A stretch of DNA of 56,960 nt from a virus, in UHGV virus genome UHGV-1359774; one strand, 5' to 3'. The notes below the pieces were generated by a model, which searched no databases, had not been told where the DNA came from, and saw only the letters and a list, made by a program, of their open reading frames with translations. Position numbers and translations under genes: made by a program. This document shows positions 1 to 56,960 of the stretch, piece after piece; within the stretch, counting starts at the first letter, position 1, and each line of letters starts with the position of its first letter.

Positions 1-320
1 ACCTGCACGATGCCAACCTGTGCGGTGCCGACCTGCACGGTGCCAACCTGTGCGGTGCCAACCTGTGCGGTGCCAACCTGCACGATGCCGACCTGTGCGA
101 TGCCGACCTGCACGGTGCCAACCTGCACGATGCCGACCTGTGCGATGCCGACCTGCACGGTGCCAACCTGCACGATGCCGACCTGTGCGATGCCGACCTG
201 CACGATGCCAACCTGTGCGGTGCCGACCTGCACGGTGCCAACCTGTGCGGTGCCAACCTGTGCGGTGCCGACCTGCACGATGCCAACCTGTGCGGTGCCG
301 ACCTGTGCGGTGCCAACCTG
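1..320. repeat. 15-nt periodic coding repeat (variants of ACCTGCACGATGCCA / ACCTGTGCGGTGCCG), about 21 units
   Basis: Direct reading; the same repeat appears at 56770-56960. Confidence 0.85.
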
Positions 321-527
321 GACTTTTCTTGCTGGCCGCTTTGGTGCGGCAGCAAAAACGTCAAAGCCGATGATCGGCTTATTGCGCAGCTTATCTTCCA
401 CGTCACAAGGTTGGATATTTCTTGCTGTTCTGGTGGCGTCCGCGAAGCTGTGGAACATATCCGGGCAATGGCCGTAAGCGACCTTTTTTGCGAATACCGC
501 AGTGATGTCTCAAAAATTGAAGAGTAG
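3..527 (+). CDS. Pentapeptide-repeat protein, C-terminal part (no start in window; in-phase continuation of the CDS beginning at 56693 if the molecule is circular)
   Basis: Frame 3 reads ...[19 protein letters not shown]... A(D/N)LxG units, then a non-repeat C-terminus ending at TAG 525-527. The ORF track shows only the two out-of-frame translations of the repeat. Confidence 0.55.
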   Translation: MHDANLCGADLHGANLCGANLCGANLHDADLCDADLHGANLHDADLCDADLHGANLHDADLCDADLHDANLCGADLHGANLCGANLCGADLHDANLCGADLCGANLDFSCWPLWCGSKNVKADDRLIAQLIFHVTRLDISCCSGGVREAVEHIRAMAVSDLFCEYRSDVSKIEE

Positions 528-537
528 GAGATATGGG

Positions 538-813
538 ATGAAAATCACCCTTCACTTGCCGATGTTCCTTCCCGGCGGCATCGCATACGACTTCACCACC
601 CCCGCAGAACTGCGGGATTTTTTGTCTCGGCTGACGACGCCTGAGGGATACGCGGACGACAGCCCGTCCACTGTGACTCTGAGCGCTGACGCGGCTTATA
701 CGCTGGCCGCCCTCGCAGTACGTGGGGAAAGCCTGCCGCGTACCGATGAAGAGCGCCACACGACGGAGAACCATAATCCAACCCAGGCCGCACTGGCCGT
801 TGCCAACACATAG
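538..813 (+). CDS. hypothetical protein
   Basis: ORF with AGGAGA RBS upstream of the ATG at 538. Confidence 0.3.
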   Translation: MKITLHLPMFLPGGIAYDFTTPAELRDFLSRLTTPEGYADDSPSTVTLSADAAYTLAALAVRGESLPRTDEERHTTENHNPTQAALAVANT

Positions 814-822
814 GAGGCTGCC

Positions 823-1161
823 ATGCCCATACGCGACACATTGCTGGCTAGACTGGCCGAAGCAGAAGAACGCATTCGGCAGCTTGAGAGCGATAACCGC
901 AAGCTGCGGCGTATGCTGCTGGCCCATGAGCAGGATTTGGAATCTCTGGAGCCCGGCCACTATGTCGTCACAAGCGACGGATGGAATGGCCCCTATCACA
1001 ACCAGAAGCAGGCTCTTGAACTGGGCAAGGACTTTGCCCAGGAAGATTTCAGCTTCACGGTTGAGATTGTGGCCCGGCATGAGGCCCAGGAGCAGCCTGA
1101 CGACAATGCCGGGCTGTATGCGCCCTGGACCATGAACCCGCCCGCGCGCGTGGCCGCGTGA
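823..1161 (+). CDS. hypothetical protein with N-terminal coiled coil
   Basis: GGAGG RBS 7 nt upstream; heptad-like N-terminus (LARLAEAEERIRQLESDNRKLRR). Confidence 0.45.
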   Translation: MPIRDTLLARLAEAEERIRQLESDNRKLRRMLLAHEQDLESLEPGHYVVTSDGWNGPYHNQKQALELGKDFAQEDFSFTVEIVARHEAQEQPDDNAGLYAPWTMNPPARVAA

Positions 1162-1400
1162 TGTGGGCCGAAGTATCACCCCGCCGCAACTGGCGGGGCT
1201 GGATCAGGGCCGTCTTCATCGTCTTGGTGTGGGCGGCCCTCAACTTTGTGGAGGATGTGGCATGGCCGTAATCACCTATTTTAACTCCGGCCGCCGTCGC
1301 GTGGTCGGCGTGCTGCCCATGCCTGATGGGGCGCGCAGGACTTTTCAGGGAACCAGTGTGGCGCAGGTGTTGCGTCTATGGAATGAAGCGAGGTCGCGGC

Positions 1401-1640
1401 ATGCGTTACGCTGTTTACGATAGGACGGACAGGCTGACGACACTTGCAAAAAACGCGGCATACATGCGCGAACGCTACCGCGCCTTGCGCAGCGCTGGGA
1501 TCTGTGTTCGCTGTAAAAATGCTGAGGCAATTCCCGGCATGTCCCTCTGCCGCGATTGCCGCCTCTGGAGCAATCAGCGACGCAGCGGCGCGGCAACGGC
1601 CCCGAGAAGCCCCTACAAGGATGGGCGAAGGAGGCAATGA
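1401..1640 (+). CDS. hypothetical zinc-ribbon protein (CxxC...CxxC)
   Basis: GAGGT RBS; motif CVRCKN...CRDC. Confidence 0.3.
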   Translation: MRYAVYDRTDRLTTLAKNAAYMRERYRALRSAGICVRCKNAEAIPGMSLCRDCRLWSNQRRSGAATAPRSPYKDGRRRQ

Positions 1641-1777
1641 TATGTGTATCCACAGAGGCGAGTGCCCGCATGCGGACATGACGTGCTCCACAGTCACATT
1701 TTGCCCGCTTGCGGATGATGAGGTTTATGTAGGCCCCGTGCAGGGGCCGTTTTTGTTCCAGCATGGAGAAAATAACT

Positions 1778-2662
1778 ATGACACAGTCAGCGGAACAGCT
1801 TTCGGAGCAGGCCAGCCGTTCTGCCAAGCCATTGAGCAATCAAGAGTTTGAGCAGGCTTTCGGCTTCAATCCGGCCCCTTTCTCATTGGAAAGCGTAGTA
1901 AGCAGCAAGGGCTTCCCACCGCAAAAGGTTGTGATCTACGGCGTGCCTGGCGTGGGCAAAACAACATTTGCCGCCACATGGCCCAAGCCCATACTGCTGC
2001 GCACGGAAGACGGCGCTTCGGCCTTGGATGTGCCGACCTTCCCCATGGTGGCCCGCAGTATTTCTGACCTGCGCGACGCATGCAACGCCCTGCTCCGAGG
2101 GAAACATGACTTCAAAACTTTGGTTCTTGATTCCCTGGATTGGACGGAGCCCATTGTCTGGCGCGAGGTTTGTCAGGAAGGACAAAAGAAAAACATCGAA
2201 GATTTCGGATATGGCAAGGGTTATGTCAAGGTAGACGACAAATGGCAGGCCATACAGGCGGGGTTTGAAAAGTTGCGCGACAAATGTGACATGCATATTG
2301 TCTGCATTGCACATGCTGTTCCAACTGTATTTGACCCACCCGACGCCGATCCTTACCAAAAGTACAACGTCAAACTGCACAAGCGTGCCTCTGCCATCTG
2401 GACGGAATGGGCAGAGATGCTGCTTTTTGTGAACTACAAGGCCAAGATTGTCACTGCCGAGGGAAGCTCCAAAGGAAAGGCCTTTGGTAAGGGCGAACGC
2501 GTCATCTACACGCAGGAGCGACCGGCCTACCAAGCCAAAAGTCGCTGGCCCCTGCCGGAAGAAATTTTTATCGGCCATGATTCCACATGGGCCGCGTTCC
2601 ATGAAGCGCTGAACGAAGCAAGCGAAGGGAAATACAACTATGAACATGATCGATCTGAATGA
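1778..2662 (+). CDS. P-loop ATPase, phage Sak4/RecA-like or AAA family
   Basis: Walker A GVPGVGKTT; GGAGAAA RBS before the second ATG; position in the early operon. Confidence 0.6.
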   Translation: MTQSAEQLSEQASRSAKPLSNQEFEQAFGFNPAPFSLESVVSSKGFPPQKVVIYGVPGVGKTTFAATWPKPILLRTEDGASALDVPTFPMVARSISDLRDACNALLRGKHDFKTLVLDSLDWTEPIVWREVCQEGQKKNIEDFGYGKGYVKVDDKWQAIQAGFEKLRDKCDMHIVCIAHAVPTVFDPPDADPYQKYNVKLHKRASAIWTEWAEMLLFVNYKAKIVTAEGSSKGKAFGKGERVIYTQERPAYQAKSRWPLPEEIFIGHDSTWAAFHEALNEASEGKYNYEHDRSE

Positions 2663-3323
2663 CGAACAGGAACAACGAGAACGCAACTACGGCCCCGTGC
2701 CTTGCGGCAGCAAGGTACTTGTGCGCCTTGAAGTGCAAAAGCCTAAATATGCATCCCGCGATGATGAGATGGTAGCCATGACCAAGAGCGGTTTGCTCCA
2801 GCTTCAATGCAAAATTGAAGTCTGCGCCGGAAGCTACGAAGGGTGCTGGTGGTACGAAAACATTACGTTACCATCCCGTATCCAGACCATCAGGCTGGAC
2901 GAAAATCTCCAGACGGCTTGCCGCATAGGCGGCTCCATGCTCAGGGCAATCATTGAATCCGTGCGCAGCATTGATCCAAAGGCTAGTGATCAAAAAGCCA
3001 CGCGCGCACGCCAGATCAATTCCTGGCTGGACTTTGACGGCCTTGAATTCCCCGTGCGTTTGGGCATCGACAAGCGCCCCTATGAAGGAAAGGACGGCAA
3101 AACGTACTGGAATAATCGTCTGGGAAGCGTCATCCCCTGCACGGCCAAGGAATACGCCGACATCATGGCTGGGGGTGAGATTATTACCGATGGCCCTGTA
3201 TCCGGTGAAGAATCCTATAAAAACGGGCGACAACCGTCCTATGGACAAAATGGCGTCCAGGTCCGGGAGTCCCTGCCGTATGACGGTACACCGCCGCCTG
3301 ATGATGATCTTGTGCCGTTCTAA
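2640..3323 (+). CDS. phage early protein, possible ssDNA-binding partner of the ATPase (DUF669-like, tentative)
   Basis: Translationally coupled to the ATPase gene; RBS present; no motif recognised with certainty. Confidence 0.4.
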   Translation: MNMIDLNDEQEQRERNYGPVPCGSKVLVRLEVQKPKYASRDDEMVAMTKSGLLQLQCKIEVCAGSYEGCWWYENITLPSRIQTIRLDENLQTACRIGGSMLRAIIESVRSIDPKASDQKATRARQINSWLDFDGLEFPVRLGIDKRPYEGKDGKTYWNNRLGSVIPCTAKEYADIMAGGEIITDGPVSGEESYKNGRQPSYGQNGVQVRESLPYDGTPPPDDDLVPF

Positions 3324-3379
3324 CATCCCCTCCTGCCACCTCAGCCCGCGCCCGCCCGGCGAAAGGCGGGCAATACAAA

Positions 3380-3811
3380 ATGGCAGACCGCACGCCCAAG
3401 GCCGCGTCTATTTTGCTCAGAAAAGAGGGCAAAACGCGGTCAATTTTTTTGTTCAATTTTGAGCGTTTTTCCGGGCAAAGCGAAGATGCCGGAACCTTCC
3501 GCGTCAAGATAGACGGCTGCTGGCACTGCCCGGACGGCAAGTACACGGCCATTGGCCCGCACGCCGTAGCTGAGCTCGTGCGGAGCTGGCTGACAGACAA
3601 CAATCCAGCGCCGCGCCCCGAAGGGCTCGACAAGCCCGTGCGCGTCTTCGCCCATTGGGAGCCTGATGAGGAGGATGATCCCGGTTGCGGGAGGGCATGG
3701 ACAAAAACGCCGCCGCATCTGGGCGCAGACGGGCGGTGGTGGATATGGGTAGACGGCCCGCGCCTAGTGCGCTGCGAAGACGTGCGCGTGCTGGGGCGTG
3801 GAGAGTTGTAG
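3380..3811 (+). CDS. hypothetical protein
   Basis: ORF in the co-directional early operon. Confidence 0.35.
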   Translation: MADRTPKAASILLRKEGKTRSIFLFNFERFSGQSEDAGTFRVKIDGCWHCPDGKYTAIGPHAVAELVRSWLTDNNPAPRPEGLDKPVRVFAHWEPDEEDDPGCGRAWTKTPPHLGADGRWWIWVDGPRLVRCEDVRVLGRGEL

Positions 3812-4098
3812 TGATTTGCTCCCGTGGCCGTGGAGACTCCGGCGAGGCTCTAGCCGGGGAAAAGTGCAACGGCGGGGCGATGCCTTCACCGTCCTCATGT
3901 CAATCCCTGAGCAGCCATGCCGGGCGGCGTTGTAGTCCGGCTTAATTCAACTCACGGCAGGCGCATCGCGGGCGAGCCGCGACGAAATGAACAGATAGAG
4001 TCCACGGCTAAGCCTGTTCTAGCGCGCGTAGTTATGCTTACACGACGTGGTGCCGTGCAAATCGGCAGCCTGCCATTAAAATAACATAGGGAGCAACC

Positions 4099-4881
4099 AT
4101 GCGCGGAGATATCCGTCAATGCGGCCTGCCAGGGTACGAGCTTGGCGACTACATCCGCGAGGCAATGGATTTTCTGCGCGAGCACGAACCGCCAGAAGGC
4201 TATTTTGTGGGATTCAGCGGCGGCAAGGACAGCATCACGTCCTTGGAACTGTGCCGCATGGCTGGGGTTAAGCATCAGGCATATTATAGTTGTACTCGCA
4301 TTGATCCGCCGGAAATGTACCGATTCATCCGGCAGCATTACCCCAGCGTGACATGGCTGTATCCAAGCATGACCATGTGGCAGGGCATAGAGGCCAAGTT
4401 TCCCCCGCTCATCACACGCCGTTGGTGCTGCGATGTCCTCAAAAAAGACCCAGCGAAAAGTCATTCTTTGAAAAACAGTATCATGGGCATCAGGGCAGAA
4501 GAAAGTACCAATCGAGCCAGTAAACCTCGCATAGCAACTTTTTACGGGAAGACTACATACAAACCGATTTTTAGCTGGGAGGAATGGGCCGTGTGGGAGT
4601 TTATCGAAGCGTTCAGCCTACCGTATCCGTCACTTTACGATGATGGTTTTGGACGTATCGGCTGTGTGGTGTGCCCGTACTTGCTGGGCGCGGGCGAAGC
4701 AAAAGCAATTCGTCGCGCCAGGTCAATGCAACGCTGGCCCGGAATCTGGAAGACTTTTGAGCACGCGGTAAAGCGCTGGTGGAGAGAGAAAAAAAACGGA
4801 GGCCTGGACGCGACAAAAACAAGTCGCATCAGTGAAAACGCCGACGACTACTGGCGGGCGTATCTCAATGGGTTCGAGTGA
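4099..4881 (+). CDS. phosphoadenosine-phosphosulfate reductase family PP-loop protein
   Basis: PP-loop motif FSGGKDS near the N-terminus; AGGGAG RBS. Confidence 0.6.
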   Translation: MRGDIRQCGLPGYELGDYIREAMDFLREHEPPEGYFVGFSGGKDSITSLELCRMAGVKHQAYYSCTRIDPPEMYRFIRQHYPSVTWLYPSMTMWQGIEAKFPPLITRRWCCDVLKKDPAKSHSLKNSIMGIRAEESTNRASKPRIATFYGKTTYKPIFSWEEWAVWEFIEAFSLPYPSLYDDGFGRIGCVVCPYLLGAGEAKAIRRARSMQRWPGIWKTFEHAVKRWWREKKNGGLDATKTSRISENADDYWRAYLNGFE

Positions 4882-4995
4882 GCCTCCCCTCTGACCTGCC
4901 GGGAACTTCCCGGCAGCGATTGGGCGGAGGACCGCTAACTGCGGACGGCTACAGCAGAGTCCAATCAACCTCAACCCGGCAAAAAAGTAGGGCAC

Positions 4996-5268
4996 ATGGA
5001 TATACCGACAAAGGCCAAACAGGGAGAGCCTTGCACTCGTTGCGGTCAGTGCTGCGCCCATGAAGTGTGCGGCGTTATGCTGGCAGTCAATCCCGATGCA
5101 AAGCCTCCCTGCCCCCAACTTGGATACAACCGGGAGCGCAACGAATTTGCATGTAGGGTTGTCCAGCTTGAGCAATTCATCGAACCGCGAGGCAACTGGC
5201 CAATAACTGCGGCCTTGGGTATCGGGGAAGGATGTGACTCGGTTGATAACGCTATGGAGGTTTCATGA
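4996..5268 (+). CDS. small Cys-cluster protein (CxxCxxCC, putative metal/Fe-S binding)
   Basis: Motif CTRCGQCCAHEVCG. Confidence 0.35.
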   Translation: MDIPTKAKQGEPCTRCGQCCAHEVCGVMLAVNPDAKPPCPQLGYNRERNEFACRVVQLEQFIEPRGNWPITAALGIGEGCDSVDNAMEVS

Positions 5269-6194
5269 CCACTAAAATCGAATGGGCCGACGCCACCATC
5301 AATCCCGTTGTCGGATGCACTAAATGCAGCGATGGATGCCGCTCATGCTATGCAGAGAGGTTCGCGGCTCGGATGGTGAGGCATCCGAATCCGAAGATCA
5401 GCGGCAAGTACGCAGACGTGGTGGACGAGCATGGAAAATGGACCGGGAAGACCAATATCGCTGACCACATGGATTTTTCCAAGCTCTATGGCATGCGTAA
5501 GTCAAAGCGCATTTTCGTGGGCAGCATGACTGACCTTTTCCACGCCAGTGTAAGCATTGAGACTCTGCGCGACATATTCAGCAGCATGTCGCTGTGCTCA
5601 CAGCATACATTCATGTTGCTGACCAAGCGTCCGGAACGCATGGCGGACTTTCTCCGTGAGTATTTTTCCACCCCGCTGCCGAATCTGTGGCTTGGCGTGA
5701 CGGTCTGTAACCAGGCCGAGGCCGACGCCAAAATTCCCGTTCTGCTCCAGACTCCGGCGGCTGTCCGGTTTGTGAGCGTGGAGCCATGCTTGGGGCCGGT
5801 GGATTTACGTGGAAAGCTTTGCCACTGGACGTGCCCTGACGGTTCCGGGAGTTGGTTTTCTCCGGTGCCGGGAAAAGTCCATCATCGTTTGCTCGACTGG
5901 GTCATTTGCGGCGGCGAAACCGGCCCCGGCGCGCGGCCCATGCATCCTGATTGGGTGCGTGGCCTGCGAGACCAGTGCCAGGCGGCGGCCACCCCGTTTT
6001 TCTTCAAGGGCTGGGGGGAGTTGGTAACAGAAAACCAGAGCCCGGAAGATATTGTGTTACCGGGTCATTCCACGATTCCTCATGGGTGGAAGGGCCGGAA
6101 ATATGAAGATTCTGTGTACCGTGTCGGCAAGCGCCGCGCTGGCCGTCTGCTCGACGGGCGGGAGTGGAATGAGGTGCCGGAGGTGAAAGCATGA
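5265..6194 (+). CDS. phage Gp37/Gp68 family protein
   Basis: N-terminal signature TKIEWADATINPVVGCTKCSDGCRSCYAE typical of that family; GGAGG RBS. Confidence 0.65.
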   Translation: MTTKIEWADATINPVVGCTKCSDGCRSCYAERFAARMVRHPNPKISGKYADVVDEHGKWTGKTNIADHMDFSKLYGMRKSKRIFVGSMTDLFHASVSIETLRDIFSSMSLCSQHTFMLLTKRPERMADFLREYFSTPLPNLWLGVTVCNQAEADAKIPVLLQTPAAVRFVSVEPCLGPVDLRGKLCHWTCPDGSGSWFSPVPGKVHHRLLDWVICGGETGPGARPMHPDWVRGLRDQCQAAATPFFFKGWGELVTENQSPEDIVLPGHSTIPHGWKGRKYEDSVYRVGKRRAGRLLDGREWNEVPEVKA

Positions 6195-6472
6195 GCGATG
6201 TAGCCCATCAATTCAGTCTGCCGGGCCTCTCCATTCTTGACGCAAGTGACGCTCCTCCCGGCTATCTCGCTGTTCTCAAAACTGACGCTTGCCCTAAGGA
6301 CAGTAACGAAAATTGTTGTCGCTTCTGCGACTGGCGACCTGAATGCCAGAAAGGGAGCCATGCGGCGCGTTGCATGCCATATCCTGCGGTGCTCCAGGAC
6401 GGGAGCCTGTGGGAGCGGAAGGACGGTTGTAGCGTCGTTTTCAAAAAAATGGAGGCCGAAAATGACCGCTGA
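6191..6472 (+). CDS. hypothetical Cys-rich small protein
   Basis: ATGA overlap with the upstream stop; multiple Cys (CCRFCDWRPECQ). Confidence 0.3.
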   Translation: MSDVAHQFSLPGLSILDASDAPPGYLAVLKTDACPKDSNENCCRFCDWRPECQKGSHAARCMPYPAVLQDGSLWERKDGCSVVFKKMEAENDR

Positions 6473-6776
6473 CGAATGGCTGGCCGACCTGGAGGACAAG
6501 GCTCAAGAGGCAGAGCAAGGGGAATGGAAAGCTATAACCAAAGAGTTCTTCGGTGACGTCAGCAGTGAAGTGGAAGTAAGCAGCGGGACTGTCGCTTATG
6601 ATTTGAATCCCGACGACGCGGCATTTATCGCCGCAGCCAATCCCGCCACCGTCCTGCGGCTCCTGGGCATGATACGCTTTTTAGCCTTTTCTGCTGCCCG
6701 TAGCCGAGGGCTGTTCGATGACCCCGCATATTGGATTGATACCGCCTATGTCGCAACGGAGAAACTACATGGCTAA
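6459..6776 (+). CDS. hypothetical protein
   Basis: GGAGG RBS before the ATG at 6459. Confidence 0.35.
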   Translation, partial: KMTADEWLADLEDKAQEAEQGEWKAITKEFFGDVSSEVEVSSGTVAYDLNPDDAAFIAAANPATVLRLLGMIRFLAFSAARSRGLFDDPAYWIDTAYVATEKLHG

Positions 6777-6984
6777 ACAACACGGCTTATCCATCAAGGA
6801 GCAGGCTATTTTATTGTGGGCGTTGTGCGTAGACGGCGACACCCCTAACAGCTGTCCCTGCAATTTTATACAGGACGTTGAAACGTGCCCTTTTGAAGAG
6901 GATTGTGAAGAGGTGAAAGACGGGGCGTGGCTCCCCTTCCTCGAAAAACGCGTACCCCCAGAGGATCAAGGTGGTGGAGCATGA
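6769..6984 (+). CDS. hypothetical protein
   Basis: GGAGAAA RBS. Confidence 0.3.
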   Translation: MAKQHGLSIKEQAILLWALCVDGDTPNSCPCNFIQDVETCPFEEDCEEVKDGAWLPFLEKRVPPEDQGGGA

Positions 6985-7520
6985 AAGAGCGCCCGATACT
7001 CTTCAACGGCGACATGGTCAGAGCGATCCTGGCCGGGCAGAAGACGCAGACGCGGCGAATTCCCTCCAAAACACAACAACACGCATTATTTTGCCCCTAC
7101 GGTCATCCCGGTGACCGTCTGTGGGTACGGGAGCGGTGGGCTACGGATATGTCTTTTGACGATCTTCCGCCACGGATGCTCCCGCCTCGTGGTATGCCGA
7201 TCTACTATCACGCCACAGCACAATGTATGGACTACAAATGGCGGCCATCCATCCACATGCCCCGCTGGGCCTCGCGCATCACCTTGGAGATCACCGATGT
7301 CCATGTGGAACGGGTGCAGGATATCCATGAAGAGGATGCTATTGCAGAAGGGATCGATCCTCGAAAACTTTCATATCTCTCGGGAGAAAGGGCTGTGACC
7401 AAATTTTACGTTCTGTGGAATTCCATCTACGCCGCAGACGGCCTTGGCTGGGACGTAAACCCGTGGGTCTGGGTGGTCACTTTTAAGCGTATGGAGAATC
7501 AGAAATGCCCGAAGAACTGA
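6981..7520 (+). CDS. ASCH/PUA-like domain protein (tentative)
   Basis: N-terminal ILFNGDMVRAILAGQKTQTRR resembles ASCH-type beta-barrel starts; AGGTGG RBS. Confidence 0.35.
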   Translation: MKERPILFNGDMVRAILAGQKTQTRRIPSKTQQHALFCPYGHPGDRLWVRERWATDMSFDDLPPRMLPPRGMPIYYHATAQCMDYKWRPSIHMPRWASRITLEITDVHVERVQDIHEEDAIAEGIDPRKLSYLSGERAVTKFYVLWNSIYAADGLGWDVNPWVWVVTFKRMENQKCPKN

Positions 7521-7966
7521 CGTCCAAAAATAAAATAGAAATATTGTCTGTACTTTATGGACCGTATGGGTGCACTTCGCTGTTTGTCTCCGGGATCACC
7601 TCCTCTATCGGGAAAAAAGAATGCGAAGCAATGCAAAAGGCTATCGCTAGTGCGTTGGATGGAGATATGGAGCCGCGCCCGAACCTCCGCGCCCCGCGCA
7701 TCACTCCCAACGACGCCGACTGCAAGGGCTGCCCCGAGCGTCGGCCGGCCCTGGTGTGGACGAAGGAGCCGCCCACGGTGCCGGGGTGGTATTGGTACCA
7801 TCGTTACTTTTCTAATCCTCGTATTGTACAGCTTATGTACCGGGGGCTTGATACCGATCGACTGGTAGTGTCCTTCGCAGGCAATGAAGAAAATGAATGG
7901 GTAGAAGACATGGTGGGCTGGTGGGCCGGGCCCATCCCCATGCCGGAGGAGAATGGAAATGAATAA
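7505..7966 (+). CDS. hypothetical protein
   Basis: GGAGAA RBS. Confidence 0.35.
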   Translation: MPEELTSKNKIEILSVLYGPYGCTSLFVSGITSSIGKKECEAMQKAIASALDGDMEPRPNLRAPRITPNDADCKGCPERRPALVWTKEPPTVPGWYWYHRYFSNPRIVQLMYRGLDTDRLVVSFAGNEENEWVEDMVGWWAGPIPMPEENGNE

Positions 7967-8789
7967 ACTGAAAATTTTTGAAAAGGCTGAGTTCGGTTCC
8001 GTCCGCGTGGTTGAGCACAATGGAGAACCGTGGTTTGTGGCGAAGGATGTTTGCGAGATTCTTGCACTGGAAAACCCGCGCTCAAGCCTTGCTCTTCTGG
8101 ACGAGGATGAAAAGGGGGTCCATATTATAGACACCCCTGGCGGAAAGCAGGAAATGACCATTGTTTCCGAATCCGGACTCTATTCCTTGATCTTCCGTAG
8201 CCGCAAACCCGAGGCCAAGTCTTTCAGCAAATGGGTCAGGGCCGATGTTTTACCCTCATTCCGCAAGAATGGTTTCTACGGCCAGCCGCCCGCCCTCTCC
8301 CGTGAGGACATCCTTTCTCAAGCCCTTGAAATCATCGGCGGCGAAAATGCGGCCCTGAAACAACAGCTTGCCATCGACGCCCCCAAGGTTGAATTTGCCG
8401 AAGCCGTCAGCGATGCGGAAGGCGGCATGACCATTAACCAGTTGGCAAAGGTTCTCCGGCAGCGCGGCATCAAGCACATGGGACCGCACAATCTTTTTCA
8501 GGAAATGCGCAAGCATGGCTTTCTCATGCGCCAGCGCAAGCACTGGAATGTCCCACGTCAAAAATATATCGAGAAGGGCTGGTTCAAAATCACGGTGCAT
8601 CTGTCGCCGGAAGACGACGGCATACAGTACGAAACAACCGACTTTGCCATCACCGGACCGGGCCAGCTTGGGCTGCTAGCCTTTTTTATGGACAAATACG
8701 GCATCAGTCGCCAGCTTTCTTTGCTGGACGGAAGACGGAGCTGCGGGGCAAGGACGGTCCCGGCTCCAAAGGAAGGTAGGCCACAGTGA
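7959..8789 (+). CDS. phage antirepressor, Bro-N domain plus KilA-C/ANT-like C-terminus
   Basis: FGSVRVVEHNGEPWFVAKDVCEILAL is a canonical Bro-N block. Confidence 0.65.
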   Translation: MNKLKIFEKAEFGSVRVVEHNGEPWFVAKDVCEILALENPRSSLALLDEDEKGVHIIDTPGGKQEMTIVSESGLYSLIFRSRKPEAKSFSKWVRADVLPSFRKNGFYGQPPALSREDILSQALEIIGGENAALKQQLAIDAPKVEFAEAVSDAEGGMTINQLAKVLRQRGIKHMGPHNLFQEMRKHGFLMRQRKHWNVPRQKYIEKGWFKITVHLSPEDDGIQYETTDFAITGPGQLGLLAFFMDKYGISRQLSLLDGRRSCGARTVPAPKEGRPQ

Positions 8790-9088
8790 CAGACCACCTC
8801 CTGAGACGCAAAGACATCGCGGCCATGCTGGGCACAAGCCCCGGCGTGGCCGCTTCCATTTTGGCGCAACACGGCGTTCATCCCATCGACTTCGGCTTGG
8901 GGCGAGGCCGTGGGCCGCGCTGGCTGGAATCTGCTGTACGACAGATCATTCTTGAGATGCACCAAGACGCCCAGCCCAAGCCCAAAGAAACGCGACAGTC
9001 CAAGCGACCGCCTGCCCCTTCGGTATCGCTCACCAACATGAGCATCAACGATATTTACAAATTGACCCAAGGCCCATGCGTCCAGTAG
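8786..9088 (+). CDS. xis: excisionase-like / AlpA-type small DNA-binding protein
   Basis: GTG start with AAGGAAGG RBS; HTH-like RRKDIAAMLGTS; directly upstream of int. Confidence 0.45.
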   Translation: MTDHLLRRKDIAAMLGTSPGVAASILAQHGVHPIDFGLGRGRGPRWLESAVRQIILEMHQDAQPKPKETRQSKRPPAPSVSLTNMSINDIYKLTQGPCVQ

Positions 9089-9126
9089 CCTATTCCTGGC
9101 ACATTTGGCGCATGATGGAGGACATC

Positions 9127-10221
9127 ATGGCCATACGGTACCGGAAAGGCCGCGCGTCGCCGTGGCAATGCTACTGGAACAATCCGCTGACCGGGAAGCG
9201 AGAGTGCGCTAATTTCGGCACTCAGCACGAGGCGGAAAAGCACGACTCCCTGATCAAACATCGCATCAAGTTTGATAGGGAGTCGTTTAGAAAAGAGGAG
9301 GATACCCAGGAAAAGCATGAAGTCCTCACACTCGAAGGTGCATATCTGCTGTACCTCAAGCAAAAACAGTTTAGCAAGAAAGGGCTGGAATGGCAAATGG
9401 ACGCCATGCGCTATCCCTTGAAATGCATTGGCGCGCTACCTATCGGCGAAATATCAAAAAAACAACTTGAGAAAATTAAAGAAGATATGCTTGCCATGCC
9501 GATAAAATCTGCCAGCGTACGCGGCCGTTTGTCCGTCTTACGAACTGTACTGCGGTGGTGCGCCACGCAGGAGTATCGCAGCCCTATTGATTTTCCGAAA
9601 CTCCCTCCAGCGCACTATGAAAAATTCATCCCGCCTACTGCTGATGAGCTGGAAATAATCATGGACCATGCTGCCCCGCATATTGTGCGAGTGATAGTGC
9701 TTGGAGCACAATGTGGTGTTCGTGTAGGTCCATCAGAAATGTTCCGGCTTACATGGGATGATGTTGACCTTGGGAGGCGCATTTTACGCGTACATGGAGC
9801 GAAGAAAAACTTAAATGCGCCATGGCGTGAAGTCCCTATACGCGAAGGACTTGTGCCCATCTTTAAAGCATGGCGGTCAGAAGATGAAGCTACAGGAATA
9901 AGCCACCTCGTGCATTATAGGGGGTGTCCAGTAGAAAAAATTGGTAAGGCCTGGAGCATGGCTCTACAACGCTCTGGAATAAAACGCCGCATCCGCCCCT
10001 ATGACTTGCGACATGCTTTTGCTACTGAATTGCTTGCCCACGAAGTTGACCCTGGAACAGTAGCCAAACTGATGGGTCATAGTTCACCCGGTATGCTCTG
10101 GGCATACTATCAGCATGTCTCTAACGATCAAAAATGTGATGCGGTGGAAAGACTGCCGGACCTCACGCATGTGCCCATCGGCATGTGTCCAAAGAAAAAG
10201 GCACTCACAGATATTCTGTAA
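9127..10221 (+). CDS. int: tyrosine recombinase (phage integrase)
   Basis: C-terminal catalytic block LRHAFATELL...GHSS...YYQH; P4-like N-terminus; abuts the att core. Confidence 0.8.
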   Translation: MAIRYRKGRASPWQCYWNNPLTGKRECANFGTQHEAEKHDSLIKHRIKFDRESFRKEEDTQEKHEVLTLEGAYLLYLKQKQFSKKGLEWQMDAMRYPLKCIGALPIGEISKKQLEKIKEDMLAMPIKSASVRGRLSVLRTVLRWCATQEYRSPIDFPKLPPAHYEKFIPPTADELEIIMDHAAPHIVRVIVLGAQCGVRVGPSEMFRLTWDDVDLGRRILRVHGAKKNLNAPWREVPIREGLVPIFKAWRSEDEATGISHLVHYRGCPVEKIGKAWSMALQRSGIKRRIRPYDLRHAFATELLAHEVDPGTVAKLMGHSSPGMLWAYYQHVSNDQKCDAVERLPDLTHVPIGMCPKKKALTDIL

Positions 10222-10237
10222 GTGCCTGATTTTACTG

Positions 10238-10300
10238 GTGGGTCGTGCGGGGATCGAACCTGCGACTCTCTGCTTAAAAGGCATAGAGCTAACACTATAA
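10238..10300 (-). other. attP core: degenerate 3' portion of a tRNA-Lys(UUU) gene (not a complete tRNA)
   Basis: Minus strand reads CTTTTAA anticodon loop ...GTCGCAGGTTCGATCCCCGCACGACCCACCA, near-identical to the 3' half of bacterial tRNA-Lys; the 5' acceptor strand GGGTCGT is absent. Confidence 0.55.
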
Positions 10301-10331
10301 CAGATTATAATAACACAATATTTTTATATTT

Positions 10332-10350
10332 AAATGTGCCAAATGTGCCC
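10332..10350. repeat. tandem 9-bp repeat AAATGTGCC x2 beside the att core (possible integrase arm-type sites)
   Basis: Direct reading. Confidence 0.3.
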
Positions 10351-10448
10351 AATTTGGCCTTTACCCTCCCCCTTTTATGTGCCCTGGGCACAGTCCTTCC
10401 CCTATCCCTCCTCCGCCCGTCCGGGCAACTCTCCCGTCCTCAAAACAA

Positions 10449-10478
10449 AAGCCCCTCGAAAGAGGGGCTCAGTTTTAG
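10449..10478 (-). terminator. intrinsic terminator, hairpin AGCCCCTC-gaaa-GAGGGGCT then T-run on the minus strand
   Basis: Immediately downstream of the minus-strand tail operon (tfa stop at 10481). Confidence 0.5.
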
Positions 10479-10480
10479 AT

Positions 10481-11107
10481 CTAACGGATAATTTTCACCG
10501 CAGGCGGCCAGGGCGTCAGATCACCACCGCCGTCCCACGGAGCTCCGGCTTGTTGCGGCAGATCACGCAGGGCTTGACGATATGTGCTGACCGTGGCCTT
10601 GGCCTCTTCCGTCAGGGGATAATCCGGCATGACCAGATAATCTGTGGCTGCAATGCGTCGGTCGCGTTCGGCGCGGAGAAAGGTGAACAGTTCCGGCACA
10701 GTGGGCGCTGGTTTTTCCGGACGCTCTGTCACCGCGCCTTCGGGCAGCGGGCCGAGAGTATCCATATAGCGGGGCGGGCTGGTGTAATCGTCGCCATCAG
10801 CTGGCAGCCAGAAGGGCGTGCCGCCCTGCTTGGTGTCCTTGGAATCCATGTGTTGGCGGTGATCAGCTATGTAATACCAAGTCCCGTGCTCACCCTGCGA
10901 CGCCACATCAAGGGATTGTGGATCATATACCCAGCGTGCTGTGCCCTTGGGCTTGTAGACCTGCGTATGGCCGGTTTTGTCTGGGCCAGTGGGTACAGGT
11001 GTTGCCGCCGCGCAGATGGTAAGCTCTTTGCCGCCTACAACCTGGGCGGGCCGGGAGCCGGTTGTCTCGTAAGTGCGCAAATCGAAAGTGTACATGGTGG
11101 TGCTCAT
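10481..11107 (-). CDS. tfa: tail fibre assembly protein (Tfa-like chaperone)
   Basis: GGAGG RBS; C-terminal block resembling Caudovirales tail-fibre assembly proteins; follows the fibre gene. Confidence 0.55.
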   Translation of the reverse strand: MSTTMYTFDLRTYETTGSRPAQVVGGKELTICAAATPVPTGPDKTGHTQVYKPKGTARWVYDPQSLDVASQGEHGTWYYIADHRQHMDSKDTKQGGTPFWLPADGDDYTSPPRYMDTLGPLPEGAVTERPEKPAPTVPELFTFLRAERDRRIAATDYLVMPDYPLTEEAKATVSTYRQALRDLPQQAGAPWDGGGDLTPWPPAVKIIR

Positions 11108-11119
11108 AGAATCCTCCTA

Positions 11120-12346
11120 TTAAGCAGGCCGCCCAAGATAAAGGATCACGGGGATATTAACGCTGGGCGGCATGACCGTGGATGATGCGCCATAGATAGC
11201 GTTACTTTTGGACGCGTCGATACCGAGTGCATAGCCTTTGCCATAGCTGGAGGATGACATCACGCTGCCATGTGTGCACTGCGACCCCTTGATGATAGCA
11301 CCGTTTACAAGGCCAGCGGCGACACCACCTCCAGGGGAGATAAATCCGTCCTCGTTGCCGACAGACGTCGCTTGTCCCGTAATGTTGGGCAGCCCTGGTT
11401 TGTTGTGACTCCCCGCCATCCCATCGGCCCCGAGCACCCAAGCTTGGAAAAACTGGCCGCCGTGCAAAGGAAGATATAATCCCGTGGGGTTAGCGCTATT
11501 TGGGCGATACTTACCAAGGTTGGCCGCCTGGGTAGCGGCGTCGGCATCCCAAGGCATCAGCATGCCCGCAAAACCGCCCGCGTCGTACACAGCCTTGAAC
11601 TCCGGCCAGTCGTCGAAGAGGATCAGCGAGCCGTCCGGATATGCATGATTTGTGGGGAGCGTGGTGGAGCGCCAGAACTTCGGGCAGCCGATGGAGAGTT
11701 TGCGGAGAAACTCTTGTTCCTCCAACTCCGCTTGCAGCCTTTCGGACAGATTGAGCAATCCGGAGATAATATCCAGATTGGCACCGTCTGGCCGGATGAC
11801 GCCCGGTTTGTCCTTTTCAGCAAGGGGGACGGAGACGACGCCCTGCGCAGTGACATCCAAGTTGTCACCGATCTGCATCACGCCAAGGTTGTCTCTGGAG
11901 GCGACCTTTTGCGGTTGTGCTAGTGACTTCTGTCGCCAGGAACCACTCTCCAAGCGGAGCGTCAGCCACCAGTCCATGCCCAGCAACACGTCCTTACCGT
12001 CCACCGTCAATATGCCGTTGACCGCCGCACTGTTTTTGACCGTGACCACGCGGCTGCTGTCCTTGGCCTGGATGGACAACTCCATGCCCTCATGCAGCGT
12101 CGTGCCGTTGCTCAGCGTGGTGGATATGACAGCCAGGTCATCCGCTGGTGCCCCACCTTCTGTATCCACGATGACCGCCGCGCGCGTGGGGCTAATACTG
12201 CCGTCAAGGATGACCAGACTTTCCGGCGGCAATGCGCCGGGAAGTTCCAGCTTGGCAATCCTGTCCTGTTCCATGGCGGCCAAGCCAGAGCCCGCCAGCG
12301 GCCCAGGTTTGTTTGTAAAAAATCCAGCAGGCAAATTTGTACCCAT
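11120..12346 (-). CDS. tail fibre protein
   Basis: GGGAGAG RBS before the ATG at 12346; Gly-rich C-terminal receptor-binding-like region; sits between J and tfa. Confidence 0.55.
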   Translation of the reverse strand: MGTNLPAGFFTNKPGPLAGSGLAAMEQDRIAKLELPGALPPESLVILDGSISPTRAAVIVDTEGGAPADDLAVISTTLSNGTTLHEGMELSIQAKDSSRVVTVKNSAAVNGILTVDGKDVLLGMDWWLTLRLESGSWRQKSLAQPQKVASRDNLGVMQIGDNLDVTAQGVVSVPLAEKDKPGVIRPDGANLDIISGLLNLSERLQAELEEQEFLRKLSIGCPKFWRSTTLPTNHAYPDGSLILFDDWPEFKAVYDAGGFAGMLMPWDADAATQAANLGKYRPNSANPTGLYLPLHGGQFFQAWVLGADGMAGSHNKPGLPNITGQATSVGNEDGFISPGGGVAAGLVNGAIIKGSQCTHGSVMSSSSYGKGYALGIDASKSNAIYGASSTVMPPSVNIPVILYLGRPA

Positions 12347-12359
12347 ATTTCTCTCCCGG

Positions 12360-15300
12360 CTAGTAGCCTTTGATCCTGATGTCACAATTGGCGCTTGTAA
12401 GCGCCCCGTTGGATGTAAGAGCCCTGATTAACGGCCCGTCAGTCAAATAGCCGTCCTGCCCCATAATTTCGCTGCCGCGCACCCTTTGCACGCTTACAGC
12501 GGTACTGTCTTGATTGTATTGCAAGCCGAAAACCACATTGGTGATGGCCCTGAAATAGTCGTCAGGGATGTCTATGCGTGTCTGCCCGTCAGCGGCCACG
12601 GCAACGTCTTCCAAAGAAAATTCCTTGTCTGTCACATCCAACACAGTGACGATATCCAGCAGTTGTGCCTGCTCCGTATTGGCGTAGGTCACACGGAACT
12701 CCAGCGTCTCGCCGCCCGGCGTCAAATAATTATCCGGCATGACATCCCATTCGCTCACCTCCGGCTGCGGCCAGAGGTAGGGATCAACGGTTTCTTCTTG
12801 CCCGTCCGCACCCACGCTCACCTCCGGCTGCGGCCAGAGGTAGGCGGCATCATCCTGCGGCCAAAGGTAAGGCTCTTTATAGTGGCGAAACTCCAGGCGT
12901 TGCAGTCTGCCGCTCACCGCATCCGGCAGCACCAGCACTCGCGCGCCCGCATAGCCTGCCGGGATGTCCACCTGCCACATATAGACCAGGGTTTCCGCCG
13001 TGCCGGACGGCCAAAGCGGTAGGGCGTTATCCTGCTGCCAGAGCGGGGCATCATCGCCCTGGGGCCAGAGATAGGCGTTTTCGTCCGCAAACAGCGTGTC
13101 TCCAGACACATACCCGCCCGTAATCTCCCCGTTCCATTCACGCTCACTCTCCGAGAACTCAAACAGCACATTGTCGGGCAATATGTCGCCCAGATTGACC
13201 ACAATGCGCACCGGATCGGACAACAGCCCCAGCTCATCCACGGTCCGTACAAAGATGGCCCGTGCACGCCCGGCCCAGGGCGTCAGGTCAAAGGTGCCCG
13301 TGGTTGTATAGGGATTGGTCAGCTCCAAGGACATGGAGATATCGTCGTTCTCGTCCATGGCCATGAAAACCTTGTGCCCCACCACGTCCAGCGGGCGGTT
13401 CGACTGCCTGATGCTGATGCTGTAGCCGCTCAAAAATACGCCGTCCGGCGCGGGCGGCGGCGTGGTGCGGCCAATGACCTTGTGACGAACTGGCGTGGAC
13501 CAGGCGCTTGTACGGCCGATCTGGCTTATGGCCCTGATCCGCACGTCGTACACTTCGCCTTCAATGACGCCCTGCGCGGCCACAAACTCCTCAAGCCCGG
13601 TGCTCATGCCCAACGCCTGGCTGCCGATCCCCACCGGCGTAGCCATGATCTGATAAACAAGGCCGCTCTCACTCTGCCCGGCGTCCACCCTCCACCAAGC
13701 CGCGATACGCGGAATGGTGCCGCCCGACGCACTGCGGATCAGTACGCTTTCGTCAGAGCGGATATCCATAATCAACGGCGTGGGCAGGCCGGTACCGCCG
13801 ATAACGTCCAGGTGCAACGGCGGTTCATAAGGCGGGATGTCCCCCTCGCTGGCCGCCTCGATCTCCTTGGCCGCATAGGGGATAAGCGACAGGTCCGCTG
13901 ATGCATTGTCCCCCGGCGTGATGGAGGCCACCAGATATTCGGCGTATTCGTCACCGAGTATGGACACGGACACGAGCGCTTGGAATGGCGGCACCTGTGC
14001 GGCGGTAATGGGATTCTTGAAGTACAGGACGGAGCGCTCTTCGCCGTATTCCGGCACGATTTCATAGCTCGTCAGCCGGGACGCCGTATCGCGGATGGCA
14101 ATGCCGTAGCGCGCGGGTGCCGGATCGGAAAACACCACGCTATCGTCCAGTTGCACGCCCACAGGCAACAAGGGGTTGCCGTCAGCGTCCAGCGGAACTT
14201 CTTCCGGCCGCCCGGCAAGCACTTCCTGTCCGTCCACCACATAGGCCAAACGCTGCACCCTGGCCGTGCCGAATACGTTCATCAACACGTCAGAGGCCAC
14301 GCCCACCAGATCACCACGGCGGCAGGCCAGCCATTCCCAGTCGGTAGACAGCGAAATGGTCATCTGGCGATGCAGTAGCTTGGCGAGATGATAGCGGCCC
14401 ATTTTCCACAGCGATTCCCAATTGGTCACGCCCGGATAGTCCCACTCCACGATGTTGACGGCATTGCTTCTGTCGTAGCCGTCGGCATACACAAAGCTCT
14501 CGGTCTGCACATAGTCGCTTTTTTCATCGACAAATTTGACCCGCAGGGCATGCGGCAAATCCGCAAATCCGCGCTCCACGCGCAGCCCCCAGGAATTGCG
14601 CGGCGTAAACAACTGCACCGGCGTTTTGCCGGAGCGATCTATAACCACGCTGAACATGCCGTCCCGATCCGTGGTGATGCCGCCGCGCCCCGGTGAGGCA
14701 ACTTGTACAAGCCGGTTCCAGACCACCTCCTCCGTATCGCAGACAAAGTTAAATTCGTGCCCCTGCTCCACACACCATTGGTGGAATGCCACCAGGGCGG
14801 TGTCATCTATTTTGGCGGTGGTATAGGGAGTATTCAGCCCATGCCGCGAGGTAAGCAGGTAGCGGATCAGCGAGGCGGGGTTGCTGGTAGTCCGCACGGT
14901 CCATTGGTTGCCGTCCCAATCCGGTACCTTGGAGTGGCATATGGCATTGAAGTCATCCACATAGCCGGATAGCTGCTCCGATGCCTGGATGCGCAATTCA
15001 GAGACGCAGACGGGAATCGGCGTGTTGAAGGCAGGCTCGTTGAGGATGGCCCGCACCGTGCCCCAGGTGGCCTCGTCCATGATATATTGGCTGTCGGTAT
15101 CCGGGGTAAGGCGTTTGATGCGGATGTCGTAAATAGCGCGCGGCAAGCTCTCAACGCGGTAATTTCTGACCAGCAGCTTTGTCTGCGCCCCTGAAATTTC
15201 AATGATGCCCTGATTGTCAAAGACGCCGCTACTTACTTCGACACGGGTCTTATTTTCCCCTGAGTAGCTGATATTGACATTGCAACCCGAAACATAGGGA

Positions 15301-16491
15301 TTTTTGTTGGGGTATATCTGAATATCGCCACCTATGCCGTAGCCGATGGAAATGTTACCGTCCCAGTCGGAATAGACGTTGGGCTTTCTGGCCCCAAAAA
15401 CCGTAAAGCCCTCGACTACGGCTGATCCACCCTTGATCTCGACACGGCTTCCCGCGACGACGTTTTTCCACTCTTCATCTTCCTTCTTCTTGTACTGCGC
15501 CTGGAACGTCACCGTGCGCCACTGGTTGCTACCATTCTCCTTGTTGATGGTCGTCAGCCCACGCTGAAACATAATATCAACGCTGATGTCTTCGGCTTCC
15601 CCGATGGTGCGTGTGGTCCACCCTTCGGACTGCTTGAGCGTGGCGCTCACGCTCTGCTCGTTATAACTCTTGGCAAAGAGCTTCAGATCATTTCCCGTGG
15701 TGGACTGGTGGAAAACGTGCTCAACCTGCTTGTAGTTTTCAAGGATGGTCTTGCCGATGCGGAAATCGGCAACTTCGATATCCGGGTGTCCCCAGCAGAC
15801 GCACATGTTGAAAAATTGCTTGTCGCCCTCCCACACGGTCCAGGACTTGGCGGCCAGGGGCGGCGTGTGGCGGTGCCTGCCCAGCACCAGCGGCACAAAG
15901 CCATAGGGATTGGCGGTATTGCGCGCGCCGTTGATGGAATAGGTGGGACTGTCCTTGGCCCGGTCGTTGAAGGTCGGGCCGGAAAGTGCGGGCTGTGCTG
16001 TGGGGAACAGGGCGTTGACCAACATGCCGCCAGCCAGCATGATGCCGCCCGTAATAACCCCACCGACGATAGAGGCGGTGGTCCCAGTCAACCCCAAAAC
16101 TGCCGAACCGGCGATAAACGGACCAGCCCAAATAGCAACCACGGAAATAACTACACCAAGAATGATTCCCAGTGGGTTCTTACCGCCCCCTCCCCCACCG
16201 CCGAGTACGCCGCGAAGCACCTCGATACGGTCGCCGGGCTTGGGCCAGGTGTCCGCCCATTGCGCACGGGGAATCTCAAAGCCGTTGACCCGACAGCGGG
16301 CATAGCGCAGCAGTGTACGGGCCTGGGCGCGGCTGTACTGACGTTCCCGGCGCATGGCCTGGATGGTGTCGAGAACGATCCGCTCAAGGCTCTGCTCTTC
16401 CAAGGCAAGGCGGTGAACCGGCGCGCCACCATCCCACCTGCGGCCCATGACGGCGATCTGTTTGGAGGCTTGCTGCGACATTTGGGAGCAA
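12360..16491 (-). CDS. fused tail assembly protein I-like N-terminus plus host-specificity/tip-attachment protein J (central tail fibre)
   Basis: The N-terminal ~190 aa has a ubiquitin-like region then a Gly/hydrophobic segment like lambda gpI; the rest has J-like blocks (YDIRIKRLTPDTDSQ...). Confidence 0.7.
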
Positions 16492-16510
16492 GTATAGCGT
16501 CCGCGCCGGA

Positions 16511-16541
16511 CGGCGAGAAGATTAAACACTCACTTTTTTTA
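16511..16541 (-). promoter_or_regulatory. late-operon motif copy A (AAAAAAGTGAGTGTTTAATC in gene sense), ~30 nt upstream of the I-J start
   Basis: One of three copies of the same motif (see 22338 and 41283). Confidence 0.5.
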
Positions 16542-16620
16542 GGGGGATGGGGCGAAGAGGGTTGACAACGAAGTTGAGAAAGCTGGCGGGAATAGATAGG
16601 TTGGCGGCGAGGGGGGAAAA

Positions 16621-16965
16621 ATGGATATCCAGACGTTTGTCAAAGAGACCTTGGTGCAAATTGCAAACGGCGTTGCCAGTGCACGGGAAGAAGCCAAGAA
16701 AAAGGGAGTGTTGATCGGTCAGCCTTGTCTTGCCGATGAAAAAACAGGGGTAGTGTTTACAGGCATCAATATCGGCGGTGCCAGACCGCATCCATTTATG
16801 GTAAATTTTGACGTTGCGGTGTCCACCACAAAATCAGCAGACGGCGGCCTTAAAATTTTGGAAGTTCTTGGAGTAAAAGGAAACTATGAAAATGCGGCGA
16901 TCAATCGTGTCCGTTTTGAAGTCCCTGTAAGTTGGATTGATCATCAGCCGCGACAACGAGGATAA
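16621..16965 (+). CDS. hypothetical protein
   Basis: ORF at the edge of the cargo island. Confidence 0.3.
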   Translation: MDIQTFVKETLVQIANGVASAREEAKKKGVLIGQPCLADEKTGVVFTGINIGGARPHPFMVNFDVAVSTTKSADGGLKILEVLGVKGNYENAAINRVRFEVPVSWIDHQPRQRG

Positions 16966-17149
16966 TGTCAAGGTCAGCCATTTCTCCAGCACCGGGACGC
17001 CCGACATAAAGATCATCCGTCACAGAACACCGCATGCGCACTCTTTCGATTGAAGGGTGCGCATTAAGAATGCTGGCAATCGCTTCATCCAGCTTTTTGC
17101 CGCTGACCATGTCAAACTGACCTGTTTCCAAGTTTTCCTGCCTGATCAT
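16901..17149 (-). CDS. hypothetical small protein
   Basis: GAGAGG RBS; overlaps the 3' end of the previous ORF on the other strand. Confidence 0.25.
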   Translation of the reverse strand: MIRQENLETGQFDMVSGKKLDEAIASILNAHPSIERVRMRCSVTDDLYVGRPGAGEMADLDIILVVAADDQSNLQGLQNGHD

Positions 17150-17268
17150 ATTCTGCCTCTCTATATCAATGCATATTGATATCTTTATATCCTAATATCC
17201 TGATTTTATCCAGCGAAAGATGCCCGCTACGCCTTGCGACGCTATTGGATTGCTGGTAGGTCGGATGC

Positions 17269-18009
17269 ATGCACAAAATCATCCTCACACTCGTGTTATC
17301 CCTTGTCCCGGCACTGGCTCTTGCCGCTGGCAATACCACCAACGACAGCTTCAGCCAGGCCAAGCGGATGCTTGAGCGTCAGGTCTACCACGATCACCGT
17401 GTGACGCTTTACTGTGGAGCGGAGTTCAACGCTCAGAAGCGCGTGACGCTGCCTGCTGGCTTCACCACGCCCGCGCATGAAAAACGGGCCACCAAAATTG
17501 AATGGGAGCACGCGGTGCCTGCTGAGAACTTCGGCCGCGCCTTTCCAGAGTGGCGAGACGGGCACCCCGAATGCGTCAACCGCAACGGCAAACCATTCAA
17601 GGGCCGTCGCTGCGCAGAGAAGGTCAACATGGAATACCGCCACATGCAGGCGGACATGTACAACCTCTTTCCGGCCATTGGCACGGTGAACGCCGTTCGC
17701 AGCAACAAGCAGTATTCGGCTCTACCCGGCTCTGAATCCGCATTCGGTAGTTGTCCGGCCAAGGTAGATGGCAACCGCTTTGAGCCACCGGACAGGGCCA
17801 AGGGGCAAGTGGCGCGCGCCGCGCTGTACATGGCCGACAGTTACCCAAAGTACCGCTTGAGCCGCCAGCAACAGCAGCTTTTTGAGGCGTGGGATAAGAT
17901 GTTCCCGGTAGATCAATGGGAATGTACGCGGGCCAAAAGGATCGAGAAGCTACAGGGCAACGCGAATGCTAGGGTCAAGCAGCCGTGCCAGCAGGCGGGG
18001 TTGTGGTGA
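17269..18009 (+). CDS. secreted Endonuclease I (EndA/Dns/Vvn family DNA/RNA non-specific nuclease)
   Basis: Signal peptide MHKIILTLVLSLVPALALA; blocks TLYCGAEF, IEWEHAVPAENF, ADMYNLFPAIGTVNAVRSN match the family. Confidence 0.75.
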   Translation: MHKIILTLVLSLVPALALAAGNTTNDSFSQAKRMLERQVYHDHRVTLYCGAEFNAQKRVTLPAGFTTPAHEKRATKIEWEHAVPAENFGRAFPEWRDGHPECVNRNGKPFKGRRCAEKVNMEYRHMQADMYNLFPAIGTVNAVRSNKQYSALPGSESAFGSCPAKVDGNRFEPPDRAKGQVARAALYMADSYPKYRLSRQQQQLFEAWDKMFPVDQWECTRAKRIEKLQGNANARVKQPCQQAGLW

Positions 18010-18183
18010 GGTTTTAAAGGATGCTCAGCTTGACTTTGTGATCAGTCGTCCTTATTGAAAAAGAGAGGGCGGCAAGGTGCTAGAACACCCCACCGCCCGT
18101 GGGACACGTTCTCCGCGATTACTGGAATCGCAAGATTTGCGCCCCGGTAGAAGAAGCGACCTTCTACCGGGGCAACTTGCGTC

Positions 18184-18267
18184 TTAGAGGTTCATCAGAC
18201 GAACCACCAGAGCCGCAAGGATGGCTGCCGCAAGTGCGGCCAACACATCCCGGAGAAAGTGCTTCAT
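18184..18267 (-). CDS. 27-aa hydrophobic peptide (MKHFLRDVLAALAAAILAALVVRLMNL), type-I-toxin-like
   Basis: AAGGAGGA RBS 7 nt from the ATG; single predicted TM helix. Confidence 0.35.
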   Translation of the reverse strand: MKHFLRDVLAALAAAILAALVVRLMNL

Positions 18268-18421
18268 GGGTGTATCCTCCTTTCGGAGAACGCGCCCACG
18301 CGAAAGCTGTAACAGAATCGTCTCGGCCTATCAATGTACCTGCCTTCCCAGCCGCCCGTGAGGCGGCTTTTCGCTTGATTTGACGTCACGCCATGGAGTA
18401 TGGGGGAAAGAGGAGGGTTCT

Positions 18422-18811
18422 ATGCGTAAACTGATCAGTTTGCTGGTGTTGGCTATGGTCGTGGTCGTCGGGGCGGGGTGTGCAAAGCCTGTCTATAAAG
18501 ATTGGATGGCAATGGGCGGGAGCCGTAGCGATGCTACTGTAAAATTGGGGTATACTTGGAATCCTAACAATGAAAAGCCAGAGACAAGCCAGCAGCAAGC
18601 AATTGATTTGGCTAGTCAAAAATGCCAAACTTGGGGATATGAACGCGCTGAGCCGTTTGGTAGTACTTTTAGCAAGTGTACAAGCATGTCATATCAACCT
18701 TTTGCTGGGGTGGTGTGCTACCAAATGCAGGCTGAGGCTGAATTTCAATGCGTAGGGAAATTGCCTCCTGATATTGAAGACGTTTCGAATAAATTGACAA
18801 AAAAGAAATAA
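18422..18811 (+). CDS. lipoprotein (lipobox VGAGC), low GC
   Basis: AGAGGAGGG RBS; signal/lipobox MRKLISLLVLAMVVVVGAGC. Confidence 0.5.
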   Translation: MRKLISLLVLAMVVVVGAGCAKPVYKDWMAMGGSRSDATVKLGYTWNPNNEKPETSQQQAIDLASQKCQTWGYERAEPFGSTFSKCTSMSYQPFAGVVCYQMQAEAEFQCVGKLPPDIEDVSNKLTKKK

Positions 18812-18859
18812 GTAAATGTTTGGATAAGATGCTCAAGATTTAAAGCTAGATTCATAAAG

Positions 18860-18888
18860 TAAGGCCCCTCACGGGGCCTTTCTTTATA
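18860..18888. terminator. bidirectional intrinsic terminator (AGGCCCC-tcac-GGGGCCT, T-runs both sides) between convergent genes
   Basis: Direct reading. Confidence 0.5.
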
Positions 18889-20281
18889 TCACTTTTTTCC
18901 TTACACACACTACCTTTGCCGCAATGCCTAGTTTCGGCATTAGGTTAGTCCAAGTATATATCTGGCTGTCCAGAAGATGATCTTTAGTTTTTACCTCTAC
19001 TAAAAGCATTTCTTTACCATCAAATGCAAAAATATCGGGCCAGCCGATAGAATTATCTTGCGGATTTTCAAGAACCATTTCAAGAAGCTGATGAAAGCGA
19101 TCCCATCCAAGACCGTCTAACACTGCTTCTATATCTTCAAGCGTTAGCCCGCTGAACCATTTTTTCAATGAAGCGTCTGTATAAATGTCTTGCCAATTTT
19201 GTAATAGTTCTTGTTTTATAGAAAATTTGACATCTTGAATGACATCAACTTTATTAAGTCCATACATATTGATTTGCACGTTAAACGTTCTAGCCCTGTA
19301 ATTTTCTTCAAATAATGCTTTTGATTTTTCTGCAATATAATTAAGACAACCAGCTTGCATGAGCTGCATTATTGGGTGCAATTCATATGTTGTTCCTTTA
19401 TACCCTTGGTGACGCAAATGCCACATTACGGCATCTTCTGGTCTTTTTATTTTTACCGTATCGCTAAGAATATATTTCTTTTCAGTATTATTCCATTGTA
19501 TTTCTAAATATTCCAATTTTATATTATTATTTTTACACTGTTCTTCAAGAAATTTATTATTATTTGCATTTGTTTTATCTACATCTCCTTGTTTTTGTTT
19601 ATCATTTTTTGTAATCAATTTATTTTTTAATTCTGTTGCCTTAAGAATACGTTTTTCCCACTTCCATTCTTCTCCGCTACCTATCAACACACCATAACAG
19701 TTTGTTATCTTTTTAAATTCTTGATGATCTTTATTTAATTCCAGTGCTCTTTGACACGCTTCTATTTCAAGGTCATAATTTTTCAATTTACGAGCTAATA
19801 TAGCTACTCGAAGATATGGTTCTAGACTTATCCATCCGCCAGTAGCATATAAATATAATTCTGATTTATCGCATTCTATGAACCTATTATTTAGTTCTAG
19901 CCTAGTTATTTCATTATCGTCTTCGGAGACAATGTCATATTCACTAAGAGATTTACGCAATTGACCAAAATATAAGTTTTGTGGATTCGGATTTTTTGAT
20001 GGATAGAATTTAAATTCCCCATCTTCTTCTTTTAATTCTCCATATAATCCGCAAAATTCACATTCTAAGTTGAAAAAAATAGAGCCAATTATATTTGCCT
20101 GTTTTCCGCAATTTGGACATGCGGCAGTCAATCCTGCATTGCTATATAGTTGAGTTAAGTTATTTGATAAATTCAATTCACCGCTATCTGTTATTTTATT
20201 ACCATTGACACCTTCAGGCATACTGTCATTGGAAGTTGACTTTTTACCCCATCCACTAAATAACCGCTTTAAAAAATTCAT
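18884..20281 (-). CDS. zinc-ribbon / helical / C-terminal VRR-NUC (PD-(D/E)xK) nuclease protein, very low GC
   Basis: C-terminal block GWPDIFAFDGKEMLLVEVKTKDHLLDSQIYTWTNLMPKLG matches VRR-NUC; N-terminal CPNCG...CEFCG; GGGAGGGGGGG RBS before the ATG at 20281; gene is ~30 % GC against ~60 % nearby. Confidence 0.6.
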   Translation of the reverse strand: MNFLKRLFSGWGKKSTSNDSMPEGVNGNKITDSGELNLSNNLTQLYSNAGLTAACPNCGKQANIIGSIFFNLECEFCGLYGELKEEDGEFKFYPSKNPNPQNLYFGQLRKSLSEYDIVSEDDNEITRLELNNRFIECDKSELYLYATGGWISLEPYLRVAILARKLKNYDLEIEACQRALELNKDHQEFKKITNCYGVLIGSGEEWKWEKRILKATELKNKLITKNDKQKQGDVDKTNANNNKFLEEQCKNNNIKLEYLEIQWNNTEKKYILSDTVKIKRPEDAVMWHLRHQGYKGTTYELHPIMQLMQAGCLNYIAEKSKALFEENYRARTFNVQINMYGLNKVDVIQDVKFSIKQELLQNWQDIYTDASLKKWFSGLTLEDIEAVLDGLGWDRFHQLLEMVLENPQDNSIGWPDIFAFDGKEMLLVEVKTKDHLLDSQIYTWTNLMPKLGIAAKVVCVRKKVI

Positions 20282-20425
20282 CCCCCCCCTCCCCATACAA
20301 AATAATCTAAAAAGGTTTTCGATTACTCCATCTCGTAGATAAAGCTACCAGTTACCAAATATCCGCTCAACAATTTTCTTGACTCGGCGGTGATTTTGTG
20401 GCGTCAAAGGCACAGGAGGGGAATT

Positions 20426-20767
20426 ATGAAAAAAATAGTTTTCTTACTGATCGCGTTGGCAATCTTCATCATGCCTTCAGGAAATTCTTTTGCTCAAAAT
20501 TGCGACAAAGCTGAAGCTCAAAAAATTATCGATGCTCTCGTTTCTGGAGGTTTGGCAGAGCGTCAAGATACTCCAGGAAGCATTACTGTCTGGTATATTT
20601 GGAAAGCAAATTGGTATGGAATGCCAAAGGAAAAACAGTATAGCATGATTTCTGGCTTGGGCGGCGTTGAGCAATGTCTCAAACCGGGAAGAGCTGTTAG
20701 AATTCGAGTTGCCGGTAAAGACGTTGCAAGGGCCAGCTCTACGGGAAAAATCGAATTGTTAGACTAA
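20426..20767 (+). CDS. small secreted protein (signal peptide), low GC
   Basis: AGGAGGGG RBS; MKKIVFLLIALAIFIMPSGNSFA. Confidence 0.45.
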   Translation: MKKIVFLLIALAIFIMPSGNSFAQNCDKAEAQKIIDALVSGGLAERQDTPGSITVWYIWKANWYGMPKEKQYSMISGLGGVEQCLKPGRAVRIRVAGKDVARASSTGKIELLD

Positions 20768-20822
20768 GTTAATATATTTTTATGTACCATTAAGATGGAA
20801 TTTGCATCCGGTGTTCAATGAA

Positions 20823-20849
20823 AGCCCTGCCGAAGCAGGGCTTTTTCTT
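20823..20849 (+). terminator. intrinsic terminator AGCCCTGC-cgaa-GCAGGGCT-TTTTT
   Basis: Direct reading. Confidence 0.5.
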
Positions 20850-21136
20850 GACTTCAATCTTTTTTCGTGCTTCCATTTCTTCACGGTGCTTGAAAACACC
20901 CTCTGGCGGCAACGCCACCCGACAGTTTGGCGCTTTTTTGTGCCCTTTTCCCAAAGTCAAGATTTTTCTTGATGATGTTTTGGGCTAGAATTGCAACCAT
21001 TGTTGCCGGGTGTCCCCGATATGTCCAGGCCGCGAGGCTAAAGGCGGGGAGCAGCTCCAGAGGCTGTTTTCAACACCCGGCATTTTCTATTGGAGAGAAT
21101 GCCTTGTGAACCTTGAAAAGTTCCTCTGGAGGCATC

Positions 21137-22057
21137 ATGAACATCTCCCTCACCTTCAACGAAATTTCTTTCACACCCGTCACCCACCAAAACAGTCTTT
21201 GGATTCGTGCAGCAGAACTTGCCCACGCTTTGGGTTTTGCGCGCGAAGATAAGGTTACTCAAATCTATCAGCGGCATGCCGACGAGTTTACGCCGGATAT
21301 GACGCAACTTATTGAAAACGCCGTAGAACCTCAAAATGGGGTTCAGGGTAATTTAGCTCCTGGCCGCTGCCGCATCTTCTCCCTTCGCGGCTGCCACCTC
21401 CTTGCCATGTTCGCGCGCACGCCCGTAGCCAAGGCGTTTCGCAAGTGGGTGCTGGATGTGCTGGACAGGCTGGCGGCTGAAGAACGAGCCACCCTGCCGT
21501 CTTCCGGCACGCTGACGCCGGAGCAGCAGGCCCAGCTACAGGCCATCGTGGCGGCCAAGGCCGGGATGGTCCCGGCATCTCATCGTCGCAGGGCGTTTCA
21601 GGAAATCTGGGCGCGCTTCAACAACAATTTCCAGATCGCGCGCTATGCCCAGCTTCCCCCAGCCAGAATAGGCGAGGCTGTGGAATATCTGGTGAGCATG
21701 GAGGTCAAGGCGGCCAAGGCCCTGCCGCCAACCGACAAGGAATCCTTGACAGTTGCCGCGTCCACGGCCCTCGCCTTCCGCGCGGATTTTCCCGACGACA
21801 TGGGCAGTGACCGCAAGGAGGCCATGCAGCGGATCGAGCGCATTGCACGCGAGATGCACACCAGCTTTACCGTGGTGCGCAATATCGTCCGCCTTGGCTG
21901 CCATCCGGGCAGCAAGACCATGCGCATGAGTCTGGACGAGCGGGAGGCATATGAAACCCTCCACAACCTCTATACCACTGCGGACGAAAGCCTGTGCGCC
22001 GCCTACAACGCCCTTGACGCCGGGTACAAGCTGGGCCGCCTGTACGGGCGTGGGTAG
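21137..22057 (+). CDS. phage antirepressor, AntA/AntB N-terminal domain family
   Basis: GGAGG RBS; ISFTPVTHQNSLWIRAAELAHALGF resembles the AntA N-domain. Confidence 0.55.
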   Translation: MNISLTFNEISFTPVTHQNSLWIRAAELAHALGFAREDKVTQIYQRHADEFTPDMTQLIENAVEPQNGVQGNLAPGRCRIFSLRGCHLLAMFARTPVAKAFRKWVLDVLDRLAAEERATLPSSGTLTPEQQAQLQAIVAAKAGMVPASHRRRAFQEIWARFNNNFQIARYAQLPPARIGEAVEYLVSMEVKAAKALPPTDKESLTVAASTALAFRADFPDDMGSDRKEAMQRIERIAREMHTSFTVVRNIVRLGCHPGSKTMRMSLDEREAYETLHNLYTTADESLCAAYNALDAGYKLGRLYGRG

Positions 22058-22066
22058 GGGGCCGTC

Positions 22067-22285
22067 ATGGATACCCCTGCCATCAACATGTACCAGCGCA
22101 TGGCCCTGCTGGCCCTGATCGATGTGGAATCCGCGCGAGTGGCTGTGGGACAGCGCGAACGCCGGGCGGCCAGGCATCGGCTCTTTGCCCTGATCCGGGA
22201 GCGGTACGGCGAGAAGTACACCAAACTGCCGCCGAGAGTATTCAGAGAGACGGCGCACTGGCTCATTGATGGGCCGCTGAACTAA
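22067..22285 (+). CDS. hypothetical protein
   Basis: ORF coupled to the antirepressor gene. Confidence 0.3.
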   Translation: MDTPAINMYQRMALLALIDVESARVAVGQRERRAARHRLFALIRERYGEKYTKLPPRVFRETAHWLIDGPLN

Positions 22286-22291
22286 CTGAGG

Positions 22292-22328
22292 GGCCGGGCG
22301 CTTATGGCGTCCGGCCTTTTATTTTTTT
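22292..22328 (+). terminator. intrinsic terminator (GGCCGGGCGC-ttatg-GCGTCCGGCC then TTTTATTTTTTT)
   Basis: Direct reading. Confidence 0.6.
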
Positions 22329-22337
22329 CTGCCCCCC

Positions 22338-22369
22338 CCAAAAAAGTGAGTGTTTAATCTGTTTTTGCC
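22338..22369 (+). promoter_or_regulatory. late-operon motif copy B (CAAAAAAGTGAGTGTTTAATCTGTTTTTGCC), ~50 nt upstream of the tape-measure gene
   Basis: Identical over 30 nt to copy C. Confidence 0.5.
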
Positions 22370-22410
22370 GTCATGCGGGCGCTAGAGTTTTCCCAAAAAG
22401 GAGAAAGCGT

Positions 22411-25400
22411 ATGCCCGGAATCGTCGTTGGAATTGATGTCAGCGAGTTCAATAAAAAACTTTCCGCCGCCCAGCAGGCCGTGAATGGCCTGTCCAGCGTT
22501 CTGAAGGTCGTGCCGCGTGAAGCTCTGAAAACTGCCGCTGCGCTAAATGACACAGGAAAAAACTTCAAAAATACGGCTGATAATTCAGCAACATTTTCTA
22601 AAGAATTGAATGGAGCCAGTAGCGCCGCCCAAAAAGCAGCCCTGAATATCAAATCCCTTGGGGCGCGAATTTTGGCGTTAGTAGGGGCCTACAAGGCGCT
22701 AGAAGGAATCAAGGGATATTATCAAAATATCATAAATTTTAACAGCAGCATTGAATCCTCTACAATTTCTATTGCATCTGTTCTTGGCGCTACCAACAAA
22801 ATAGCCACCGCCGAAGGAAAAAGCCTTGAGGGCATTGAAAAATTCAATGCTGCTCAAAAAATTTCCGCCGAGCTTATGGAACAAATTCAGGTTTTGGCCC
22901 TTGAATCGACAGCGACGTTTGAGGGCCTCGCTGATGGTGTTTCAGGCATCATTGCTCCGGCCACAAAAGCGGGGATAGCCATTGAGAAATTGCCCAAATT
23001 CGCCGTTACCGCAGCGCAAGCCATGGCTGCGATGAAGATTCCAACGCAGCAAATGCGGACGGAGATTGAGGCTCTTTTGAGTGGCAATATCAACAAAGTA
23101 CAAGATATCCTTGCGACAAACCTTGGCATCACGGGGGAAATGGTCAAGAATTGGCAAAAACAGGGCACGCTTATCGAGGAGCTTGAAAAAAGGCTTCGTA
23201 TTTTTGCAGAAGCGGGAAAAGCGTCTGCACAAACATGGTCAGGGTTAGTCAGCAATTTGAATGATGCCTATGATTATCTTTCAGCAAAAACTGGAAAGGG
23301 CATCTTTGAGGGGATGAAACAGTCATTCCGCGAATTATTGGATATTCTTGTCAATACGAAAGGAAAACTTGGCGTTGGCGAAGACATACAAAACATTGTA
23401 AAAATGGTTACAGAACTCCAAGATGAAATAGGAAATGGACTTATATCTGTAACAAGAGATTTTATTGACGATATTAAAGAACTGAATAAGCCGGAAAATA
23501 TAGCAGACATAAAAAGAGGATTTTCAGAATTTAAAAATACCCTAACTGGTACATTTGATATTTTGAAAAGTGTTGTATCTACACTGAAAGATGCAATATC
23601 TTTTTCCCTCAAGGGATGGAGTGACGCCCCTGACATCATTAAAGAAATGGGGCTAATCGGAGCGATTGCCCTTGGGGCAAAAGGGAGAATAGCACTCCTC
23701 GCCATTGGCGCTGCTGCTGAAGGCTTGGAACGGCTACAAGCCGTAATGTACAAATTGGGGATGTCAAGCTCATCAGACGTCACTTCTCAAATGCTAAAAA
23801 CAGCGGGCTATCTTGACCAGTCAGAACTTTACGATACCGGGCCGTCTTTAGCATCAACAAGAAAACCCAAAACACAACCCCCGGCGCTTTCCAATTCACA
23901 CGGAGCCCCTGCGTTGGCGAGTTCTCATGGCACAGAGTCAAATTCGGGACGCGAAAAATACAAGACAGGAAATGATATTGGTGGTTTTGGCGGAGAAAAC
24001 AAGGGGCAGTCGAAAATTGAGAACGCCCAAGAGAAAATAAAGCGATTGCGCGAAGAAATAAACCGCCTCAACGACGATGCCAGCAAAGCGGGCAACAGCC
24101 TCGACCAGAAGCTCAGAGAAATTGAGAAACTCGGTGAGTCAGCCGGACTGTCTGCGTCTGAAGTAAGTCAACTCAAGACGGAGTATACGCAGGCATTCAA
24201 GGCGGACACCCTCAAAGAATTTGATAAGGCGTTGCTGGAAGCACAAGGCGACACACAGGCGCTGCAACAGATCAAAATTGATGAAACGATGCAGACATGG
24301 GGTGCGCAGTTTAGCCAACTCAATACGAAATTAAGTGAGCTTGGATTGGCGACAATCGATGCCACTCCGAAGCTTGAAGAGATGCGTAAGGCCCTTGAGC
24401 ATGAACAAAACACCAAAAACCTCCAAGTCACCGCCGACTTTTACAAGCAGCTTGCCGAATACTCCGGCGACTACAACCTGTCTATGGAATACCAGAACCG
24501 GCTCATTGAGATTCAGGGCCAGAACTGGATTCAAAACGGCATAGCCATGAATGATGTCATCAAGATGCAGGAGCTTATGCGACAGGAGGCGGCCCGCGAT
24601 CCGTGGTCCGGCATGCTGCGCGGGATGCGCAAATGGAGCGGAGAAGCCACCAACCTTGGCAAACAGGTGGAAACGTCCCTGACATCCGCCTTTGATAACG
24701 CTTCCGACGCCCTGGCCGACTTCGTCACCACCGGCAAGCTGAACTTCGCGGACCTGGCGAACAGTATTATTTCCGACTTGGCGCGTATCGCGGCGCGGCA
24801 GGCCATCGGCGGCATTGTGGGGGGCCTGGCGAGCGGCTTGGGCAACCTGTTCGGCGGCAGCTATACCGATACGGCTAAAAACATGGTGAACTATATCCCT
24901 GGCGTGAATTTTTCCGCCAAGGGCAACGTCTTTTCCGGCGGCAACATCTCGGATTACTCCAATTCCATCGTCTCGCGGCCCACTCTCTTCAGCTACGGCT
25001 CCCAGCTGCAGCCCTTCGCGCGCGGGGCCGGATTGATGGGCGAAGCCGGGCGGGAAGCTATCCTGCCTTTGGCGCGCACCAGCGGCGGCAATCTCGGCGT
25101 ATATGCCACCTTTGAGCAACGGCAGCTGCAACGCGACATGGACAGTCTCAAGGCGTCCATGAACACCGTAGAGGCAATCATACTGAGCCATAAGGCGCAA
25201 CGCGAGGCGGCAGCCGCGCCCGCGCCGGAAGTCAAGGTTAACATCATCAACAACAGCAACGCACAGGTCACGCAGGAAACGCGCACAGACAACTACGGCA
25301 ACAAGACCATTGACGTAATGGTCGGCGACGCGGCGGCCCGGCAACTCAATCGGCCCGGCACCACTCTGAACAAATCCTTCTACCAGCAAACCGGCCTGCA

Positions 25401-25422
25401 ACGCAGGGCCATCAGGAGGTAA
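22411..25422 (+). CDS. tail length tape-measure protein
   Basis: 1003 aa, long helical low-complexity protein; AAGGAGAAA RBS; followed by M/L/K homologues. Confidence 0.8.
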   Translation: MPGIVVGIDVSEFNKKLSAAQQAVNGLSSVLKVVPREALKTAAALNDTGKNFKNTADNSATFSKELNGASSAAQKAALNIKSLGARILALVGAYKALEGIKGYYQNIINFNSSIESSTISIASVLGATNKIATAEGKSLEGIEKFNAAQKISAELMEQIQVLALESTATFEGLADGVSGIIAPATKAGIAIEKLPKFAVTAAQAMAAMKIPTQQMRTEIEALLSGNINKVQDILATNLGITGEMVKNWQKQGTLIEELEKRLRIFAEAGKASAQTWSGLVSNLNDAYDYLSAKTGKGIFEGMKQSFRELLDILVNTKGKLGVGEDIQNIVKMVTELQDEIGNGLISVTRDFIDDIKELNKPENIADIKRGFSEFKNTLTGTFDILKSVVSTLKDAISFSLKGWSDAPDIIKEMGLIGAIALGAKGRIALLAIGAAAEGLERLQAVMYKLGMSSSSDVTSQMLKTAGYLDQSELYDTGPSLASTRKPKTQPPALSNSHGAPALASSHGTESNSGREKYKTGNDIGGFGGENKGQSKIENAQEKIKRLREEINRLNDDASKAGNSLDQKLREIEKLGESAGLSASEVSQLKTEYTQAFKADTLKEFDKALLEAQGDTQALQQIKIDETMQTWGAQFSQLNTKLSELGLATIDATPKLEEMRKALEHEQNTKNLQVTADFYKQLAEYSGDYNLSMEYQNRLIEIQGQNWIQNGIAMNDVIKMQELMRQEAARDPWSGMLRGMRKWSGEATNLGKQVETSLTSAFDNASDALADFVTTGKLNFADLANSIISDLARIAARQAIGGIVGGLASGLGNLFGGSYTDTAKNMVNYIPGVNFSAKGNVFSGGNISDYSNSIVSRPTLFSYGSQLQPFARGAGLMGEAGREAILPLARTSGGNLGVYATFEQRQLQRDMDSLKASMNTVEAIILSHKAQREAAAAPAPEVKVNIINNSNAQVTQETRTDNYGNKTIDVMVGDAAARQLNRPGTTLNKSFYQQTGLQRRAIRR

Positions 25423-25424
25423 AC

Positions 25425-25808
25425 ATGGGCGCAATCTGGCCCCCTGCCCTGCCGCAACGCCCGCAGCGAAGCGGCTACAAATCGCAGTACCCGAACCAGC
25501 TTATCCGTTCCGATATGGACAGTGGCCCGGCCAAGGTGCGCCGACGCGGCAACGCCAAGCCGGTGACGCTCTCTCTGACCTATGTGCTCAATGCGGAGCA
25601 ATTGGCGGTTTTCAAGGATTTTGTCTCGGAAGCCATCGCGGAGGGCGCGGTCTGTTTCGACTGGCCGCATCCGGTGCTCAACCGTTATGTCCGGGCGCGC
25701 CTAGTGGGACAAAATTCGTCCATCTACGACGAACAACTGTTCGGCGATACCTTGGACTGGCAGATAACCTTAACACTGGAGTACTGGCCCGATGCCCCTC
25801 TCACCTAA
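25425..25808 (+). CDS. minor tail protein M-like
   Basis: GGAGG RBS; size and blocks (GYKSQYP...VTLSLTYVLNAEQLAVFKDF) parallel lambda gpM. Confidence 0.5.
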   Translation: MGAIWPPALPQRPQRSGYKSQYPNQLIRSDMDSGPAKVRRRGNAKPVTLSLTYVLNAEQLAVFKDFVSEAIAEGAVCFDWPHPVLNRYVRARLVGQNSSIYDEQLFGDTLDWQITLTLEYWPDAPLT

Positions 25809-26313
25809 AGCGCTTTCGGTCATCTTGGAGCCATCCACTGAAGAGCGAGAAATCGGCCTGATTACCATGACCCACGCCAAGTGGGCGGAGCCTATCCGCT
25901 TGTCCACGGATGCCACGGAATGGCTGCGCAACGATGAAAAGAGCGGCGAACCGATTTACTGCACCAAAAGCCGGGGAGAAATCTATCTGTACGCGCCCAT
26001 GAATGCCGTACTGCCGGATTCCAGCGAGGAGTCCCCGCCCACCGGCAAGGTGACGTTCTCCAACGTGGGCCGCATCGTCACACCGTATCTGACGCTGGTA
26101 GACAGCAAGTATCCGCGCGTAACCCTGGAAGTGGTGTTGGCTTCCAGTCCTGACATCGTGGAAGTATGCTATCCGGAACTCGATCTTTCTTCAGCCAACT
26201 GGGACAGTCAGACGGCGGAAGTCTCCATGTCCATGAACATCGTCGCCCATGAACCCATGCCCTGGCTGCGCTTCGTGCCCGCCTATTTTTACAACATCAC
26301 TGCCGGAGAGTAA
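25792..26313 (+). CDS. minor tail protein L-like (by position)
   Basis: Position between the M-like and K-like genes. Confidence 0.4.
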   Translation: MPLSPKALSVILEPSTEEREIGLITMTHAKWAEPIRLSTDATEWLRNDEKSGEPIYCTKSRGEIYLYAPMNAVLPDSSEESPPTGKVTFSNVGRIVTPYLTLVDSKYPRVTLEVVLASSPDIVEVCYPELDLSSANWDSQTAEVSMSMNIVAHEPMPWLRFVPAYFYNITAGE

Positions 26314-26314
26314 T

Positions 26315-26719
26315 ATGGACCTGCGCAAATATATCGGCATCCCGTTTCGGGACCACGGGCGCGGCTTTGACGGTTGCGATTGCTGGGGCTTGTGTATGCT
26401 GGCCTACCGCGAGGAACTTGGCCTGGAACTGCCGGACCTGGGCGACGCGTACTCCGAAGCCTATGCCCGCGGCGAAGTGGACGCGACAGTCAGGCGCACC
26501 GTGTCGGAATCCTGGAACCTTGACGTGACCGGCGGCCCGTATCTGCCCCTGGACGTGATGATATTCAGCCGGGGCGGCGAGGATTGCCATGTGGGGCTAT
26601 GGGTGGCCCCCGGAGAAATGCTGCATGTTATTGAGGGCATCGACGCCTGCCTGGAACGCTTCGATAGCGCGCGATGGAAACGCAAGCTCTCGCGGGTTAT
26701 CCGGCACCGGCAGCGCTAA
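26315..26719 (+). CDS. tail assembly protein K-like, NlpC/P60 Cys-His peptidase domain
   Basis: GCDCWGLCMLAY ... HVGLWV ... H pattern; GGAGAG RBS. Confidence 0.55.
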   Translation: MDLRKYIGIPFRDHGRGFDGCDCWGLCMLAYREELGLELPDLGDAYSEAYARGEVDATVRRTVSESWNLDVTGGPYLPLDVMIFSRGGEDCHVGLWVAPGEMLHVIEGIDACLERFDSARWKRKLSRVIRHRQR

Positions 26720-26927
26720 AGGCCCTGTCCAGCGCATCCCGGCTCGTCTGGCTCAATGTACCGCAAATGCCGCAGCATTCGCCATCGGGACTACCCATGC
26801 CCTGACAAAATACGCGGCACCAGACGGGGCGCGGCGCGTCATCAGCCATCGCTTCGCCGCGCGGCAGCTTTCCGTCTATCTCGATAAGAGCGCGCACCAG
26901 GCACACGGCATCCAAGGCATCGGCCAT
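26697..26927 (-). CDS. hypothetical protein
   Basis: GGAGTGAGG RBS; overlaps the 3' end of the K-like gene. Confidence 0.25.
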   Translation of the reverse strand: MADALDAVCLVRALIEIDGKLPRGEAMADDAPRPVWCRVFCQGMGSPDGECCGICGTLSQTSRDALDRAFSAAGAG

Positions 26928-26932
26928 AATCC

Positions 26933-27143
26933 TCACTCCATGGGCCAAACGCCGTCATAGCAGCCGTCAAGAGCCTTGGTGTGATTCTGAGGCCAGAACT
27001 TGCGGGGACAAATGCCTGTATCCGCGTCCGAAGCGCTGGAGTCCTCCCGTAGCGGAATCCAGATGGCGCACACGCCACAGACCAGATAAGGGCGTGCATC
27101 CGGTTTAGAGCCGTCAGAGACAGGCGCACAGGCCGCCTTACAC
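26933..27143 (-). CDS. hypothetical Cys-rich protein
   Basis: ATG overlaps the stop of the upstream gene (ATGTGTAA). Confidence 0.2.
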
Positions 27144-27335
27144 ATCAGCGGCAGCCTTTTTGGCAGACTTGCGCGGCTTCTGCCGGGCAGGCGCGGAAAG
27201 CGGCTCCACACTCTGTTCAAGCTGGACCGCCTTCGCATCACGTGATTGACTGACCACCTTCACCGGCCTGGGCAGTGGCGTGTTCACGCCCAGAGCCAGG
27301 CAAAGACGCCGTAAAAACAAGATATTCACATCCAT
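27138..27335 (-). CDS. hypothetical small basic protein with Lys/Ala-rich tail
   Basis: AAGAGGA RBS. Confidence 0.35.
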   Translation of the reverse strand: MDVNILFLRRLCLALGVNTPLPRPVKVVSQSRDAKAVQLEQSVEPLSAPARQKPRKSAKKAAADV

Positions 27336-27385
27336 GTCCTCTTATAGCGCCCCGGCCAGGCACGATACCCAGCCGGGGCGCACCG

Positions 27386-27616
27386 TCAGCGCGCGACTTC
27401 TTCCGAAGCCGTGACAATCGCCAACAGCATTACCGCTATCTCTTCCAGTTGCCGCAGCGACGGCACGCGGCCACGGGTCTTGTAAGCCATGAACATCGGC
27501 GCGCCTTCACGGATCACCTTGTTCAAGACATCCCGAGAGCTGCGCTCCCGTTCCATGGTCCGCGCGACATCATCTTCAACACGGTCCATGACCCGGCGCA
27601 GGGCGTCGTCACTCAT
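27386..27616 (-). CDS. hypothetical protein
   Basis: Start overlaps the stop of the upstream gene. Confidence 0.35.
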   Translation of the reverse strand: MSDDALRRVMDRVEDDVARTMERERSSRDVLNKVIREGAPMFMAYKTRGRVPSLRQLEEIAVMLLAIVTASEEVAR

Positions 27617-28127
27617 GGCTCACCTCGCCGATAGGCATGCTTTCGCCTTCTTCTTGCGCCTCTTCCCCGCTCTCCGGGGCCGGGGGCTGAAAAAGATCGC
27701 TTGCCCATGTTTCCTTCGGCCCCTGTGCGCGGGACTCTTCCGCCACAGTGCCGAAAAGGGAATCAACAAAACCCTGTGCAGGGTCTGTGCTTTGGTGCTT
27801 GGGCGTGGCCGCATAGCAGATCATGTTACCCGGCTGCAACAGGTCAAACGGGATTGGCCTGTCCGACAGCCGGAAGAACAGATATTGCCGCGCGGGCGTG
27901 GTCGTGCCTGGAATCGGCGGCTGTTGCATGACAACATAGCTGAAGACCATCTTGCCCTTGTCGCTCACCGTCACCTGCTGGCTGTTCCGCGCAATGCAGT
28001 GCATACGCGAAACATTGGGTTCCATGCCATAGCGCGGATCAGCGTCCGCAGGCAGGTTGGGAATGTAGACCAGGGAATAGTCCACTACGCCGTCGCTGAA
28101 ACGGGCCGGAAGAGGCAGTTTGCTCAT
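27609..28127 (-). CDS. hypothetical protein
   Basis: Start 2 nt after the stop of the upstream ORF. Confidence 0.4.
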   Translation of the reverse strand: MSKLPLPARFSDGVVDYSLVYIPNLPADADPRYGMEPNVSRMHCIARNSQQVTVSDKGKMVFSYVVMQQPPIPGTTTPARQYLFFRLSDRPIPFDLLQPGNMICYAATPKHQSTDPAQGFVDSLFGTVAEESRAQGPKETWASDLFQPPAPESGEEAQEEGESMPIGEVSHE

Positions 28128-28131
28128 GGTT

Positions 28132-28468
28132 ACACCTTTGCCCTTTCGGGCTGGCTTTGGGTTTCTTCCTTTTTCATGAGATGGGCGCGGGCCTGGGCCG
28201 CAGCCGAAGCCACATGCCCAAGCTCACGGATAGCGTCACGAATGCAGCCGGTTCCGGCCTTGTAGGCGTCCACGGCCTTTTTCGCTTCGCCGTATTCCAT
28301 CTCCACAATGCCCCAGTATTCGCCCTTGGCGAGATAGGGCGGCCATGTGGGCGGCGGGCTGTTTACGGTATCCCATTCGAAGTTCAGGGTTTCGCGTAAA
28401 TAATCACCGCCGCCCCGAGGTTCTCGGTCAGCTTCTTCAGCTTGGTTTTCATCCCGTCCGTGACCGTC
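28132..28468 (-). other. open frame continuing in phase directly after the TGA of the Arg/Asp-rich ORF (possible recoding, extension domain, or separate gene with a non-ATG start)
   Basis: The frame stays open ~110 codons after the TGA at 28472-74 and keeps an R/D/E/G-rich composition (ADGHGRDENQAEEADREPRGGGDY...). Confidence 0.3.
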
Positions 28469-28471
28469 CGC

Positions 28472-28882
28472 TCAGTCATAGCCGTCGTCATCGTCGTAAT
28501 ATTCCCGCTCACGGCGGCTACGACGCTCACGGCGGCGTTCACGGTCGTTTTCGTCCTCGTAGTAGCGGCGCTCACGCTCCGGGTCCACGAAGCCCTGAGT
28601 CTGCCAGTCGTCCTCGCGGTAACGGCGGCGGCCCATGTCATCGTGCTCGTCGCCGCGATAGCCCCAGTCCTCGTGATCGTCGTTGTACTCGTGGCGACGG
28701 CGGCGGAATTCGCCGTAGCGATTGCGCGGGGGCAGACGCCGGGCCTCATAGCGGCCGCCGTCCTCCTCCATGCGCATCCGGCTCCGGCCGCCGGAACCGC
28801 GACGATAATCGTATTCGTAACGGTCATCGTCGCGCCGGTCGTCCCGTCCGCCATCACGGCGCATCATGATTCGCATGGTCAT
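28472..28882 (-). CDS. Arg/Asp/Glu/Tyr-rich low-complexity protein (136 aa)
   Basis: GGAGG RBS 6 nt upstream; G/C-rich third positions in this frame; the hydrophobic antisense ORFs are artefacts of GAC/CGC codons. Confidence 0.5.
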   Translation of the reverse strand: MTMRIMMRRDGGRDDRRDDDRYEYDYRRGSGGRSRMRMEEDGGRYEARRLPPRNRYGEFRRRRHEYNDDHEDWGYRGDEHDDMGRRRYREDDWQTQGFVDPERERRYYEDENDRERRRERRSRREREYYDDDDGYD

Positions 28883-28893
28883 AGCATGCCTCC

Positions 28894-29706
28894 TTACGCG
28901 GTGGGCGTGGTGGTAGAGGCCGTGCGGATCGCGGCCATGTGACCAATGATGTTCACGGTGTTGGCGTTCATTTCATTGCGCAGCTGCGAACCCAGACCAG
29001 CCACAGCCTGGGCCGTGAAGTTCTGGGCTTCCATGGACGCAATCTTGGACTTGGCGTCACAGAGCTGGGTTTGCAGGTTTTCGTAAGCGTAGCGGTCGAT
29101 CAGCTGACGCGTGGCCGAACCTTCGGCCATAATGGTGCGCTGCGTGGTGCAGCAGCAATCATTGATGGCGCTGGTGACCTGATTGGTGCTCTGGCAGGAC
29201 AGCAGGGCATTGTCCTTGCTGGAACTCAGGATGGCCGTGTTGACGCCGTTGAAGCCCTGACAGAGGCTGTTCTGAAGCGACTGGTCACCGGAGACGATGG
29301 TGGAATTCAGGCCCGCAAAGCCCTGAGTCAGGGTGTTGTTCACGCTGGCGGTCTGCGCGGCGGTTTCAGCGGCAAGACCGCCGAAGCCCTGGCAGGCGGC
29401 CAGATTCGCGGCGTTCTGGCCCTGCAAGACCTGCAATCCAACGCCATTAATGCTGGTCTGGATGCCGCTCAGCGCGTCCAGCTCAGCGGTGGAAGCGGTG
29501 CCGCCGCCGGGATTCCCGGCGATAATCACCGAAGGAGCGCCGCCGCCGGAATTGCAGCAGCCGCCATTGCCGCCGTTGTTGCCAAAGCCGTTGCCCCACC
29601 AGGAGCCGAACAGCGCCCCGGCAAAGGCTCCAACAGCATCGCCCCAGCCGTTGTTGTTGCCGCCGTCATTGACCGAAAAAGTGGGGACAAACCCGTCCAT
29701 GCCCAT
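28894..29706 (-). CDS. Gly/Asn/Gln/Ser/Thr-rich protein with CC and CCC clusters and QGF(x)G(x)N repeats (~271 aa from the ATG with RBS)
   Basis: GGAGG RBS before MGMDGF; own promoter upstream and a terminator before that. Confidence 0.5.
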   Translation of the reverse strand: MGMDGFVPTFSVNDGGNNNGWGDAVGAFAGALFGSWWGNGFGNNGGNGGCCNSGGGAPSVIIAGNPGGGTASTAELDALSGIQTSINGVGLQVLQGQNAANLAACQGFGGLAAETAAQTASVNNTLTQGFAGLNSTIVSGDQSLQNSLCQGFNGVNTAILSSSKDNALLSCQSTNQVTSAINDCCCTTQRTIMAEGSATRQLIDRYAYENLQTQLCDAKSKIASMEAQNFTAQAVAGLGSQLRNEMNANTVNIIGHMAAIRTASTTTPTA

Positions 29707-29764
29707 AGCAATACCTCCAAAGTTTTTCCCGGCGGGATGCCGGGCTTTGAAAAGATGATGGGCC

Positions 29765-29794
29765 AATGGATGGATTCTTACTAACTACGGATGG
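29765..29794 (-). promoter_or_regulatory. sigma70-like promoter TTGTCG-N17-TAAGAAT for the Gly-rich/RD-rich operon
   Basis: Direct reading of the minus strand. Confidence 0.4.
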
Positions 29795-29840
29795 TTACGA
29801 CAAAGTATGGGTGGGATATGGATAGCGTTTTTTTGAACAT

Positions 29841-29869
29841 GAAAAAGCCGGGCATTTAAGGTGCCCGGC
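29841..29869 (-). terminator. intrinsic terminator (GCCGGGCA-loop-TGCCCGGC then TTTTT) after the Zn-ribbon gene
   Basis: Direct reading. Confidence 0.55.
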
Positions 29870-29874
29870 CGTGG

Positions 29875-30081
29875 TCATTCCAGCTTTGCTTTCCGGACTG
29901 GACGCAATCTGCCTTCCGGGCGTTCCAGCATGTACCGCGCGCCGCATTCCTTGTTCTGGCATGTCCAGTAGGAAACGCGCGAATATTCGAGAGGATGGCC
30001 ATCAAGGCCGATGGAAATCGTTCTGGTGCATTTTAAGGATTGCAGCCCGCATTTTGGGCAAAATTGTCTGCTGGTCGCCAT
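29875..30081 (-). CDS. small zinc-ribbon protein (CPKCG...CQNKEC)
   Basis: ORF followed by an intrinsic terminator. Confidence 0.4.
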   Translation of the reverse strand: MATSRQFCPKCGLQSLKCTRTISIGLDGHPLEYSRVSYWTCQNKECGARYMLERPEGRLRPVRKAKLE

Positions 30082-30245
30082 GGTGCAAGCCCCTTGGCTC
30101 GCCCCGACCGCCCTATGGATTTTTTTATCAATTTCCGATTAACTACGCAGGGCGGATACTCTGCAAGCGGCTTCCCTCCGCTTGTGGGGCCGTGGGGATG
30201 CGTTGCTGCGCATCTCCGGCGGGGGCGCGTGAAGCCCCCGCCCCT

Positions 30246-30605
30246 CTACCGCTTTTGGGCGCGTGCCCTGTTGTTCCGTTCTTCTTTTTTGTGGCGCTCC
30301 GCGTTTTTCAGGTCAACAAATTGCGCATCCAGGAGCCGCAGCCGCCACAGCAGTTCTTCCGGCTCGGCATGACGCGCGATCTCCGCTAAAAGGGCCTCAT
30401 GCCGGATTGCCAGGGTTGCGCCCGTCATGTTGTCCACCGGCGCGCCATGCTGCCGCAGCATGTGCCATATCCGCATCGCTTCCTCGTTACGCGGACTCAG
30501 CGGCCAATGTCGGGTACAGTTGGCGCAATCTTGCTTCTCTTTGTGTATCCAACGGCAGTCATTGCATGTGGGCCGGTCGCCAAATTGCCAACCGGCCCAC
30601 TCCAT
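30246..30605 (-). CDS. tail assembly chaperone T-part (-1 frame extension, G-T fusion)
   Basis: Starts inside the stop of the G-like ORF (TGATG); slippery A_AAA_AAC heptamer. Confidence 0.5.
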   Translation of the reverse strand: MEWAGWQFGDRPTCNDCRWIHKEKQDCANCTRHWPLSPRNEEAMRIWHMLRQHGAPVDNMTGATLAIRHEALLAEIARHAEPEELLWRLRLLDAQFVDLKNAERHKKEERNNRARAQKR

Positions 30606-30970
30606 CAGTTTTTTTCTTCTTCCAGCCGCCCTTCACGCGCGATATGCTTTAAACGGCCATACTGCCGGTCCATGAAGGCATTTTCGACGTCGCAGAGTTC
30701 GGCCACCATGTCGGGGCTGAACGGCAGCGGTTCATTGTTCAAATCCATCAAACCGTCCCAACCCACAATCTGCGTCTGCATGACCACGGGCAGGATTCTG
30801 AGCCCGGCCAGATCGGTGTCATAGCCGCATTCGGCCATGACCTTTTTTACCACCTCTTGCTGCGCCGTGGCAGACAGGGGCTTGCAAAGAAAATACGCCT
30901 GGCCGTCCGGCGTCAGATCCATGCGAAAAACCTTTTCCTGATATTTCCTGGTCAGAACCGTGAAGGCCAT
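30605..30970 (-). CDS. tail assembly chaperone G-like
   Basis: AAGGAG RBS; position after the tube gene; slippery site at its 3' end. Confidence 0.55.
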   Translation of the reverse strand: MAFTVLTRKYQEKVFRMDLTPDGQAYFLCKPLSATAQQEVVKKVMAECGYDTDLAGLRILPVVMQTQIVGWDGLMDLNNEPLPFSPDMVAELCDVENAFMDRQYGRLKHIAREGRLEEEKN

Positions 30971-30972
30971 GT

Positions 30973-32118
30973 TTACGCTCCTTGAATGGTGATGGTGAAA
31001 CTGTCTTCGCCCTGGATGCCCAAAGCCGTGCCCGTGCTGTCCAGCGTCAGAACAGCGTCGTCCTCACCGACTGTGGGAGAGGAAAGACGCACCTTGGGTG
31101 TGTTCACCGCAATACTGCCGTTGCTGTTTTCCGCCTTCAGGGTCACGTCCAGGGTCACGCCTTCCAGCGTTTGACCAAAGCGTACGGCCTCTGCTTTACG
31201 GAAGTACACGCTCATATCCATGCTGATGCTGCGCTTATTGTCCGACGCCTCGCCGGGGAACTTGTCTCCGACTTCCTCAAGGAATTGCGTGGGCAGCGAC
31301 GCGGTGAAGGTGGAAGGACGGATACGGCCCTCTACACCATCAATCAGCAGTGAAACGCTGTTGTTTTCCACTTCCACGCCGATGGTATCCGCCTCCGGCA
31401 GCCAGGGGCCGATTTCCTCTCCCGCCAGCCAGTCCGTGGGCGCGGTGTCCAGAACCAGCGTATCCGTGGCCGTGTCGATGGCCGTAATCTGGTATTCTTG
31501 GCTCTCATTCTTGCTCACGTTACGGATGAAACCGCCCACGCTGAAGGCCAGGGATTGCCCCGTTTCCAGCTTGATTGTGGTAGTGTCCGGAACTTCGGCC
31601 AACTCACCGAAGCCGACCACGCCAGCCCGGCGGCCACGCCCGGAGAAGGTGAAGATAGTCAGGCCGTCGCGATCCACGGCCCATTCCAGGCTTTCCACGG
31701 TGCAACCGCTCATAAACTGCACGGTCTGGTCATTTTGCAGCCAGAGGGACGCCGTGGGGCGGCAAGTGGAAAGCCGGTACTGGCGCTTATTGGCTGTGCT
31801 GGCATCCACAATGCCGAGAGTGGCCCGGAACAGCGCGTCACCCTGCGGGGCACCGGCGGACGGCGTAAGCCGCGCCACCATGGGCAAGGACCAGTCGCCA
31901 GGCGGCATGGCGTCCCGGCTCTGGCTCACCACATCCAGGGTGGCGGCAAGTTCCGGGCTATCCGTGAATGTGGGTGTCTGCGCGATGGAACCGCGCCCGG
32001 CTGGACGGATAAACCCGGCGGGCACCGGCTTTTCAAGTATACCGGTGGCTGTTTCCAGCATGACAAAGGCGCGCTGGACATTGCTTTTTTGCACGGTCGA
32101 GCACATGGCTTGCGACAT
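30973..32118 (-). CDS. major tail (tube) protein
   Basis: AGGAGG RBS before the ATG at 32118; size and position upstream of the G/GT chaperone. Confidence 0.55.
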   Translation of the reverse strand: MSQAMCSTVQKSNVQRAFVMLETATGILEKPVPAGFIRPAGRGSIAQTPTFTDSPELAATLDVVSQSRDAMPPGDWSLPMVARLTPSAGAPQGDALFRATLGIVDASTANKRQYRLSTCRPTASLWLQNDQTVQFMSGCTVESLEWAVDRDGLTIFTFSGRGRRAGVVGFGELAEVPDTTTIKLETGQSLAFSVGGFIRNVSKNESQEYQITAIDTATDTLVLDTAPTDWLAGEEIGPWLPEADTIGVEVENNSVSLLIDGVEGRIRPSTFTASLPTQFLEEVGDKFPGEASDNKRSISMDMSVYFRKAEAVRFGQTLEGVTLDVTLKAENSNGSIAVNTPKVRLSSPTVGEDDAVLTLDSTGTALGIQGEDSFTITIQGA

Positions 32119-32119
32119 T

Positions 32120-32578
32120 CTAGACCTCCTGTGCCCTGGGCCCTTCAAAAACGGTGTGCCAGGGGATATTGGTTTGTATCAGATACCGGCCTGTGTCCGG
32201 CGCGGTGCCGCGATCTTCGGTATAGGGTTCCCCACAATGCACGGCGCATGATCCGGCCGAGAAAGACTTGCGGCGGAAAGCGGCCTCAAGCGCTGAACCT
32301 GTCTGGAGGCCCTGCCCTACCGCCATCTTCTTCGGTAGGCTTTGTGTGATGATCCAGACGCCCACGCGGGTGGAAAGAGCCTGTGGGCCGCCCAGTTCGT
32401 CGGAAGTGGAAAGGCCCGGCTTGAAACTGTAGAGGATATGCAGCCTCGCCTGATCCAGATTGCTGTCGCTGTTCATGGGCAAAAGCTGATATTGTCCGGA
32501 ACCCGCCGGAAAAAGCGCGTCCAGCGCCTCGCTGGTCAGGGTGGAAAAGGCCCGCAGAATCAGATCAAGGCGCAGCAT
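32120..32578 (-). CDS. tail terminator / tail completion-like protein (by position)
   Basis: GGGGAAAA RBS; sits between the gp10-like and tube genes. Confidence 0.4.
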   Translation of the reverse strand: MLRLDLILRAFSTLTSEALDALFPAGSGQYQLLPMNSDSNLDQARLHILYSFKPGLSTSDELGGPQALSTRVGVWIITQSLPKKMAVGQGLQTGSALEAAFRRKSFSAGSCAVHCGEPYTEDRGTAPDTGRYLIQTNIPWHTVFEGPRAQEV

Positions 32579-32580
32579 GG

Positions 32581-32979
32581 CTAGATTTTCCCCAGCTCTG
32601 AGTTCATCTGGTGCTTCATCTCCTGGAGAGCGAGGGCAACCATGCCCTGAGGGGCGTTCTTCGACCAGCCTGCCTCAAGCGCCTCGATATATTCCAAATT
32701 GCTGCTGATATACCACATATCCGGATTTGCCTGGAGTATTTCCGCTACTGTCTTCTGCACAATGGTGTTTATCTCGCCTTTGTAGTTTCCCGGCGGCGGC
32801 ACATAGTCACTGGGCGCACTGGTGGAAAACTGCCACGAGCGCTTGGCTCTGCCCGTCTCCACCGGAGTGCGCTCCACGATTTTTTTGTAAGTCATAATCA
32901 CAATGCCCCTGACGGCTCCCAACGCCTCACCTTGGATTTTAAGCCGCACCAGTTCGTTGAGCGTGCGCTGGAAGTCGTC
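32581..32979 (-). pseudogene. 5'-truncated copy of the HK97 gp10-like gene, created at the duplication junction
   Basis: Identical to the 3' 369 nt of 37134..37637; the junction at 32979/32980 joins it in phase to the frame downstream of the RD-rich ORF. Confidence 0.5.
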
Positions 32980-33024
32980 GTCAGCTTCTTCAGCTTGGTT
33001 TTCATCCCGTCCGTGACCGTCCGC

Positions 33025-33435
33025 TCAGTCATAGCCGTCGTCATCGTCGTAATATTCCCGCTCACGGCGGCTACGACGCTCACGGCGGCGTTCACGGTCG
33101 TTTTCGTCCTCGTAGTAGCGGCGCTCACGCTCCGGGTCCACGAAGCCCTGAGTCTGCCAGTCGTCCTCGCGGTAACGGCGGCGGCCCATGTCATCGTGCT
33201 CGTCGCCGCGATAGCCCCAGTCCTCGTGATCGTCGTTGTACTCGTGGCGACGGCGGCGGAATTCGCCGTAGCGATTGCGCGGGGGCAGACGCCGGGCCTC
33301 ATAGCGGCCGCCGTCCTCCTCCATGCGCATCCGGCTCCGGCCGCCGGAACCGCGACGATAATCGTATTCGTAACGGTCATCGTCGCGCCGGTCGTCCCGT
33401 CCGCCATCACGGCGCATCATGATTCGCATGGTCAT
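33025..33435 (-). CDS. Arg/Asp/Glu-rich low-complexity protein (copy 2)
   Basis: Identical to 28472..28882. Confidence 0.5.
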   Translation of the reverse strand: MTMRIMMRRDGGRDDRRDDDRYEYDYRRGSGGRSRMRMEEDGGRYEARRLPPRNRYGEFRRRRHEYNDDHEDWGYRGDEHDDMGRRRYREDDWQTQGFVDPERERRYYEDENDRERRRERRSRREREYYDDDDGYD

Positions 33436-33446
33436 AGCATGCCTCC

Positions 33447-34259
33447 TTACGCGGTGGGCGTGGTGGTAGAGGCCGTGCGGATCGCGGCCATGTGACCAAT
33501 GATGTTCACGGTGTTGGCGTTCATTTCATTGCGCAGCTGCGAACCCAGACCAGCCACAGCCTGGGCCGTGAAGTTCTGGGCTTCCATGGACGCAATCTTG
33601 GACTTGGCGTCACAGAGCTGGGTTTGCAGGTTTTCGTAAGCGTAGCGGTCGATCAGCTGACGCGTGGCCGAACCTTCGGCCATAATGGTGCGCTGCGTGG
33701 TGCAGCAGCAATCATTGATGGCGCTGGTGACCTGATTGGTGCTCTGGCAGGACAGCAGGGCATTGTCCTTGCTGGAACTCAGGATGGCCGTGTTGACGCC
33801 GTTGAAGCCCTGACAGAGGCTGTTCTGAAGCGACTGGTCACCGGAGACGATGGTGGAATTCAGGCCCGCAAAGCCCTGAGTCAGGGTGTTGTTCACGCTG
33901 GCGGTCTGCGCGGCGGTTTCAGCGGCAAGACCGCCGAAGCCCTGGCAGGCGGCCAGATTCGCGGCGTTCTGGCCCTGCAAGACCTGCAATCCAACGCCAT
34001 TAATGCTGGTCTGGATGCCGCTCAGCGCGTCCAGCTCAGCGGTGGAAGCGGTGCCGCCGCCGGGATTCCCGGCGATAATCACCGAAGGAGCGCCGCCGCC
34101 GGAATTGCAGCAGCCGCCATTGCCGCCGTTGTTGCCAAAGCCGTTGCCCCACCAGGAGCCGAACAGCGCCCCGGCAAAGGCTCCAACAGCATCGCCCCAG
34201 CCGTTGTTGTTGCCGCCGTCATTGACCGAAAAAGTGGGGACAAACCCGTCCATGCCCAT
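33447..34259 (-). CDS. Gly/Asn/Gln-rich Cys-cluster protein (copy 2)
   Basis: Identical to 28894..29706. Confidence 0.5.
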   Translation of the reverse strand: MGMDGFVPTFSVNDGGNNNGWGDAVGAFAGALFGSWWGNGFGNNGGNGGCCNSGGGAPSVIIAGNPGGGTASTAELDALSGIQTSINGVGLQVLQGQNAANLAACQGFGGLAAETAAQTASVNNTLTQGFAGLNSTIVSGDQSLQNSLCQGFNGVNTAILSSSKDNALLSCQSTNQVTSAINDCCCTTQRTIMAEGSATRQLIDRYAYENLQTQLCDAKSKIASMEAQNFTAQAVAGLGSQLRNEMNANTVNIIGHMAAIRTASTTTPTA

Positions 34260-34427
34260 AGCAATACCTCCAAAGTTTTTCCCGGCGGGATGCCGGGCTT
34301 TGAAAAGATGATGGGCCAATGGATGGATTCTTACTAACTACGGATGGTTACGACAAAGTATGGGTGGGATATGGATAGCGTTTTTTTGAACATGAAAAAG
34401 CCGGGCATTTAAGGTGCCCGGCCGTGG

Positions 34428-34634
34428 TCATTCCAGCTTTGCTTTCCGGACTGGACGCAATCTGCCTTCCGGGCGTTCCAGCATGTACCGCGCGCCGCAT
34501 TCCTTGTTCTGGCATGTCCAGTAGGAAACGCGCGAATATTCGAGAGGATGGCCATCAAGGCCGATGGAAATCGTTCTGGTGCATTTTAAGGATTGCAGCC
34601 CGCATTTTGGGCAAAATTGTCTGCTGGTCGCCAT
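34428..34634 (-). CDS. small zinc-ribbon protein (copy 2)
   Basis: Identical to 29875..30081. Confidence 0.4.
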   Translation of the reverse strand: MATSRQFCPKCGLQSLKCTRTISIGLDGHPLEYSRVSYWTCQNKECGARYMLERPEGRLRPVRKAKLE

Positions 34635-34798
34635 GGTGCAAGCCCCTTGGCTCGCCCCGACCGCCCTATGGATTTTTTTATCAATTTCCGATTAACTACG
34701 CAGGGCGGATACTCTGCAAGCGGCTTCCCTCCGCTTGTGGGGCCGTGGGGATGCGTTGCTGCGCATCTCCGGCGGGGGCGCGTGAAGCCCCCGCCCCT

Positions 34799-35158
34799 CT
34801 ACCGCTTTTGGGCGCGTGCCCTGTTGTTCCGTTCTTCTTTTTTGTGGCGCTCCGCGTTTTTCAGGTCAACAAATTGCGCATCCAGGAGCCGCAGCCGCCA
34901 CAGCAGTTCTTCCGGCTCGGCATGACGCGCGATCTCCGCTAAAAGGGCCTCATGCCGGATTGCCAGGGTTGCGCCCGTCATGTTGTCCACCGGCGCGCCA
35001 TGCTGCCGCAGCATGTGCCATATCCGCATCGCTTCCTCGTTACGCGGACTCAGCGGCCAATGTCGGGTACAGTTGGCGCAATCTTGCTTCTCTTTGTGTA
35101 TCCAACGGCAGTCATTGCATGTGGGCCGGTCGCCAAATTGCCAACCGGCCCACTCCAT
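34799..35158 (-). CDS. chaperone T-part (copy 2)
   Basis: Identical to 30246..30605. Confidence 0.5.
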   Translation of the reverse strand: MEWAGWQFGDRPTCNDCRWIHKEKQDCANCTRHWPLSPRNEEAMRIWHMLRQHGAPVDNMTGATLAIRHEALLAEIARHAEPEELLWRLRLLDAQFVDLKNAERHKKEERNNRARAQKR

Positions 35159-35523
35159 CAGTTTTTTTCTTCTTCCAGCCGCCCTTCACGCGCGATATGC
35201 TTTAAACGGCCATACTGCCGGTCCATGAAGGCATTTTCGACGTCGCAGAGTTCGGCCACCATGTCGGGGCTGAACGGCAGCGGTTCATTGTTCAAATCCA
35301 TCAAACCGTCCCAACCCACAATCTGCGTCTGCATGACCACGGGCAGGATTCTGAGCCCGGCCAGATCGGTGTCATAGCCGCATTCGGCCATGACCTTTTT
35401 TACCACCTCTTGCTGCGCCGTGGCAGACAGGGGCTTGCAAAGAAAATACGCCTGGCCGTCCGGCGTCAGATCCATGCGAAAAACCTTTTCCTGATATTTC
35501 CTGGTCAGAACCGTGAAGGCCAT
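35158..35523 (-). CDS. tail assembly chaperone G-like (copy 2)
   Basis: Identical to 30605..30970. Confidence 0.55.
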   Translation of the reverse strand: MAFTVLTRKYQEKVFRMDLTPDGQAYFLCKPLSATAQQEVVKKVMAECGYDTDLAGLRILPVVMQTQIVGWDGLMDLNNEPLPFSPDMVAELCDVENAFMDRQYGRLKHIAREGRLEEEKN

Positions 35524-35525
35524 GT

Positions 35526-36671
35526 TTACGCTCCTTGAATGGTGATGGTGAAACTGTCTTCGCCCTGGATGCCCAAAGCCGTGCCCGTGCTGTCCAGCGT
35601 CAGAACAGCGTCGTCCTCACCGACTGTGGGAGAGGAAAGACGCACCTTGGGTGTGTTCACCGCAATACTGCCGTTGCTGTTTTCCGCCTTCAGGGTCACG
35701 TCCAGGGTCACGCCTTCCAGCGTTTGACCAAAGCGTACGGCCTCTGCTTTACGGAAGTACACGCTCATATCCATGCTGATGCTGCGCTTATTGTCCGACG
35801 CCTCGCCGGGGAACTTGTCTCCGACTTCCTCAAGGAATTGCGTGGGCAGCGACGCGGTGAAGGTGGAAGGACGGATACGGCCCTCTACACCATCAATCAG
35901 CAGTGAAACGCTGTTGTTTTCCACTTCCACGCCGATGGTATCCGCCTCCGGCAGCCAGGGGCCGATTTCCTCTCCCGCCAGCCAGTCCGTGGGCGCGGTG
36001 TCCAGAACCAGCGTATCCGTGGCCGTGTCGATGGCCGTAATCTGGTATTCTTGGCTCTCATTCTTGCTCACGTTACGGATGAAACCGCCCACGCTGAAGG
36101 CCAGGGATTGCCCCGTTTCCAGCTTGATTGTGGTAGTGTCCGGAACTTCGGCCAACTCACCGAAGCCGACCACGCCAGCCCGGCGGCCACGCCCGGAGAA
36201 GGTGAAGATAGTCAGGCCGTCGCGATCCACGGCCCATTCCAGGCTTTCCACGGTGCAACCGCTCATAAACTGCACGGTCTGGTCATTTTGCAGCCAGAGG
36301 GACGCCGTGGGGCGGCAAGTGGAAAGCCGGTACTGGCGCTTATTGGCTGTGCTGGCATCCACAATGCCGAGAGTGGCCCGGAACAGCGCGTCACCCTGCG
36401 GGGCACCGGCGGACGGCGTAAGCCGCGCCACCATGGGCAAGGACCAGTCGCCAGGCGGCATGGCGTCCCGGCTCTGGCTCACCACATCCAGGGTGGCGGC
36501 AAGTTCCGGGCTATCCGTGAATGTGGGTGTCTGCGCGATGGAACCGCGCCCGGCTGGACGGATAAACCCGGCGGGCACCGGCTTTTCAAGTATACCGGTG
36601 GCTGTTTCCAGCATGACAAAGGCGCGCTGGACATTGCTTTTTTGCACGGTCGAGCACATGGCTTGCGACAT
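35526..36671 (-). CDS. major tail (tube) protein (copy 2)
   Basis: Identical to 30973..32118. Confidence 0.55.
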   Translation of the reverse strand: MSQAMCSTVQKSNVQRAFVMLETATGILEKPVPAGFIRPAGRGSIAQTPTFTDSPELAATLDVVSQSRDAMPPGDWSLPMVARLTPSAGAPQGDALFRATLGIVDASTANKRQYRLSTCRPTASLWLQNDQTVQFMSGCTVESLEWAVDRDGLTIFTFSGRGRRAGVVGFGELAEVPDTTTIKLETGQSLAFSVGGFIRNVSKNESQEYQITAIDTATDTLVLDTAPTDWLAGEEIGPWLPEADTIGVEVENNSVSLLIDGVEGRIRPSTFTASLPTQFLEEVGDKFPGEASDNKRSISMDMSVYFRKAEAVRFGQTLEGVTLDVTLKAENSNGSIAVNTPKVRLSSPTVGEDDAVLTLDSTGTALGIQGEDSFTITIQGA

Positions 36672-36672
36672 T

Positions 36673-37131
36673 CTAGACCTCCTGTGCCCTGGGCCCTTCA
36701 AAAACGGTGTGCCAGGGGATATTGGTTTGTATCAGATACCGGCCTGTGTCCGGCGCGGTGCCGCGATCTTCGGTATAGGGTTCCCCACAATGCACGGCGC
36801 ATGATCCGGCCGAGAAAGACTTGCGGCGGAAAGCGGCCTCAAGCGCTGAACCTGTCTGGAGGCCCTGCCCTACCGCCATCTTCTTCGGTAGGCTTTGTGT
36901 GATGATCCAGACGCCCACGCGGGTGGAAAGAGCCTGTGGGCCGCCCAGTTCGTCGGAAGTGGAAAGGCCCGGCTTGAAACTGTAGAGGATATGCAGCCTC
37001 GCCTGATCCAGATTGCTGTCGCTGTTCATGGGCAAAAGCTGATATTGTCCGGAACCCGCCGGAAAAAGCGCGTCCAGCGCCTCGCTGGTCAGGGTGGAAA
37101 AGGCCCGCAGAATCAGATCAAGGCGCAGCAT
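36673..37131 (-). CDS. tail terminator-like protein (copy 2)
   Basis: Identical to 32120..32578. Confidence 0.4.
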   Translation of the reverse strand: MLRLDLILRAFSTLTSEALDALFPAGSGQYQLLPMNSDSNLDQARLHILYSFKPGLSTSDELGGPQALSTRVGVWIITQSLPKKMAVGQGLQTGSALEAAFRRKSFSAGSCAVHCGEPYTEDRGTAPDTGRYLIQTNIPWHTVFEGPRAQEV

Positions 37132-37133
37132 GG

Positions 37134-37637
37134 CTAGATTTTCCCCAGCTCTGAGTTCATCTGGTGCTTCATCTCCTGGAGAGCGAGGGCAACCATGCCC
37201 TGAGGGGCGTTCTTCGACCAGCCTGCCTCAAGCGCCTCGATATATTCCAAATTGCTGCTGATATACCACATATCCGGATTTGCCTGGAGTATTTCCGCTA
37301 CTGTCTTCTGCACAATGGTGTTTATCTCGCCTTTGTAGTTTCCCGGCGGCGGCACATAGTCACTGGGCGCACTGGTGGAAAACTGCCACGAGCGCTTGGC
37401 TCTGCCCGTCTCCACCGGAGTGCGCTCCACGATTTTTTTGTAAGTCATAATCACAATGCCCCTGACGGCTCCCAACGCCTCACCTTGGATTTTAAGCCGC
37501 ACCAGTTCGTTGAGCGTGCGCTGGAAGTCGTCCACGTCCTTGCAGCGTTTGTTGTTGAGCTCCTTGATACGCGCGGCAAAGGCTTTTCTGGTGCGGTCTA
37601 TACCGTCAAGCTCTTTGGCAAGTGCGTCAGCCATCAC
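37134..37637 (-). CDS. HK97 gp10-family tail-component protein (full length)
   Basis: Block RTPVETGRAKRSWQF ... NLEYIEALEAG matches the gp10 family. Confidence 0.5.
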   Translation of the reverse strand: MMADALAKELDGIDRTRKAFAARIKELNNKRCKDVDDFQRTLNELVRLKIQGEALGAVRGIVIMTYKKIVERTPVETGRAKRSWQFSTSAPSDYVPPPGNYKGEINTIVQKTVAEILQANPDMWYISSNLEYIEALEAGWSKNAPQGMVALALQEMKHQMNSELGKI

Positions 37638-38035
37638 GCCGCCGTCCTGCTGTAGCCCGTGGCCCCGCCCGCGTTGCGCACGAAAATTTTGTACATGATG
37701 GGCACCGTGCCGGGCTTGGTGGCTTCCACATAAATCACATCCCAGGCTTCTTTCTCGCCATTCGGGTTTTCGGCTCGTACCCAGTCCGTGGTGTCCGGCG
37801 CGGGGATGGCATTACCGGCGCACCAGATCACGCTGTCGTCCTGCTGCACCAGATTGCCGATTTCCTGCACCTTGGGGCTATCCCACATGCCCACGAAAGA
37901 TGTCACGACCTGCTCAATGTCCGGCTGCATGGTTTCCGGGTTGGTGGGGCCTTCGGTTTCCCGCACAAACTCCATACGCTGGCCGTATTGGCTGATTTTC
38001 TTGTTGGCCTTGCGGGCCATAGCTGCCGGATTCAT
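37634..38035 (-). CDS. hypothetical head-tail joining protein (by position)
   Basis: AAGGTG RBS; TGATG overlap with the upstream gene. Confidence 0.35.
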   Translation of the reverse strand: MNPAAMARKANKKISQYGQRMEFVRETEGPTNPETMQPDIEQVVTSFVGMWDSPKVQEIGNLVQQDDSVIWCAGNAIPAPDTTDWVRAENPNGEKEAWDVIYVEATKPGTVPIMYKIFVRNAGGATGYSRTAA

Positions 38036-38478
38036 CAGCGCCGCACCTTTTTGACAGGGTCGTTCTTCCATAAAAAACGGTACAGGGCATCGAAGAGCTT
38101 GCCATGCATGTAGCAGATTCGCTCCTGCTGCTCTGTTTCTGCCATGTCGTTTTCCAGCCCATTGCAAAGAATGAAGTTCACCGTGGCGTGCATAGCCTCA
38201 TGTGCGACCACTTCCGTGTCCCACGTCCCTCGGGCAAAATGCATTTCTCCCAAGATGCGCGGCAGGCGACGCGTACCGTCAGGCAGGATCGTATACGGCG
38301 CGGGACACGTCAGGCCGATAGTCCGTCTGTCGCAACCATCTACACGGCAAGCCATCTCCCTTTGCAGCGCATCAGGATTGGACCAGAGCACCGCATGCCA
38401 GCAATGCGCGCCGTCCTCTATGGGGATATCCACGGTATGGGCAACATTGGCCCGGTCAGGATGATAAATACACGCCAT
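38035..38478 (-). CDS. small protein with HExxH motif (HEAMH), putative zincin-like
   Basis: GGGAGG RBS; VVAHEAMHATVNF. Confidence 0.4.
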   Translation of the reverse strand: MACIYHPDRANVAHTVDIPIEDGAHCWHAVLWSNPDALQREMACRVDGCDRRTIGLTCPAPYTILPDGTRRLPRILGEMHFARGTWDTEVVAHEAMHATVNFILCNGLENDMAETEQQERICYMHGKLFDALYRFLWKNDPVKKVRR

Positions 38479-38480
38479 GC

Positions 38481-39044
38481 CTACGACCTCCCGGCTTCGA
38501 CCATGCCGGTGACGCTCTGCGCCTGACCCGGAATTTTCGCCAGAAACATCCCCACAAGGCCCGAAACAGCCGGGTACAAGGTTTCACTCGCGGCATCCTC
38601 AAAATACGTTGTGGAGAGGGGCCCTACGGTTTCAGACGCTACCCTGCCGCCGCGCTCTACTGGGGCCAGCGGGTCTTCCCCGCCCATGAACAAGGCCGCC
38701 AGTTCGATACAGGCCCGCTTGACCGCCTGCGGCACGCTGTCTCCCGGCACGAATTCGCCGCCATGCGGCATACCAGGCAAAGGAACATCCGCGCGCGGCC
38801 AGGCCATCGGCCAATCCCAGACTTGACGGCTGCCTAGCCATTGCAGGGAGTTAAGATAGTCGCTGGCCCGGATAAGTGCTGCTTCCTTGACCGGGAGATT
38901 GGGATCAGGTTCGAGGTCGCTACCCTGAACAGGAGCAGGCCAGTCGGAAATGCCGCGCGACACAAGATAGACGTCCGCATCTTCCACAGACGCATAGCTG
39001 TTCGCGCCTTCAGGCATGGTTCCGTCTTCAACGATCAGGGCCAT
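38481..39044 (-). CDS. head-tail connector / adaptor (gp6-like) protein
   Basis: AAGGAGAAA RBS; position after the capsid gene. Confidence 0.4.
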   Translation of the reverse strand: MALIVEDGTMPEGANSYASVEDADVYLVSRGISDWPAPVQGSDLEPDPNLPVKEAALIRASDYLNSLQWLGSRQVWDWPMAWPRADVPLPGMPHGGEFVPGDSVPQAVKRACIELAALFMGGEDPLAPVERGGRVASETVGPLSTTYFEDAASETLYPAVSGLVGMFLAKIPGQAQSVTGMVEAGRS

Positions 39045-39110
39045 ACAGTTTCTCCTTCCAATGGCGACCGGGAACAGGGGGACGCTCCCGGCCGCTGTGG
39101 AGGGGGAAAA

Positions 39111-39356
39111 TCAGGCATCCGCCTGTTTGGCGCGCAACGCCTGCAGCTGCTGCTTCAGCATCCTGTTTTCGTTGCGCAACACTTCCAGTTCATTCACGCT
39201 GTGCTCACGCCGAAGCCAGGAGGCAATGCGCAGATTTCGTTGGATTTCCGTTTCCTGCGCGGGCGCGTTCTCCTGCACGCCGGGCGTGGGGCTCTGCCCT
39301 TCGCCAGGGCCCTGTGGCTGCTGTGCGTCGTCCATGGTGCTTTTTTCTTTAGCCAT
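39111..39356 (-). CDS. hypothetical small coiled-coil protein
   Basis: GGAGG RBS. Confidence 0.35.
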   Translation of the reverse strand: MAKEKSTMDDAQQPQGPGEGQSPTPGVQENAPAQETEIQRNLRIASWLRREHSVNELEVLRNENRMLKQQLQALRAKQADA

Positions 39357-39365
39357 ATCCGCCTC

Positions 39366-40385
39366 CTAGCCCTGGGTAATCAGCACGGCTAGGGGAATAC
39401 GCTTGCGCTCAAACGCCCGCTCCCAGTTGGCCGCCGCCTGCAACTCGGCGATGGTCGGCGTATGGTCCAAGCCGAACTTGAAGCCCTGCGGGTGAATGAT
39501 CCATTCCACGCGGCTGTAGAGCAGTTCCTCGCCGCCACCGTTACCGGAAGCGGGTTTGCGCTCATACTCCATCGGCACCTTGGGTGAACCCATGCCCAGC
39601 GCGATAGCGCCGGGGCCGAATAGGTAGGAATAGTATTTGGCCGGGGCCGGGGTGTCGCCCGTGACAGGGGGAACCACGGTCATAGCGTCATCCACGATAA
39701 TGCCCGCGCCCATGTACGTGCCGAAGCCGATGTCAGCCTGCGCGTTGGGGATGGTATCAATCAGGTTTTGGCGCTGCATGGTCTGGTAGACGGTGGAATG
39801 CACAGCGATATTACCGAGCTGCGAGGAGCGGTCGCCCATGCTGCCCTTAGCGGTTATGTAGGCATCCGCGTTGAAAAGCGCAGCAGTGCCGCTTTCACCG
39901 CTGACATCCACCACCATGTCCTTGGGGCCGCCGGAAGCCTGATCAGCCGCAGCCACGCCATACAGCGAGGCCAGGACGCGCCGCGTCAGCACCGTGTTCC
40001 AGTAATCGCCGATCTGGGTAGCGATAGCGCCCATGGGATCGCTGCCGTAAAGGTCGGCGGTCAGGTCCATGACAGACCAGGACTGGTTCAGGCTCTGGCG
40101 CACGGCCAGATTGCTGATGCCCGTGATTTTCTTCGGCACGGACAGCACGGCCGGATCATCGGAACTGATGTTCGGATCATCGTCCCGAAGCGGGGCCAGC
40201 ATACGCGGTTCAATGGTTTTGCCGCCGTTCTCGCTGTTCAGGAAACTCGTCAGCATGGGGTCTTCCCGCGCCACACCGGAGCGCACAAAGGCGTTGGTGT
40301 TCAGAGTGCGCAGGATGATGTTGCCGACAATGATTTTCGAGGCAACAATGAGGTCTTTGACTTGGGTGGTATTGGCATCAGCCAT
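39366..40385 (-). CDS. major capsid protein
   Basis: 339 aa; AAGGAAAG RBS; follows the scaffold gene; lambda-E-like size and composition. Confidence 0.65.
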   Translation of the reverse strand: MADANTTQVKDLIVASKIIVGNIILRTLNTNAFVRSGVAREDPMLTSFLNSENGGKTIEPRMLAPLRDDDPNISSDDPAVLSVPKKITGISNLAVRQSLNQSWSVMDLTADLYGSDPMGAIATQIGDYWNTVLTRRVLASLYGVAAADQASGGPKDMVVDVSGESGTAALFNADAYITAKGSMGDRSSQLGNIAVHSTVYQTMQRQNLIDTIPNAQADIGFGTYMGAGIIVDDAMTVVPPVTGDTPAPAKYYSYLFGPGAIALGMGSPKVPMEYERKPASGNGGGEELLYSRVEWIIHPQGFKFGLDHTPTIAELQAAANWERAFERKRIPLAVLITQG

Positions 40386-40397
40386 GAGAGCTTTCCT

Positions 40398-41195
40398 TTA
40401 CCCGCGCAGGGGCGCGCCCGCCTGTTTCGCCAAGGCCTCGGCCTGTGCGGGATTTTCTTTGTAGATTCTGCATTGTTCAGTCACGTTAAAATGTTCCTTG
40501 CTCCACGGATTCTGGGCGGCATTGAACCCGCTGCCGCCAGGCCGCGCGCCGGAACCGCCCGGAGCCTGCTTCAGCAGATTGTCCCGGAACGGGCTGTCCA
40601 TGACCATGCGCTTGATGGCTTCATCGAAGGCGGCGATATTCCCGTTTTCGCCGTACATGTCGCTGCCGTCCGGGTTTTTGGCGACTAGTGCGCCGTCGCG
40701 CAGGGCGAACCGCCCGGCAAAAAGTTCTTTCGCCATGGCCGGATTGACCAGCTTTTCATTGACATAGGGCGATCGCAGGAAATTTCCGCCGATGACTTCC
40801 ATAGCCAGCTGCGTGGCGGTCTTCTCATAGTCGGCCTTGAGCTTGTCGCGTTCGGCAATGACCGGGCCGGTGGCCGCCTTTACGGCCTCATCAATCCGGC
40901 GGCGCACGACATCCTCGTTTTCGCGGTCCTTATCCTTCAGGGATGCAACTGTTTCGGCATCAAGCTTGGCCTGGCGCGCAAAGGCCGCCACGTCTTCGAC
41001 ACCTTCCAGCGAGGCGAAACGGGCGGAGATTGCTTCGAGTTCTTCCTTGCGCTTGGCCGCCTTGGCCGTGAGTTCGGCAATCTGCCTGCCTCGCGCTTCC
41101 GGGTCGTAACCGCCTTCTTTGCCGTCAGCGCCGATCCAGACAGGGTTTTCGCCGTCCATGACCAGAGAGCCGTTTTCATCTCTTTTCCAGGGCAT
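40398..41195 (-). CDS. capsid scaffolding protein
   Basis: AAGGAGAAG RBS before MPWKRDENG; helical charged middle region; sits between the MuF and capsid genes. Confidence 0.5.
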   Translation of the reverse strand: MPWKRDENGSLVMDGENPVWIGADGKEGGYDPEARGRQIAELTAKAAKRKEELEAISARFASLEGVEDVAAFARQAKLDAETVASLKDKDRENEDVVRRRIDEAVKAATGPVIAERDKLKADYEKTATQLAMEVIGGNFLRSPYVNEKLVNPAMAKELFAGRFALRDGALVAKNPDGSDMYGENGNIAAFDEAIKRMVMDSPFRDNLLKQAPGGSGARPGGSGFNAAQNPWSKEHFNVTEQCRIYKENPAQAEALAKQAGAPLRG

Positions 41196-41282
41196 CTGCT
41201 TCTCCTTGCGCCAACCGGCGCGCATTCTGTTGTGCGGCGCGGAACTCCGCGCCTTTTTCAGCAAGTATGCCCGTCATTGCAT

Positions 41283-41313
41283 GGCAAAAACAGATTAAAC
41301 ACTCACTTTTTTG
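41283..41313 (-). promoter_or_regulatory. late-operon motif copy C (CAAAAAAGTGAGTGTTTAATCTGTTTTTGCC in gene sense) upstream of the scaffold/capsid genes
   Basis: 30/30 identical to copy B. Confidence 0.5.
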
Positions 41314-41383
41314 AGTTTTGCGCAAAAAAATCCCCGGTACTGCTTGACAGCTACCGGGGGAAGAGATGTGAGAGCAGGAATTC

Positions 41384-42499
41384 TCAGAGCGGATTGCCCT
41401 GTTCGTCGAAACCAAGCTCTTTCAGGGTATACGGCAAGCCGGTTTGCTTGTTGGAAAGCTCATCCCAACTCACCTTGCCTTCCTTGAGCAAGCGCAGCCG
41501 CACAGGGCCGATGCTGGTTTTCAGCTGACTGTCTTCGGGCAAGGACATCAGCCAGCCGTGAAAATCTTCCTTGCTGGTGCCGTATTCCTCGATTTTCGCG
41601 CCGGATGTACCCAGGTTGCCGGTGCCCCGGATGGCCCAGGGCCGGGCGACCTCTTCAAACTCATCCATATCCAGGCCGAGTTCGCGGAATGATTTCAAAA
41701 GAGGCAAATATACGCCCCGGCAATTCGGATGCGCGGGCAAATCAGGCTTTTTTTCATGCAGGCCGTATTTCGCGCCGTCCATCAGCGCGCAAATCCGGCA
41801 CGTGTGGTTATCAAGCGTTTCCACACGCTTATATCCCGTAATGATGTCTTCATTCTGTTTGTACACGGCCTCTTGCGCGCCGGTATTGGCACTCTGGACA
41901 TAGGTACGCACCAATGTTGCGGCCTCGCGCTGGGTGATGCCGAAGCCTTGGGCCGCAGCGTCCATGACTCGGCGCTCCAGCTTGCGGTAACTTTCCCCCT
42001 GCATGACGCCAGCACGGATGGCATCAAGCATCAGCTGTTGCGCGCCGGAAGTGAAACTGCGGTCAACCCACTCAGAGAGCAGCCTGCCGCCCAAGGGCTG
42101 ATCCACGAAGAATTGCCGAACCTGGTCCCGTGTGAGGCCGCTGACCAGTTTCACAGATGTAGCCGCGCCCTCGAAAGACAAAATGCTGTTGTACGTCTCG
42201 ACCGACGCCAGGGCCACGCCGATACTGGTTTCAGTGATAAGACTGGTCACGGTTCCGCGCGCCGCCGCAGTGACCTCGTTGAGCCAAGCCACCACCTGCT
42301 GATCGTAGTCCTTGCGCCACTCGGACACACTGGCCAAGCCTTCAAGCTCCGCGCGGATTTTCTTCACAATTTCCTGTCGCGCGCCGTTGAGCACGTCGAG
42401 CAAGGCCTCTAAAGCTTCATCGGAAAGCTGACCGAGTTCATGCCGCCACCAGAGCATCCGGGTAAGCTGGTACAGCTCCGCGCGTTGTTTGGCTGTCAT
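41384..42499 (-). CDS. head morphogenesis protein, Mu F / SPP1 gp7 family
   Basis: HTCRICALMDG ... HPNCRGV motif pair typical of the Mu F domain. Confidence 0.7.
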   Translation of the reverse strand: MTAKQRAELYQLTRMLWWRHELGQLSDEALEALLDVLNGARQEIVKKIRAELEGLASVSEWRKDYDQQVVAWLNEVTAAARGTVTSLITETSIGVALASVETYNSILSFEGAATSVKLVSGLTRDQVRQFFVDQPLGGRLLSEWVDRSFTSGAQQLMLDAIRAGVMQGESYRKLERRVMDAAAQGFGITQREAATLVRTYVQSANTGAQEAVYKQNEDIITGYKRVETLDNHTCRICALMDGAKYGLHEKKPDLPAHPNCRGVYLPLLKSFRELGLDMDEFEEVARPWAIRGTGNLGTSGAKIEEYGTSKEDFHGWLMSLPEDSQLKTSIGPVRLRLLKEGKVSWDELSNKQTGLPYTLKELGFDEQGNPL

Positions 42500-42514
42500 G
42501 CCTGCCGTCCGCCC

Positions 42515-43954
42515 TTATATGCTTGCTGAACCGGAGTTGGCCCCTCTTTGGAGCATATCCGTAAGCCGTAGCGCGCCACTGGCCCCGCCGGACTGCCCCG
42601 CCTCCCGCTGTAGGCGCGTGGCCTCTTCTTCCGGCGTCCAGCCATCCGGCATATATTGCTTGACGGCATCCGTCTCTCGTACAGTAGCGGCGGAAATAAC
42701 GCCCTGTCCGTTCAAGGACAGCAAGGCGCTAATAATGGTCTCCGTGGCGGCTTCCACGTCATAATTTTCGTTGTAGGGCGCAGAAATTTTTTCCATTTCC
42801 GCTTCGTCAATCTCCAGCCATCTCGCCGCGATTTTCCAGCACTGCGTTTCCGCACTGGCGCAGCGACGGGCAAAGTTTGCGAGCTGGGTGTCCAACTGCT
42901 GGCGGTCAAGCTGCTTGGATTCCGCGCTTTCGCCCACGCCGGACAGGGGTCGGATCATCCGCAGGGCGATTTCCCGCACGCTGTTTTCGTCCCTGGACAG
43001 AGCCGCCGCCTGCGCCTCAAAACTAGCGCCGGTACTCTCCACGTAGAAAGCATTGATGCCGTCGCGCTCCGAGCTCATCAGGGCGTTGGAACTGCCTACC
43101 GTGAAGGCCTCCCACTGCTTTTCGTCTATGCCGCAAACGGTCAGCAACGGCACCGCGCGGTCAAAAAGCATCTTGTCCAATTCGCTGTCCCGGCGGTAAA
43201 TGCGCAGCACCAACGAAAGCACATCATCCGTGGCCGGTAACCCGGTCATGTAATTGCCGCTCTCCTCAAAAACAAAGGGAACCAAGGGTACGACGCCGGT
43301 GGGATTCTGACCTTCGCTGTCCTCATGCCAGCCGCCGACAGAACCGGAAAGCGCGCGCCTGTAGCGCCGCCATTCGCTTCTGGTCCAAACTGTCAGTATT
43401 TCGTACTCCACTCCCTCAGTGAAAGGCTGATCCCCTTCCACGCTCAAGCTGTGCAGTACGACCCATTCAAGGCCATCGGCCCCCACCTCCCAATCCCACA
43501 CGTCATCAGGATTAATGCCCAAAAAATAGGGGATGTCCCGGCGCTGCGCCTGCTTTGCGTCGGCTTGCGTGCGCCCGGCAGGCGGTTCCATGTCCACGAG
43601 CACAAAACGCACGCCCCCGGCGGCGGTCAGGCGCGTCACATCGGAAAAAAACGGATTGGCTTTGGTGCCCAGGCGGTCGGCATTCTGCTCCACCCCACGT
43701 AACGTGTCCGGCAACTGGCGCGGCGGCCTGTCTTCGTTGATAAAGGAGGCGAACACATCCACAATGGGCGCGGCATAGTTCCGATACGTGGCCCGCTGCT
43801 GCCGTATATTGAACTGCTTTTCGCTCTCATACGGGTGCCGGATAAGGTAGCCGGTATTCTTTTCGACCAGTGAGCCGCCCTCGTACAAATCAAGGGCCAG
43901 CCGTCGCCGTTGGAGGCCGTAAGTATAGGCCGGATGTTTCTTTTCGTATTCCAT
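42515..43954 (-). CDS. portal protein (SPP1 gp6-like by position)
   Basis: 479 aa between TerL and the MuF-like gene; AAGGGA RBS. Confidence 0.55.
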   Translation of the reverse strand: MEYEKKHPAYTYGLQRRRLALDLYEGGSLVEKNTGYLIRHPYESEKQFNIRQQRATYRNYAAPIVDVFASFINEDRPPRQLPDTLRGVEQNADRLGTKANPFFSDVTRLTAAGGVRFVLVDMEPPAGRTQADAKQAQRRDIPYFLGINPDDVWDWEVGADGLEWVVLHSLSVEGDQPFTEGVEYEILTVWTRSEWRRYRRALSGSVGGWHEDSEGQNPTGVVPLVPFVFEESGNYMTGLPATDDVLSLVLRIYRRDSELDKMLFDRAVPLLTVCGIDEKQWEAFTVGSSNALMSSERDGINAFYVESTGASFEAQAAALSRDENSVREIALRMIRPLSGVGESAESKQLDRQQLDTQLANFARRCASAETQCWKIAARWLEIDEAEMEKISAPYNENYDVEAATETIISALLSLNGQGVISAATVRETDAVKQYMPDGWTPEEEATRLQREAGQSGGASGALRLTDMLQRGANSGSASI

Positions 43955-43965
43955 ATCTCAGTCCC

Positions 43966-45357
43966 TTATCCCATGGAGTTACCGAAGAAGACTTCACGCT
44001 TTTTGAACATGCAGGCATAGCGTGCCGCATCTAAAGCATGGTCTTCAAAGTCCGTGTCGATGTCGTCCGGGATACGTTCATCATGTGGCGCAGCAGGCAA
44101 GGTGCGGATGATCTCCGTACAGGTATTGAACACATACAGCATGGGGCATTCGTCATCGCCCCAGATACGCTCACGCATCTGCTGCCAGCCCGTAACGCGC
44201 GTGTTATCCGCCGGAACCCAGCGAACGCCCTCTGCGGCCATATTGTCGGCCACACTAGGCCCATCCTGATGCGCGAAGATAGCCGGGTCAGCCGGGCCGG
44301 GGTTGACGGTTATCCCCAGGCGCTGGCGCATCTCGGCTTCTCTGGCCCGGATGCCGCGCGCCACATCGCGGCTCGGTAATCTAAGGCCTTCATTGGGAAC
44401 GACCCTGCCCGAAGCGTCCTTTTTGGCTCCGTACCATTCGGCGAAGTGGATCAGGGCCCCACGCGGATACAGAACGCCGTCAGGTGCCTCTGTTCCATCA
44501 GCAATAGCCCACCAGCCCACGGTAAAAGGCCGCGCACTGCCCCAGTCAAACGCCCGGAAGCAGTACCAGGAACGAGGGATGCTGAACGGCCGCAAGACAT
44601 TACGGTCAGCCCGCCAGACGTCTCCGAAGAAGGAGCCAGCCACAACATCCCAATCACCATTGAGCCATGCGCGACGCAACATATCGTCCGCAATAGATTC
44701 AAGGCGGCGCACATACTCCGGGTCGGCGTCGACCAGATGCCGATTGTCGTAGATCGTAGCCGGAATAAATACGCGCTTGCCGCCATGAGTGGACTCTATG
44801 GGCGTCAAGGCTGGCGCGGGATCAATGAAATACCGTTTGACCCATAGATGCCCAGGCCCAAGCGGGTTTGCTGTACAGCGGATCATCTTGGGCACATCGG
44901 GATTGCTGGATCTGCAAAATCCCTTGGCCTTTTCGTACACGTCCTGGCTGGAAAGGTTGCAGAGTTCATCGAAGCCCACGAAAGGATATTCATGCCCTTG
45001 GTAATTTTCCATGTCCGCCGGGCGGCGCGCATGCCGCAACTTGAGGGATTCGCCCGCAGGGAAAATCCATTCCATGGCCCCAGATCGAAATTGAGCACCC
45101 GGACATATCGCCGGGAAGAAACGCCTGGACTTGGCTACAATCTCCTCAAGCTGCTTATATGTCTGCCGGAAAATGATGCCCTTCCAATCTGGGCCATAGC
45201 CCCGGTCTACATGCTGCAAAAAGGCCATGAGCAAGCTGTCTGTCTTGCCTGGCCCGCGCGCGCCCCCAAAGAGCAATTCAGGATAGGGACAGGACAAAAA
45301 AAGTGCCTGTGGGCGGCTGTTGGGCTGCCAGATTACTTTTGCGCCGCTGCTTCCCAT
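43966..45357 (-). CDS. terL: terminase large subunit
   Basis: Walker A GGARGPGKT; GGAGGG RBS; size 463 aa. Confidence 0.8.
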   Translation of the reverse strand: MGSSGAKVIWQPNSRPQALFLSCPYPELLFGGARGPGKTDSLLMAFLQHVDRGYGPDWKGIIFRQTYKQLEEIVAKSRRFFPAICPGAQFRSGAMEWIFPAGESLKLRHARRPADMENYQGHEYPFVGFDELCNLSSQDVYEKAKGFCRSSNPDVPKMIRCTANPLGPGHLWVKRYFIDPAPALTPIESTHGGKRVFIPATIYDNRHLVDADPEYVRRLESIADDMLRRAWLNGDWDVVAGSFFGDVWRADRNVLRPFSIPRSWYCFRAFDWGSARPFTVGWWAIADGTEAPDGVLYPRGALIHFAEWYGAKKDASGRVVPNEGLRLPSRDVARGIRAREAEMRQRLGITVNPGPADPAIFAHQDGPSVADNMAAEGVRWVPADNTRVTGWQQMRERIWGDDECPMLYVFNTCTEIIRTLPAAPHDERIPDDIDTDFEDHALDAARYACMFKKREVFFGNSMG

Positions 45358-45899
45358 TCGCCCTCCGAAAGTAGGCCGGGAGTCACGAGGACACCGGACT
45401 CTCTATCAGCTTCTTTCTCCGTATTTTTTCTCTCAAACATGCCGATATAATTTCCAATCAGCTCAAGTGCCTTAAGTTTGTCGTGTTTCTTAAGTCTTAT
45501 TGTTCTGCCGTTCTTGGTGGTCATTTCGCTTACTTCGGCCACGCTGGCAGCCTGTTCTTCCGTAAGTTCACTGCTGCTCTTAAGCGTGATGCCGTCCGGC
45601 CCCCACTCCATGAGATCGCGCGGGTCCGCAAAGGCGATCTTCGCCAATTCGGACACCACGCGGTCAGCAGTGATATCTAGCCGCTGAGCACGCTTGGCTT
45701 GATTTACGGCGATGGCTTCCGCGACTGAAGTTTTATGAAGCAGCTCAGCACCGATGCGATATGCTGTCCGCTTGCTGTACCCCGCACGGATAGCTGCCTG
45801 CGTGGCATTGAAGTCCACCAAGTATTCCGCCACAAAGGCACGCTGTTTATTTGTTAATTTTTTATCCATATATTTAAATACATTATACAGCATTCGCAA
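45333..45899 (-). CDS. terS: terminase small subunit (P27-family-like)
   Basis: KQRAFVAEYLVDFNATQAAIRAGYS block; overlaps the terL start. Confidence 0.6.
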   Translation of the reverse strand: MRMLYNVFKYMDKKLTNKQRAFVAEYLVDFNATQAAIRAGYSKRTAYRIGAELLHKTSVAEAIAVNQAKRAQRLDITADRVVSELAKIAFADPRDLMEWGPDGITLKSSSELTEEQAASVAEVSEMTTKNGRTIRLKKHDKLKALELIGNYIGMFERKNTEKEADRESGVLVTPGLLSEGEWEAAAQK

Positions 45900-46126
45900 T
45901 CATATTCCCTCCCGAAGGAGAGAATGCGGCGGCTTTTTCTAGTGCCGCCAATGCCGTACATCACGCGAATTATCGGGCCTGTGGAGCTACTCCGACCAAC
46001 TCCCCTCGCAGGGCGGCGGCTACCTGTCGTCGATTTGCCGCCTTTTTCACGACCACGCCCGTTTACCGGCAAGAGCCGATCGGCGGCCGGGAGGCATGCC
46101 GCCGCGTGACTTTGCTTTCAAAAAAT

Positions 46127-46357
46127 TTACCCCACCACTTCCATACGCCAGCGCGCGCCGCAGACGGGGCACTGACAATAGCGCACATACACAAAGCCGC
46201 TGCGCCTGGCGCGTAATACGCCGCTGGGCGAAGAGCATTCGGGGCAACATATCCCGCTACGGGGGCGTCCATGTTCTCCAGTGTAGCGCGTCAAAGACTG
46301 GCATCCGGTTTTTACCCGGATTGCCCGTAACTTATTGCTGTCGGCCTCTGTCTGCAT
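46127..46357 (-). CDS. small zinc-finger protein (CPEC...CQCPVC), candidate Ogr/Delta-like late activator
   Basis: AAGGGGGAA RBS; CxxC-x19-CxCxxC arrangement loosely like Ogr/Delta. Confidence 0.3.
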   Translation of the reverse strand: MQTEADSNKLRAIRVKTGCQSLTRYTGEHGRPRSGICCPECSSPSGVLRARRSGFVYVRYCQCPVCGARWRMEVVG

Positions 46358-46392
46358 GGTTCCCCCTTTTGCCGCGTGCCATACAACACCAA

Positions 46393-46704
46393 CTACTTGC
46401 AGCCCATGCGGCCACGATTGCGGATGTAATTGACCATGGCATCTTGCCCGGCGGACAGCAGTTGGCCGCCGCAATAGCCCACAGACCCTACAATGGCCCC
46501 CATTGTGCCGGGGCCGATGCCGCTGACCTCGGAAAGTAAAAGTGCGGTCAGGAACCCAGCGAAAGCCGAACAAGCCATGCTCGCAAAAATATACCAGACA
46601 GACCGCGCGCCGGTCCGGAGCATGTGCACAAGGCCGCCCAGCAGCGCTACGCCGACATAGGGAAGAGATTCCTTCGCCACATCGAAAAAAGTCTTTTCAA
46701 TCAT
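46393..46704 (-). CDS. putative holin (three TM segments)
   Basis: GGGGCGGGGA RBS; three hydrophobic stretches; adjacent to the spanin and endolysin genes. Confidence 0.4.
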   Translation of the reverse strand: MIEKTFFDVAKESLPYVGVALLGGLVHMLRTGARSVWYIFASMACSAFAGFLTALLLSEVSGIGPGTMGAIVGSVGYCGGQLLSAGQDAMVNYIRNRGRMGCK

Positions 46705-46738
46705 TCCCCGCCCCGGTGTGGCGCTATTGGTTTCGTTA

Positions 46739-47000
46739 CTATTCCTGGCCATGATCCATATCCAAGCTACGCCGATAGGCGCGGAGGGCCTGCTTGTCCG
46801 CATTGCAGTCGTCCAACGCGGCATACTGATCGATGACAAGATTGACTAAGTCCGCATTGGTTTTGATCTGGCGCGGTACAACCGGTTCGCAGTCATCCAG
46901 CAGGGAGTCGGGAGGCATGAACTTAACGATCTTCACCGCCGGGGAGCAGGCGCAGCACATCATCAGGGAGCAGGCCAGTAGCCCAATCAGGATTATCCGC
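46739..47000 (-). CDS. Rz1-like o-spanin lipoprotein embedded in the +1 frame of Rz (start uncertain)
   Basis: Lipobox LIGLLAC followed by a Pro/Cys-rich region, within the Rz gene. Confidence 0.3.
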
Positions 47001-47240
47001 CGCAACTCGTGCGGCGCTATCTTTTCTCTCTGCTGCGCGCTGGTGGGCCAGATTTTGCGCTTCCCTCTGCACTTTGATTGCGGCATTGACCGCCTCCTGG
47101 TTGATTTCATGGGCCGCAAGCTGGATCTGCAATTTAGCCTGCTTCTCGGTCGCTCCCCGATACGCCGTCCACAAAGCCGCATTGACGGTCAACGACACGC
47201 AGATCAGAGCCGCCAAGCCGACAGCGGCCCACCGTATCAC
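46923..47240 (-). CDS. Rz-like i-spanin
   Basis: N-terminal TM then coiled coil; overlaps the endolysin stop. Confidence 0.5.
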   Translation of the reverse strand: MIRWAAVGLAALICVSLTVNAALWTAYRGATEKQAKLQIQLAAHEINQEAVNAAIKVQREAQNLAHQRAAERKDSAARVAADNPDWATGLLPDDVLRLLPGGEDR

Positions 47241-47851
47241 GCAATCTCCGCGAGCAGTTCGCCTTCGATCCGGCGGCGCACTTTGTATTGCGTGAAGCCA
47301 TATTTCATCTCATGCGTGGCTTTGCTCCACTCCTGGCGCGTGAGATAGCCCCAGAGCTTGGGCCAGTCGCGCCGCACGCCGCCGCATCCCTTCTGGAAGC
47401 AGCACGAAAAAATCACGGCCTGTGCCTGCTTGGGTAGGTTGTCTAAACTCACGCCCGCCGCCTTCTCGTAGGCTGGGCGCACGTAGCGGTCGAGGTAGCC
47501 GCGATGCACGCAATGGTCGATCTCGGCAGCGGCGTCGGGGGAGATGCTCAGCGGTAACTGTGCCAGCTTGGCGATAGCACGGAAGGTTTTAAGGCCGATG
47601 TAGGGGATCAGCGAGTTGATTATGGCATGAGACAGGCCATAGGCGCACAATGTGGCCACGTCGGTTTGCCCCAGGTCGCAGCCCGTGGCGATGGTCACGC
47701 CGGAAGCGCCGATGGCTGTGTATGCGTCCGGGTGCTGCCCGTAATCGCCGGTGAAGTTGCGGGGCCGAGCCGGGATGTAACCCCGCGTCTGCCGCTTCCC
47801 TTCGACACCGGGCTTATTCAAAAAATCGGAAATGTATTCGATGTCCGCCAT
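47237..47851 (-). CDS. endolysin, lysozyme-like (GH24 / pesticin-type muramidase fold)
   Basis: EGKRQTRGYIP near the N-terminus and a C-terminal block parallel to T4 lysozyme helices. Confidence 0.55.
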   Translation of the reverse strand: MADIEYISDFLNKPGVEGKRQTRGYIPARPRNFTGDYGQHPDAYTAIGASGVTIATGCDLGQTDVATLCAYGLSHAIINSLIPYIGLKTFRAIAKLAQLPLSISPDAAAEIDHCVHRGYLDRYVRPAYEKAAGVSLDNLPKQAQAVIFSCCFQKGCGGVRRDWPKLWGYLTRQEWSKATHEMKYGFTQYKVRRRIEGELLAEIA

Positions 47852-47920
47852 GCTTCGCTCCATTTGGGAGAAAGCATAGCAGAGCAGGCATCAAGCCATG
47901 TATGGGAATATCAGGTAAAA

Positions 47921-48139
47921 TCAGGGAATATCGTGGACTGTTCCTTCTTCAGACACCAAATTTCGCTGCCGAGCATATTCAATAAGCTCGTTTTTGAATG
48001 CAAAAACACCCCCGAATCCCCCCGATTTGCCGCTACCCTCTCTGCGTACAGGGTAACACTGTAAAAGTACTGTCTTCCGGCTCACACCCAAGTAAGCTTC
48101 AATTTCTTTCCAGCCACGCAAGATATCGTTTTCAGACAT
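47921..48139 (-). CDS. small HTH DNA-binding protein, possible late-gene regulator
   Basis: ORF just upstream of the lysis cassette. Confidence 0.3.
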   Translation of the reverse strand: MSENDILRGWKEIEAYLGVSRKTVLLQCYPVRREGSGKSGGFGGVFAFKNELIEYARQRNLVSEEGTVHDIP

Positions 48140-48159
48140 ATCGTTACTCCAAATCCTAT

Positions 48160-48447
48160 TTACCTTTTGCCCTGCCGCGCTTTATGCTCCCCAATGGCGA
48201 ACCGTATGGTTGTCGCAGCTACATCGAGAGCTTCGTCAATCTGGCGATCCTGACTTTCCTGTTCCCAGGCGTATTGCAGTTCCCAAAATTCAGACTCAAT
48301 AACATCCACGGCTTCTTCCGCGCTTTCGGCAAACACGGGGTGCTTTCCCCTGGCCTCTTCAAGCCGCCGGGCCAACATAAAAATCGTCTGCCGACCCTTA
48401 CCCACATCGCCATTGCCAAACGCCATACAGGCCCGGACATAGGACAT
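48160..48447 (-). CDS. hypothetical protein (start uncertain)
   Basis: ORF between RusA and the regulator gene. Confidence 0.25.
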   Translation of the reverse strand: MSYVRACMAFGNGDVGKGRQTIFMLARRLEEARGKHPVFAESAEEAVDVIESEFWELQYAWEQESQDRQIDEALDVAATTIRFAIGEHKARQGKR

Positions 48448-48485
48448 GGGCCAGTCTTTGCGCCTAGCACAGTTATGCTCAGCCA

Positions 48486-48995
48486 CTAGCTCAACCTCCT
48501 GATCTGTACCACGGCCTTGCCGCTCCGCACATTTTCGCCCCACTCCATGGACAGCCGCCGCACCTGACTGTCATCGAGCCAGACCCCGGCGTGCGTCAGG
48601 GCGTCAAGGAGGGCCTTGCCACCAAAGTTGTCGAGGTCACGCCGCCGGTTGTCCGGCGCATGGAGGGTTACAGCTACGGCGACGCCAGAGCCTATTCTAA
48701 GAGCCTTTCGTTCCGCCATGACCGTTTGTGTCACCTGCTGTCGAAAATCCCTTCCCGCTACGGATATAAGAGTTCTTGTGGCATTCCCGATGCGTACTGA
48801 CCGCCAGTAATGATTTACAGACGGTGGGAACGGCAGTTCTAGGACCAAGGGTGGATAAGCATCCTTGTCCGGGTTCGCCGGACACGATACGCAGCACAGG
48901 TCGCCGTCGATGGCACGGGGGCAGGTGAGGCCGGGGCAAGCGCTCACAGGTCGTTCCCCGCCGCGGCGTATTGGCCACTCGTTTTGGCGGCCCAC
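48486..48995 (-). CDS. rusA: RusA-family Holliday junction resolvase (true start probably internal, near LVLELPFPPSVNHYW)
   Basis: PPSVNHYW ... D..N..K..LD.L...G...DD pattern. Confidence 0.65.
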   Translation of the reverse strand: MGRQNEWPIRRGGERPVSACPGLTCPRAIDGDLCCVSCPANPDKDAYPPLVLELPFPPSVNHYWRSVRIGNATRTLISVAGRDFRQQVTQTVMAERKALRIGSGVAVAVTLHAPDNRRRDLDNFGGKALLDALTHAGVWLDDSQVRRLSMEWGENVRSGKAVVQIRRLS

Positions 48996-50347
48996 TCATC
49001 GGCGTGGGTATCCTCGACAAAATCCGAAAATGGCTTGTCAAAGAGCAGATTCGCCGCGCCCGTGCCCGAACTACGCCCCTTGGCGACGATGGCCCGCACC
49101 GGCATACGGGCAAGCCCCTGATTCGCCTTTTTTGCGTGCAGAAACATGACGATATCCGCGTCTTGCTCAATTGCCCCGGACTCGCGCAAATCAGACAGCC
49201 GCGGGGCGCGATCCGATTCCTCTACCTGCCGATTGAGCTGGGAGAGCAGCAACACCGGGCAGTCGCAATCCAGGGCGAGTTGCTTCATGGCGCGAGACAT
49301 TTCGGCCACCTCACGCTCCCGGCTGTTTTGCTTCGTATCGGGGTTGAGCAGTTGCAGGTAGTCCACCACCACGAGCCCAACGCCCTTGATGGACTTCGCC
49401 AACCGGCGAACCTCACGCGGTGTCATGGGCGCTATGGATTTTTCCACCACGCGCATGGGTAGGCCTGCGATCCTGGCCGAGGCCGCCTTGATGGCAGGCA
49501 GCACGTTGGGGGCCCGGTCCACACGCTGCCGAAAACACGAGAGGTCAATGCGCCCTTCCCTAGCCGTAAGACGGTTGCCGATGGTCAGGTCTTTGACTTC
49601 GCGGCTGATAAAAAGCGTGTCCACACCGTTGCGGGCCGTTTCCAGCGCCATGCATCCGGCCAAGGCCGTCTTGCCCATGCCAGGTCTGGCCGCGAGAATG
49701 ACAAGCTCGCCGGGGACGATGCCCCCACGCAATACCCGGTTCAACGATGGCCAGGGTGTCGGCAGTGGTTTTCCGGCTTCGCCGTTTTCAGCCGCGGCTA
49801 CAACACGCCCCATGAGTTCGGAAAGATCCATGGGCAGCACGTCCGCGCCGCCGTCCAGTTCAGCCGCCAGGGCTGTTAGTCCGCTGGCGATTTCCACCGG
49901 GTCGTTACCGTAGCGCTGGCAGTCACCGACGAGGCCCATGAGCATGGCTTCAGCCCGACGCTTGAGGCCTTCAGCGCGTACTTGTTGCGCGGCCAGCATC
50001 ACAGCGTCTTCTCTCCGGCCAAAAATGCTGAGCGTATAATCAGCCACCGTGGCCGCAGTGATCTCGTCAGGCCATGGTTCAGCCTTGGGATCATTGGCGG
50101 CCTGCCCTGCCCGGATGGCAGACCAGACGGCCTGGAGCGTCATCGGCGCACCGGATTCAGCCACAGCAGCCATGGCCCGGTAGATGGCTCGTGGAACCCT
50201 GGCCGTGAGCATGTCCAGGGGGCACACAGCCAGGAGATCACGGGCGCTGACCGTTTTGGCGCAGGCTGCCGTAAGGGCCATGTTCACGAATTCGTGCTCC
50301 CGGTCTTCACGCATTTCGACCACGTTGAATTTTTCGGCCATGTTCAC
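48944..50347 (-). CDS. dnaB: replicative DNA helicase DnaB-like
   Basis: Walker A ARPGMGKTALAG, LVVVDYLQLL, N-terminal DnaB helical domain; GGAGG RBS. Confidence 0.8.
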   Translation of the reverse strand: MNMAEKFNVVEMREDREHEFVNMALTAACAKTVSARDLLAVCPLDMLTARVPRAIYRAMAAVAESGAPMTLQAVWSAIRAGQAANDPKAEPWPDEITAATVADYTLSIFGRREDAVMLAAQQVRAEGLKRRAEAMLMGLVGDCQRYGNDPVEIASGLTALAAELDGGADVLPMDLSELMGRVVAAAENGEAGKPLPTPWPSLNRVLRGGIVPGELVILAARPGMGKTALAGCMALETARNGVDTLFISREVKDLTIGNRLTAREGRIDLSCFRQRVDRAPNVLPAIKAASARIAGLPMRVVEKSIAPMTPREVRRLAKSIKGVGLVVVDYLQLLNPDTKQNSREREVAEMSRAMKQLALDCDCPVLLLSQLNRQVEESDRAPRLSDLRESGAIEQDADIVMFLHAKKANQGLARMPVRAIVAKGRSSGTGAANLLFDKPFSDFVEDTHADEWAAKTSGQYAAAGNDL

Positions 50348-51255
50348 GCCTCCGGCCTGTTGTCGTATTTGCCTTCAATCACGCCCACAAAGCCTCCAGG
50401 GCTCATAAGCTTGTCAAAATCCACCCGGTACACGCTTCCATCCCGGAACGTCCGCTTGCCGGTAAGAAAGTCAGACATGGCCGCCTTGTTAAAAAGCCGC
50501 TGGAAGTAGGCCAGTCTTTCAGCGGCGGAATCAGGCCTTTTGAGTTCTCGGAGTCGTTTCCCCGCGTCTCCCCATCGAGCTTTCACGGCCCCCTTGCGCT
50601 TGGTACTAAGCAGCGCAACGCGGGGGTGCTCGGGGAAGGCTGCGTGATACATGTCCCGGATTTGCTCATAGGGGCATGGAGGTATGTCTTTGCGTTCAGG
50701 ACATTGTGCCTTGAGCGAAGGTGACTCTGCTGCCAAGGCTGTGCTGTATTCCTGCCCGTCAAGGCCGGTTGCGGGGGCGTCGTCGCCCACCGGCGGCGAC
50801 AAGCACTCGAACGAAGTGAGAGTGCTATCTTGTATTTTTCTTTCTTTCTTACCTTCTTCTTCCTTATAGGAAGGTTGTCCATCGGTTAACCGCTGGTCGT
50901 CCATTGGTTGACCATCGGTTAACCACCGACTTGATTCTGATTGCTGATAAGTGTTCCAGTTTACTATTGTTATTATGCAGAATCGGTTAGCCACATTCTC
51001 GATCGTGATGAAGTTGTCAGCTTGCAGGTGCTTCAACATGCGGACAACCGTTGATCGTGGGGTATTCAGTGCTTCCGCCATGTTGCTTAACACAGCCCCG
51101 AACTGCCCAGGCTTGAGGGTACGCCCCTGATAATGAGACTCTTTCCAGCAGGCGCGCATGAGCAGGTTGACGATAAGTCCCTGATAGACGAGGCCACGTG
51201 CCCAGGAAGATGAATCTTGGGCTTTCCGCCAAATTTTGATATATCCTCTATCCAT
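50344..51255 (-). CDS. replication initiation protein (lambda O-like, with internal iterons)
   Basis: N-terminal HTH-like region; iterons within the coding sequence; coupled to dnaB. Confidence 0.5.
   Translation of the reverse strand: MDRGYIKIWRKAQDSSSWARGLVYQGLIVNLLMRACWKESHYQGRTLKPGQFGAVLSNMAEALNTPRSTVVRMLKHLQADNFITIENVANRFCIITIVNWNTYQQSESSRWLTDGQPMDDQRLTDGQPSYKEEEGKKERKIQDSTLTSFECLSPPVGDDAPATGLDGQEYSTALAAESPSLKAQCPERKDIPPCPYEQIRDMYHAAFPEHPRVALLSTKRKGAVKARWGDAGKRLRELKRPDSAAERLAYFQRLFNKAAMSDFLTGKRTFRDGSVYRVDFDKLMSPGGFVGVIEGKYDNRPEA
50877..50924. repeat. three imperfect 14-15 bp direct repeats GTCCAT(C/T)GGTT(A/G)ACC (candidate ori iterons)
   Basis: Direct reading. Confidence 0.45.
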
Positions 51256-51283
51256 GAAATGCCCCGATATGAATGGAGGTGCT

Positions 51284-51460
51284 ATGAGCAATTTTGAAAT
51301 CCCAGCCAGACAATCTATAAAAATTGATGTCGAAGAGGGCGGGGAATGGATTGTGTTTAGGCAGGATGACGCGTCTGTGGCGATTCACAAAAAGGACCTG
51401 CCGAATGTCATAGATTACTTGTGTGACATTGCTGGTGTAGGAAGCAGTAAAACGGCTTGA
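51284..51460 (+). CDS. hypothetical small protein
   Basis: GGAGGTG RBS. Confidence 0.3.
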   Translation: MSNFEIPARQSIKIDVEEGGEWIVFRQDDASVAIHKKDLPNVIDYLCDIAGVGSSKTA

Positions 51461-51565
51461 CTTTTTTTCCTGATCCGCACGCGGTTCGGATGCAAATACT
51501 CCGTACTTGCCCCCGTGTACTTTCGTAAGGAGGCAATCTGGCTTTTGGCGCACCCGCGTGAATAG

Positions 51566-51665
51566 TTGACAAACATCAGTGTTATGGTACATACTGTTCT
51601 CGTTGATTAACGATCTTTTGTTTCCCGCATTAAGCCCGGTCGCCTGCCGGGCTTTTCCTTTTTCC
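51566..51665 (+). ncRNA. candidate oop-like small RNA: TTGACA -35 (51566-71), weak -10, intrinsic terminator AAGCCCGG-loop-CCGGGCTT-TTCCTTTTT at 51632-51665
   Basis: Promoter-like and terminator elements ~65 nt apart on the strand opposite the early-right operon, between the CII-side genes and the O-like gene. Confidence 0.3.
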
Positions 51666-52064
51666 CTAGGCATACACAAAATCTTCATCCACGCGCTGCG
51701 CTGTTTCACTTCCACCTCTGATCCTGGACCAGCACGCTGAGCAGCGATAATTGCCGTGGCTTGGCTTTCCGCAGTCGTGGCAACGGCGTACTTCCTGTTT
51801 CAGGGCAGCCTTTTCGTCAAAGCCGTATTCACTCTCTGCCCTGCGCTCCCACACAGATTTTTGCGGGGCGAATGCTTTCTGACGAGATTTAGCCGTCTTT
51901 TGCTCTCTCCGGTTTTTCAACACCTGGCGGCAGCCCTTGCAGTGTTTGGGGTTAAGCGCCAGCCCGGCGGTGAACTCTCGGCCGCACCGCTCGCACTTCT
52001 TTTTCACGCACCAGACGCCGTTTTTAGCTCTAAAAGCGCCTTGCGCTGGCTTCTCGTTCGCCAT
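51666..52064 (-). CDS. zinc-ribbon protein (four CxxC pairs)
   Basis: GGGGAAAGAG RBS before MANEKP. Confidence 0.4.
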   Translation of the reverse strand: MANEKPAQGAFRAKNGVWCVKKKCERCGREFTAGLALNPKHCKGCRQVLKNRREQKTAKSRQKAFAPQKSVWERRAESEYGFDEKAALKQEVRRCHDCGKPSHGNYRCSACWSRIRGGSETAQRVDEDFVYA

Positions 52065-52245
52065 CACTCTTTCCCCGTTGCCTGCTTCAGCAGGTCTTCC
52101 CAAATCTCTTGCTCATAGGTCCGCACATAGGCCGCTATGTCTTCCCGCCGCTGAGGATCGCGTATCTCCACCTTTCCGCCCGGCAACGCCGTGAGGTGAA
52201 GGTCTGGGTAATAGGCGAAGAGGAAGGCGGCGCGGTTCATGGGGC

Positions 52246-52719
52246 CTACGACTCTCCATTCTCGAGCACGTATTCCCGCCGATATTGCTCCACGGTCTCG
52301 TCGATCTCTGACTGGAGCGCACGCGCCAACATGGCGATCACCGCAGGCTTATTCCGCTTGTCACGAAGGGCTTGTTGGAATTCATCCAGGGCATGCAGAT
52401 CATCCAGAGCTTCGTCACGCACGTCGGCATGATCCGGGATCGAGCACAGCGGCACAGCCTTGAAACCGCACTTGGAATTGAGCCAGATCACCGGCGCGGG
52501 GGCACTTTTGAACGGCATATGGATGCAGGCGCGGATCAGCGGAAGGAGCGTATCAACCCCCAGCTTGCCGCCTTCATCGGTCGCATCAAGTTCGCGATAC
52601 AGTGTGGAGTAGCCCTTGCCGATTTCAGCGGCGATAGCCTTGAGGGGCCTACCGCTATCATCCACCATTCTGGCGCAGACTTCAGAAAGCGGAATGGTGT
52701 TAAAAAAGTCGCTATTCAC
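52246..52719 (-). CDS. CII-like / HTH early regulator (tentative)
   Basis: GTG start with AAGAGGAA RBS; HTH-like LKAIAAEIGKGYSTLYREL; position downstream of cro. Confidence 0.3.
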   Translation of the reverse strand: MNSDFFNTIPLSEVCARMVDDSGRPLKAIAAEIGKGYSTLYRELDATDEGGKLGVDTLLPLIRACIHMPFKSAPAPVIWLNSKCGFKAVPLCSIPDHADVRDEALDDLHALDEFQQALRDKRNKPAVIAMLARALQSEIDETVEQYRREYVLENGES

Positions 52720-52913
52720 TGTCCGTTCCTCTTTGTGCTACAGCATGGGATTATGGACCCATGCAAAATTTCGTTCCCGCCCTGCTCCGCCTTACAGCCC
52801 GGCCCCGCTACTGGCGTATTGCCGTCATCCTGCCGGGGCGCATCCTTTGGCGCACCTACAGCCGCGTGGAGTACCCGACGCCGGACGAAGCAGTGCTGCG
52901 GTGTCTGGCGGGG

Positions 52914-53078
52914 CTACTTTTTCCCGATGTTTTGATGGCTGCTTTGAAACCCGGAGTTCATACGCCGCCATCCTCGGATGAAGAAAAAAGTGGAGATGAT
53001 AAACACCACGACGCCAATAAGACTCAGGGCGCAATAACCCATGAGCACCCACGTAGCGACTTCAAAAAATTGATCCAT
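52914..53078 (-). CDS. 54-aa hydrophobic membrane peptide
   Basis: GAGGAG RBS. Confidence 0.3.
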   Translation of the reverse strand: MDQFFEVATWVLMGYCALSLIGVVVFIISTFFFIRGWRRMNSGFQSSHQNIGKK

Positions 53079-53251
53079 AAATTACTCCTCGCGCCAGAGG
53101 CTGCCTGTAGTTTTGATGATGCCGCAGCCGAGAGTCAGAGCAAGTTCAGCCGCAGTGAGGGACAAGTCCATGATTCAGCTCTTCATTATGATCCAAGCAA
53201 TCGCTACCATCCAGCCATTGTGGATACCCAGATAATGACTCCTTCCATGAC

Positions 53252-53371
53252 CTACTCCTTTCCGGCGGCATACAGCCACAGGCAGACCAGCGCGCTAAAG
53301 AAAGCCACCACGGACACGCCGAACCACAGCGCTGGCTCCCAGCCGTAGAAGGTGACGAAGCTACGCAGCAT
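53252..53371 (-). CDS. 39-aa hydrophobic membrane peptide
   Basis: GAGGT RBS. Confidence 0.3.
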   Translation of the reverse strand: MLRSFVTFYGWEPALWFGVSVVAFFSALVCLWLYAAGKE

Positions 53372-53374
53372 GGC

Positions 53375-53560
53375 TTACCTCATGCACTCAGCGCTAAACA
53401 GGCAAAGAATCCCCGCGATGAACAAGACCAGCGCGATACTCAGCCATTTCTTGCGGGCCACGCACAACCACGCAGGCAATTTCTGGGAGGCCCACAAAAC
53501 AAAATATCCGAGGATAGTCAGAGCGAAGGTGGCAATGTAGAGGATATCAACGCTATCCAT
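53375..53560 (-). CDS. 61-aa two-TM membrane protein overlapping the cro stop
   Basis: G-rich RBS. Confidence 0.35.
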   Translation of the reverse strand: MDSVDILYIATFALTILGYFVLWASQKLPAWLCVARKKWLSIALVLFIAGILCLFSAECMR

Positions 53561-53783
53561 CCCCGCCCCCTTCCCCCGGTTCGGGTTCGGGCGGCGTGGT
53601 GGGGGTGGCTATAACTCCTCGGTCAATTAGGAATTCGGCCAATCGCTCCCCAGTACTCTTTTTCTTCTGTCTCAGAAGATATCTGTTGAGTGATATGACA
53701 TTGACTCCAATCTCAGCGGCAAGCCGAGTTTGGCTCCACTTCGATTCCCGGAGGAAAATCTTTGTTTGCTCGCTAATGTTCAT
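53553..53783 (-). CDS. cro: Cro-like XRE-family HTH regulator
   Basis: HTH SQTRLAAEIGVNVISLNRYL; divergent from the cI-like gene. Confidence 0.6.
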   Translation of the reverse strand: MNISEQTKIFLRESKWSQTRLAAEIGVNVISLNRYLLRQKKKSTGERLAEFLIDRGVIATPTTPPEPEPGEGGGDG

Positions 53784-53892
53784 ATCAAAATTTTAGTCTA
53801 TTCACCACTCAAAAACAAGCCAAAAAAGTAAATCGGCGATTTGCCAGATTTTAGCGCATACGCTAAGAATCTAGAAAAAAGGTAGAAATATT
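53784..53892. promoter_or_regulatory. immunity switch region: operator palindrome TTAGCGcataCGCTAA (53851-66) inside a TTGCCA-N17-TAAGAA promoter toward cI; candidate PR TTGGCT-N17-TAGACT toward cro; second palindrome AAATCGgCGATTT (53829-41)
   Basis: Direct reading. Confidence 0.5.
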
Positions 53893-54525
53893 ATGGCTGC
53901 TGAAAAGCTCAGAAAATATTTCAACGCCATTATTGGCGAGGGAAAGCGTTTTTCTACCCAAACCGAAATGGCTAGATACCTAGGGCTTGGGCAAACCACC
54001 GCCACGAAGCTCTACGGCTTTTTAGATGGTGCGGATACTCGTTTTTCAGCCGTTGTAGACTGGCTTGAAAAACTGGGAGGCCAGATCGTATTGCCCGATG
54101 AGGAATTGGAACAATTTGAAATGATCCCCAAGGTTCGCGCTGTCGCTGGGGCTGGTGAAAGCCTAGTTACGTCCGGAAAGGTAACAGGGCAGTATGCTTT
54201 TCGTGAGAGTTTTCTAAAACGCGAACATATCCACCCTGAAAAATGCGTCCTGATGTGCGTCGCGGGCGATTCGATGGAACCCTTAATTCGGGAGGGTGAC
54301 ACTATTTTAGTGGATGAATCCGAAAAGGGTAAAGAGTTGCGTGATGGGCATATCTTTGTGGTGGGGTTGAGTGATGCCCTGATGGTCAAGCGCCTTGCCA
54401 AAATCCCCAGTGGTTGGAGGCTTTGCTCTGAAAACAAAGAACGTCCGGATATTGATGTACAGGGGGATGACTTCAATACGTTCCGTGTTTATGGCCGTGT
54501 CCGCTGGTTTGGGCGAGTGGTTTAG
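53893..54525 (+). CDS. cI: CI-like repressor with C-terminal S24 (LexA-type) peptidase domain
   Basis: N-terminal HTH; C-terminal GDSMEP ... TILVD ... K block. Confidence 0.75.
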   Translation: MAAEKLRKYFNAIIGEGKRFSTQTEMARYLGLGQTTATKLYGFLDGADTRFSAVVDWLEKLGGQIVLPDEELEQFEMIPKVRAVAGAGESLVTSGKVTGQYAFRESFLKREHIHPEKCVLMCVAGDSMEPLIREGDTILVDESEKGKELRDGHIFVVGLSDALMVKRLAKIPSGWRLCSENKERPDIDVQGDDFNTFRVYGRVRWFGRVV

Positions 54526-54647
54526 AGAACGTAAAGAAGAAATAAGTTATCTCAATTGGTGCATCAGAAGAGGCCGGGGCACTCCCACCTTATTGTTCCA
54601 GTGCGGTGATGGCTGACGCAACTGGCGCAAAAAGGAGGTGAGTCCTA

Positions 54648-54761
54648 TGGCTAAAACCAAGGAAGGGAAAAAGATTGTTCCCGTTAAGCCCTACGTCAGG
54701 AAAGCCCCTGGCGGTAGCAAGGTGTCGGTGAAGCGGCATCGGCGCTCAACGCCGAACTAAT
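54648..54761 (+). CDS. 37-aa highly basic peptide
   Basis: AAAGGAGGTG RBS; followed by a terminator. Confidence 0.25.
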
Positions 54762-54800
54762 CCTTAACCCAGCCCCGGCCTCTTCTAGTACGCCAACCAT

Positions 54801-54825
54801 GCCCTTCGCTCGAAGGGCTTTTTTG
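54801..54825 (+). terminator. intrinsic terminator GCCCTTCG-ctc-GAAGGGC-TTTTTTG
   Basis: Direct reading. Confidence 0.6.
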
Positions 54826-54908
54826 TGCCCTTTGAGCGGGCTACCAGCAGTAAATTTAATACCCTTATCTTATTGAATAATTAGCGTAAGTGCAAATATT
54901 TTTATCTA

Positions 54909-54964
54909 TTTTTTAGCTTAATTGCTAAAAATTTGTTGCAATATGATAGCGTATTCGCTATTCT
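54909..54964 (+). promoter_or_regulatory. PL-like early-left promoter TTGCAA-N17-TATTCT with two operator palindromes: TTAGCttaattGCTAA (54913-28) and ATAGCGtattCGCTAT (54946-61)
   Basis: Same half-site family as the operator next to cI. Confidence 0.45.
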
Positions 54965-55296
54965 AACTTTGCCAACGGGGGAAAGGCGGCGAACACGGGC
55001 CACGGCCCAGAAGCCGTTTGAACCTCGGAGGCTAAGGCCAACAAGTACCGGGTGCAGGCTACCTGCAAACGGGGCATGGCGGAAGGTGGATGCCTGATGA
55101 TGCCAGCCCGCAGTGGGAAAGGACACGAAGCACAGGGAAGGCCCGACAATTCCAACGGCATCGCCCGGCCGTCAAGAAGGGGCGCTCGAAAAACCACGGC
55201 GTGCTGCGCCGGAGTCTGTGAAGGACGAGAAAAACTTTAACTTCTTTTTGATTTTTCCTTGCCACCATTTTTATGGTGGCGAGATAAAAAGCAAAA

Positions 55297-55790
55297 TGGA
55301 GTTCGATATGAAAATAATCCCTCTTACAAAGGGCTTTAGTACAATCATTGACGATGAAGACTATGAATTGTTCTGTAGATTCAAATGGACAGCAAATGTG
55401 ACACGGCAAGATAAGGTATATGTAGTCCGTGGAACAAAAGAAAAAAAGAAGATATTTCTTCATCGTGAAATTTCAAAATGCCCTTCTGAATTGGTAGTTG
55501 ACCATATAAATGGTGACACTCTTGATAATAGAAGATCAAATTTGCGCTGCGTATCAAAGAGGATAAATACTCTAAATGCAAAAAATCTTTCAAGGAACAC
55601 ATCTGGGTATAGAGGAGTTTCTTTTTCCAAAGAAACAAAAAAGTGGGTTGCTAAACTAGAAGTTAGCTCTAATGGGCAAAGAAATACAATCTGTTTAGGA
55701 AGTTATAACTCTCCAGAACTCGCATTTGAAGCGTACAAAAAGAAATTTTCAGAACTATACGGGAATTTAGAAATGGTTTGGCTGAAATGA
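55297..55790 (+). CDS. HNH endonuclease with AP2 DNA-binding domain (homing-endonuclease-like), AT-rich
   Basis: VVDHINGDTLDNRRSNLRCVS HNH block; SGYRGVSFSKETKKWVAKL AP2 block. Confidence 0.6.
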
Positions 55791-55808
55791 CGACACACGG
55801 AGAAAATT

Positions 55809-56045
55809 ATGATTGAGCACAAAATACCACGGTTACGCATGGAGCGGGAAATCGCTCACACCCTTAAAAAGATGCAGGATTTTTTGTGTGGTTACGACCT
55901 ATGGAAGCGCAATCAGGAACGAAAACAAGCGGCTAGCTGCCTGAAAATGGCACGGGAATATAGAAATCATGCTCGCAAACTCAAAAAGTATCTTGATGCC
56001 GGGCTTATGATATCCGGCAATTATCGGTACATATTTGTTGATTAA
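55809..56045 (+). CDS. hypothetical small basic protein
   Basis: ORF in the early-left operon. Confidence 0.3.
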   Translation: MIEHKIPRLRMEREIAHTLKKMQDFLCGYDLWKRNQERKQAASCLKMAREYRNHARKLKKYLDAGLMISGNYRYIFVD

Positions 56046-56325
56046 CCCCTTACCATCTATAGAAAATGAGATGGATAAACGCAAACAATGCCTTGAAATA
56101 GAGATTAAATCCATTGATATGGCTATAGAATTAGGGCGGCTAATACGCCTGCAGCGCACATCAATAGGCTTATCACCTGAGAGATTAGCAGAACTCGCGT
56201 CCGTGCATGCTGGAGACATTAAAGCCGCTGAAGCTGCAAAATGCGTCCCCATCCTGACAATCATCAAAATTTTAGCAGCAGTAGGCCTGAAAATTTCTTT
56301 TTCTGAGCTGAGCATAAAACGCTAA
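56035..56325 (+). CDS. XRE-like HTH protein
   Basis: AIELGRLIRLQRTSIGLSPERLAELASV. Confidence 0.4.
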   Translation: MLINPLPSIENEMDKRKQCLEIEIKSIDMAIELGRLIRLQRTSIGLSPERLAELASVHAGDIKAAEAAKCVPILTIIKILAAVGLKISFSELSIKR

Positions 56326-56406
56326 GGCCTATGGCGAGTTCTGCGCTCGCCAATGAGCAGGGCCGGAGACATCGTGTCTCTGGCTTTTTCTTTTGTCCCC
56401 TTCTGA

Positions 56407-56619
56407 ATGAGGCTGGATATGCTGAAAGAGGTAAGCAAGGAAGACTTTTACAAGGTGATAGATACGCTCGACGTCAGCCCATATCCCCAAGGAAAATGGG
56501 ATGACCTGGGAGGATACAAAAGCATCTGGAGGTTACGGAACGGCGAACTTGTCGGCGTATCTGAGCCGAAAACTTACGGTTTTACTGAGAAAAAATATTT
56601 CCTCGTTCAGGATGACTGA
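56407..56619 (+). CDS. hypothetical protein
   Basis: ORF. Confidence 0.3.
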   Translation: MRLDMLKEVSKEDFYKVIDTLDVSPYPQGKWDDLGGYKSIWRLRNGELVGVSEPKTYGFTEKKYFLVQDD

Positions 56620-56692
56620 CACCCCGGCAGCCCATGCTGCCTCTTCCACACCCGCCGCCACATGAGTGGCGACGGGGAATGGAGGATTTACC

Positions 56693-56960
56693 ATGCGAGA
56701 GCTTACCAACAACGAGATACAGATTCTTCAACGGCACGCGAAATGGCTGGTATCTGGCGGGACTGATGGCGAAAGTGCCAACCTGTGCGGTGCCGACCTG
56801 CACGGTGCCAACCTGCACGATGCCAACCTGTGCGGTGCCGACCTGCACGGTGCCAACCTGTGCGGTGCCAACCTGTGCGGTGCCAACCTGCACGATGCCG
56901 ACCTGTGCGATGCCGACCTGCACGGTGCCAACCTGCACGATGCCGACCTGTGCGATGCCG
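56693..56960 (+). CDS. pentapeptide-repeat protein, N-terminal part (runs off the window end; continues in phase at position 3)
   Basis: GGAGGA RBS; [23 protein letters not shown] then A(D/N)LxG repeats. Confidence 0.65.
56770..56960. repeat. 15-nt periodic coding repeat, same family as at 1-320
   Basis: Direct reading. Confidence 0.85.

Follow-up and report, generated by a model that had tools for sequence, protein, structure and literature searches.

Tyrosine-integrase elements that target tRNA genes and duplicate the 3' end of the tRNA form a class catalogued by Islander (PMC4383910). For human-gut Desulfovibrio piger, spontaneously induced prophages are reported to measure about 23-60 kb with 59-65% GC, to lie in or next to tRNA genes in 13 of 18 cases, and to resemble known phages little or not at all in nucleotide sequence (PMC12724379). 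The window analyzed here is the whole 56,960-nt contig of UHGV virus genome UHGV-1359774. Compared by description only, it fits the D. piger prophages, with a slightly lower GC content (56%). It shares with the Islander class an attP that carries an exact 3' tRNA segment, so that integration regenerates the gene, places int beside the regenerated tRNA, and leaves a displaced fragment to mark the far end. There is no difference in principle from that class; the tRNA-Lys(UUU) target and the 48-nt identity segment are particular to this group. The window is very probably the complete genome of a temperate siphovirus that infects the Desulfovibrionaceae, in its non-integrated, attP-bearing form. 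An earlier note had proposed a complete circular temperate phage genome and not an integrated prophage, and this proposal is borne out by the continuity of the ends, the single att core, the orthologues that are single genes, and the integrated relatives described below.

The window has modules for immunity, replication, recombination, lysis, packaging, head, and tail. The ORF scan, which covered all but some small ORFs, turned up no host housekeeping gene. The expectation of a full module set without visible host genes thus held among the scanned ORFs. The immunity region (52246-54525) contains a divergent pair, an S24 LexA/CI-type repressor gene (53893-54525, plus strand) and a Cro-like HTH gene (53553-53783, minus strand), together with a CII-like gene (52246-52719, minus strand). 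The remaining rightward genes are read from the minus strand: the O-like initiator and DnaB-like helicase (48944-51291), the lysis genes (46739-47863) with a lysozyme-like endolysin (47237-47863) and an Rz-like spanin, and a block at 37134-45899 that encodes TerS (45333-45899), TerL (43966-45357), the portal, a MuF-like protein, a scaffold, the major head protein (39366-40385), Ad1, Hc1, and a tail completion protein. TerL had no PDB relative by sequence. The central tail fiber J (12360-16529), a tail fiber (11120-12385), and a tail-fiber assembly protein (10481-11107; phrog_4912, PF16778) follow on the same strand, and the J/fiber block at 11120-16529 matches phrog_31 (E=1e-90). A Sak4-like single-strand annealing protein (1763-2662, plus strand) belongs to the early-left operon that heads toward int. 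An accessory island (16800-22300) holds endonuclease I (17269-18009), a YecR-like lipoprotein (18380-18811), a low-GC 470-aa ORF (18884-20296, minus strand), and an anti-repressor (21113-22057); PADLOC and Pfam gave no useful result for the low-GC ORFs. Public contigs that are 100% identical cover 1127-10283, 10229-11317, 11468-22368 (L148), and 24813-41312. The segment at 51419-56960 is covered by near-identical contigs, with one mismatch up to 56800 in L144 and 99.7% identity to 56960 in L142.

The layout resembles that of phage lambda. In both, CI-type (S24) and Cro-like genes diverge, the early-left operon has int as its last gene, and a CII-like gene, O-like initiator, and helicase are followed by lysis, packaging, head, and tail genes that end in J and the fibers. 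In the circular form, int and the end of the tail genes point toward each other across attP. Unlike lambda, the window phage targets a tRNA gene, encodes its own DnaB-like replicative helicase, has a PF03592 TerS, a PF03237 TerL, a DUF4055 portal, and a MuF-like protein, and carries its tape-measure/M/L/K block inverted relative to the other late genes. The term lambda-like used earlier therefore holds for the genome layout and not for the packaging and head genes, which are not lambda-type. Against a strict definition of lambdoid phages, the lambda-type gene order converging on attP was found, but the late genes do not form a single co-directional block, and the lack of nucleotide similarity to GenBank phages beyond the repeat counts against recombination with lambda-family phages. 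Among the GenBank phage records searched, none is a close relative of the lineage; megablast with both window halves matched only the pentapeptide repeat. The arrays of the P22-like Salmonella phage pentapeptide proteins ST104 orf19 and epsilon34 gp42 have 87-90% nucleotide identity to the window array, a match limited to the repeat.

The length of the window is affected by an internal duplication. The segment at 28427-32979 (copy A) is repeated perfectly, in tandem and head to tail, at 32980-37532 (copy B), giving two 4,553-bp units that are 100% identical. Each unit carries the tube gene, chaperones, ORFs without assigned function, and, in copy A, a truncated tail-completion gene. The left flank of copy A is native, as seen in L001 and L126, the right flank of copy B is also native, and the joint 32979|32980 was found only in this window. 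A public contig that is 100% identical (L126) has a single copy and crosses both unit borders unbroken, and a single copy is also present in L002 and L117-L125. Because a 100% identical contig lacks the repeat, the duplication is probably an artifactual, untrimmed assembly overlap, in which case the unit genome would be 52,257 bp. The alternative, a recent duplication of the tail-tube region in the sequenced phage population, is unlikely, although it deserves the most weight of the rival explanations. The given sequence shows the repeat as perfect and head to tail, short-read assemblers would produce it only if reads crossed the junction, and a real duplication would be compatible with headful packaging, which tolerates duplications. 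The module of a MuF-like protein, DUF4055 portal, and PF03592 TerS presumably hints at headful (pac) packaging. Against a real duplication are the single copy across both borders in L126, the single copy in all relatives, and the truncated tail-completion gene that the repeat brings with it. In addition, 1-32979 and 32980-56960 are each free of this duplication and overlap one another at both ends (4,553 + 150 nt), a pattern that suggests two pieces joined untrimmed. A complete contig is expected to be free of internal duplication, and the window carries one that inflates its length by 8.7%. The assembly is therefore not flawless, and a perfect internal duplication of this kind is one of two traps for automatic completeness calls that the window illustrates.

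The second trap is a terminal repeat that lies within a tandem array. Bases 1-150 are exactly the same as 56811-56960. Viral contigs are called circular and complete when both ends share an exact direct repeat of 20 nt or more, and the repeat in the window is 150 nt. An ATG at 56693 opens a pentapeptide-repeat CDS on the plus strand (56693-56960) that begins with a unique N-terminus of 28 aa and continues as the 15-nt repeat array, and its reading frame is still open at the right end. The 15-nt repeat resumes in frame at position 3, and this 3' part (1-527, plus strand) contains the array to about 326 and a unique C-terminal domain, with the stop at 525-527. The product matches Pfam Pentapeptide (PF00805, E=1e-66). 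The frame is kept whether the ends abut or overlap, because 150 is 3x50. The earlier note had described ends that simply continue in phase; one gene does run across the ends with its frame kept, but the ends overlap by 150 nt and do not simply abut. The overlap comprises ten repeat units in a specific order of unit variants. Each of the ten has variable positions, and a chance match is therefore judged very unlikely. Removing one copy of the overlap gives a predicted circle of 56,810 bp. The final 202 nt of L142, an independent public contig from another sample, are identical to window 56776-56960 followed by 151-167; this contig passes directly from 56960 to 151-167, and the circle of 56,810 bp follows from it.

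Comparison with relatives supports the same join. The pentapeptide-repeat gene is intact as a single ORF in L133 (174 aa) and L127 (109 aa), and both have the 28-aa N-terminus of the window, identical in L133 and with two residues different in L127, and a matching C-terminal domain. Only repeat units lie between the shared terminal domains, and the same 91-aa and 112-aa genes are found downstream as in the window. The two end segments thus read as halves of one pentapeptide-repeat gene. The related contig IMGVR_UViG_3300045988_174130 links the 48-53 kb region to the 0.8-3.8 kb region without a break, and the relative L002/L010 is syntenic across the window ends. A false terminal repeat, with assembly breaks in the pentapeptide array and sequence missing between the ends, is very unlikely on this evidence. 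Tandem arrays are a known cause of false terminal repeats, and the overlap does sit within a 15/45-nt tandem array. A GenBank Salmonella phage record also matches the repeat at both of its ends, and samples vary in unit number (3, 15, at least 16, and 24). However, each orthologue is one short gene in which units alone separate the terminal domains, L142 bridges the end, and all of the expected modules are already in the window. At most some repeat units could be missing. The variation in unit number occurs in phages with flanks that are about 89-100% identical. One combined reading, which we consider doubtful, is that the pentapeptide gene varies rapidly, perhaps as a DNA-mimic counter-defense protein with its length under diversifying selection, and that the 4.55-kb duplication is genuine and tolerated by headful packaging.

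The attP core (10236-10283, minus strand) corresponds exactly to the 3' 48 nt of the tRNA-Lys(UUU) gene, anticodon stem through CCA. A 42-nt segment of the core has 63 identical copies in the retrieved loci, mostly from Desulfovibrionaceae, and the match to the full host tRNA-Lys(UUU) gene runs 3 nt past the 42-mer on each side to give the 48 nt. The host tRNA-Lys anticipated in the earlier note is thereby found. Its core at 10238-10300 was correctly recognized as a tRNA-Lys 3' part, but the true core is 10236-10283, and 10284-10300 belongs to the phage arm. The core occurs once in the window with phage DNA on both sides: the integrase gene (9127-10221, plus strand) is on one side and the minus-strand tail-fiber genes converge on it from the other, as had been described. 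Neither ARAGORN nor Rfam found a complete tRNA in the window, Rfam did not match the partial tRNA even at a permissive E-value, and the attP 51-mer had no match in IMG/VR. The AT-rich P arm (10284-10431) is 81-88% identical to the arm that precedes partial tRNA copies in L107, L111, and L149. It contains two copies of ATGTGYCMA (10334-10351), and two more lie on the int side of the core (10169-10191, plus strand). Four of the five copies in the window fall within 185 nt of the core, a motif picked after inspection of the region, and these copies are candidate arm-type Int-binding sites. Directly 3' of the tRNA-derived core is a terminator-like hairpin (10199-10227, minus strand) with about 80-86% similarity to what follows the tRNA-Lys genes of hosts. 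After integration, transcription of the regenerated tRNA would stop at this hairpin, which probably also closes int. This assembly is the sole source for the P-core-P' join. Every public contig of the same phage ends at the core borders, which shows that the core has a second setting in those samples, namely the host.

The tyrosine integrase (364 aa) starts at an ATG with a GGAGG ribosome-binding site and matches phrog_1 (E=7e-46) and PF00589; its gene ends 14 nt before the core. An exact look-up found the identical 364-aa protein in four public assemblies. A 381-aa version of the ORF had no exact match, matches being obtained only from the 9127 start, which is probably the correct one. A peptide-pattern search of GTDB species genomes and IMG/VR gave no close relative of the integrase. 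Directly upstream of int is a 100-aa ORF (8786-9088, plus strand) without a family match. It is kept with int beside tRNA-Lys in L092 (62% aa identity) and L079, and it is a candidate excisionase or directionality factor.

Integrated relatives have the junctions expected on both sides. L079 and L092 are attL-type junctions, in which a full tRNA-Lys and an integrase homologue are accompanied by host genes, among them those for Gln/Glu-tRNA synthetase and a dicarboxylate symporter. In L107, L111, and L149, a homologous P arm, a partial tRNA, and host-type downstream sequence form attR-type junctions. The ORFs of L149 gave no significant Pfam match, with one FlxA hit at E=0.008 that is under the curated cut-off. 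The same int/Xis-like module adjoins a primase-bearing element in L092. Neither an attL/attR pair of this exact phage nor a lysogen carrying the identical phage was found. L135 was rejected as a same-site relative; its integrase is homologous, but it is integrated elsewhere with no tRNA nearby. From these sequence comparisons, we assign the phage to gut Desulfovibrionaceae as its host family and attB to tRNA-Lys(UUU). The window thus offers a closed reference genome and a host assignment for a phage lineage found widely in public metagenome assemblies, where one of its proteins is recorded in 298 blocks of the collection. The value is practical more than conceptual.

A further question is whether the window itself was cut out of a bacterial chromosome as all or part of an integrated prophage. 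Relatives are commonly integrated as prophages within long host contigs, and lysogens of this phage probably exist because its public contigs break at the att core. Nevertheless, this origin is highly improbable for the window: its scanned ORFs include no host gene, the core occurs as a single copy and not as two, it lies between int and the tail-fiber genes, and the window ends are halves of one phage gene. An episomal phage-plasmid in place of an integrating phage is equally hard to credit. In its favor is the assembly as a circle; against it are the intact integrase, the exact tRNA-derived attP, the integrated state of relatives that share int and the P arm, and scans that found no partition or plasmid-replication genes.

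As a non-integrated temperate phage genome, the assembled molecule would be either the circular excised or replicating form or circularly permuted virion DNA. The contig was opened inside the pentapeptide-repeat gene and keeps the 150-nt overlap, and the closed molecule is thus 56,810 bp, or 52,257 bp if the 4,553-bp repeat is an untrimmed overlap. The CI-type repressor and Cro-like genes diverge. The leftward early operon runs through the pentapeptide-repeat protein, Sak4, an anti-repressor, and the candidate Xis to int as its last gene. The rightward operon carries the CII-like gene, the O-like initiator, the DnaB-like helicase, and then lysis, terminase, head, and tail genes, with J, the fiber, and fiber assembly last, and the two operons converge on attP. 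By analogy with tRNA-targeting tyrosine integrases, Int would recombine the 48-nt core with the host tRNA-Lys(UUU) gene. The resulting attL would consist of the 5' 28 nt of the host gene, the 48 nt from the phage, and the phage-supplied terminator beside int, and attR would place the displaced host 3' copy next to the tail-fiber end.

One late block lies on the opposite strand. The tape-measure gene (22411-25422) and genes for minor tail proteins similar to M, L, and K of lambda occupy 22411-26719 on the plus strand, opposite to the other late genes. The same convergent layout is present in 8 of 10 independent contigs, the other two ending before the tape-measure block, and it was also seen in the IMG/VR relative L002 and in a BLAST comparison. 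A misassembled inversion of the block was rejected because these eight contigs and L002 share the layout. The arrangement is conserved in the relatives compared and is real. A 31-nt inverted repeat was rejected as an inversion scar, as flipping the segment between its arms would split the head module. ENA contigs continue through the 41.3-kb arm of this repeat, which also counts against misassembly.

The pentapeptide-repeat coding sequence starts with an ATG at 56693 and is open at the right end of the window. The window start carries the same 15-nt repeat in frame down to a stop at 525–527, as the earlier note had correctly read. Its end-to-start continuity holds for the phase but missed a terminal overlap: bases 1–150 are exactly the last 150 nt, the only length at which the ends overlap exactly. 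In unit variants, the sequence at the right end is ABCABAACDBCD plus GCCG, and the run ABAACDBCD is the part inside the overlap. We judge it very unlikely that an exact match across ten consecutive variable units arose by chance. With the overlap collapsed, the protein is 214 aa long and the circle 56,810 bp; with the ends abutted, the protein is 264 aa long. The collapsed join was chosen because an independent contig from another sample, L142 (ENA ERZ28575304 scaffold_6391), reads 56960 into 151–167. The last 202 nt of L142 are window 56776–56960 followed by 151–167, and at base 10 beyond the end it mismatches the abutted version.

Intact orthologues of the pentapeptide-repeat gene were found in two relatives, L133 (174 aa) and L127 (109 aa). 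The 28-residue N-terminus is identical to that of the window in L133 and differs at two residues in L127, the C-terminal domain has counterparts in both, and the 91-aa and 112-aa genes that come next in the window (538–813 and 823–1161) also come next in both. One BLAST alignment with L133 begins at window 56409, crosses the junction, and ends at 1265. An IMG/VR contig (L002 and L010; 92–95% identical) is unbroken from the homologue of 48–53 kb to the homologue of 0.8–3.8 kb, a stretch that includes a divergent immunity segment. These alignments indicate that there is no host DNA between the window ends and that both ends are one locus. The number of pentapeptide units varies widely among closely related phages, at 3, 15, at least 16 (three extra at the start), and 24, and the unique domains at the two protein ends are conserved (arrays compared: window 56777–56960 plus 1–326, L127 9376–9705, L133 9166–9690, and L142 5275–5604). 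In GenBank, the repeat array was matched at both record ends of Salmonella phage S.Inf 5-2 (OR850760.1; 1–213 and 40502–40687). The pentapeptide repeat may be a recurrent point where assemblies get opened or broken.

Neither ARAGORN nor Rfam detected a tRNA on the window. The earlier note had proposed a search for a host tRNA-Lys with a matching 3' end, and this was run on GTDB species genomes with a degenerate pattern derived from the minus strand of 10239–10280. The pattern gave 104 matching stretches, nearly all from Desulfovibrio, Mailhella, and other Desulfovibrionaceae, and the window's own 42-mer is present unchanged in 63 copies among the loci retrieved. ARAGORN identifies the complete host gene as tRNA-Lys with anticodon TTT. 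The window is identical to this gene over exactly 48 nt, 10236–10283, from the anticodon stem to CCA, and AT-rich phage sequence takes the place of the tRNA's 5' 28 nt. The att core had been placed at 10238–10300 as the 3' part of a tRNA-Lys gene; the assignment stands, but the true limits are 10236–10283. The core occurs once within the window. On its int side are a terminator-like hairpin (10199–10227) and the integrase gene (ORF from 9076; start with a ribosome-binding site at 9127), whose 364-aa product from the 9127 start is recorded in four public assemblies. On the other side are the P arm and then the tail-fibre assembly, fibre, and J genes, all reading toward the core. Gene calls on both sides thus confirm the proposed position of the core between int and converging tail-fibre genes. 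Four of the five window copies of ATGTGYCMA flank the core in the same orientation (10169–10191 and 10334–10351); the motif was picked post hoc, once the region had been inspected, and as candidate arm-type Int sites these copies are only suggestive.

Integrated relatives contain both types of prophage junction. In the attL type, represented by L079 (Desulfovibrio sp. Dsv1) and L092, a complete tRNA-Lys directly adjoins an integrase homologue. The nucleotide identity of these homologues to the window's integrase is 73% in L079 and 66% in L092, where the amino-acid identity is 64%; both relatives also have a homologue of the 100-aa ORF that precedes int. Beyond the tRNA lie host genes: L079 has Gln/Glu-tRNA synthetase and XdhC there, and L092 has a dicarboxylate symporter. 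In the attR type, represented by L107, L111, and L149, P-arm sequence (81–88% identical) leads into a partial tRNA and then the usual host tRNA downstream sequence (for example, CACGAAGCCCCGCAAA). ARAGORN called no tRNA at these three partial copies. On sequence grounds, the junctions are those expected from recombination between a window-like attP and the host tRNA gene. The window has P arm, core, P' arm, and int in one piece and is the attP form; its single core and the attL- and attR-type junctions of the relatives support the attP topology read earlier. In L092 (3025–6630), the integrase and candidate Xis homologues by tRNA-Lys are accompanied by a DnaG-type primase gene and not by phage structural genes, and this may be a different kind of mobile element sharing the integration module.

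Public contigs match the window at 100% identity over 1127–10265 (L138), 7754–10283 (L141), 10229–11317 (L137), 11468–22368 (L148), and 24813–41312 (L126). L144 has one mismatch to 51419–56800, and L142 is 99.7% identical to 51419–56960. Contigs from the int side end at 10265 (three Logan contigs, L138–L140) or 10283 (L141), and the contig from the tail side ends at 10229 (L137). Because these contigs all end at the att-core borders, the core is an assembly-graph branch point in those samples, and we infer that it is present there in host context too. Those samples alone therefore cannot separate attP plus attB from attL plus attR, and the P-core-P' join of the window is carried by its own assembly. 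L137 and L141, from one sample, overlap by exactly 55 nt, a hint that the true host site matches the phage for 7 nt beyond CCA.

In the window, 4,553 bp are duplicated perfectly head to tail (28427–32979 and 32980–37532), a feature absent from the earlier note. There is no microhomology at the joint, and the duplication yields a second, N-terminally truncated tail-completion gene. Neither of the window pieces 1–32979 and 32980–56960 has the repeat, and their mutual overlaps are 4,553 nt at one end and 150 nt at the other. This two-ended overlap is the pattern of two circle pieces joined untrimmed. The duplication is therefore probably an untrimmed overlap, which would make the unit genome 52,257 bp. 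A real and recent duplication is less likely, since the overlap at both ends is what an untrimmed join would give, the 100%-identical L126 crosses both outer borders with a single copy, and all relatives have a single copy as well.

The tape-measure and M/L/K-like genes (22411–26719, plus strand) converge with the head/tube operon and diverge from J; the head and tube genes (26900–45899) and the J/fibre block (10481–16791) are on the minus strand. A 49-nt inverted repeat lies at 22321–22369 and 41283–41331, with an exact 31-nt core (22339–22369 and 41283–41313). Each copy closely follows a terminator-like hairpin and precedes the tape-measure or scaffold gene in sense orientation, and the repeat may be a duplicated late promoter driving the inverted block. 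The opposite-strand block is the natural arrangement because the convergent layout is shared by eight of ten independent public assemblies (the remaining two end short of the tape-measure block) and the IMG/VR relative L002, and because ENA contigs read through the repeat arm at 41.3 kb. Misassembly of the block is ruled out by this same layout. L148 and L126, both Logan contigs, break off at the inverted-repeat arms, which we attribute to the 31-nt exact core.

All phage modules were identified and no host housekeeping gene was found among the window ORFs scanned, in agreement with the full module set claimed earlier. The immunity genes encode an S24 CI-type repressor (53893–54525, plus strand), a Cro-like HTH protein (53553–53783, minus), and a CII-like protein (52246–52719, minus), and replication is represented by an O-like initiator and a DnaB-like helicase (48944–51291, minus). 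The lysis genes encode a lysozyme-like endolysin and an Rz-like spanin. Packaging and head genes encode TerS, TerL, portal, MuF-like protein, scaffold, and major head; neck and tail genes encode adaptor, head closure, tail completion, tube, and chaperones; and tail-tip genes encode tape measure, M/L/K-like proteins, J, fibre, and fibre assembly. The early-left operon encodes the pentapeptide-repeat protein, Sak4, a PAPS-reductase-like protein, an anti-repressor, a candidate Xis, and int. The accessory genes encode endonuclease I, a YecR-like lipoprotein, a low-GC 470-aa ORF, an HNH-AP2 homing endonuclease, and a second anti-repressor. We take the MuF-like, portal, and TerS families as a hint of headful packaging; for TerL, sequence comparison gave no PDB relative.

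These data support the earlier view of the window as a complete circular temperate phage genome in attP form and not a prophage, with corrections on the overlap, the core limits, the host family (Desulfovibrionaceae), and the duplication. The result is correct yet routine, as the phage type is already known; the corrections matter when the sequence serves as a reference. The description "lambda-like" fits the genome layout, but the packaging and head genes come from families other than those of lambdoids in the strict sense, and there is no nucleotide similarity to GenBank phages apart from the pentapeptide repeat. The integration mode is like that of the elements at tRNA 3' ends catalogued by Islander (PMC4383910). 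The phage also matches what has been published on prophages of gut Desulfovibrio piger, which measure about 23–60 kb, lie mostly at tRNA genes, undergo spontaneous induction, and do not resemble known phages (PMC12724379).

A low-GC island at 18000–21000 (36–40% GC versus 56% overall) contains the 470-aa ORF (18884–20296, minus strand; GC3 0.25), which adjoins the endonuclease I and YecR-like lipoprotein genes. PHROG and PADLOC searches with this ORF gave no match, and a VRR-NUC match was weak. At the HNH-AP2 homing-endonuclease gene (55113–55790; GC3 0.36), the otherwise 99.5% identical L143 has about 363 nt (4012–4375) in place of the window's 797 nt, which suggests a presence/absence polymorphism. 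The MuF-like head protein of L122 (6924–8999) is 691 aa rather than 371 aa long and has a weak intein-splicing domain match, suggesting an intein insertion.

Follow-up and report, generated by a model that had tools for sequence, protein, structure and literature searches.

A repeated asymmetric box ahead of three late operons of a lambdoid siphovirus most likely binds an activator made by the phage

The promoters of the several late operons of P2, 186 and P4 have a -10 that can be used but lack a true -35; a conserved site upstream is read by Ogr, B or Delta, small (~70-80 aa) C4 zinc-finger proteins. Ogr/Delta activators work through contact with the alpha subunit of RNA polymerase. The late promoters of Mu (Plys, PI, PP and Pmom) likewise have a -10 without a -35, with an activator site centred near -43 that overlaps the -35 region, and one of them lies directly before the protease/scaffold gene, after a MuF-type gene. 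Lambda makes one late transcript from PR' under Q antitermination, with no internal promoters. The P2 late-promoter sites are dyads of the form TGT-N12-ACA (PMC3931495). In RinA/ArpU/LtrC-type systems of Gram-positive siphoviruses, a small phage activator gene beside terS controls packaging and virion genes (PMC3152322). The locus described below shares features with each of these systems; its probable type of control, late genes driven by an activator, is familiar, and its sequence and phage group are new.

The window, by which we mean the whole 56,960-nt stretch of viral DNA analysed (UHGV-1359774), looks complete and is a lambdoid temperate siphovirus with a host of the Desulfovibrionaceae type, unlike the P2-like phages, which are myoviruses. 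Its gene order is that of lambda (cI/cro, replication, nin-like with RusA, small regulator, lysis, terminase, head, tail), and a predicted promoter, P_lys, immediately precedes the lysis cassette. Unlike Mu, the phage is not transposable; its genes include an integrase, RusA and O-like/DnaB replication genes. Genome GC is ~58%. In contrast to lambda, its virion genes are punctuated by terminators and predicted restart promoters, and the tape-measure tail block (22.4-28.3 kb) is inverted relative to the remaining virion genes. Variable cargo islands holding toxin-antitoxin pairs, nucleases and candidate defence genes abut the repeats described next, and islands ending in terminators break up the virion gene cluster.

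The original prediction held that one motif occurs three times in this genome, always oriented with the gene downstream. The 20-mer AAAAAAGTGAGTGTTTAATC, hereafter the box, indeed had exactly three matches in the window, even with three mismatches allowed, and none in 100 dinucleotide-preserving shuffles (Table 1). All three copies point along their own operon, and PHROGs assignments bore out the genes named downstream: a J-like tail protein, the tape measure and scaffold/capsid. Copy A, which sits in a divergent intergenic region, has a seventh A at 16540, and copies B and C have 31 identical bases in common (CAAAAAAGTGAGTGTTTAATCTGTTTTTGCC, 22339-22369 vs 41283-41313), not 30 as first counted. 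A 13-nt core searched with up to three mismatches gave no extra copies beyond chance (10 found vs 8 expected). The box starts with A6, ends in TTTAAT and has the G-rich centre GTGAGTG; unlike most activator sites, it has no dyad symmetry. The 20-mer does not vary (100% identity) among four paralogous copies, namely A, B and C of the window and B' of the relative L001, whereas identity is only 17-57% in the flanks, taken as 40 nt upstream, the spacer of 23 nt and 25 nt downstream. That the motif might be a mobile repeat spread through the host, a possibility raised with the original prediction, found no support: a 19-mer of the box gave four single matches, in unrelated taxa, among 185,579 species genomes (596 Gb, in which ~4 chance matches are expected and from which the true host may be absent), arguing against a REP/MITE-like element. 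Among viral contigs, the 19-mer was found only in one related phage.

Table 1. Coordinates of the box copies and associated features in the window.
Feature	Position	Strand	Basis or remark
Box copy A (AAAAAAAGTGAGTGTTTAATC)	16520..16540	-	20-mer at 16520-16539; predicted -56..-36 of J-operon promoter
Box copy B, upstream of tape measure	22340..22359	+	exact 20-mer match
Box copy C, upstream of scaffold/capsid	41293..41312	-	exact 20-mer match
Copy A -10-like hexamer TATACT, 23 nt after box	16491..16496	-	predicted TSS ~16483-16484
Copy B -10-like hexamer TAGAGT, 23 nt after box	22383..22388	+	predicted TSS ~22395
Copy C -10-like hexamer CATACT, 23 nt after box	41264..41269	-	predicted TSS ~41257-41258
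Distal TGTCAA box, starting exactly 71 nt before copy A -10	16562..16567	-	sequence comparison
Intrinsic terminator (hairpin + T-run) directly 5' of copy B	22287..22331	+	dG -27.5 kcal/mol, z -5.3
Intrinsic terminator after MuF-like gene	41324..41359	-	dG -19.8 kcal/mol, z -4.3
P_lys, fourth late promoter, without box, upstream of lysis genes	47873..47925	-	predicted from sequence
72-aa HTH protein, 'Q position', ending inside P_lys repeats	47921..48139	-	sequence
Znf76, 76-aa zinc-finger ORF between holin and terS	46127..46357	-	sequence
68-aa Ogr-like zinc-finger ORF (CPKC...YWTCQNKECGARY), own terminator, second candidate	34428-34634	-	sequence
J-like central tail fibre gene	12360-16529; from first in-frame ATG 12360..16481	-	PHROGs phrog_31, E 1.5e-90
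Tape measure gene, first of inverted tail block	22411-25422	+	PHROGs
Scaffold gene, DUF6651	40398-41264; 265-aa form 40398..41195	-	PHROGs
Major head protein gene	39366-40385	-	PHROGs

The TTTAAT that closes the box had been taken for the -10, with transcription starting ~10 nt further on. In sigma-70 -10 elements the A at -11 is near-invariant, and TTTAAT has a T in its place. Exactly 23 nt 3' of the box, every copy has a hexamer whose second base is A and whose sixth is T, with (C)CCAAA after it, while the spacer sequences differ between copies. The same spacing recurs for CATGCT in copy B' of the relatives L001 and L040 and for copy A variants with TATGCT (L094) or TATACT (L079). TATACT, TAGAGT, CATACT, CATGCT and TATGCT all fit the pattern of a sigma-70 -10 hexamer, with a predicted start ~7 nt downstream. 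Because TTTAAT lacks the A at -11 and a TAnnnT stands 23 nt on, transcription is predicted to begin ~36-40 nt past the box, and the box itself is, on this sequence anatomy, not the -10 element but an upstream element at about -55 to -36. Class II-type activators bind at about -55 to -36. The claim that a good -35 is missing fared better: 16-18 nt upstream of the -10 hexamers only TTCTCG, TGTTTT and TTTATC (1-3 of 6 matches to TTGACA) were found, and a simple sigma-70 consensus scan listed no -35/-10 pair at the box sites. With its start predicted just ahead of the first J ATG at 16481, the copy A mRNA would be near-leaderless; the predicted copy B start is followed by a Shine-Dalgarno sequence (GGAG) and then the tape-measure ATG at 22411. 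D. fairfieldensis-type relatives show the same 71-nt distance between the distal TGTCAA and the -10 in nine of their late promoters, which represent seven sites. We infer promoter activity and start sites from this anatomy and its conservation.

A weak -35 could also be compensated without any activator if the A6 tract and TTTAAT formed an UP-like element for the alpha C-terminal domains of RNA polymerase, with timing set by repressor loss, copy number or read-through. The box does span the region that UP elements occupy in E. coli (-55 to -36), it is AT-rich at both ends in a genome of ~58% GC, and a bona fide activator family was not recognised in the window. UP function, however, needs no 20/20 identity that includes GTGAGTG, and the four copies are identical while their flanks have diverged. 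Moreover, the elements at the same place in sister lineages are GC-rich and not UP-like, and P_lys has the same core beneath a different upstream site. We therefore consider activator-independent promoters improbable.

Strong intrinsic terminators lie 8-11 nt upstream of copies B and C (on the copy C side, a hairpin at 41332-41359 with CTGTCAAG in its loop region and a T-run at 41324-41330), so the genes downstream would need re-initiation. Copy C occupies the same genomic junction, with the same geometry, as the Mu promoter ahead of protease/scaffold, although Mor and C of Mu are HTH proteins acting on dyad sites. The terminators directly upstream of B and C, the orientation of the sites along transcription and the small HTH gene at the Q position would also suit an elongation regulator, with the box as a Q/AlpA-like antiterminator element or a stoperator-like repressor site. 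A binding element for Q or AlpA is situated between the -35 and -10 or adjoins them, and it works together with a required -10-like pause element early in the transcript (PMC9371919). The box shows neither feature: it lies upstream of the -35, and by eye there is no -10-like pause element in the first ~20 predicted transcribed bases of the box promoters. In addition, the HTH gene at the Q position is replaced in the relative L007, which keeps its boxes, and three sites, none of them inside an operon, are too few for a stoperator system, making regulation of elongation through the box very unlikely.

Being inverted repeats that flank segments of 5.8 kb and 18.9 kb, the copies might instead mark module boundaries, as a recombinase site or homology patch for inversion or cassette exchange. 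Three observations would fit: the inversion of the tape-measure block with respect to the other virion genes, the cargo islands next to the copies, and the difference between the window and L001 in the sequence that borders the box on either side. We nevertheless give this reading hardly any weight: apart from a tyrosine integrase beside attP, no recombinase was seen, B and C keep the same orientation in all relatives and thus show no sign of flipping, and an inversion between copies would not restore collinear order. The fixed spacing to the -10 and start, together with the equivalent elements in other lineages, is explained by promoter function instead.

Activator-dependent late transcription thus stands as the general idea, backed by the position and orientation of the box, the 23-nt spacing, the terminators and the layout in relatives, while the assignment of TTTAAT as the -10 falls away. 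The most likely role of the box is to bind an activator, made by the phage itself, that turns on late genes, and the best candidate on comparative grounds is still the one first proposed, Znf76. In L007, the lysis cassette (including the 72-aa HTH gene) and terS/terL are swapped for unrelated DNA, yet the Znf76 gene is kept, as an island between the swapped modules, along with the box promoters. The L025/L026 lineage encodes a Znf76 homologue (40% identity, E 3e-10), and in its scaffold promoter GTGTTTA starts exactly 33 nt before the TATCAT hexamer, as in the window; lineages in which we saw no Znf76 homologue have unrelated sequence where GTGTTTA would stand, a co-variation that spans very few lineages. 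Like the activator genes of the RinA/ArpU/LtrC type, the Znf76 gene is small and adjoins terS; those systems use other protein families and a single promoter upstream of terS, whereas in the window no box precedes terS and the boxes stand further downstream, where three operons begin. Pfam scans of ~70 ORFs of the window, a set that took in part of the very short ORFs, turned up no sigma factor and no protein of the Mor/C, Q or RinA/ArpU type.

Znf76 is an orphan, with only its own cluster found among 1.84 billion representatives, a poor structure model (pLDDT 52) and no DNA-binding annotation. Its label as Ogr/Delta-like does not extend to family membership: there was no match to Pfam PF04606 (Ogr_Delta) at E<=1, and the L025 homologue reached 19.5 bits against a gathering cut-off of 26.3. 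The cysteines of Znf76 (C38-X2-C41-X19-C61-X4-C66, or X21 and then CX2C) are similar, not identical, to those of Ogr; the homologue has CX2CX21CX4C and the 68-aa ORF CX2CX29CX4C. The Ogr finger is spaced CX2CX22CX4C (PMC3931495). The TGT-N12-ACA dyad was likewise absent from the 114-nt regions of A, B, C, B' and P_lys, in keeping with the asymmetry of the box.

The box could also be bound by a host transcription factor or by the 68-aa protein, which is more Ogr-like than Znf76 and was overlooked in the original prediction. The 68-aa ORF scores 16.7 bits against Ogr_Delta, matches P2 Ogr locally (YHQCQNVNCSATFI/YWTCQNKECGARYM, E 0.003) and a Zymomonas 'Ogr/Delta-type' protein at E 10, and follows the tail genes with a terminator of its own, much as P2 ogr comes after the tail operon under a promoter of its own and shares its terminator. 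All box-bearing genomes seen retain the 68-aa ORF, which has the same presence/absence pattern as Znf76 where this can be judged (the L025-lineage contig ends too early); as the ORF lies inside a conserved virion block, its retention gives no independent information. Every one of these similarity scores is below significance, a Foldseek search returned nothing, and the TGT-N12-ACA site is absent; a reader of the box other than Znf76 seems unlikely. An identical duplicate of the ORF lies at 29875-30081.

P_lys, the predicted fourth late promoter, was also missed before. Its -10 TATGCT (47873-47878) plus TTCTCCCAAATG matches the copy A core at 18 of 20 positions, but at -59..-40 it carries direct repeats, CCTGATTTTA/CCTGATATTC (47906-47925), in place of a box. 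The same core under another upstream site suggests differential regulation, and the 72-aa HTH protein is likely a regulator of P_lys and not of the box. In the proposed cascade, early genes would lead to P_lys (lysis, Znf76, terminase, portal, MuF), and Znf76, made from this lysis/packaging operon, would then switch on three box promoters serving the head, the tape-measure block and J/fibres. Read 5' to 3', each module would open with a terminator or a distal TGTCAA box and go on to A6-GTGAGTGTTTAATC, which covers about -55 to -36. A variable spacer of 23 nt, with no more than a vestigial -35, would then lead to the TAnnnT -10, and transcription would start at (C)CCAAA. Host sigma-70 RNA polymerase would use this -10 but need help at the -35 region, supplied by a sequence-specific phage activator bound to the box, so that transcription of the virion genes restarts at three points. 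Separate restart promoters would be needed because the tape-measure block is inverted and terminator-ended cargo islands interrupt the virion cluster. We infer activator dependence and the identity of the activator from the comparisons above, and put the probability that the box is the factor-binding half of such a module, with Znf76 as the most likely activator, at roughly 0.6.

By sequence comparison, this layout recurs at the corresponding junctions of related phage lineages, although the box differs from lineage to lineage. In L023/L158, the lysis and the scaffold operon both have a 35-nt element with CAACA-N3-TGTTG, placed 7 nt ahead of the -10, and in D. fairfieldensis-type lineages a ~85-nt module is common to P_lys, P_scaffold and P_TMP. 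Close relatives are too alike for phylogenetic footprinting, the copy C intergenic region being wholly identical, and metagenome variants were fetched with the box as query, so that an intact box there reflects ascertainment. More tentatively, this Desulfovibrionaceae-associated siphovirus clade may use modular late-promoter cassettes (distal TGTCAA, lineage-specific central box, weak -35, TAnnnT -10, CCAAA start) read by fast-evolving orphan zinc-ribbon activators only remotely related to Ogr/Delta, here a 76-aa protein reading an asymmetric 20-nt site. If so, insulated terminator-promoter restart points would let cargo islands sit within the virion cluster with late expression intact, and would permit even the inversion of a whole tail block. 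The scaffold gene has a predicted 5'UTR of ~60 nt with hairpins, which in several lineages start ~10 nt past the proposed -10.

The 20-nt box AAAAAAGTGAGTGTTTAATC occurs three times in the window, each copy being oriented with the gene downstream, as the original prediction had proposed; the genes that it named, encoding the J-like central tail fibre (copy A), the tape measure (copy B), and the scaffold and major head protein (copy C), were confirmed. No other match was found in the window even with up to three mismatches, none arose in 100 shuffles of the window, and a search for the 13-nt core of the box with up to three mismatches gave no extra copies above chance. Copies B and C have 31 identical bases in common (CAAAAAAGTGAGTGTTTAATCTGTTTTTGCC). 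Across four paralogous copies (A, B, C and B′, the last in the related locus L001), the box is 100% identical, against only 17–57% identity in the upstream 40 nt, the spacer and the downstream 25 nt. The box is a real, non-random and well-placed regulatory element; a rival reading takes it for a recombination site. We put the probability that the box forms part of a promoter, as judged from sequence, at roughly 0.85.

TTTAAT within the box had been proposed as the -10. In sigma-70 promoters, A at -11 is near-invariant, and TTTAAT, with a T at that position, makes a poor -10; it does not serve as an extended -10 either, since no TG lies at -15/-14. Instead, a hexamer with A at position 2 and T at position 6 lies exactly 23 nt past the last base of the box in copies A, B and C, and each hexamer is followed 3–5 nt later by CCCAAA or GAAAAA. 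Because TTTAAT is a poor -10 and the hexamer lies 23 nt downstream, the box would span about -55 to -36. In L001, B′ has an unrelated spacer, yet CATGCT stands at 23 nt, followed by GGTCCCAAA, and metagenome variants of copy A carry TATGCT or TATACT at the same position. The hexamers at the -35 position (TTCTCG, TGTTTT and TTTATC) match TTGACA at only one to three of six positions, and a consensus promoter scan reported no promoter at the box sites. The box is probably an activator site; a rival reading is an UP-like element that needs no activator. A sigma-54 reading (GG-N10-GC) and ECF-like and CRP/FNR-like dyad readings were dismissed by inspection of the site sequences.

Strong intrinsic terminators, each with a T-run, lie just upstream of copy B (dG -27.5 kcal/mol) and copy C (dG -19.8 kcal/mol), and copy A lies in a divergent intergenic region. 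An antiterminator or stoperator site is a further rival reading of the box. The loop of the terminator before copy C contains CTGTCAAG, as does that before B′. At copy A, the J-like gene has its first in-frame ATG (16481) just 10 nt past the predicted -10, with no Shine-Dalgarno sequence (16481–16496, minus strand), so the mRNA may be leaderless or near-leaderless; CCCAAATG at this gene start is also conserved in the related loci L079 and L094. The scaffold gene has a leader of about 60 nt with two GC-rich hairpins, the second abutting the Shine-Dalgarno sequence. Hairpins of different sequence occur in the homologous 5′UTRs of distant relatives (L008, L020, L021 and L025), starting about 10 nt past the proposed -10 in several lineages, and their recurrence suggests translational or stability control. 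RNAalifold recovered from the scaffold 5′UTR one 4-bp helix only, with two compensatory pairs, and Rfam gave no matches on the window at gathering thresholds.

Coordinates of the box copies, promoter elements and other features in the window and in related loci (L-numbers).
Feature	Position	Strand	Remark
Box copy A	16520-16539	-	AAAAAAGTGAGTGTTTAATC match
Box copy B	22340-22359	+	AAAAAAGTGAGTGTTTAATC match
Box copy C	41293-41312	-	AAAAAAGTGAGTGTTTAATC match
-10-like hexamer, copy A			TATACT, 23 nt after box
-10-like hexamer, copy B			TAGAGT, 23 nt after box
-10-like hexamer, copy C			CATACT, 23 nt after box
Predicted start site, copy A	~16483	-	
Predicted start site, copy B	~22395	+	
Predicted start site, copy C	~41257	-	
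J-like central tail fibre gene	12360-16529	-	downstream of copy A
Tape measure gene	22411-25422	+	downstream of copy B
Scaffold gene	40398-41264	-	downstream of copy C
Major head protein gene	39366-40385	-	downstream of copy C
Scaffold gene leader	41196-41262	-	
P_lys	47873-47925	-	-10 at 47873-47878
(T/C)GTCAA, window	16562-16567	-	
(T/C)GTCAA, L008	9854; 16956		
(T/C)GTCAA, L013	9854; 16954		
(T/C)GTCAA, L151	4102		
(T/C)GTCAA, L152	4101		
(T/C)GTCAA, L159	~3970; ~17635		
35-nt element, L023	4680-4714; 14298-14332		
35-nt element, L158	~1440-1475		
Znf76	46127-46357	-	76-aa zinc-finger ORF
68-aa zinc-finger ORF	34428-34634; duplicate 29875-30081	-	uncalled in relatives' gene lists
Integrase gene	9076-10221		
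Cargo island	16621-22285		
Pentapeptide-repeat gene	10-477 and 56582-56960		split over window ends
Endonuclease I/YecR pair, L009	7919-9144		MuF/scaffold junction
Endonuclease I/YecR pair, L013	8548-9768		MuF/scaffold junction
Tandem duplication	28427-32979 = 32980-37532		0 mismatches
PAPS-reductase-domain gene	4099-4881	+	early leftward operon
DUF5131 gene	5265-6194	+	early leftward operon
Insertion in MuF-like gene, L060	3628-4584		at ~41721-41725 equivalent
Insertion in MuF-like gene, L107	4069-5025		at ~41721-41725 equivalent

The possibility raised with the original prediction, that the motif is a mobile repeat spread through the host genome, was examined by scanning one genome per species (185,579 species, 596 Gb) with a 19-mer. 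Four isolated matches in unrelated taxa were found against about four expected by chance, so the box is no mobile repeat spread across hosts. Within IMG/VR, the box was found only in one close relative, IMGVR_UViG_3300045988_174130 (L001). A metagenome scan with a 16-mer, which proved too short, gave mostly unrelated DNA among the at least 120 matches listed, and five loci that are relatives. Copy C is present in all close relatives fetched via the scaffold protein (L014–L019), which says little because the entire intergenic region is identical there. Megablast of 36–46.5 kb against GenBank phages gave no match, and a look-up of portal P0118 ended at a chimeric prophage remnant, which was uninformative.

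Upstream of the endolysin gene, the proposed lysis-operon promoter P_lys (GCTATGCTTTCTCCCAAATG) agrees with the core of copy A (GCTATACTTGCTCCCAAATG) at 18 of 20 positions. In place of the box it has, at -59 to -40, two 10-nt direct repeats (CCTGATTTTA/CCTGATATTC) that overlap the stop codon of the gene for a 72-aa HTH protein, so that this phage seems to have two late-promoter classes with a common core. The start site of P_lys is predicted at about 47866 (minus strand).

The same architecture, with different boxes, is found in other lineages. L023 and L158 (portal 65–68% identical) carry upstream of both the endolysin and scaffold genes a 35-nt element (TTCGTACCAACAT-N3-GTTG-TTTTTC-CTCCAG) that contains the dyad CAACA-N3-TGTTG; a TAGTAT or TATTCT hexamer lies 7 nt downstream of it. 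Directly upstream of its lysis promoter, this lineage also encodes a 179–181-aa protein with a DUF4096-like N-terminus and a C-terminal zinc ribbon (CPxC...RYxxCxxCGHTS). The Desulfovibrio fairfieldensis-type lineages compared (L008–L013, L151–L153 and L159) have a module of about 85 nt, (T/C)GTCAA ... TTTTGCC ... GTGC-TA(C/T/G)G(C/G/T)T ... CCAAA, before the lysis, scaffold and tape-measure operons. In all nine copies examined, representing seven distinct sites, the distance from the start of GTCAA to the -10 is exactly 71 nt, and copy A of the window has kept TGTCAACCCTC at this distance too. A distal factor site and a bend are both possibilities for the (T/C)GTCAA box; read as a divergent promoter's -35 (TTGACA), TGTCAA suits locus L154, but neither the window nor the D. 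fairfieldensis-type copies.

The textbook design for lambdoid phages is Q antitermination from a single late promoter, whereas this lambdoid phage would have several late promoters. Mu late promoters depend on C, and these, together with the Ogr/B/Delta-controlled promoters of P2, 186 and P4, are the closest functional analogues. The latter system comprises four late promoters, a TGT-N12-ACA site and a CX2CX22CX4C zinc finger (PMC3931495; PMC5694545). P2-type sites are dyads, whereas the site in the window is asymmetric, and TGT-N12-ACA is absent from the window's promoter regions. The cysteine spacing, noted originally as loosely Ogr/Delta-like, is only similar, and the Pfam threshold and the dyad site place the system outside that family. 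A full-text literature search on late promoters of Desulfovibrio prophages found nothing.

Among about 70 ORFs scanned, none encodes a sigma factor or a Mor/C, Q or RinA/ArpU-type protein, leaving three small candidate regulators: the 72-aa HTH protein, Znf76 and a 68-aa zinc-finger ORF. Homologues of the HTH protein stand before P_lys in L023 and in D. fairfieldensis-type lineages. In L007, however, a 75-aa zinc-finger ORF and other lysis genes replace the HTH gene and lysis cassette and the boxes are unchanged, which links the HTH protein to P_lys and led us to reject it as the box factor. An AlpA/Q-like role was rejected as well, AlpA being about twice as long (residue numbering up to 142) and its site lying between -35 and -10 (PMC9371919).

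Znf76, the activator put forward originally, is kept as a candidate. In L007 it persists as an island of 270 bp, 94% identical, with a replaced module on either side: the lysis cassette and terS/terL. A homologue (40% identity over 53 aa, pairwise E 3e-10) occupies the same position in the L025/L026 lineage, and in that lineage's scaffold promoter (GGTGTTTATTA) GTGTTTA, which occurs only twice in the 17-kb contig, starts exactly 33 nt before a TATCAT hexamer; this register equals the window's GTGTTTAATC plus 23 nt. D. fairfieldensis-type genomes lack such a box and have a Cys-free 51–54-aa ORF in the place of Znf76. Znf76 is otherwise an orphan, which counts against it as the box factor: word-index and exhaustive HMMER searches of 1.84 billion representatives returned only its own cluster and Cys-rich repeat proteins, tblastn against phages gave nothing below E 0.3, and the AlphaFold2 model (pLDDT 52) is unusable. 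We rate it a little short of even odds as the activator.

The 68-aa ORF, which the original prediction had missed, reads CPKC...YWTCQNKECGARY, has its own terminator and, like P2 ogr, follows the tail genes. Its Ogr/Delta score is below threshold (Pfam 16.7 bits against a cut-off of 26.3), with weak matches to P2 Ogr (local, E 0.003) and to a Zymomonas Ogr/Delta-type protein (E 10); its AlphaFold2 model reaches pLDDT 70, and Foldseek against BFVD gave nothing below E 0.1. We rate it as a less likely activator than Znf76. The remaining probability would fall to a host factor or to no activator at all; that a factor other than Znf76 reads the box is one of the rival readings.

From these arrangements we infer the whole of the following mechanism. 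The host sigma-70 holoenzyme would recognise the -10, and initiation would need an activator bound at -55 to -36 in a class II-like geometry. Expression of the activator from the P_lys operon would give a cascade from early genes to P_lys to the box promoters, and punctuation by terminator and promoter would let an inverted tail block and cargo islands be tolerated. If confirmed, these would be the first defined late-transcription signals, with a candidate regulator, for temperate phages of gut sulfate/sulfite reducers (Desulfovibrio/Bilophila type), none being described in the literature searched. Late control by several promoters and a zinc-finger activator, familiar from P2-like myoviruses, would then reach lambdoid siphoviruses as well, here with an asymmetric site, and it would be explained how virion gene clusters can accommodate cargo islands and a block in inverted orientation. 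For annotation, start sites could be predicted from the box at its fixed spacing, and the box could serve as an inducible promoter part in hard-to-engineer anaerobes. The architecture, modular across the clade, and the orphan zinc ribbons proposed as regulators stand out most.

The window appears to be a complete temperate siphovirus in circularly permuted form: its two ends divide a pentapeptide-repeat gene (15-nt repeats, A(D/N)LxG type), which suggests a circular or circularly permuted contig broken inside the repeat. Besides the integrase, it encodes S24 repressor-like, cro-like and CII-like proteins, an O-like initiator, DnaB and RusA; 72-aa HTH, endolysin, spanin and holin genes are also present. 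Znf76, terS, terL, portal and MuF-like genes were recognised, the last four on the minus strand; copy C follows MuF, and from there the head and tail genes extend to about 28.4 kb. The host is probably a member of the Desulfovibrionaceae, since scaffold and portal homologues (about 50–55% identity) come from D. fairfieldensis and Bilophila wadsworthia.

The tape-measure/minor-tail block (22.4–28.3 kb) lies on the opposite strand, converging on the head and tail genes; relatives have the same orientation, so the inversion is not an assembly error. A cargo island (16.6–22.3 kb) separates this block from copy A and the J operon and contains Endonuclease I, a YecR-like lipoprotein, a 470-aa ORF of 40% GC (weak VRR-NUC match, no PADLOC hit) and a Bro-N protein. 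Relatives carry minus-strand cargo islands at the MuF/scaffold and chaperone/tape-measure junctions, with BrnTA, HicAB and HigBA toxin-antitoxin pairs and the same Endonuclease I/YecR pair, and in L152 an insertion ahead of the endolysin carries AAA_15/AAA_21 ATPase and RNA-ligase genes. Because the Endonuclease I/YecR pair (79–89% nucleotide identity) sits at a different junction in D. fairfieldensis-type prophages, cargo appears to move between late-operon junctions.

An exact 4,553-bp tandem duplication covers the tail-terminator-like, tube, chaperone-like, 68-aa zinc-finger and 290-aa genes; since the region occurs only once in L014 and L016, the duplication either arose very recently or is an artefact of assembly. 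In the early leftward operon, a PAPS-reductase-domain protein matching BrxP and DndC models and a DUF5131 protein matching the PADLOC candidates PDC-M41B and PDC-M30B may have DNA-modification or anti-defence functions. Two close relatives have an insertion of about 955 bp in the MuF-like gene, and the 692-aa MuF homologue of L023 gives an intein hit, which suggests that this head-morphogenesis gene harbours a mobile intein or homing element.

Follow-up and report, generated by a model that had tools for sequence, protein, structure and literature searches.

Analysis of the virus genome UHGV-1359774, here a window of 56,960 nucleotides, raises the question of what a strongly AT-rich stretch encoding a putative nuclease is doing among the late genes of an otherwise GC-richer phage. 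An initial sequence-only reading described an insert at 18380-20850 carrying three genes, for a lipoprotein, a 465-aa nuclease and a signal-peptide protein, and proposed that it had been recently acquired and serves in defense or anti-defense. All three genes are indeed present at the positions that reading gave.

Setting and limits of the AT-rich cassette

The window phage is probably a temperate siphovirus whose host is Bilophila or another member of the Desulfovibrionaceae, and the island in question, flanked by a J-like tail gene on the minus strand and a tape-measure gene on the plus strand, is probably a hot spot for accessory genes. Its left backbone neighbor (17269..18009, plus strand) encodes a periplasmic, EndA-like Endonuclease I with a signal peptide (Pfam PF04231, E 7e-31; NCBIfam deoxyribonuclease I, E 6e-55, under the equivalog cut-off), which shows 88-89% identity in L001, a locus carrying a nuclease homolog, and in the sister prophage L018. 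The right backbone neighbor (21131..22057, plus strand) encodes a Bro-N/ORF6C antirepressor (Pfam; PHROG anti-repressor, E 4e-48). These matches, together with the gene order, bear out the original placement of the insert amid such cargo between divergent late genes.

Measured in 300-bp windows, GC content between 18650 and 20750 lies at 0.28-0.45, versus 0.56-0.63 on either side, a fall from approximately 0.57 in agreement with the drop over some 2.5 kb first described. Specifically, the minimum among 2014-bp windows of the 57 kb begins at 18801 (GC 0.351; window mean 0.559, sd 0.051), and the nuclease gene itself has a GC of 0.325 and a GC3 of 0.242; GC3 is 0.72 in the Endonuclease I, Bro-N and J-like genes.

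DNA comparison with sister prophages (L018-L025) delimits the exchangeable DNA more closely. Homology of the left backbone reaches 18379 in L019 and L020, and that of the right backbone restarts at exactly 20394 in 8/8 sisters; the flanks are 86-99.7% identical between the window and these prophages, while 18380-20393 itself is unrelated to the sisters' sequence. As judged from this comparison, the exchangeable insert is 18380-20393 only (2014 bp, GC 0.363, no strand assigned), composed of genes for a YecR lipoprotein and a FAN1-like nuclease plus the 112 bp that precede the nuclease start, and the secreted-protein gene is conserved backbone. The notion of a foreign cassette amid prophage cargo is thus upheld by the homologous flanks and unrelated interior, with its right limit moved from 20850 to 20393.

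The secreted-protein gene (20417..20767, plus strand) encodes 116 aa with a signal peptide ending in NSFA before QN. The protein has 17 homologs of 106-138 aa and no family match in Pfam, PADLOC, PHROGs or NCBIfam. At the DNA level the gene is 98-99.7% identical to its counterparts in L018, L023 and L024 and approximately 92% identical to those in the other sisters; none of these prophages has the nuclease. The gene is not found next to the nuclease homologs in L001, L003 and L009. The comparisons with L001 and with the sister prophages rule out a conserved operon of lipoprotein, nuclease and secreted protein, and the three-gene unit originally proposed accordingly dissolves into a two-gene cassette beside a backbone gene.

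The lipoprotein gene (18422..18811, plus strand; 129 aa), with GAGGAGG 6 nt before its ATG, belongs to the YecR family: its product scores 53.3 bits against Pfam PF13992 (E 3.6e-14; cut-off 27), has a signal peptide, and displays in translation the lipobox VVVGAG (LVLAMVVVVGAG) followed by cysteine, as the sequence-only reading had recognized.

A further claim, that low GC content argues for recent acquisition, fares less well. Homologs of the nuclease down to approximately 30% amino-acid identity are equally AT-rich (GC 0.27-0.45 versus 0.40-0.57 in their flanks), each lying below its own flank except in L004, for which the flank sample is only 1.2 kb. AT-richness is a trait of the nuclease family, and because every homolog shares it, low GC alone cannot date the acquisition and is ruled out as proof of recency. 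The flanks in L018, L023 and L024, at 98-99.7% identity, are the better sign of recency.

Architecture and relatives of the nuclease

The nuclease gene (18884..20281, minus strand) comprises 465 codons and a stop, and starts at an ATG at 20281 preceded by GGGGAGGGGGGGG, in agreement with the public gene call P0001. Its product would begin with an amphipathic membrane-targeting helix and a disordered linker, continue with a zinc ribbon and then a TPR-like domain, and end in a FAN1-type PD-(D/E)xK (VRR-NUC) domain. The structural statements below derive from an AF2 model built on a 109-sequence alignment; a single-sequence AlphaFold model (mean pLDDT 34) was discarded.

The C-terminal domain (aa 240-465; 18887..19564, minus strand) is a FAN1-type extended VRR-NUC domain modeled at a pLDDT of at least 95. 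Its predicted catalytic residues are D416 (19034-19036), E429 (18995-18997) and K431 (18989-18991), all on the minus strand, as well as E300 and Q440; in a 12-sequence alignment E305, D421, E434, K436 and Q445 (470-aa numbering) are invariant, and in a profile match GWPD(421)...VE(434)VK(436)...Q(445) aligns with GLPD...VEVK...Q of human FAN1. Searched against the PDB, the family profile retrieves FAN1 chains only, with E values of 1e-17 to 1e-16, or 6e-17 to 1e-14 for matches over approximately 200 aa. The VRR-NUC assignment therefore stands by way of homologs and structure, while the direct Pfam match falls short: VRR_NUC (PF08774) scores 18.5 bits (E 0.0021) where the gathering threshold is 23.8, although 42/46 distant homologs match it (E up to 0.01; best 5.8e-21). 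No significant match to the nuclease was obtained in PADLOC, PHROGs or NCBIfam, the best being a PHROG Holliday-junction resolvase at E 0.075.

Directly before the nuclease domain lies the TPR-like helical domain (aa 124-228; 19598..19912, minus strand), and before that a zinc-ribbon-like beta domain (aa 50-96; 19994..20134, minus strand) with the arrangement C55-x2-C58...C74-x2-C77. Strands occupy residues 52-96 of the AF2 model (pLDDT ~80), the four cysteines align in 7/10 full-length homologs, and the region matches the eS27 zinc ribbon weakly. The three-part architecture first proposed is thereby substantiated, and profile, homologs and model together refine it to the FAN1 type.

FAN1 is known in humans as a DNA-repair nuclease and Huntington modifier; it is a 5'-flap endo/exonuclease that works in crosslink repair. 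Structure and profile comparison places a cellular homolog in Pseudomonas aeruginosa. Like human FAN1 and P. aeruginosa PaFAN1 (PDB 4R89, 5Y7G), the window nuclease combines a C-terminal extended, monomer-type VRR-NUC domain bearing GxPD...ExK...Q with a preceding TPR-like domain. Unlike them, it lacks the SAP/HTH and UBZ domains, begins instead with the predicted membrane-targeting helix and the CxxC...CxxC ribbon, measures 465 aa (PaFAN1 ~560, human FAN1 1017), shows 12-18% identity over structural alignments, and is encoded on a swappable, very AT-rich prophage cassette rather than as a chromosomal repair gene. The SAP/FAN1_HTH domain PF21315 is not detected in the nuclease by Pfam at E values up to 1, and FAN1_HTH is present in 3/46 distant sequence relatives. 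Because the SAP/HTH is absent and a beta-rich ribbon precedes the TPR, the protein is described as FAN1-like and not as a FAN1 orthologue. Given its catalytic signature, extended nuclease domain of approximately 200 aa and directly N-terminal TPR, it is a distant relative of FAN1 and not a generic phage VRR-NUC protein. Standalone VRR-NUC proteins, which are structurally like Holliday-junction resolvases and common as phage recombination nucleases (PMC4103454), are much shorter, at ~90-170 aa (93 aa for PDB 4QBN; 87-173 aa for matches in BFVD), and lack the FAN1-type helical extension, TPR, ribbon and membrane motif. A second group for comparison is that of the TseV type VI secretion effectors, lethal structure-specific DNA nucleases with a VRR-Nuc domain. 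These are likewise VRR-Nuc-type enzymes in biological conflict, toxic in cells in the case of TseV, but they possess PAAR-like delivery domains and DUF3396 immunity partners and belong to a clade other than FAN1 (PMC9635880), whereas the window locus has neither a delivery domain nor an immunity gene.

At the N-terminus, residues 1-14 (20240..20281, minus strand; MNFLKRLFSGWGKK) form an amphipathic cationic helix predicted to be a membrane-targeting sequence. The motif MNFLKRLF contains FLKRLF, which is also the core of KGFLKRLFGG, the membrane-targeting sequence of E. coli MinD (PMC5471200; PMC3189734), and the hydrophobic moment of the helix (0.75-0.82) exceeds that of every other 10-mer of the nuclease. 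The amphipathic pattern is kept in 8/10 full-length homologs, one homolog (P0002) has a true TM helix at this position, and AF2 confidence is low for residues 1-48. The six-residue identity to MinD and the amphipathicity of the helix suggest that the nuclease is membrane-tethered.

Searches for relatives returned 2 matches in 5.8 billion proteins, 13 representatives at E<1e-30 in 1.84 billion proteins and a relative on one IMG/VR contig. Among 185,579 species genomes searched with one peptide pattern, 600 pattern matches included 0 confirmed relatives; BFVD viral structure predictions held no match reaching E 1e-3; and megablast of 22 kb around the locus found no match in 50,697 annotated phage records, so that there is no annotated relative for comparison. 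The family is very rare and always AT-rich, and its contexts so far are only phage or integrase-linked, mostly beside antirepressor genes: Bro-N or P22_AR_N/ORF6C genes adjoin the homologs in L001, L003, L007, L008, L009 and L026. Such context counts are not independent, since the homolog loci mostly belong to related phages. More generally, the genes around nuclease loci are morons, toxins and antirepressors, among them HicAB, YhaV, BrnT, PemK, DUF2442/DUF4160 and Endonuclease I. Given this rarity, the nuclease is not core phage equipment.

Within the family, conservation declines from 35-40% identity in the nuclease domain to 21-24% in the N-terminal half. Two homologs confined to the nuclease domain were rejected as genuine short forms: P0006 is probably cut by a contig end, and P0007 comes from a gene broken in two at the linker, of which it is the latter half; the former half encodes the zinc-ribbon/TPR part (33% identity). 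Between the window and L001, identity is 92% for YecR (amino acids), 89% for Endonuclease I and 38.5% for the nuclease, and DNA homology ends at 18887, at the nuclease stop codon, a pattern of gene-level swapping.

The slot shared with SNIPE and the probable role of the nuclease

The slot is filled in 7/8 of the sister prophages by a protein with the organization TM-DUF4041-GIY-YIG. In L018 this protein matches PADLOC PD-Lambda-1 at E 3e-142, and the sister-phage protein also matches DUF4041 and T5orf172, a positive control for the SNIPE test. PD-Lambda-1 is the system named SNIPE. This membrane-bound nuclease cleaves phage DNA as it is injected, tells foreign from own DNA by where and how the DNA enters, and, when its TM domain is missing, becomes highly toxic and cleaves the chromosome (10.1101/2025.11.03.685801). 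YecR and the nuclease are together absent from the SNIPE-bearing sisters. The window nuclease has no DUF4041, no GIY-YIG/T5orf172 (Pfam) and no PADLOC PD-Lambda-1 match, and the common slot reveals a hot spot without implying that the two work alike. Similarities nonetheless exist: each is a single polypeptide with an N-terminal membrane anchor (predicted for the window protein), a variable middle and a most conserved C-terminal nuclease, each fills the identical slot, and each gene has a GC of 0.33. They differ in that the two are unrelated in sequence and fold, the window nuclease being a PD-(D/E)xK enzyme, and in that its anchor, across the family, is mostly an amphipathic helix and not a TM segment.

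Because sister prophages carry an experimentally characterized defense nuclease in the same slot, defense or exclusion is the best reading of the role, and that half of the original proposal stands; its other half, an anti-defense role, is without support. We estimate at roughly 0.5 the probability that the cassette is a mobile AT-rich moron whose nuclease would be a membrane-tethered anti-phage exclusion enzyme. By analogy with the SNIPE slot, it is probably a new exclusion nuclease of this kind. A more specific version, put forward tentatively and at less than even odds, is that evolution turned a FAN1-family nuclease into a membrane-tethered, DNA-end-recognizing enzyme that would destroy entering phage genomes. 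In the mechanism proposed for the exclusion enzyme, the lysogen would express the nuclease from the cassette's own promoter, and the N-terminal helix would keep it on the inner membrane's cytoplasmic side, at a distance from the nucleoid, where it would cut linear phage DNA on entry. FAN1 enzymes bind at a 5'-phosphorylated end or flap and make their cut a few nucleotides inward; for this reason the leading end of an injected genome may be a natural substrate, and the circular chromosome, offering no such end, would be spared. The variable zinc-ribbon and TPR half could serve as the adaptor or specificity part. The logic would be that of SNIPE, executed by unrelated domains, and the YecR lipoprotein would most likely be a separate, envelope-level moron.

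Other roles must be weighed against exclusion. An abortive-infection or toxin-type nuclease, silent at the membrane or autoinhibited until infection or stress and then degrading all DNA and killing the cell, would accord with the toxicity of SNIPE deprived of its TM domain, with the lethality of TseV VRR-Nuc effectors (PMC9635880) and with a hot spot rich in HicA, YhaV, BrnT and PemK toxin genes. Such a system is unlikely, as the nuclease gene has no constant antitoxin or immunity neighbor, the genes beside it encode varied lipoproteins and secreted proteins unable to neutralize a cytoplasmic nuclease, and a membrane tether and single-gene design fit direct defense as well or better. Given the part that FAN1 enzymes play in crosslink repair, the nuclease may serve the lysogen in repair; it might be a flap or crosslink enzyme that aids phage replication or recombination or, like bacterial FAN1, survival of DNA damage. 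In fold and active site it is a FAN1 enzyme, P. aeruginosa has a cellular homolog of FAN1, and standalone VRR-NUC proteins commonly serve phages as recombination nucleases (PMC4103454). This reading is distinctly unlikely, however, for a gene that lies in a moron region between tail genes, antisense to its neighbors and bracketed by terminators, that is dispensable and replaced by SNIPE in sister phages, that is exceedingly rare and has diverged much faster than the flanking DNA, and whose product lacks the SAP/HTH DNA-binding domain of FAN1, carries a predicted membrane-targeting N-terminus and goes unmatched among the viral structure predictions of BFVD.

The lipoprotein invites a further question, namely whether it senses phage attack on the envelope and then either passes a signal to a membrane-associated nuclease or positions it. 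A lipoprotein gene adjoins the nuclease in five distinct contexts, and comparison with the SNIPE-bearing sisters shows YecR and the nuclease exchanged as a pair. Yet the adjacent lipoproteins come from unrelated families (YecR in the window and L001, DUF4410 in L003 and L009, others in L006, L015 and L016, with a signal-peptide protein in L007), their genes are mostly convergent with the nuclease gene but in tandem in L006 and L016, and L004, L008 and L026 have no lipoprotein at all. Moreover, a co-evolving pair is disfavored because YecR is 92% identical where the nuclease allele is 38.5% identical. Prophage lipoproteins are common stand-alone exclusion morons, as exemplified by T5 Llp and phi80 Cor, and two-component sensing is considered quite improbable. 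Highly improbable is an anti-defense factor acting in the phage's own infection, e.g., by destroying nucleic-acid structures of host defenses: what favors it is general, namely an accessory position, rapid divergence and low GC, also seen in anti-defense genes, while the gene lies outside the early region and occupies the slot of a bona fide defense gene in sister prophages, and we know of no anti-defense protein with this architecture (a literature search gave no relevant match).

Should the exclusion reading prove correct, it would mean that the SNIPE strategy, which separates self from non-self by location and DNA topology and not by sequence, arose independently a second time, and it would provide a first link of the FAN1 lineage to prokaryotic conflict systems; a literature search found no work linking the FAN1 or VRR-NUC fold to anti-phage defense. 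If the same principle operates with another nuclease and another anchor, then the SNIPE principle would be general, and hot spots would swap equivalent but unrelated enzymes. The protein would likewise offer a small bacterial model for FAN1-type end or flap recognition and add a candidate defense gene for gut Desulfovibrionaceae, one that PADLOC (2023) and Pfam both miss and that was reached by a route from conserved backbone gene to sister prophages to slot contents.

Transcription signals and a 28-nt repeat

Terminators bound the genes, as initially claimed. A terminator-like hairpin with a T-run (18350..18368, plus strand; 7-bp stem with 6 GC pairs, tail TTTCGCTTGA) stands directly before the left cassette boundary, and a GC-rich hairpin, AAGGCCCC-TCAC-GGGGCCTT (18861..18880, no strand assigned), lies between the convergent YecR and nuclease genes as a shared terminator, beginning 3 nt past the nuclease stop codon (18884-18886); both were located by scan. 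A third hairpin, AAAGCCCTGC-CGAA-GCAGGGCTTT followed by TTCTT (20821..20848, plus strand), sits 3' of the secreted-protein gene and was found by direct reading, not being listed by the consensus terminator scan. No sigma-70-like promoter is seen in the 112 bp upstream of the nuclease gene; promoters of Desulfovibrionaceae may depart from that consensus.

The entire 5.8-kb island is enclosed by a 28-nt inverted repeat (16519-16546 / 22333-22360), which is not found in L001-L009. A third copy, at 41292-41311 in the sense orientation, lies just upstream of a late gene, and because this copy also precedes a late gene, an interpretation of the repeat as transposon ends or as the site of an invertible segment is rejected; the repeat behaves like a shared late-promoter or leader element.

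The insert and its counterpart in sister prophages

Across approximately 18650-20750, GC content falls from 0.56-0.63 to 0.28-0.45 (300-bp windows), bearing out the drop described in the sequence-only reading, and the minimum of the whole 57 kb is reached in a 2014-bp window from 18801 (0.351, against a mean of 0.559, sd 0.051). The three genes anticipated by that reading were found in their predicted positions: a lipoprotein gene (18422-18811, +) whose product belongs to the YecR family (Pfam E 3.6e-14, above cut-off) and carries the expected lipobox (VVVGAG/C), the large nuclease gene on the minus strand (18884-20281, -), and a gene encoding a 116-aa signal-peptide protein (20417-20767, +) without a family match in Pfam, PADLOC, PHROGs or NCBIfam. 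The anticipated terminators were likewise located as hairpins at 18350-18368 and 18861-18880, with a third read from sequence at 20821-20848, and the neighbors are, as claimed, genes for a periplasmic Endonuclease I and an antirepressor, here of the Bro-N/ORF6C type. An alternative ATG for the nuclease lies at 20296; the protein is taken as 465 aa because GGGGAGGGGGGGG stands in front of the ATG at 20281 and the length in the public gene call is 465 aa (the 470-aa numbering used in the family alignment, among others, equals this numbering plus 5). The island is located between a J-like tail gene (-) and a tape-measure gene (+), and a terminase 76-78% similar to those of Bilophila and Desulfovibrionaceae assemblies points to this host group.

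Relatives of the secreted protein are closer than those of the nuclease, and a 99%-identical form of it, P0148, was used to locate eight sister-prophage contigs (L018-L025). In DNA alignments, left-side homology reaches 18379 in L019 and L020, and right-side homology begins exactly at 20394 in all eight; identity ranges from 86% to 98.5% on the left flank, and is 98-99.7% (L018, L023, L024) or approximately 92% (the others) on the right. Between these flanks, seven sisters have another AT-rich cassette, oriented like the nuclease gene, with genes for a charged protein of 149 aa, a protein of 530 aa and a YbjQ_1 protein (GC 0.39, and 0.33 for the 530-aa gene, as measured in L018 and L020), while the eighth, L022, holds other small genes in the slot. 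The 530-aa protein of L018 combines an N-terminal transmembrane helix with DUF4041 and T5orf172/GIY-YIG domains and matches the PADLOC model for PD-Lambda-1 at E 3e-142. PD-Lambda-1 has been renamed SNIPE, a membrane-bound nuclease acting on phage DNA as it is injected, whose membrane anchor stops self-cleavage and which leaves prophage induction undisturbed (10.1101/2025.11.03.685801). Because sisters with shared flanks hold SNIPE at this position, the cassette of YecR and FAN1-like nuclease is an allelic alternative to the SNIPE cassette. By the same comparison, the proposed three-gene insert is reduced to two exchangeable genes, YecR and nuclease, with the secreted-protein gene part of the backbone shared with the sisters and outside the insert. 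Exchange at a further level is seen on comparison with the L001 prophage: its YecR and Endonuclease I are 92% and 89% identical to the proteins of the window, but the nuclease between them only 38.5%; DNA homology ends at the nuclease stop codon, 18887.

In the seven SNIPE-bearing contigs, the SNIPE homolog is bordered on one side by the 149-aa protein, glycine-rich at its N-terminus and otherwise highly charged, and on the other by a 201-208-aa zinc-ribbon and YbjQ_1 protein (e.g., the block at L018 3194-5896). In L009, a contig with a nuclease relative, a DUF4410 lipoprotein gene is likewise followed by a YbjQ_1 protein. The 149-aa and YbjQ_1 proteins may be encoded by unrecognized SNIPE accessory genes. 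Toxin genes (YhaV, BrnT, PemK, HicAB) lie near the sister SNIPE cassettes.

A FAN1-like nuclease and its N-terminus

Matched directly to Pfam, the nuclease gives a weak VRR_NUC score of 18.5 bits (E 0.0021; cut-off 23.8) and still weaker TPR matches, and nothing useful was returned by PADLOC, PHROGs or NCBIfam. Exhaustive HMMER searching of 1.84 billion representatives identified 146 relatives, including 13 at E<1e-30; the whole architecture is common to approximately 10 full-length relatives, and the remainder match the C-terminal 220 residues only. When the nuclease and 45 distant relatives were scanned against Pfam, 42 of the 46 sequences matched VRR_NUC, and three also matched FAN1_HTH. 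Searched against the PDB, the family profile retrieved FAN1 chains only (human and P. aeruginosa; E 6e-17 to 1e-14 over approximately 200 residues), the next-best match being a standalone VRR-NUC at E 0.26. An AlphaFold model built from a 109-sequence alignment (single-sequence prediction was uninformative) has a mean pLDDT of 84.7, and at least 95 over residues 240-465, and FAN1 accounts for all 23 of its significant Foldseek matches in the PDB (374-421 aligned columns). Catalytic residues D416, E429, K431 and Q440, as well as the upstream E300 (465-aa numbering), are invariant in the 12-sequence family alignment. Based on these profile and structural matches and invariant residues, the C-terminal two-thirds of the protein is a TPR and FAN1-type nuclease unit.

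The SAP/HTH domain of FAN1 was not found in the nuclease by Pfam scan; at its place, residues 50-96, lies a beta-rich CxxC...CxxC ribbon whose four cysteines align in seven of 10 full-length relatives. Within the family, identity is 35-40% in the nuclease domain and 21-24% in the faster-evolving N-terminal half. The protein is thus FAN1-like and no FAN1 orthologue: by fold it belongs to the FAN1 (KIAA1018) branch of VRR-NUC, but its domain combination and setting are new. The ribbon, TPR and VRR-NUC architecture of the sequence-only reading therefore holds in the relatives and the model, with the amendments that the direct VRR_NUC match is sub-threshold and the nuclease domain FAN1-type.

Two variant loci were observed. 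In L016 (1102-2396) two overlapping ORFs, divided at the linker between the domains, take the place of the single gene; one encodes zinc ribbon and TPR (207 aa), the other the nuclease domain (224 aa). A lipoprotein gene lies just upstream, and the split may represent a natural two-chain version or a frameshift. In L007, the nuclease gene is immediately preceded, on its own strand, by a gene for a 396-aa AAA_16/AAA_22 ATPase (1208-2398), and the pair may form a distinct two-gene variant of the system.

The nuclease begins with MNFLKRLFSGWGKK, whose hexapeptide FLKRLF exactly matches the core of KGFLKRLFGG, the membrane-targeting sequence of E. coli MinD (PMC5471200), which is also listed as a lipid-binding helix (PMC3189734). 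The hydrophobic moment here (0.75-0.82) exceeds that of all other 10-mers in the protein. A similar cationic amphipathic start is present in eight of 10 full-length relatives (e.g., LLKKIFS, FFKRLFG, FIKKIFK, FLTKIFQ), and P0002, the L001 relative, has a true hydrophobic transmembrane helix at this position, followed by FFRRFLS. Together, the MinD-like motif, the amphipathic pattern and the P0002 helix make membrane association of the full-length subfamily a reasonable prediction; the AlphaFold model is unconfident for residues 1-48.

Settings of the family and proposed function

Relatives are rare. Two proteins were found in a word-indexed search of 5.8 billion, one identical and one 39% identical; no relative was confirmed by pattern scanning of 185,579 species genomes, IMG/VR contained one (L009), BFVD held nothing comparable or significant, and an annotated phage collection gave no match to the locus. 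The gene is AT-rich in every relative (GC 0.27-0.45), with flanks of 0.47-0.57 in eight of nine loci; the exception, L004, for which only 1.2 kb of flank was sampled, has a flank GC of 0.40, slightly under that of the gene. Wherever sufficient flanking DNA is present, the locus is part of a phage or of an integrase-linked element. Specifically, a Bro-N or P22-type antirepressor gene adjoins the nuclease in the window and six relatives (L001, L003, L007, L008, L009, L026), loci that are usually also near a tape-measure gene and toxin-antitoxin genes, and an integrase adjoins one relative seen on two contigs (L004 and L005). The immediate neighbor in most loci is a lipoprotein gene of varying family, and in L007 a secreted protein.

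Fold, slot and N-terminus suggest, with a probability of roughly 0.5, a membrane-held nuclease that is made by the lysogen and cuts incoming linear phage DNA. The amphipathic helix would hold the enzyme at the inner membrane face, off the chromosome; the leading end of the injected genome would be a suitable substrate on entry, the closed circular chromosome having no such end, and the zinc-ribbon and TPR half could be an adaptor finding the injection site or phage proteins there. Established FAN1 biochemistry is in keeping with such cutting: the enzymes take hold at 5' flaps, incise a few nucleotides inward, and have 5'-3' exonuclease activity (PMC9635880). The nuclease would resemble SNIPE in this presumed function. 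SNIPE also combines a conserved nuclease domain with a faster-evolving N-terminal part (10.1101/2025.11.03.685801), the same gradient as in the nuclease family (35-40% against 21-24%); apart from a predicted membrane anchoring, however, the nuclease shows none of the features that define SNIPE membership. PADLOC 2023 has no model for it, and no link of FAN1 or VRR-NUC folds to anti-phage defence was found in the literature searched. The protein is put forward as a candidate single-protein, membrane-anchored defence nuclease.

Action as an abortive-infection or toxin-type nuclease would accord with a hot spot rich in toxins and with the toxicity of unanchored SNIPE, but no immunity partner is present, and we consider it rather unlikely. 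The fold is compatible with a repair or recombination enzyme serving phage or lysogen, a role made improbable by the position, dispensability and rarity of the gene, the membrane motif and the absent SAP domain. While the recurring adjacency of lipoprotein and nuclease genes might indicate a two-gene system, the lipoproteins are unrelated, their orientation is variable, and YecR and the nuclease do not vary in step (92% against 38.5% identity, window and L001), leaving this proposal distinctly doubtful. An anti-defence factor, lacking specific support, seems highly improbable.

Other features of the phage region

A 20-28-nt element, (C-rich)AAAAAAGTGAGTGTTTAATCT, occurs in three copies (16519-16546, -; 22333-22360, +; 41292-41311, -), where none is expected by chance. 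The copies lie in sense orientation just upstream of late genes, namely the J-like gene, the tape-measure gene and the ORF at 40398-41264, with a TATACT-like box approximately 24 nt downstream; the element is absent from L001-L009. The first two copies form a 28-nt inverted repeat bracketing the whole 5.8-kb cargo island, but their interpretation as mobile-element ends was rejected because the third precedes another late gene, and the element is probably a shared, promoter- or leader-like late promoter or activator site.

Two small genes lie near the insert. A 27-aa hydrophobic peptide, MKHFLRDVLAALAAAILAALVVRLMNL, is encoded at 18184-18267 (-) with the ribosome-binding site AAAGGAGG and a strong terminator (18098-18067), in backbone DNA common to L020 (86%) and, from 18242, L019 (98.5%); one possibility is a small membrane toxin or a peptide of the holin type. 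A 114-aa ORF at 16621-16965 (+), with a sub-threshold Pfam match to Trypco2 (trypsin-co-occurring domain 2; E 0.0012) and a GC of 0.467, under that of the backbone, looks like a further small cargo gene at the island's left edge.

Within 16547-28300, two blocks are each inverted in relation to the closely related L001 prophage, that of the cargo and that of the tape-measure and minor-tail genes, the J-like gene retaining its orientation, and L003 and L009 display a third arrangement; the region has thus been rearranged repeatedly. Additionally, a perfect head-to-tail duplication of 4553 bp (28427-32979 and 32980-37532, 100% identical) in the structural-gene region reflects either a tandem duplication of very recent origin or an artefact of assembly. 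Finally, the tape-measure gene (22411-25422) has a low GC of 0.33-0.47 in its N-terminal third (22550-23750), and its product is mosaic, since similarity to the L001 protein is confined to the C-terminal half (50% over residues 532-1003).

Follow-up and report, generated by a model that had tools for sequence, protein, structure and literature searches.

A probable, very recent 4,553-bp tandem duplication of tail genes in a temperate siphovirus from the human gut

Extent of the Repeat and the Phage Genome

The window, i.e., the whole stretch of 56,960 nt that was analysed (UHGV virus genome UHGV-1359774), probably contains a real and very recent 4,553-bp tandem duplication in the genome of a temperate siphovirus. 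Direct comparison of positions 28427-32979 with 32980-37532 showed two units of 4,553 bp each with 0 mismatches, and the repeat search returned the same pair, in agreement with the perfect tandem duplication claimed by the first-pass annotation. Identity did not continue beyond the unit edges (0 bases on the left, 0 on the right), which ruled out a third or partial copy. The copies are adjacent and head to tail, with exactly one novel junction at 32979/32980. Relative to late transcription, which runs on the minus strand, copy 1 (28427..32979) lies downstream, and its low-coordinate edge (28426/28427) is ancestral, contiguous sequence. Copy 2 (32980..37532) is the upstream copy, and its high-coordinate edge (37532/37533), located inside the Neck1 gene, is likewise ancestral and contiguous. 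A perfect repeat of 4.5 kb cannot have arisen by chance. The window had only one other repeat of 40 nt or more, formed by the 15-nt pentapeptide array at both ends of the contig.

The window is a circularly closed, lambda-like temperate siphovirus genome of ~56.8 kb. The contig ends share an exact overlap of 150 nt, through which the contig closes into a ~56.8-kb circle with a pentapeptide-repeat ORF kept in frame, and the adjacency of the two window ends was confirmed by two related contigs (L015 and L016). The integrase gene is internal to the genome and host flanks are absent, indicating that the duplicated genome was assembled as an excised or replicating form. The nearest genome-resolved relatives were prophages of Bilophila and Desulfovibrio, and the predicted host is a Bilophila-like human gut bacterium of the Desulfovibrionaceae. 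The genome measures 56.8 kb with the duplication vs. 52.3 kb without it; more distantly related contigs in IMG/VR spanned 55.9-60.6 kb, and the contig of one close relative was 53.7 kb. The phage encodes an AAA_24 protein, a family that we take to be Sak4-like recombinases. Its packaging genes (Terminase_6N, Mu F-like, and DUF4055 portal) are presumably of the kind associated with headful packaging.

Gene Content of the Duplicated Unit

The unit contains a 5'-truncated Neck1/tail-completion gene, a terminator-like gene of 152 aa, the tail tube gene, a G/GT chaperone pair, and genes for a Gly-rich and an RD-rich protein, all on the minus strand. The gene labels of the first-pass annotation were broadly right, since the tube, the G/GT slippery site, and Neck1 were recovered through PF18906, the heptamer, and phrog_169, respectively. 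The intact Neck1 gene (37134..37634, 166 aa, a length also found in relatives) matched phrog_169 at 3.4e-30; its HK97-gp10_like match (E=0.024) was below the cut-off, and that domain starts at residue 35. A possible tail terminator of 152 aa (36673..37131; second copy 32120-32578) was assigned by its position between Neck1 and the tube, and matched Phage_tail_terminator_5 weakly (E=0.11); relatives carry one copy. The tail tube of 381 aa (35526..36671; second copy 30973-32118) belonged to phrog_290 and to PF18906, Phage_tube_2 (1.4e-08, 35.1 bits against a cut-off of 27).

In the lambda-like module reportedly described by Xu, Hendrix and Duda in 2004, the gene order is tube, G/GT (expressed with a programmed -1 frameshift), and tape measure. 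As in that module, the tube is followed by an ORF of 121 aa that ends in A_AAA_AAC and then by an ORF in the -1 frame, an arrangement kept in relatives. The G-like chaperone ORF (35158..35523; second copy 30605-30970) carries the heptamer near its 3' end, at 35167-35161, and the heptamer and its context GAAGAAGAAAAAAACTGA are kept in four relatives (L001-L004) despite only 67-69% nucleotide identity. The T-like ORF of 119 aa (34799..35158; second copy 30246-30605) is shifted by -1 with respect to the frame of G and would yield a GT frameshift product. In the same four relatives ACG replaces the ATG of the T ORF, which would thus be expressible there only by frameshifting. The pair is therefore described here as a predicted G/GT pair of lambda type, having both a slippery site of the X_XXY_YYZ form and the -1 frame. 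The location of the lambda module, between tube and tape measure, was not found. In contrast to lambda, a terminator and then the accessory genes come after GT, and the gene for the tape measure lies ~10 kb away on the opposite strand with M-, L-, and K-like genes, as in all close relatives.

An intrinsic-terminator-like hairpin (34399..34423; second copy 29846-29870; minus strand), with a 9-bp stem that includes 7 GC pairs followed by a T-run, separates GT from the Gly-rich gene. The accessory protein encoded next is rich in Gly, Asn, and Gln, with 270 aa from the called start (33447..34259; second copy 28894-29706); it matched phrog_9288, a family of unknown function, at 6e-22, and is called as 270-277 aa in relatives. 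The last ORF (33025..33435; second copy 28472-28882) encodes 136 aa rich in Arg, Asp, Glu, and Tyr (RD-rich) and is, by its pattern of conservation, predicted to be a real coding frame: among the frames it scored best in tblastx against L001-L004 (64+46 bits), and the homologous ORF was intact, with in-frame indels. Both copies include this Gly-rich/RD-rich accessory unit, as had been noted at first pass. It has the terminator upstream, is absent from one relative (L007), and is present in the others. A search for a promoter of the cassette or of the downstream copy found no convincing candidate.

The Novel Junction

The novel junction (50-mer at 32955..33004, around 32979/32980) is blunt. On the minus strand the sequence before it reads TAT GAC TGA, in which TGA (33027-33025) is the stop codon of the RD-rich gene, followed by the 15 codons GCG GAC GGT CAC GGA CGG GAT GAA AAC CAA GCT GAA GAA GCT GAC. 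Across the join it continues as GAC GAC TTC CAG CGC ACG CTC AAC GAA CTG GTG CGG CTT AAA. The right breakpoint separates codon V34 of Neck1 from codon D35, exactly at the codon boundary. The first-pass annotation had described an in-phase joining of Neck1 to the open frame behind the RD-rich ORF, with GAC/GTC microhomology. The phase is correct, and the minus-strand translation ...AEEAD followed by DDFQRTLNELVRLK is the one that it gave. No support was found for any significance of the phase, and in-phase joining occurs by chance in 1 of 3 cases. The RD-rich TGA is only 15 codons upstream and none of these codons is ATG, GTG, or TTG, so that no fusion protein would be formed except by stop-codon read-through. 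The microhomology did not hold. The bases flanking the native breakpoints differ, giving a 0-nt extension on either side, and GTC merely starts and ends the unit. No local homology between the breakpoints was found within 100 nt on either side, and a microhomology-mediated duplication was rejected on these grounds.

The junction does truncate Neck1, as proposed, but the remnant is 399 nt long (32581..32979, minus strand; codons 35-166, i.e., the last 132 codons plus the stop), and not 369 nt. The smaller figure counts the ORF only from an internal GTG at 32949. The likely translatable remnant has 104 aa and starts at an ATG at 32895 that is preceded by AGGGG; gene callers run on the two short contigs carrying the junction (L019 and L020) reported only this fragment. 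The left breakpoint is contained in a conserved 22-codon ORF, MKTKLKKLTENLGAAVIIYAKP (28384..28452, minus strand), after its codon 8. A relative (L001) encodes MRLKDIKKTLKNLTKDLGAAVIIYGKR at the equivalent position. At the junction, the copy of this ORF becomes a chimeric ORF of 35 codons (32898-33005).

Single-Copy Relatives and Recurrence of the Junction

The genes of the unit occur once each in more than 25 related loci or contigs, and both outer boundaries represent ancestral contiguous sequence in at least 20 related contigs. The 50-mer across 28426/28427 was found in 23 related loci (L008-L017 and L021-L031; the short contigs that carry the junction, L019 and L020, are excepted), and that across 37532/37533 in L010, L013, L017, L018, L021-L023, and L025-L031. 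When one unit was removed, the window aligned end to end at 100% identity with L021/L029 (Logan SRR31716145, 14.4 kb) and L031 (ENA ERZ28575304). The existence of 100%-identical single-copy contigs from other samples indicates that the duplication arose within one clone and is probably polymorphic in it.

The exact junction 50-mer was found only in L019 (SRR5677791) and L020 (SRR5677840); searched contigs of IMG/VR and JGI lacked it. These contigs of 1,288 and 1,130 nt, respectively, match the window at 100% identity over their full length, the junction included, with different contig ends and perfectly matching flanks of 286-315 nt and 815-1,002 nt. Both belong to per-accession Logan assemblies, made with a different pipeline in which a 31-mer counts only if it was seen two or more times (PMC12424806). 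Each of the two runs thus contributes two or more k-mer observations of the junction, and its recurrence makes a one-off chimera or a misjoin confined to the contig unlikely. The two runs have neighbouring accession numbers and may share a study, or even a subject, with the source of the window. The contigs do not reach the outer flanks, and taken alone they fit a tandem duplication, a 4.55-kb circle, or a higher-order array. The choice between a very recent duplication and an artefact, as put at first pass, was well posed, and the presence of the junction 50-mer in two other SRA assemblies favours a real junction.

Origin of the Duplication and Alternative Explanations

The duplication may have formed by a single illegitimate, homology-independent join between two copies of the phage genome, possibly two sister prophages, two units within a replication concatemer, or the two members of a tandem dilysogen. 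Of the join points, one would lie 45 nt past the RD-rich gene, inside the small conserved ORF, and the other at Neck1 codon 35, so that the product would be a monomer plus 4,553 bp. A tandem duplication of this kind destroys no gene, as Neck1 is still intact on the upstream side and the small ORF on the downstream side. What the junction newly creates is limited to the N-terminally truncated Neck1 fragment and the chimeric small ORF, and second copies are present of the 152-aa gene, the tube, G/GT, and the Gly-rich and RD-rich genes. The duplication is probably neutral or slightly costly and probably short-lived. Homologous recombination between the 4.5-kb copies would be expected to remove it rapidly, and the AAA_24 protein would favour such a collapse during replication. 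Rapid collapse would account both for the zero divergence of the copies and for the occurrence of single-copy genomes with no other difference. The copy number of two is the number assembled; if the contig came from a short-read de Bruijn graph, no path through the junction edge would be shorter than A-U-J-U-B.

It is unlikely, though with an appreciable chance, that the junction is real and that the two-copy contig reflects the resolution of a loop by the assembler, in a sample that was mostly single copy. The junction would then derive from a minority form, such as a duplicated sub-population, a 4.55-kb circle left over from recombination, or an array with three or more copies. A short-read graph assembly is suggested by the terminal overlap of 150 nt together with a contig end that falls within a repeat array, the same clone occurs as a single copy elsewhere, and the junction contigs stop short of the flanks. 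Moreover, assemblers occasionally output duplicated regions, and terminal repeats in repetitive sequence can be spurious (PMC8116208). On the other hand, the junction outlived graph cleaning in two accessions in which the native branches did not, which is unexpected for a very rare minority (PMC12424806). A 4.55-kb circle of tail genes would have no obvious origin of replication, and a circle at high copy number would yield a full 4.5-kb contig rather than pieces of 1.1-1.3 kb.

Less likely still is a real duplication that is kept by selection, either for the dosage of the tube and chaperone or the Gly-rich/RD-rich genes or as compensation for genome length. At least three datasets, namely the window and two runs, carry the junction. 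The tape measure gene of the duplication strain is ~0.9 kb shorter than that of relatives (1,003 aa vs. 1,270-1,314 aa), and no genome in its group is shorter than its single-copy form of ~52.3 kb. However, 100%-identical single-copy genomes occur in other samples and only two copies were seen. Headful packaging, which we presume from the packaging genes, imposes no minimum genome length, the unit contains a terminator, and the downstream copy has no evident promoter. A pure artefact, in which the junction existed in no DNA molecule and came from chimerism in a read or during amplification, or from a misjoin in assembly or scaffolding, is very improbable and already largely refuted: zero divergence, a blunt join such as arises in vitro or in silico, and its absence from the IMG/VR and JGI contigs would agree with it, but an identical 50-nt junction with perfect flanks in two further accessions from a different pipeline would not, and random chimeras are not expected to recur at the same base pair.

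The recent duplication favoured here was also compared with duplications generated by assemblers. The CheckV filter is aimed at duplications that occupy 20% or more of a contig and derive from concatenated copies of whole genomes (PMC8116208). The window resembles such cases in having a perfect internal repeat on a contig with a direct terminal repeat, but the repeat covers 9,106 of 56,960 nt (16%, of which 8% is extra) and is a segment rather than a whole genome. The window did not fit the pattern of an assembly concatemer or duplication artefact, given a proportion below 20% and the presence of the junction in two Logan accessions from another assembler.

Comparison with Known Duplications and Implications

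Tandem duplication is an ordinary class of event, and no new mechanism or system is revealed here. The classical lambda duplication phages were reportedly described by Bellett, Busse and Baldwin in 1971, and likewise by Emmons and co-workers; similar tandem duplications are known in T4 and P22. The window shares with the lambda phages a head-to-tail repeat of several kb in a dsDNA tailed phage, one homology-free novel joint, and intact genes. In the lambda phages the copies recombine, which makes them unstable, and they are tolerated only within packaging limits; the same would be expected here. Unlike the lambda cases, which were selected in the laboratory and often in deletion backgrounds, the present one comes from natural human-gut metagenomes and concerns the tail tube and chaperone genes of a Bilophila-type phage. 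Amplifications that depend on RecA are known in bacteria, and Elde et al. are said to have described gene-amplification "genomic accordions" in poxviruses in 2012. These resemble the present case as recent, homogeneous, and reversible tandem segmental duplications, in the accordions also within a large dsDNA genome. The accordions differ in showing variable copy numbers above two and demonstrable selection on a specific gene, whereas only two copies are modelled here. If the selection reading were true, the duplication would represent a phage "genomic accordion" that segregates naturally in a circulating Bilophila phage clone in human gut metagenomes.

The 56.8-kb contig is unsafe as a reference at face value, because the same clone exists at ~52.3 kb, and the duplication inflates gene counts and size-based completeness estimates by 8%. 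It also documents, for a wild gut phage, a tandem duplication formed independently of homology, which is polymorphic in a single clone and has a junction that can be traced in public SRA runs. The junction 50-mer can serve as a simple marker for gain and loss of the structural variant in vivo.

Further illegitimate rearrangements in this phage lineage, namely a 7.3-kb deletion of head genes in L015 and L016 and the loss of the accessory region from L007, also count in favour of a real duplication.

Duplicated Segment and Its Gene Content

Direct sequence comparison of 28427-32979 with 32980-37532 gave a 4,553-bp match with 0 mismatches, and the identity ended exactly at both edges of the unit, leaving neither a third nor a partial copy. 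A repeat finder run on the window returned the same pair of copies, and the only other long repeat that it detected was a 15-nt array located at both contig ends. The tandem duplication noticed in the first-pass annotation is confirmed, and its coordinates were exact.

The late genes are carried on the minus strand and are described here from high to low coordinates. Genes encoding the small and large terminase, portal, Mu F-like head protein, scaffold, and major capsid (Pfam labels) precede the unit, followed by those for an adaptor (Ad1), a 147-aa protein, and a head closure protein (Hc1), all on the same strand. The next gene, for the tail-completion protein Neck1 (37134-37634, minus strand; phrog_169, 3e-30; HK97-gp10_like below threshold), contains the start of the unit exactly at codon 35. 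The unit then harbors a 152-aa gene with a weak tail-terminator match, a tail tube gene (PF18906), a G-like gene of 121 aa that ends in the slippery heptamer A_AAA_AAC, and a T ORF of 119 aa in the -1 frame. A strong terminator-like hairpin separates the T ORF from a Gly/Asn/Gln-rich gene (270 aa; phrog_9288, a family without assigned function), and a 136-aa gene rich in Arg, Asp, Glu, and Tyr (RD-rich) follows. The unit ends 45 nt past the RD-rich stop codon, after codon 8 of a 22-codon ORF. This small ORF (22-27 codons; minus strand, 28384-28452 in the window and ~13,535-13,620 in the related contig L001) lies directly after the RD-rich gene, holds the left breakpoint, and is kept at the protein level in relatives of 67% identity such as L001 (…KL/NLT.(N/D)LGAAVIIY(A/G)K…).

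The heptamer and its context were conserved in relatives that are just 67-69% identical, in which the T ORF lacks a start codon and T would therefore be made only by frameshifting. Judged by sequence, the assignment of the predicted G/GT tail assembly chaperone pair is well supported. The RD-rich ORF gave the best tblastx score against the distant relatives L001-L004, where its homologue is an intact ORF with in-frame indel differences, and by this comparison it is a real coding frame. A Pfam search of the G, T, Gly-rich, and RD-rich proteins returned no match, nor did PADLOC on the genes of the unit.

Structure of the Junction

At 32979|32980, the minus-strand join reads ...GCT GAC | GAC GAC TTC..., with the translation AEEAD|DDFQRT. 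The in-phase join described in the first-pass annotation was right in frame and translation: it continues the frame of the RD-rich gene, and a join is in phase with a chance of 1 in 3. No fusion protein is expected from it, because the RD-rich frame closes at a TGA 15 codons before the join, with no start codon in between. Gene callers applied to independent contigs that carry the junction predicted only a 104-aa Neck1 fragment, from an internal ATG at 32895. Since the event is a tandem duplication, the Neck1 gene and the small ORF are each still present in an intact copy, and no gene is inactivated. The microhomology proposed earlier did not hold: GTC is simply the triplet found at either end of the unit, and the bases beside the two parental breakpoints do not match. 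Likewise, no local similarity between the breakpoints was found in either orientation within 100 nt, and searches for direct or inverted homology nearby and for a site-specific signature at the breakpoints were negative.

Occurrence of Single-Copy and Junction Forms in Other Assemblies

Each gene of the unit occurred once in all seven IMG/VR relatives, in the 10 places with an identical G protein, and in the 10 with an identical Neck1. The 50-mers over the native boundaries 28426|28427 and 37532|37533 were present in the loci of relatives, which indicates that both outer boundaries are ancestral, whereas the junction 50-mer was not. After removal of one unit, the window was 100% identical, end to end, to SRR31716145_758 (14.4 kb, Logan, two samples) and to ENA ERZ28575304 scaffold_3541, while other relatives differed from it by 1-5%. 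The duplication is thus a within-clone difference. The 1,003-aa tape measure protein was found only in SRR31716145 by protein look-up in indexed collections that do not include the contig of the window itself, an exact-protein look-up of the integrase gave no match, and neither did a megablast of 27000-39000 against 50,697 GenBank phage records.

Look-up of the 104-aa Neck1 fragment across the whole index returned three contigs. Two of these, SRR5677791_21576 (1,288 nt) and SRR5677840_27667 (1,130 nt), contained the exact junction and were 100% identical to the window over a shorter flank of 286-315 nt and a longer one of 815-1,002 nt, with different contig ends. These runs may share a study or subject with the source of the window, and a literature search for their accession numbers gave no match. 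The third, L018, lacked the junction and was returned because a frameshift splits its Neck1 into 57-aa and 104-aa ORFs (5693-6183). Exact-protein look-ups of a 122-aa GTG-start Neck1 fragment, with V or M as first residue, gave no match. The junction 40-mer and 26-mer were absent from IMG/VR, and the 40-mer was absent from JGI metagenome contigs, in which the sole 26-mer match (L038, an unrelated 72%-GC contig without further similarity) was due to chance.

Logan assembles each accession alone at k=31 and drops 31-mers seen once (PMC12424806); therefore, the junction has repeated-read backing in each of the two runs, and such backing is not expected from a random chimera. As every 31-mer in Logan contigs is distinct (PMC12424806), this resource never shows two copies. 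The single-copy contig of SRR31716145 is informative only through its unbranched passage of both native boundaries, and the junction edge is absent or negligible in that run. Contigs that run through the junction imply that the native branches were pruned, as would be expected at low coverage because the junction needs ~60 nt of continuous coverage and the flank arm a few hundred nt against tip clipping. The short length of the junction contigs fits low coverage.

The junction is very likely real, and the two-copy structure is probable but unproven, as the contig alone proves neither exactly two copies nor the duplicated form as the majority. If the window was assembled from a short-read graph, the order flank-unit-junction-unit-flank is the shortest route through the graph that includes the junction edge. 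A longer array or a free 4.55-kb circle would yield the same junction, although nothing in such a circle suggests a replication function, and an abundant circle would have been recovered as a full-length contig. Assemblers now and then emit large duplicated regions, and terminal repeats within repetitive sequence can be spurious (CheckV authors; PMC8116208). In the window, only 8% of the genome is repeated, for which reason a whole-genome concatemer was rejected, and synteny confirms the circular closure.

Genome Form and Host

The same 150-nt sequence stands at both ends of the window. When the ends are joined, a pentapeptide-repeat ORF remains in frame, and its N- and C-terminal domains correspond to those of homologues in two independent contigs, L015 and L016, both of which are continuous across the meeting point. 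The terminal identity and this continuity indicate a closed circle of ~56,810 bp, or 52,257 bp minus the extra copy. The pentapeptide-repeat gene extends over the contig ends (56693-56960 joined to 151-~530; array period 15/45 nt) and encodes 214 aa in the window, compared with 157 aa in L016 and at least 168 aa in L015; thus, the repeat number is variable and the count in the window uncertain.

The window encodes a tyrosine integrase, an S24 repressor, DnaB, an AAA_24 protein, and antirepressors. It has no host flanks and is therefore a temperate phage genome in its excised or replicating form. Close relatives were located inside long bacterial contigs, one of 2.05 Mb. Searches of GTDB species representatives with tube-protein patterns revealed no relative, but portal alignment to species-representative genomes placed the nearest homologues in Bilophila wadsworthia, an uncultured Bilophila, and a Desulfovibrio MAG (60-65% amino acid identity), in keeping with the G+C content of the window (58%). 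Human gut assemblies commonly contain this phage family, with the G protein alone present in 251 collection blocks.

Origin and Possible Role of the Duplication

The most likely origin would be one homology-independent join between two genome copies, topologically equivalent to the loss of 47.7 kb from a genome dimer, with the product then propagated in a single lineage. Slipped-strand and microhomology-mediated routes are disfavored by the blunt joint; end joining or a topoisomerase-type illegitimate exchange may be compatible with it. Perfect 4.5-kb direct repeats are a good substrate for host RecA and the AAA_24 protein of the phage, from a Sak4-like family, so that frequent reversion would be expected. 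Such reversion would account for the zero divergence between copies and for the existence of 100%-identical single-copy genomes. Classical tandem duplications occur in lambda, T4, and P22, and the one in the window is of the same kind, whereas its likeness to the gene "accordions" of poxviruses is in form only. It is a further example of an already known kind of event, now in a new host group.

There was no sign of an adaptive role, and the downstream copy lies behind a terminator, with no evident promoter. Length compensation is conceivable, given a tape measure of 1,003 aa in this clone vs. 1,270-1,314 aa in relatives and related contigs of 53.7-60.6 kb. However, the packaging genes (Terminase_6N, Mu F-like, and DUF4055 portal) are presumably those associated with headful packaging, which has no minimum genome length.

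Further illegitimate rearrangements are found in the same phage group. L015 and L016, from different samples, share a 7.3-kb deletion (~6,960-7,490, equivalent to window 45675 joined to 38342) that joins the small terminase gene, of which the 5' part remains, to the 3' part of the 147-aa gene. The genes for the large terminase, portal, Mu F, scaffold, capsid, and adaptor are lost and all tail genes stay, which makes the element a head-less prophage derivative that is decaying or else tailocin-like. In another relative, L007, a gap at ~12,475-12,540 extends from Gly-rich codon 32 up to where the K-like gene region ends, with loss of the Gly-rich and RD-rich genes, the 56-, 172-, 76-, 63-, and 70-aa genes, and HicB. 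This accessory region is therefore dispensable or recently deleted.

Other Features of the Phage Group

The motif AAAAAAGTGAGTGTTTAATC (strand of the gene preceded) occurred in three copies, at ~41295-41331, ~22321-22369, and ~16535-16560, just upstream of the scaffold/capsid, tape measure, and J late operons, respectively, with positions conserved in the related contigs L007-L029. The motif probably serves these operons as a common late promoter or regulator site. The 49-nt "inverted repeat" reported by the repeat finder consists of two copies of the motif.

The tape measure and the M-, L-, and K-like genes (22411-26719, plus strand) are oriented opposite to the blocks at 28384-45899 and 10481-16529 (both minus strand). 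The tape measure block converges on tube-G-GT, with ~6 kb of accessory genes between them, and the J gene has the same orientation as the tube gene. All close relatives share this inverted block, which is unusual for lambda-like tail modules. The N-terminal 360 aa of the tape measure protein (22411-25422) are only ~45% identical to those of close relatives, and its length of 1,003 aa predicts a shorter tail if the usual ruler rule holds.

A low-GC island at 18884-20972 (32-40% G+C vs. 58% overall) adjoins an Endonuclease I gene (17269-18009); its 470-aa ORF showed only a weak VRR-NUC match and no PADLOC match, and the island resembles an accessory gene gained recently. In one relative (L009, 1671-3746), the Mu F-like head gene encodes 691 aa vs. 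371 aa and matches an intein-splicing domain; it appears to carry an intein insertion. Early genes at 4099-6194 encode a PAPS-reductase/BrxP-like protein (DndC-like, with a weak E-value) and a DUF5131 protein that matches the PADLOC candidates PDC-M41B and PDC-M30B; this pair may form a DNA-modification or counter-defence module.
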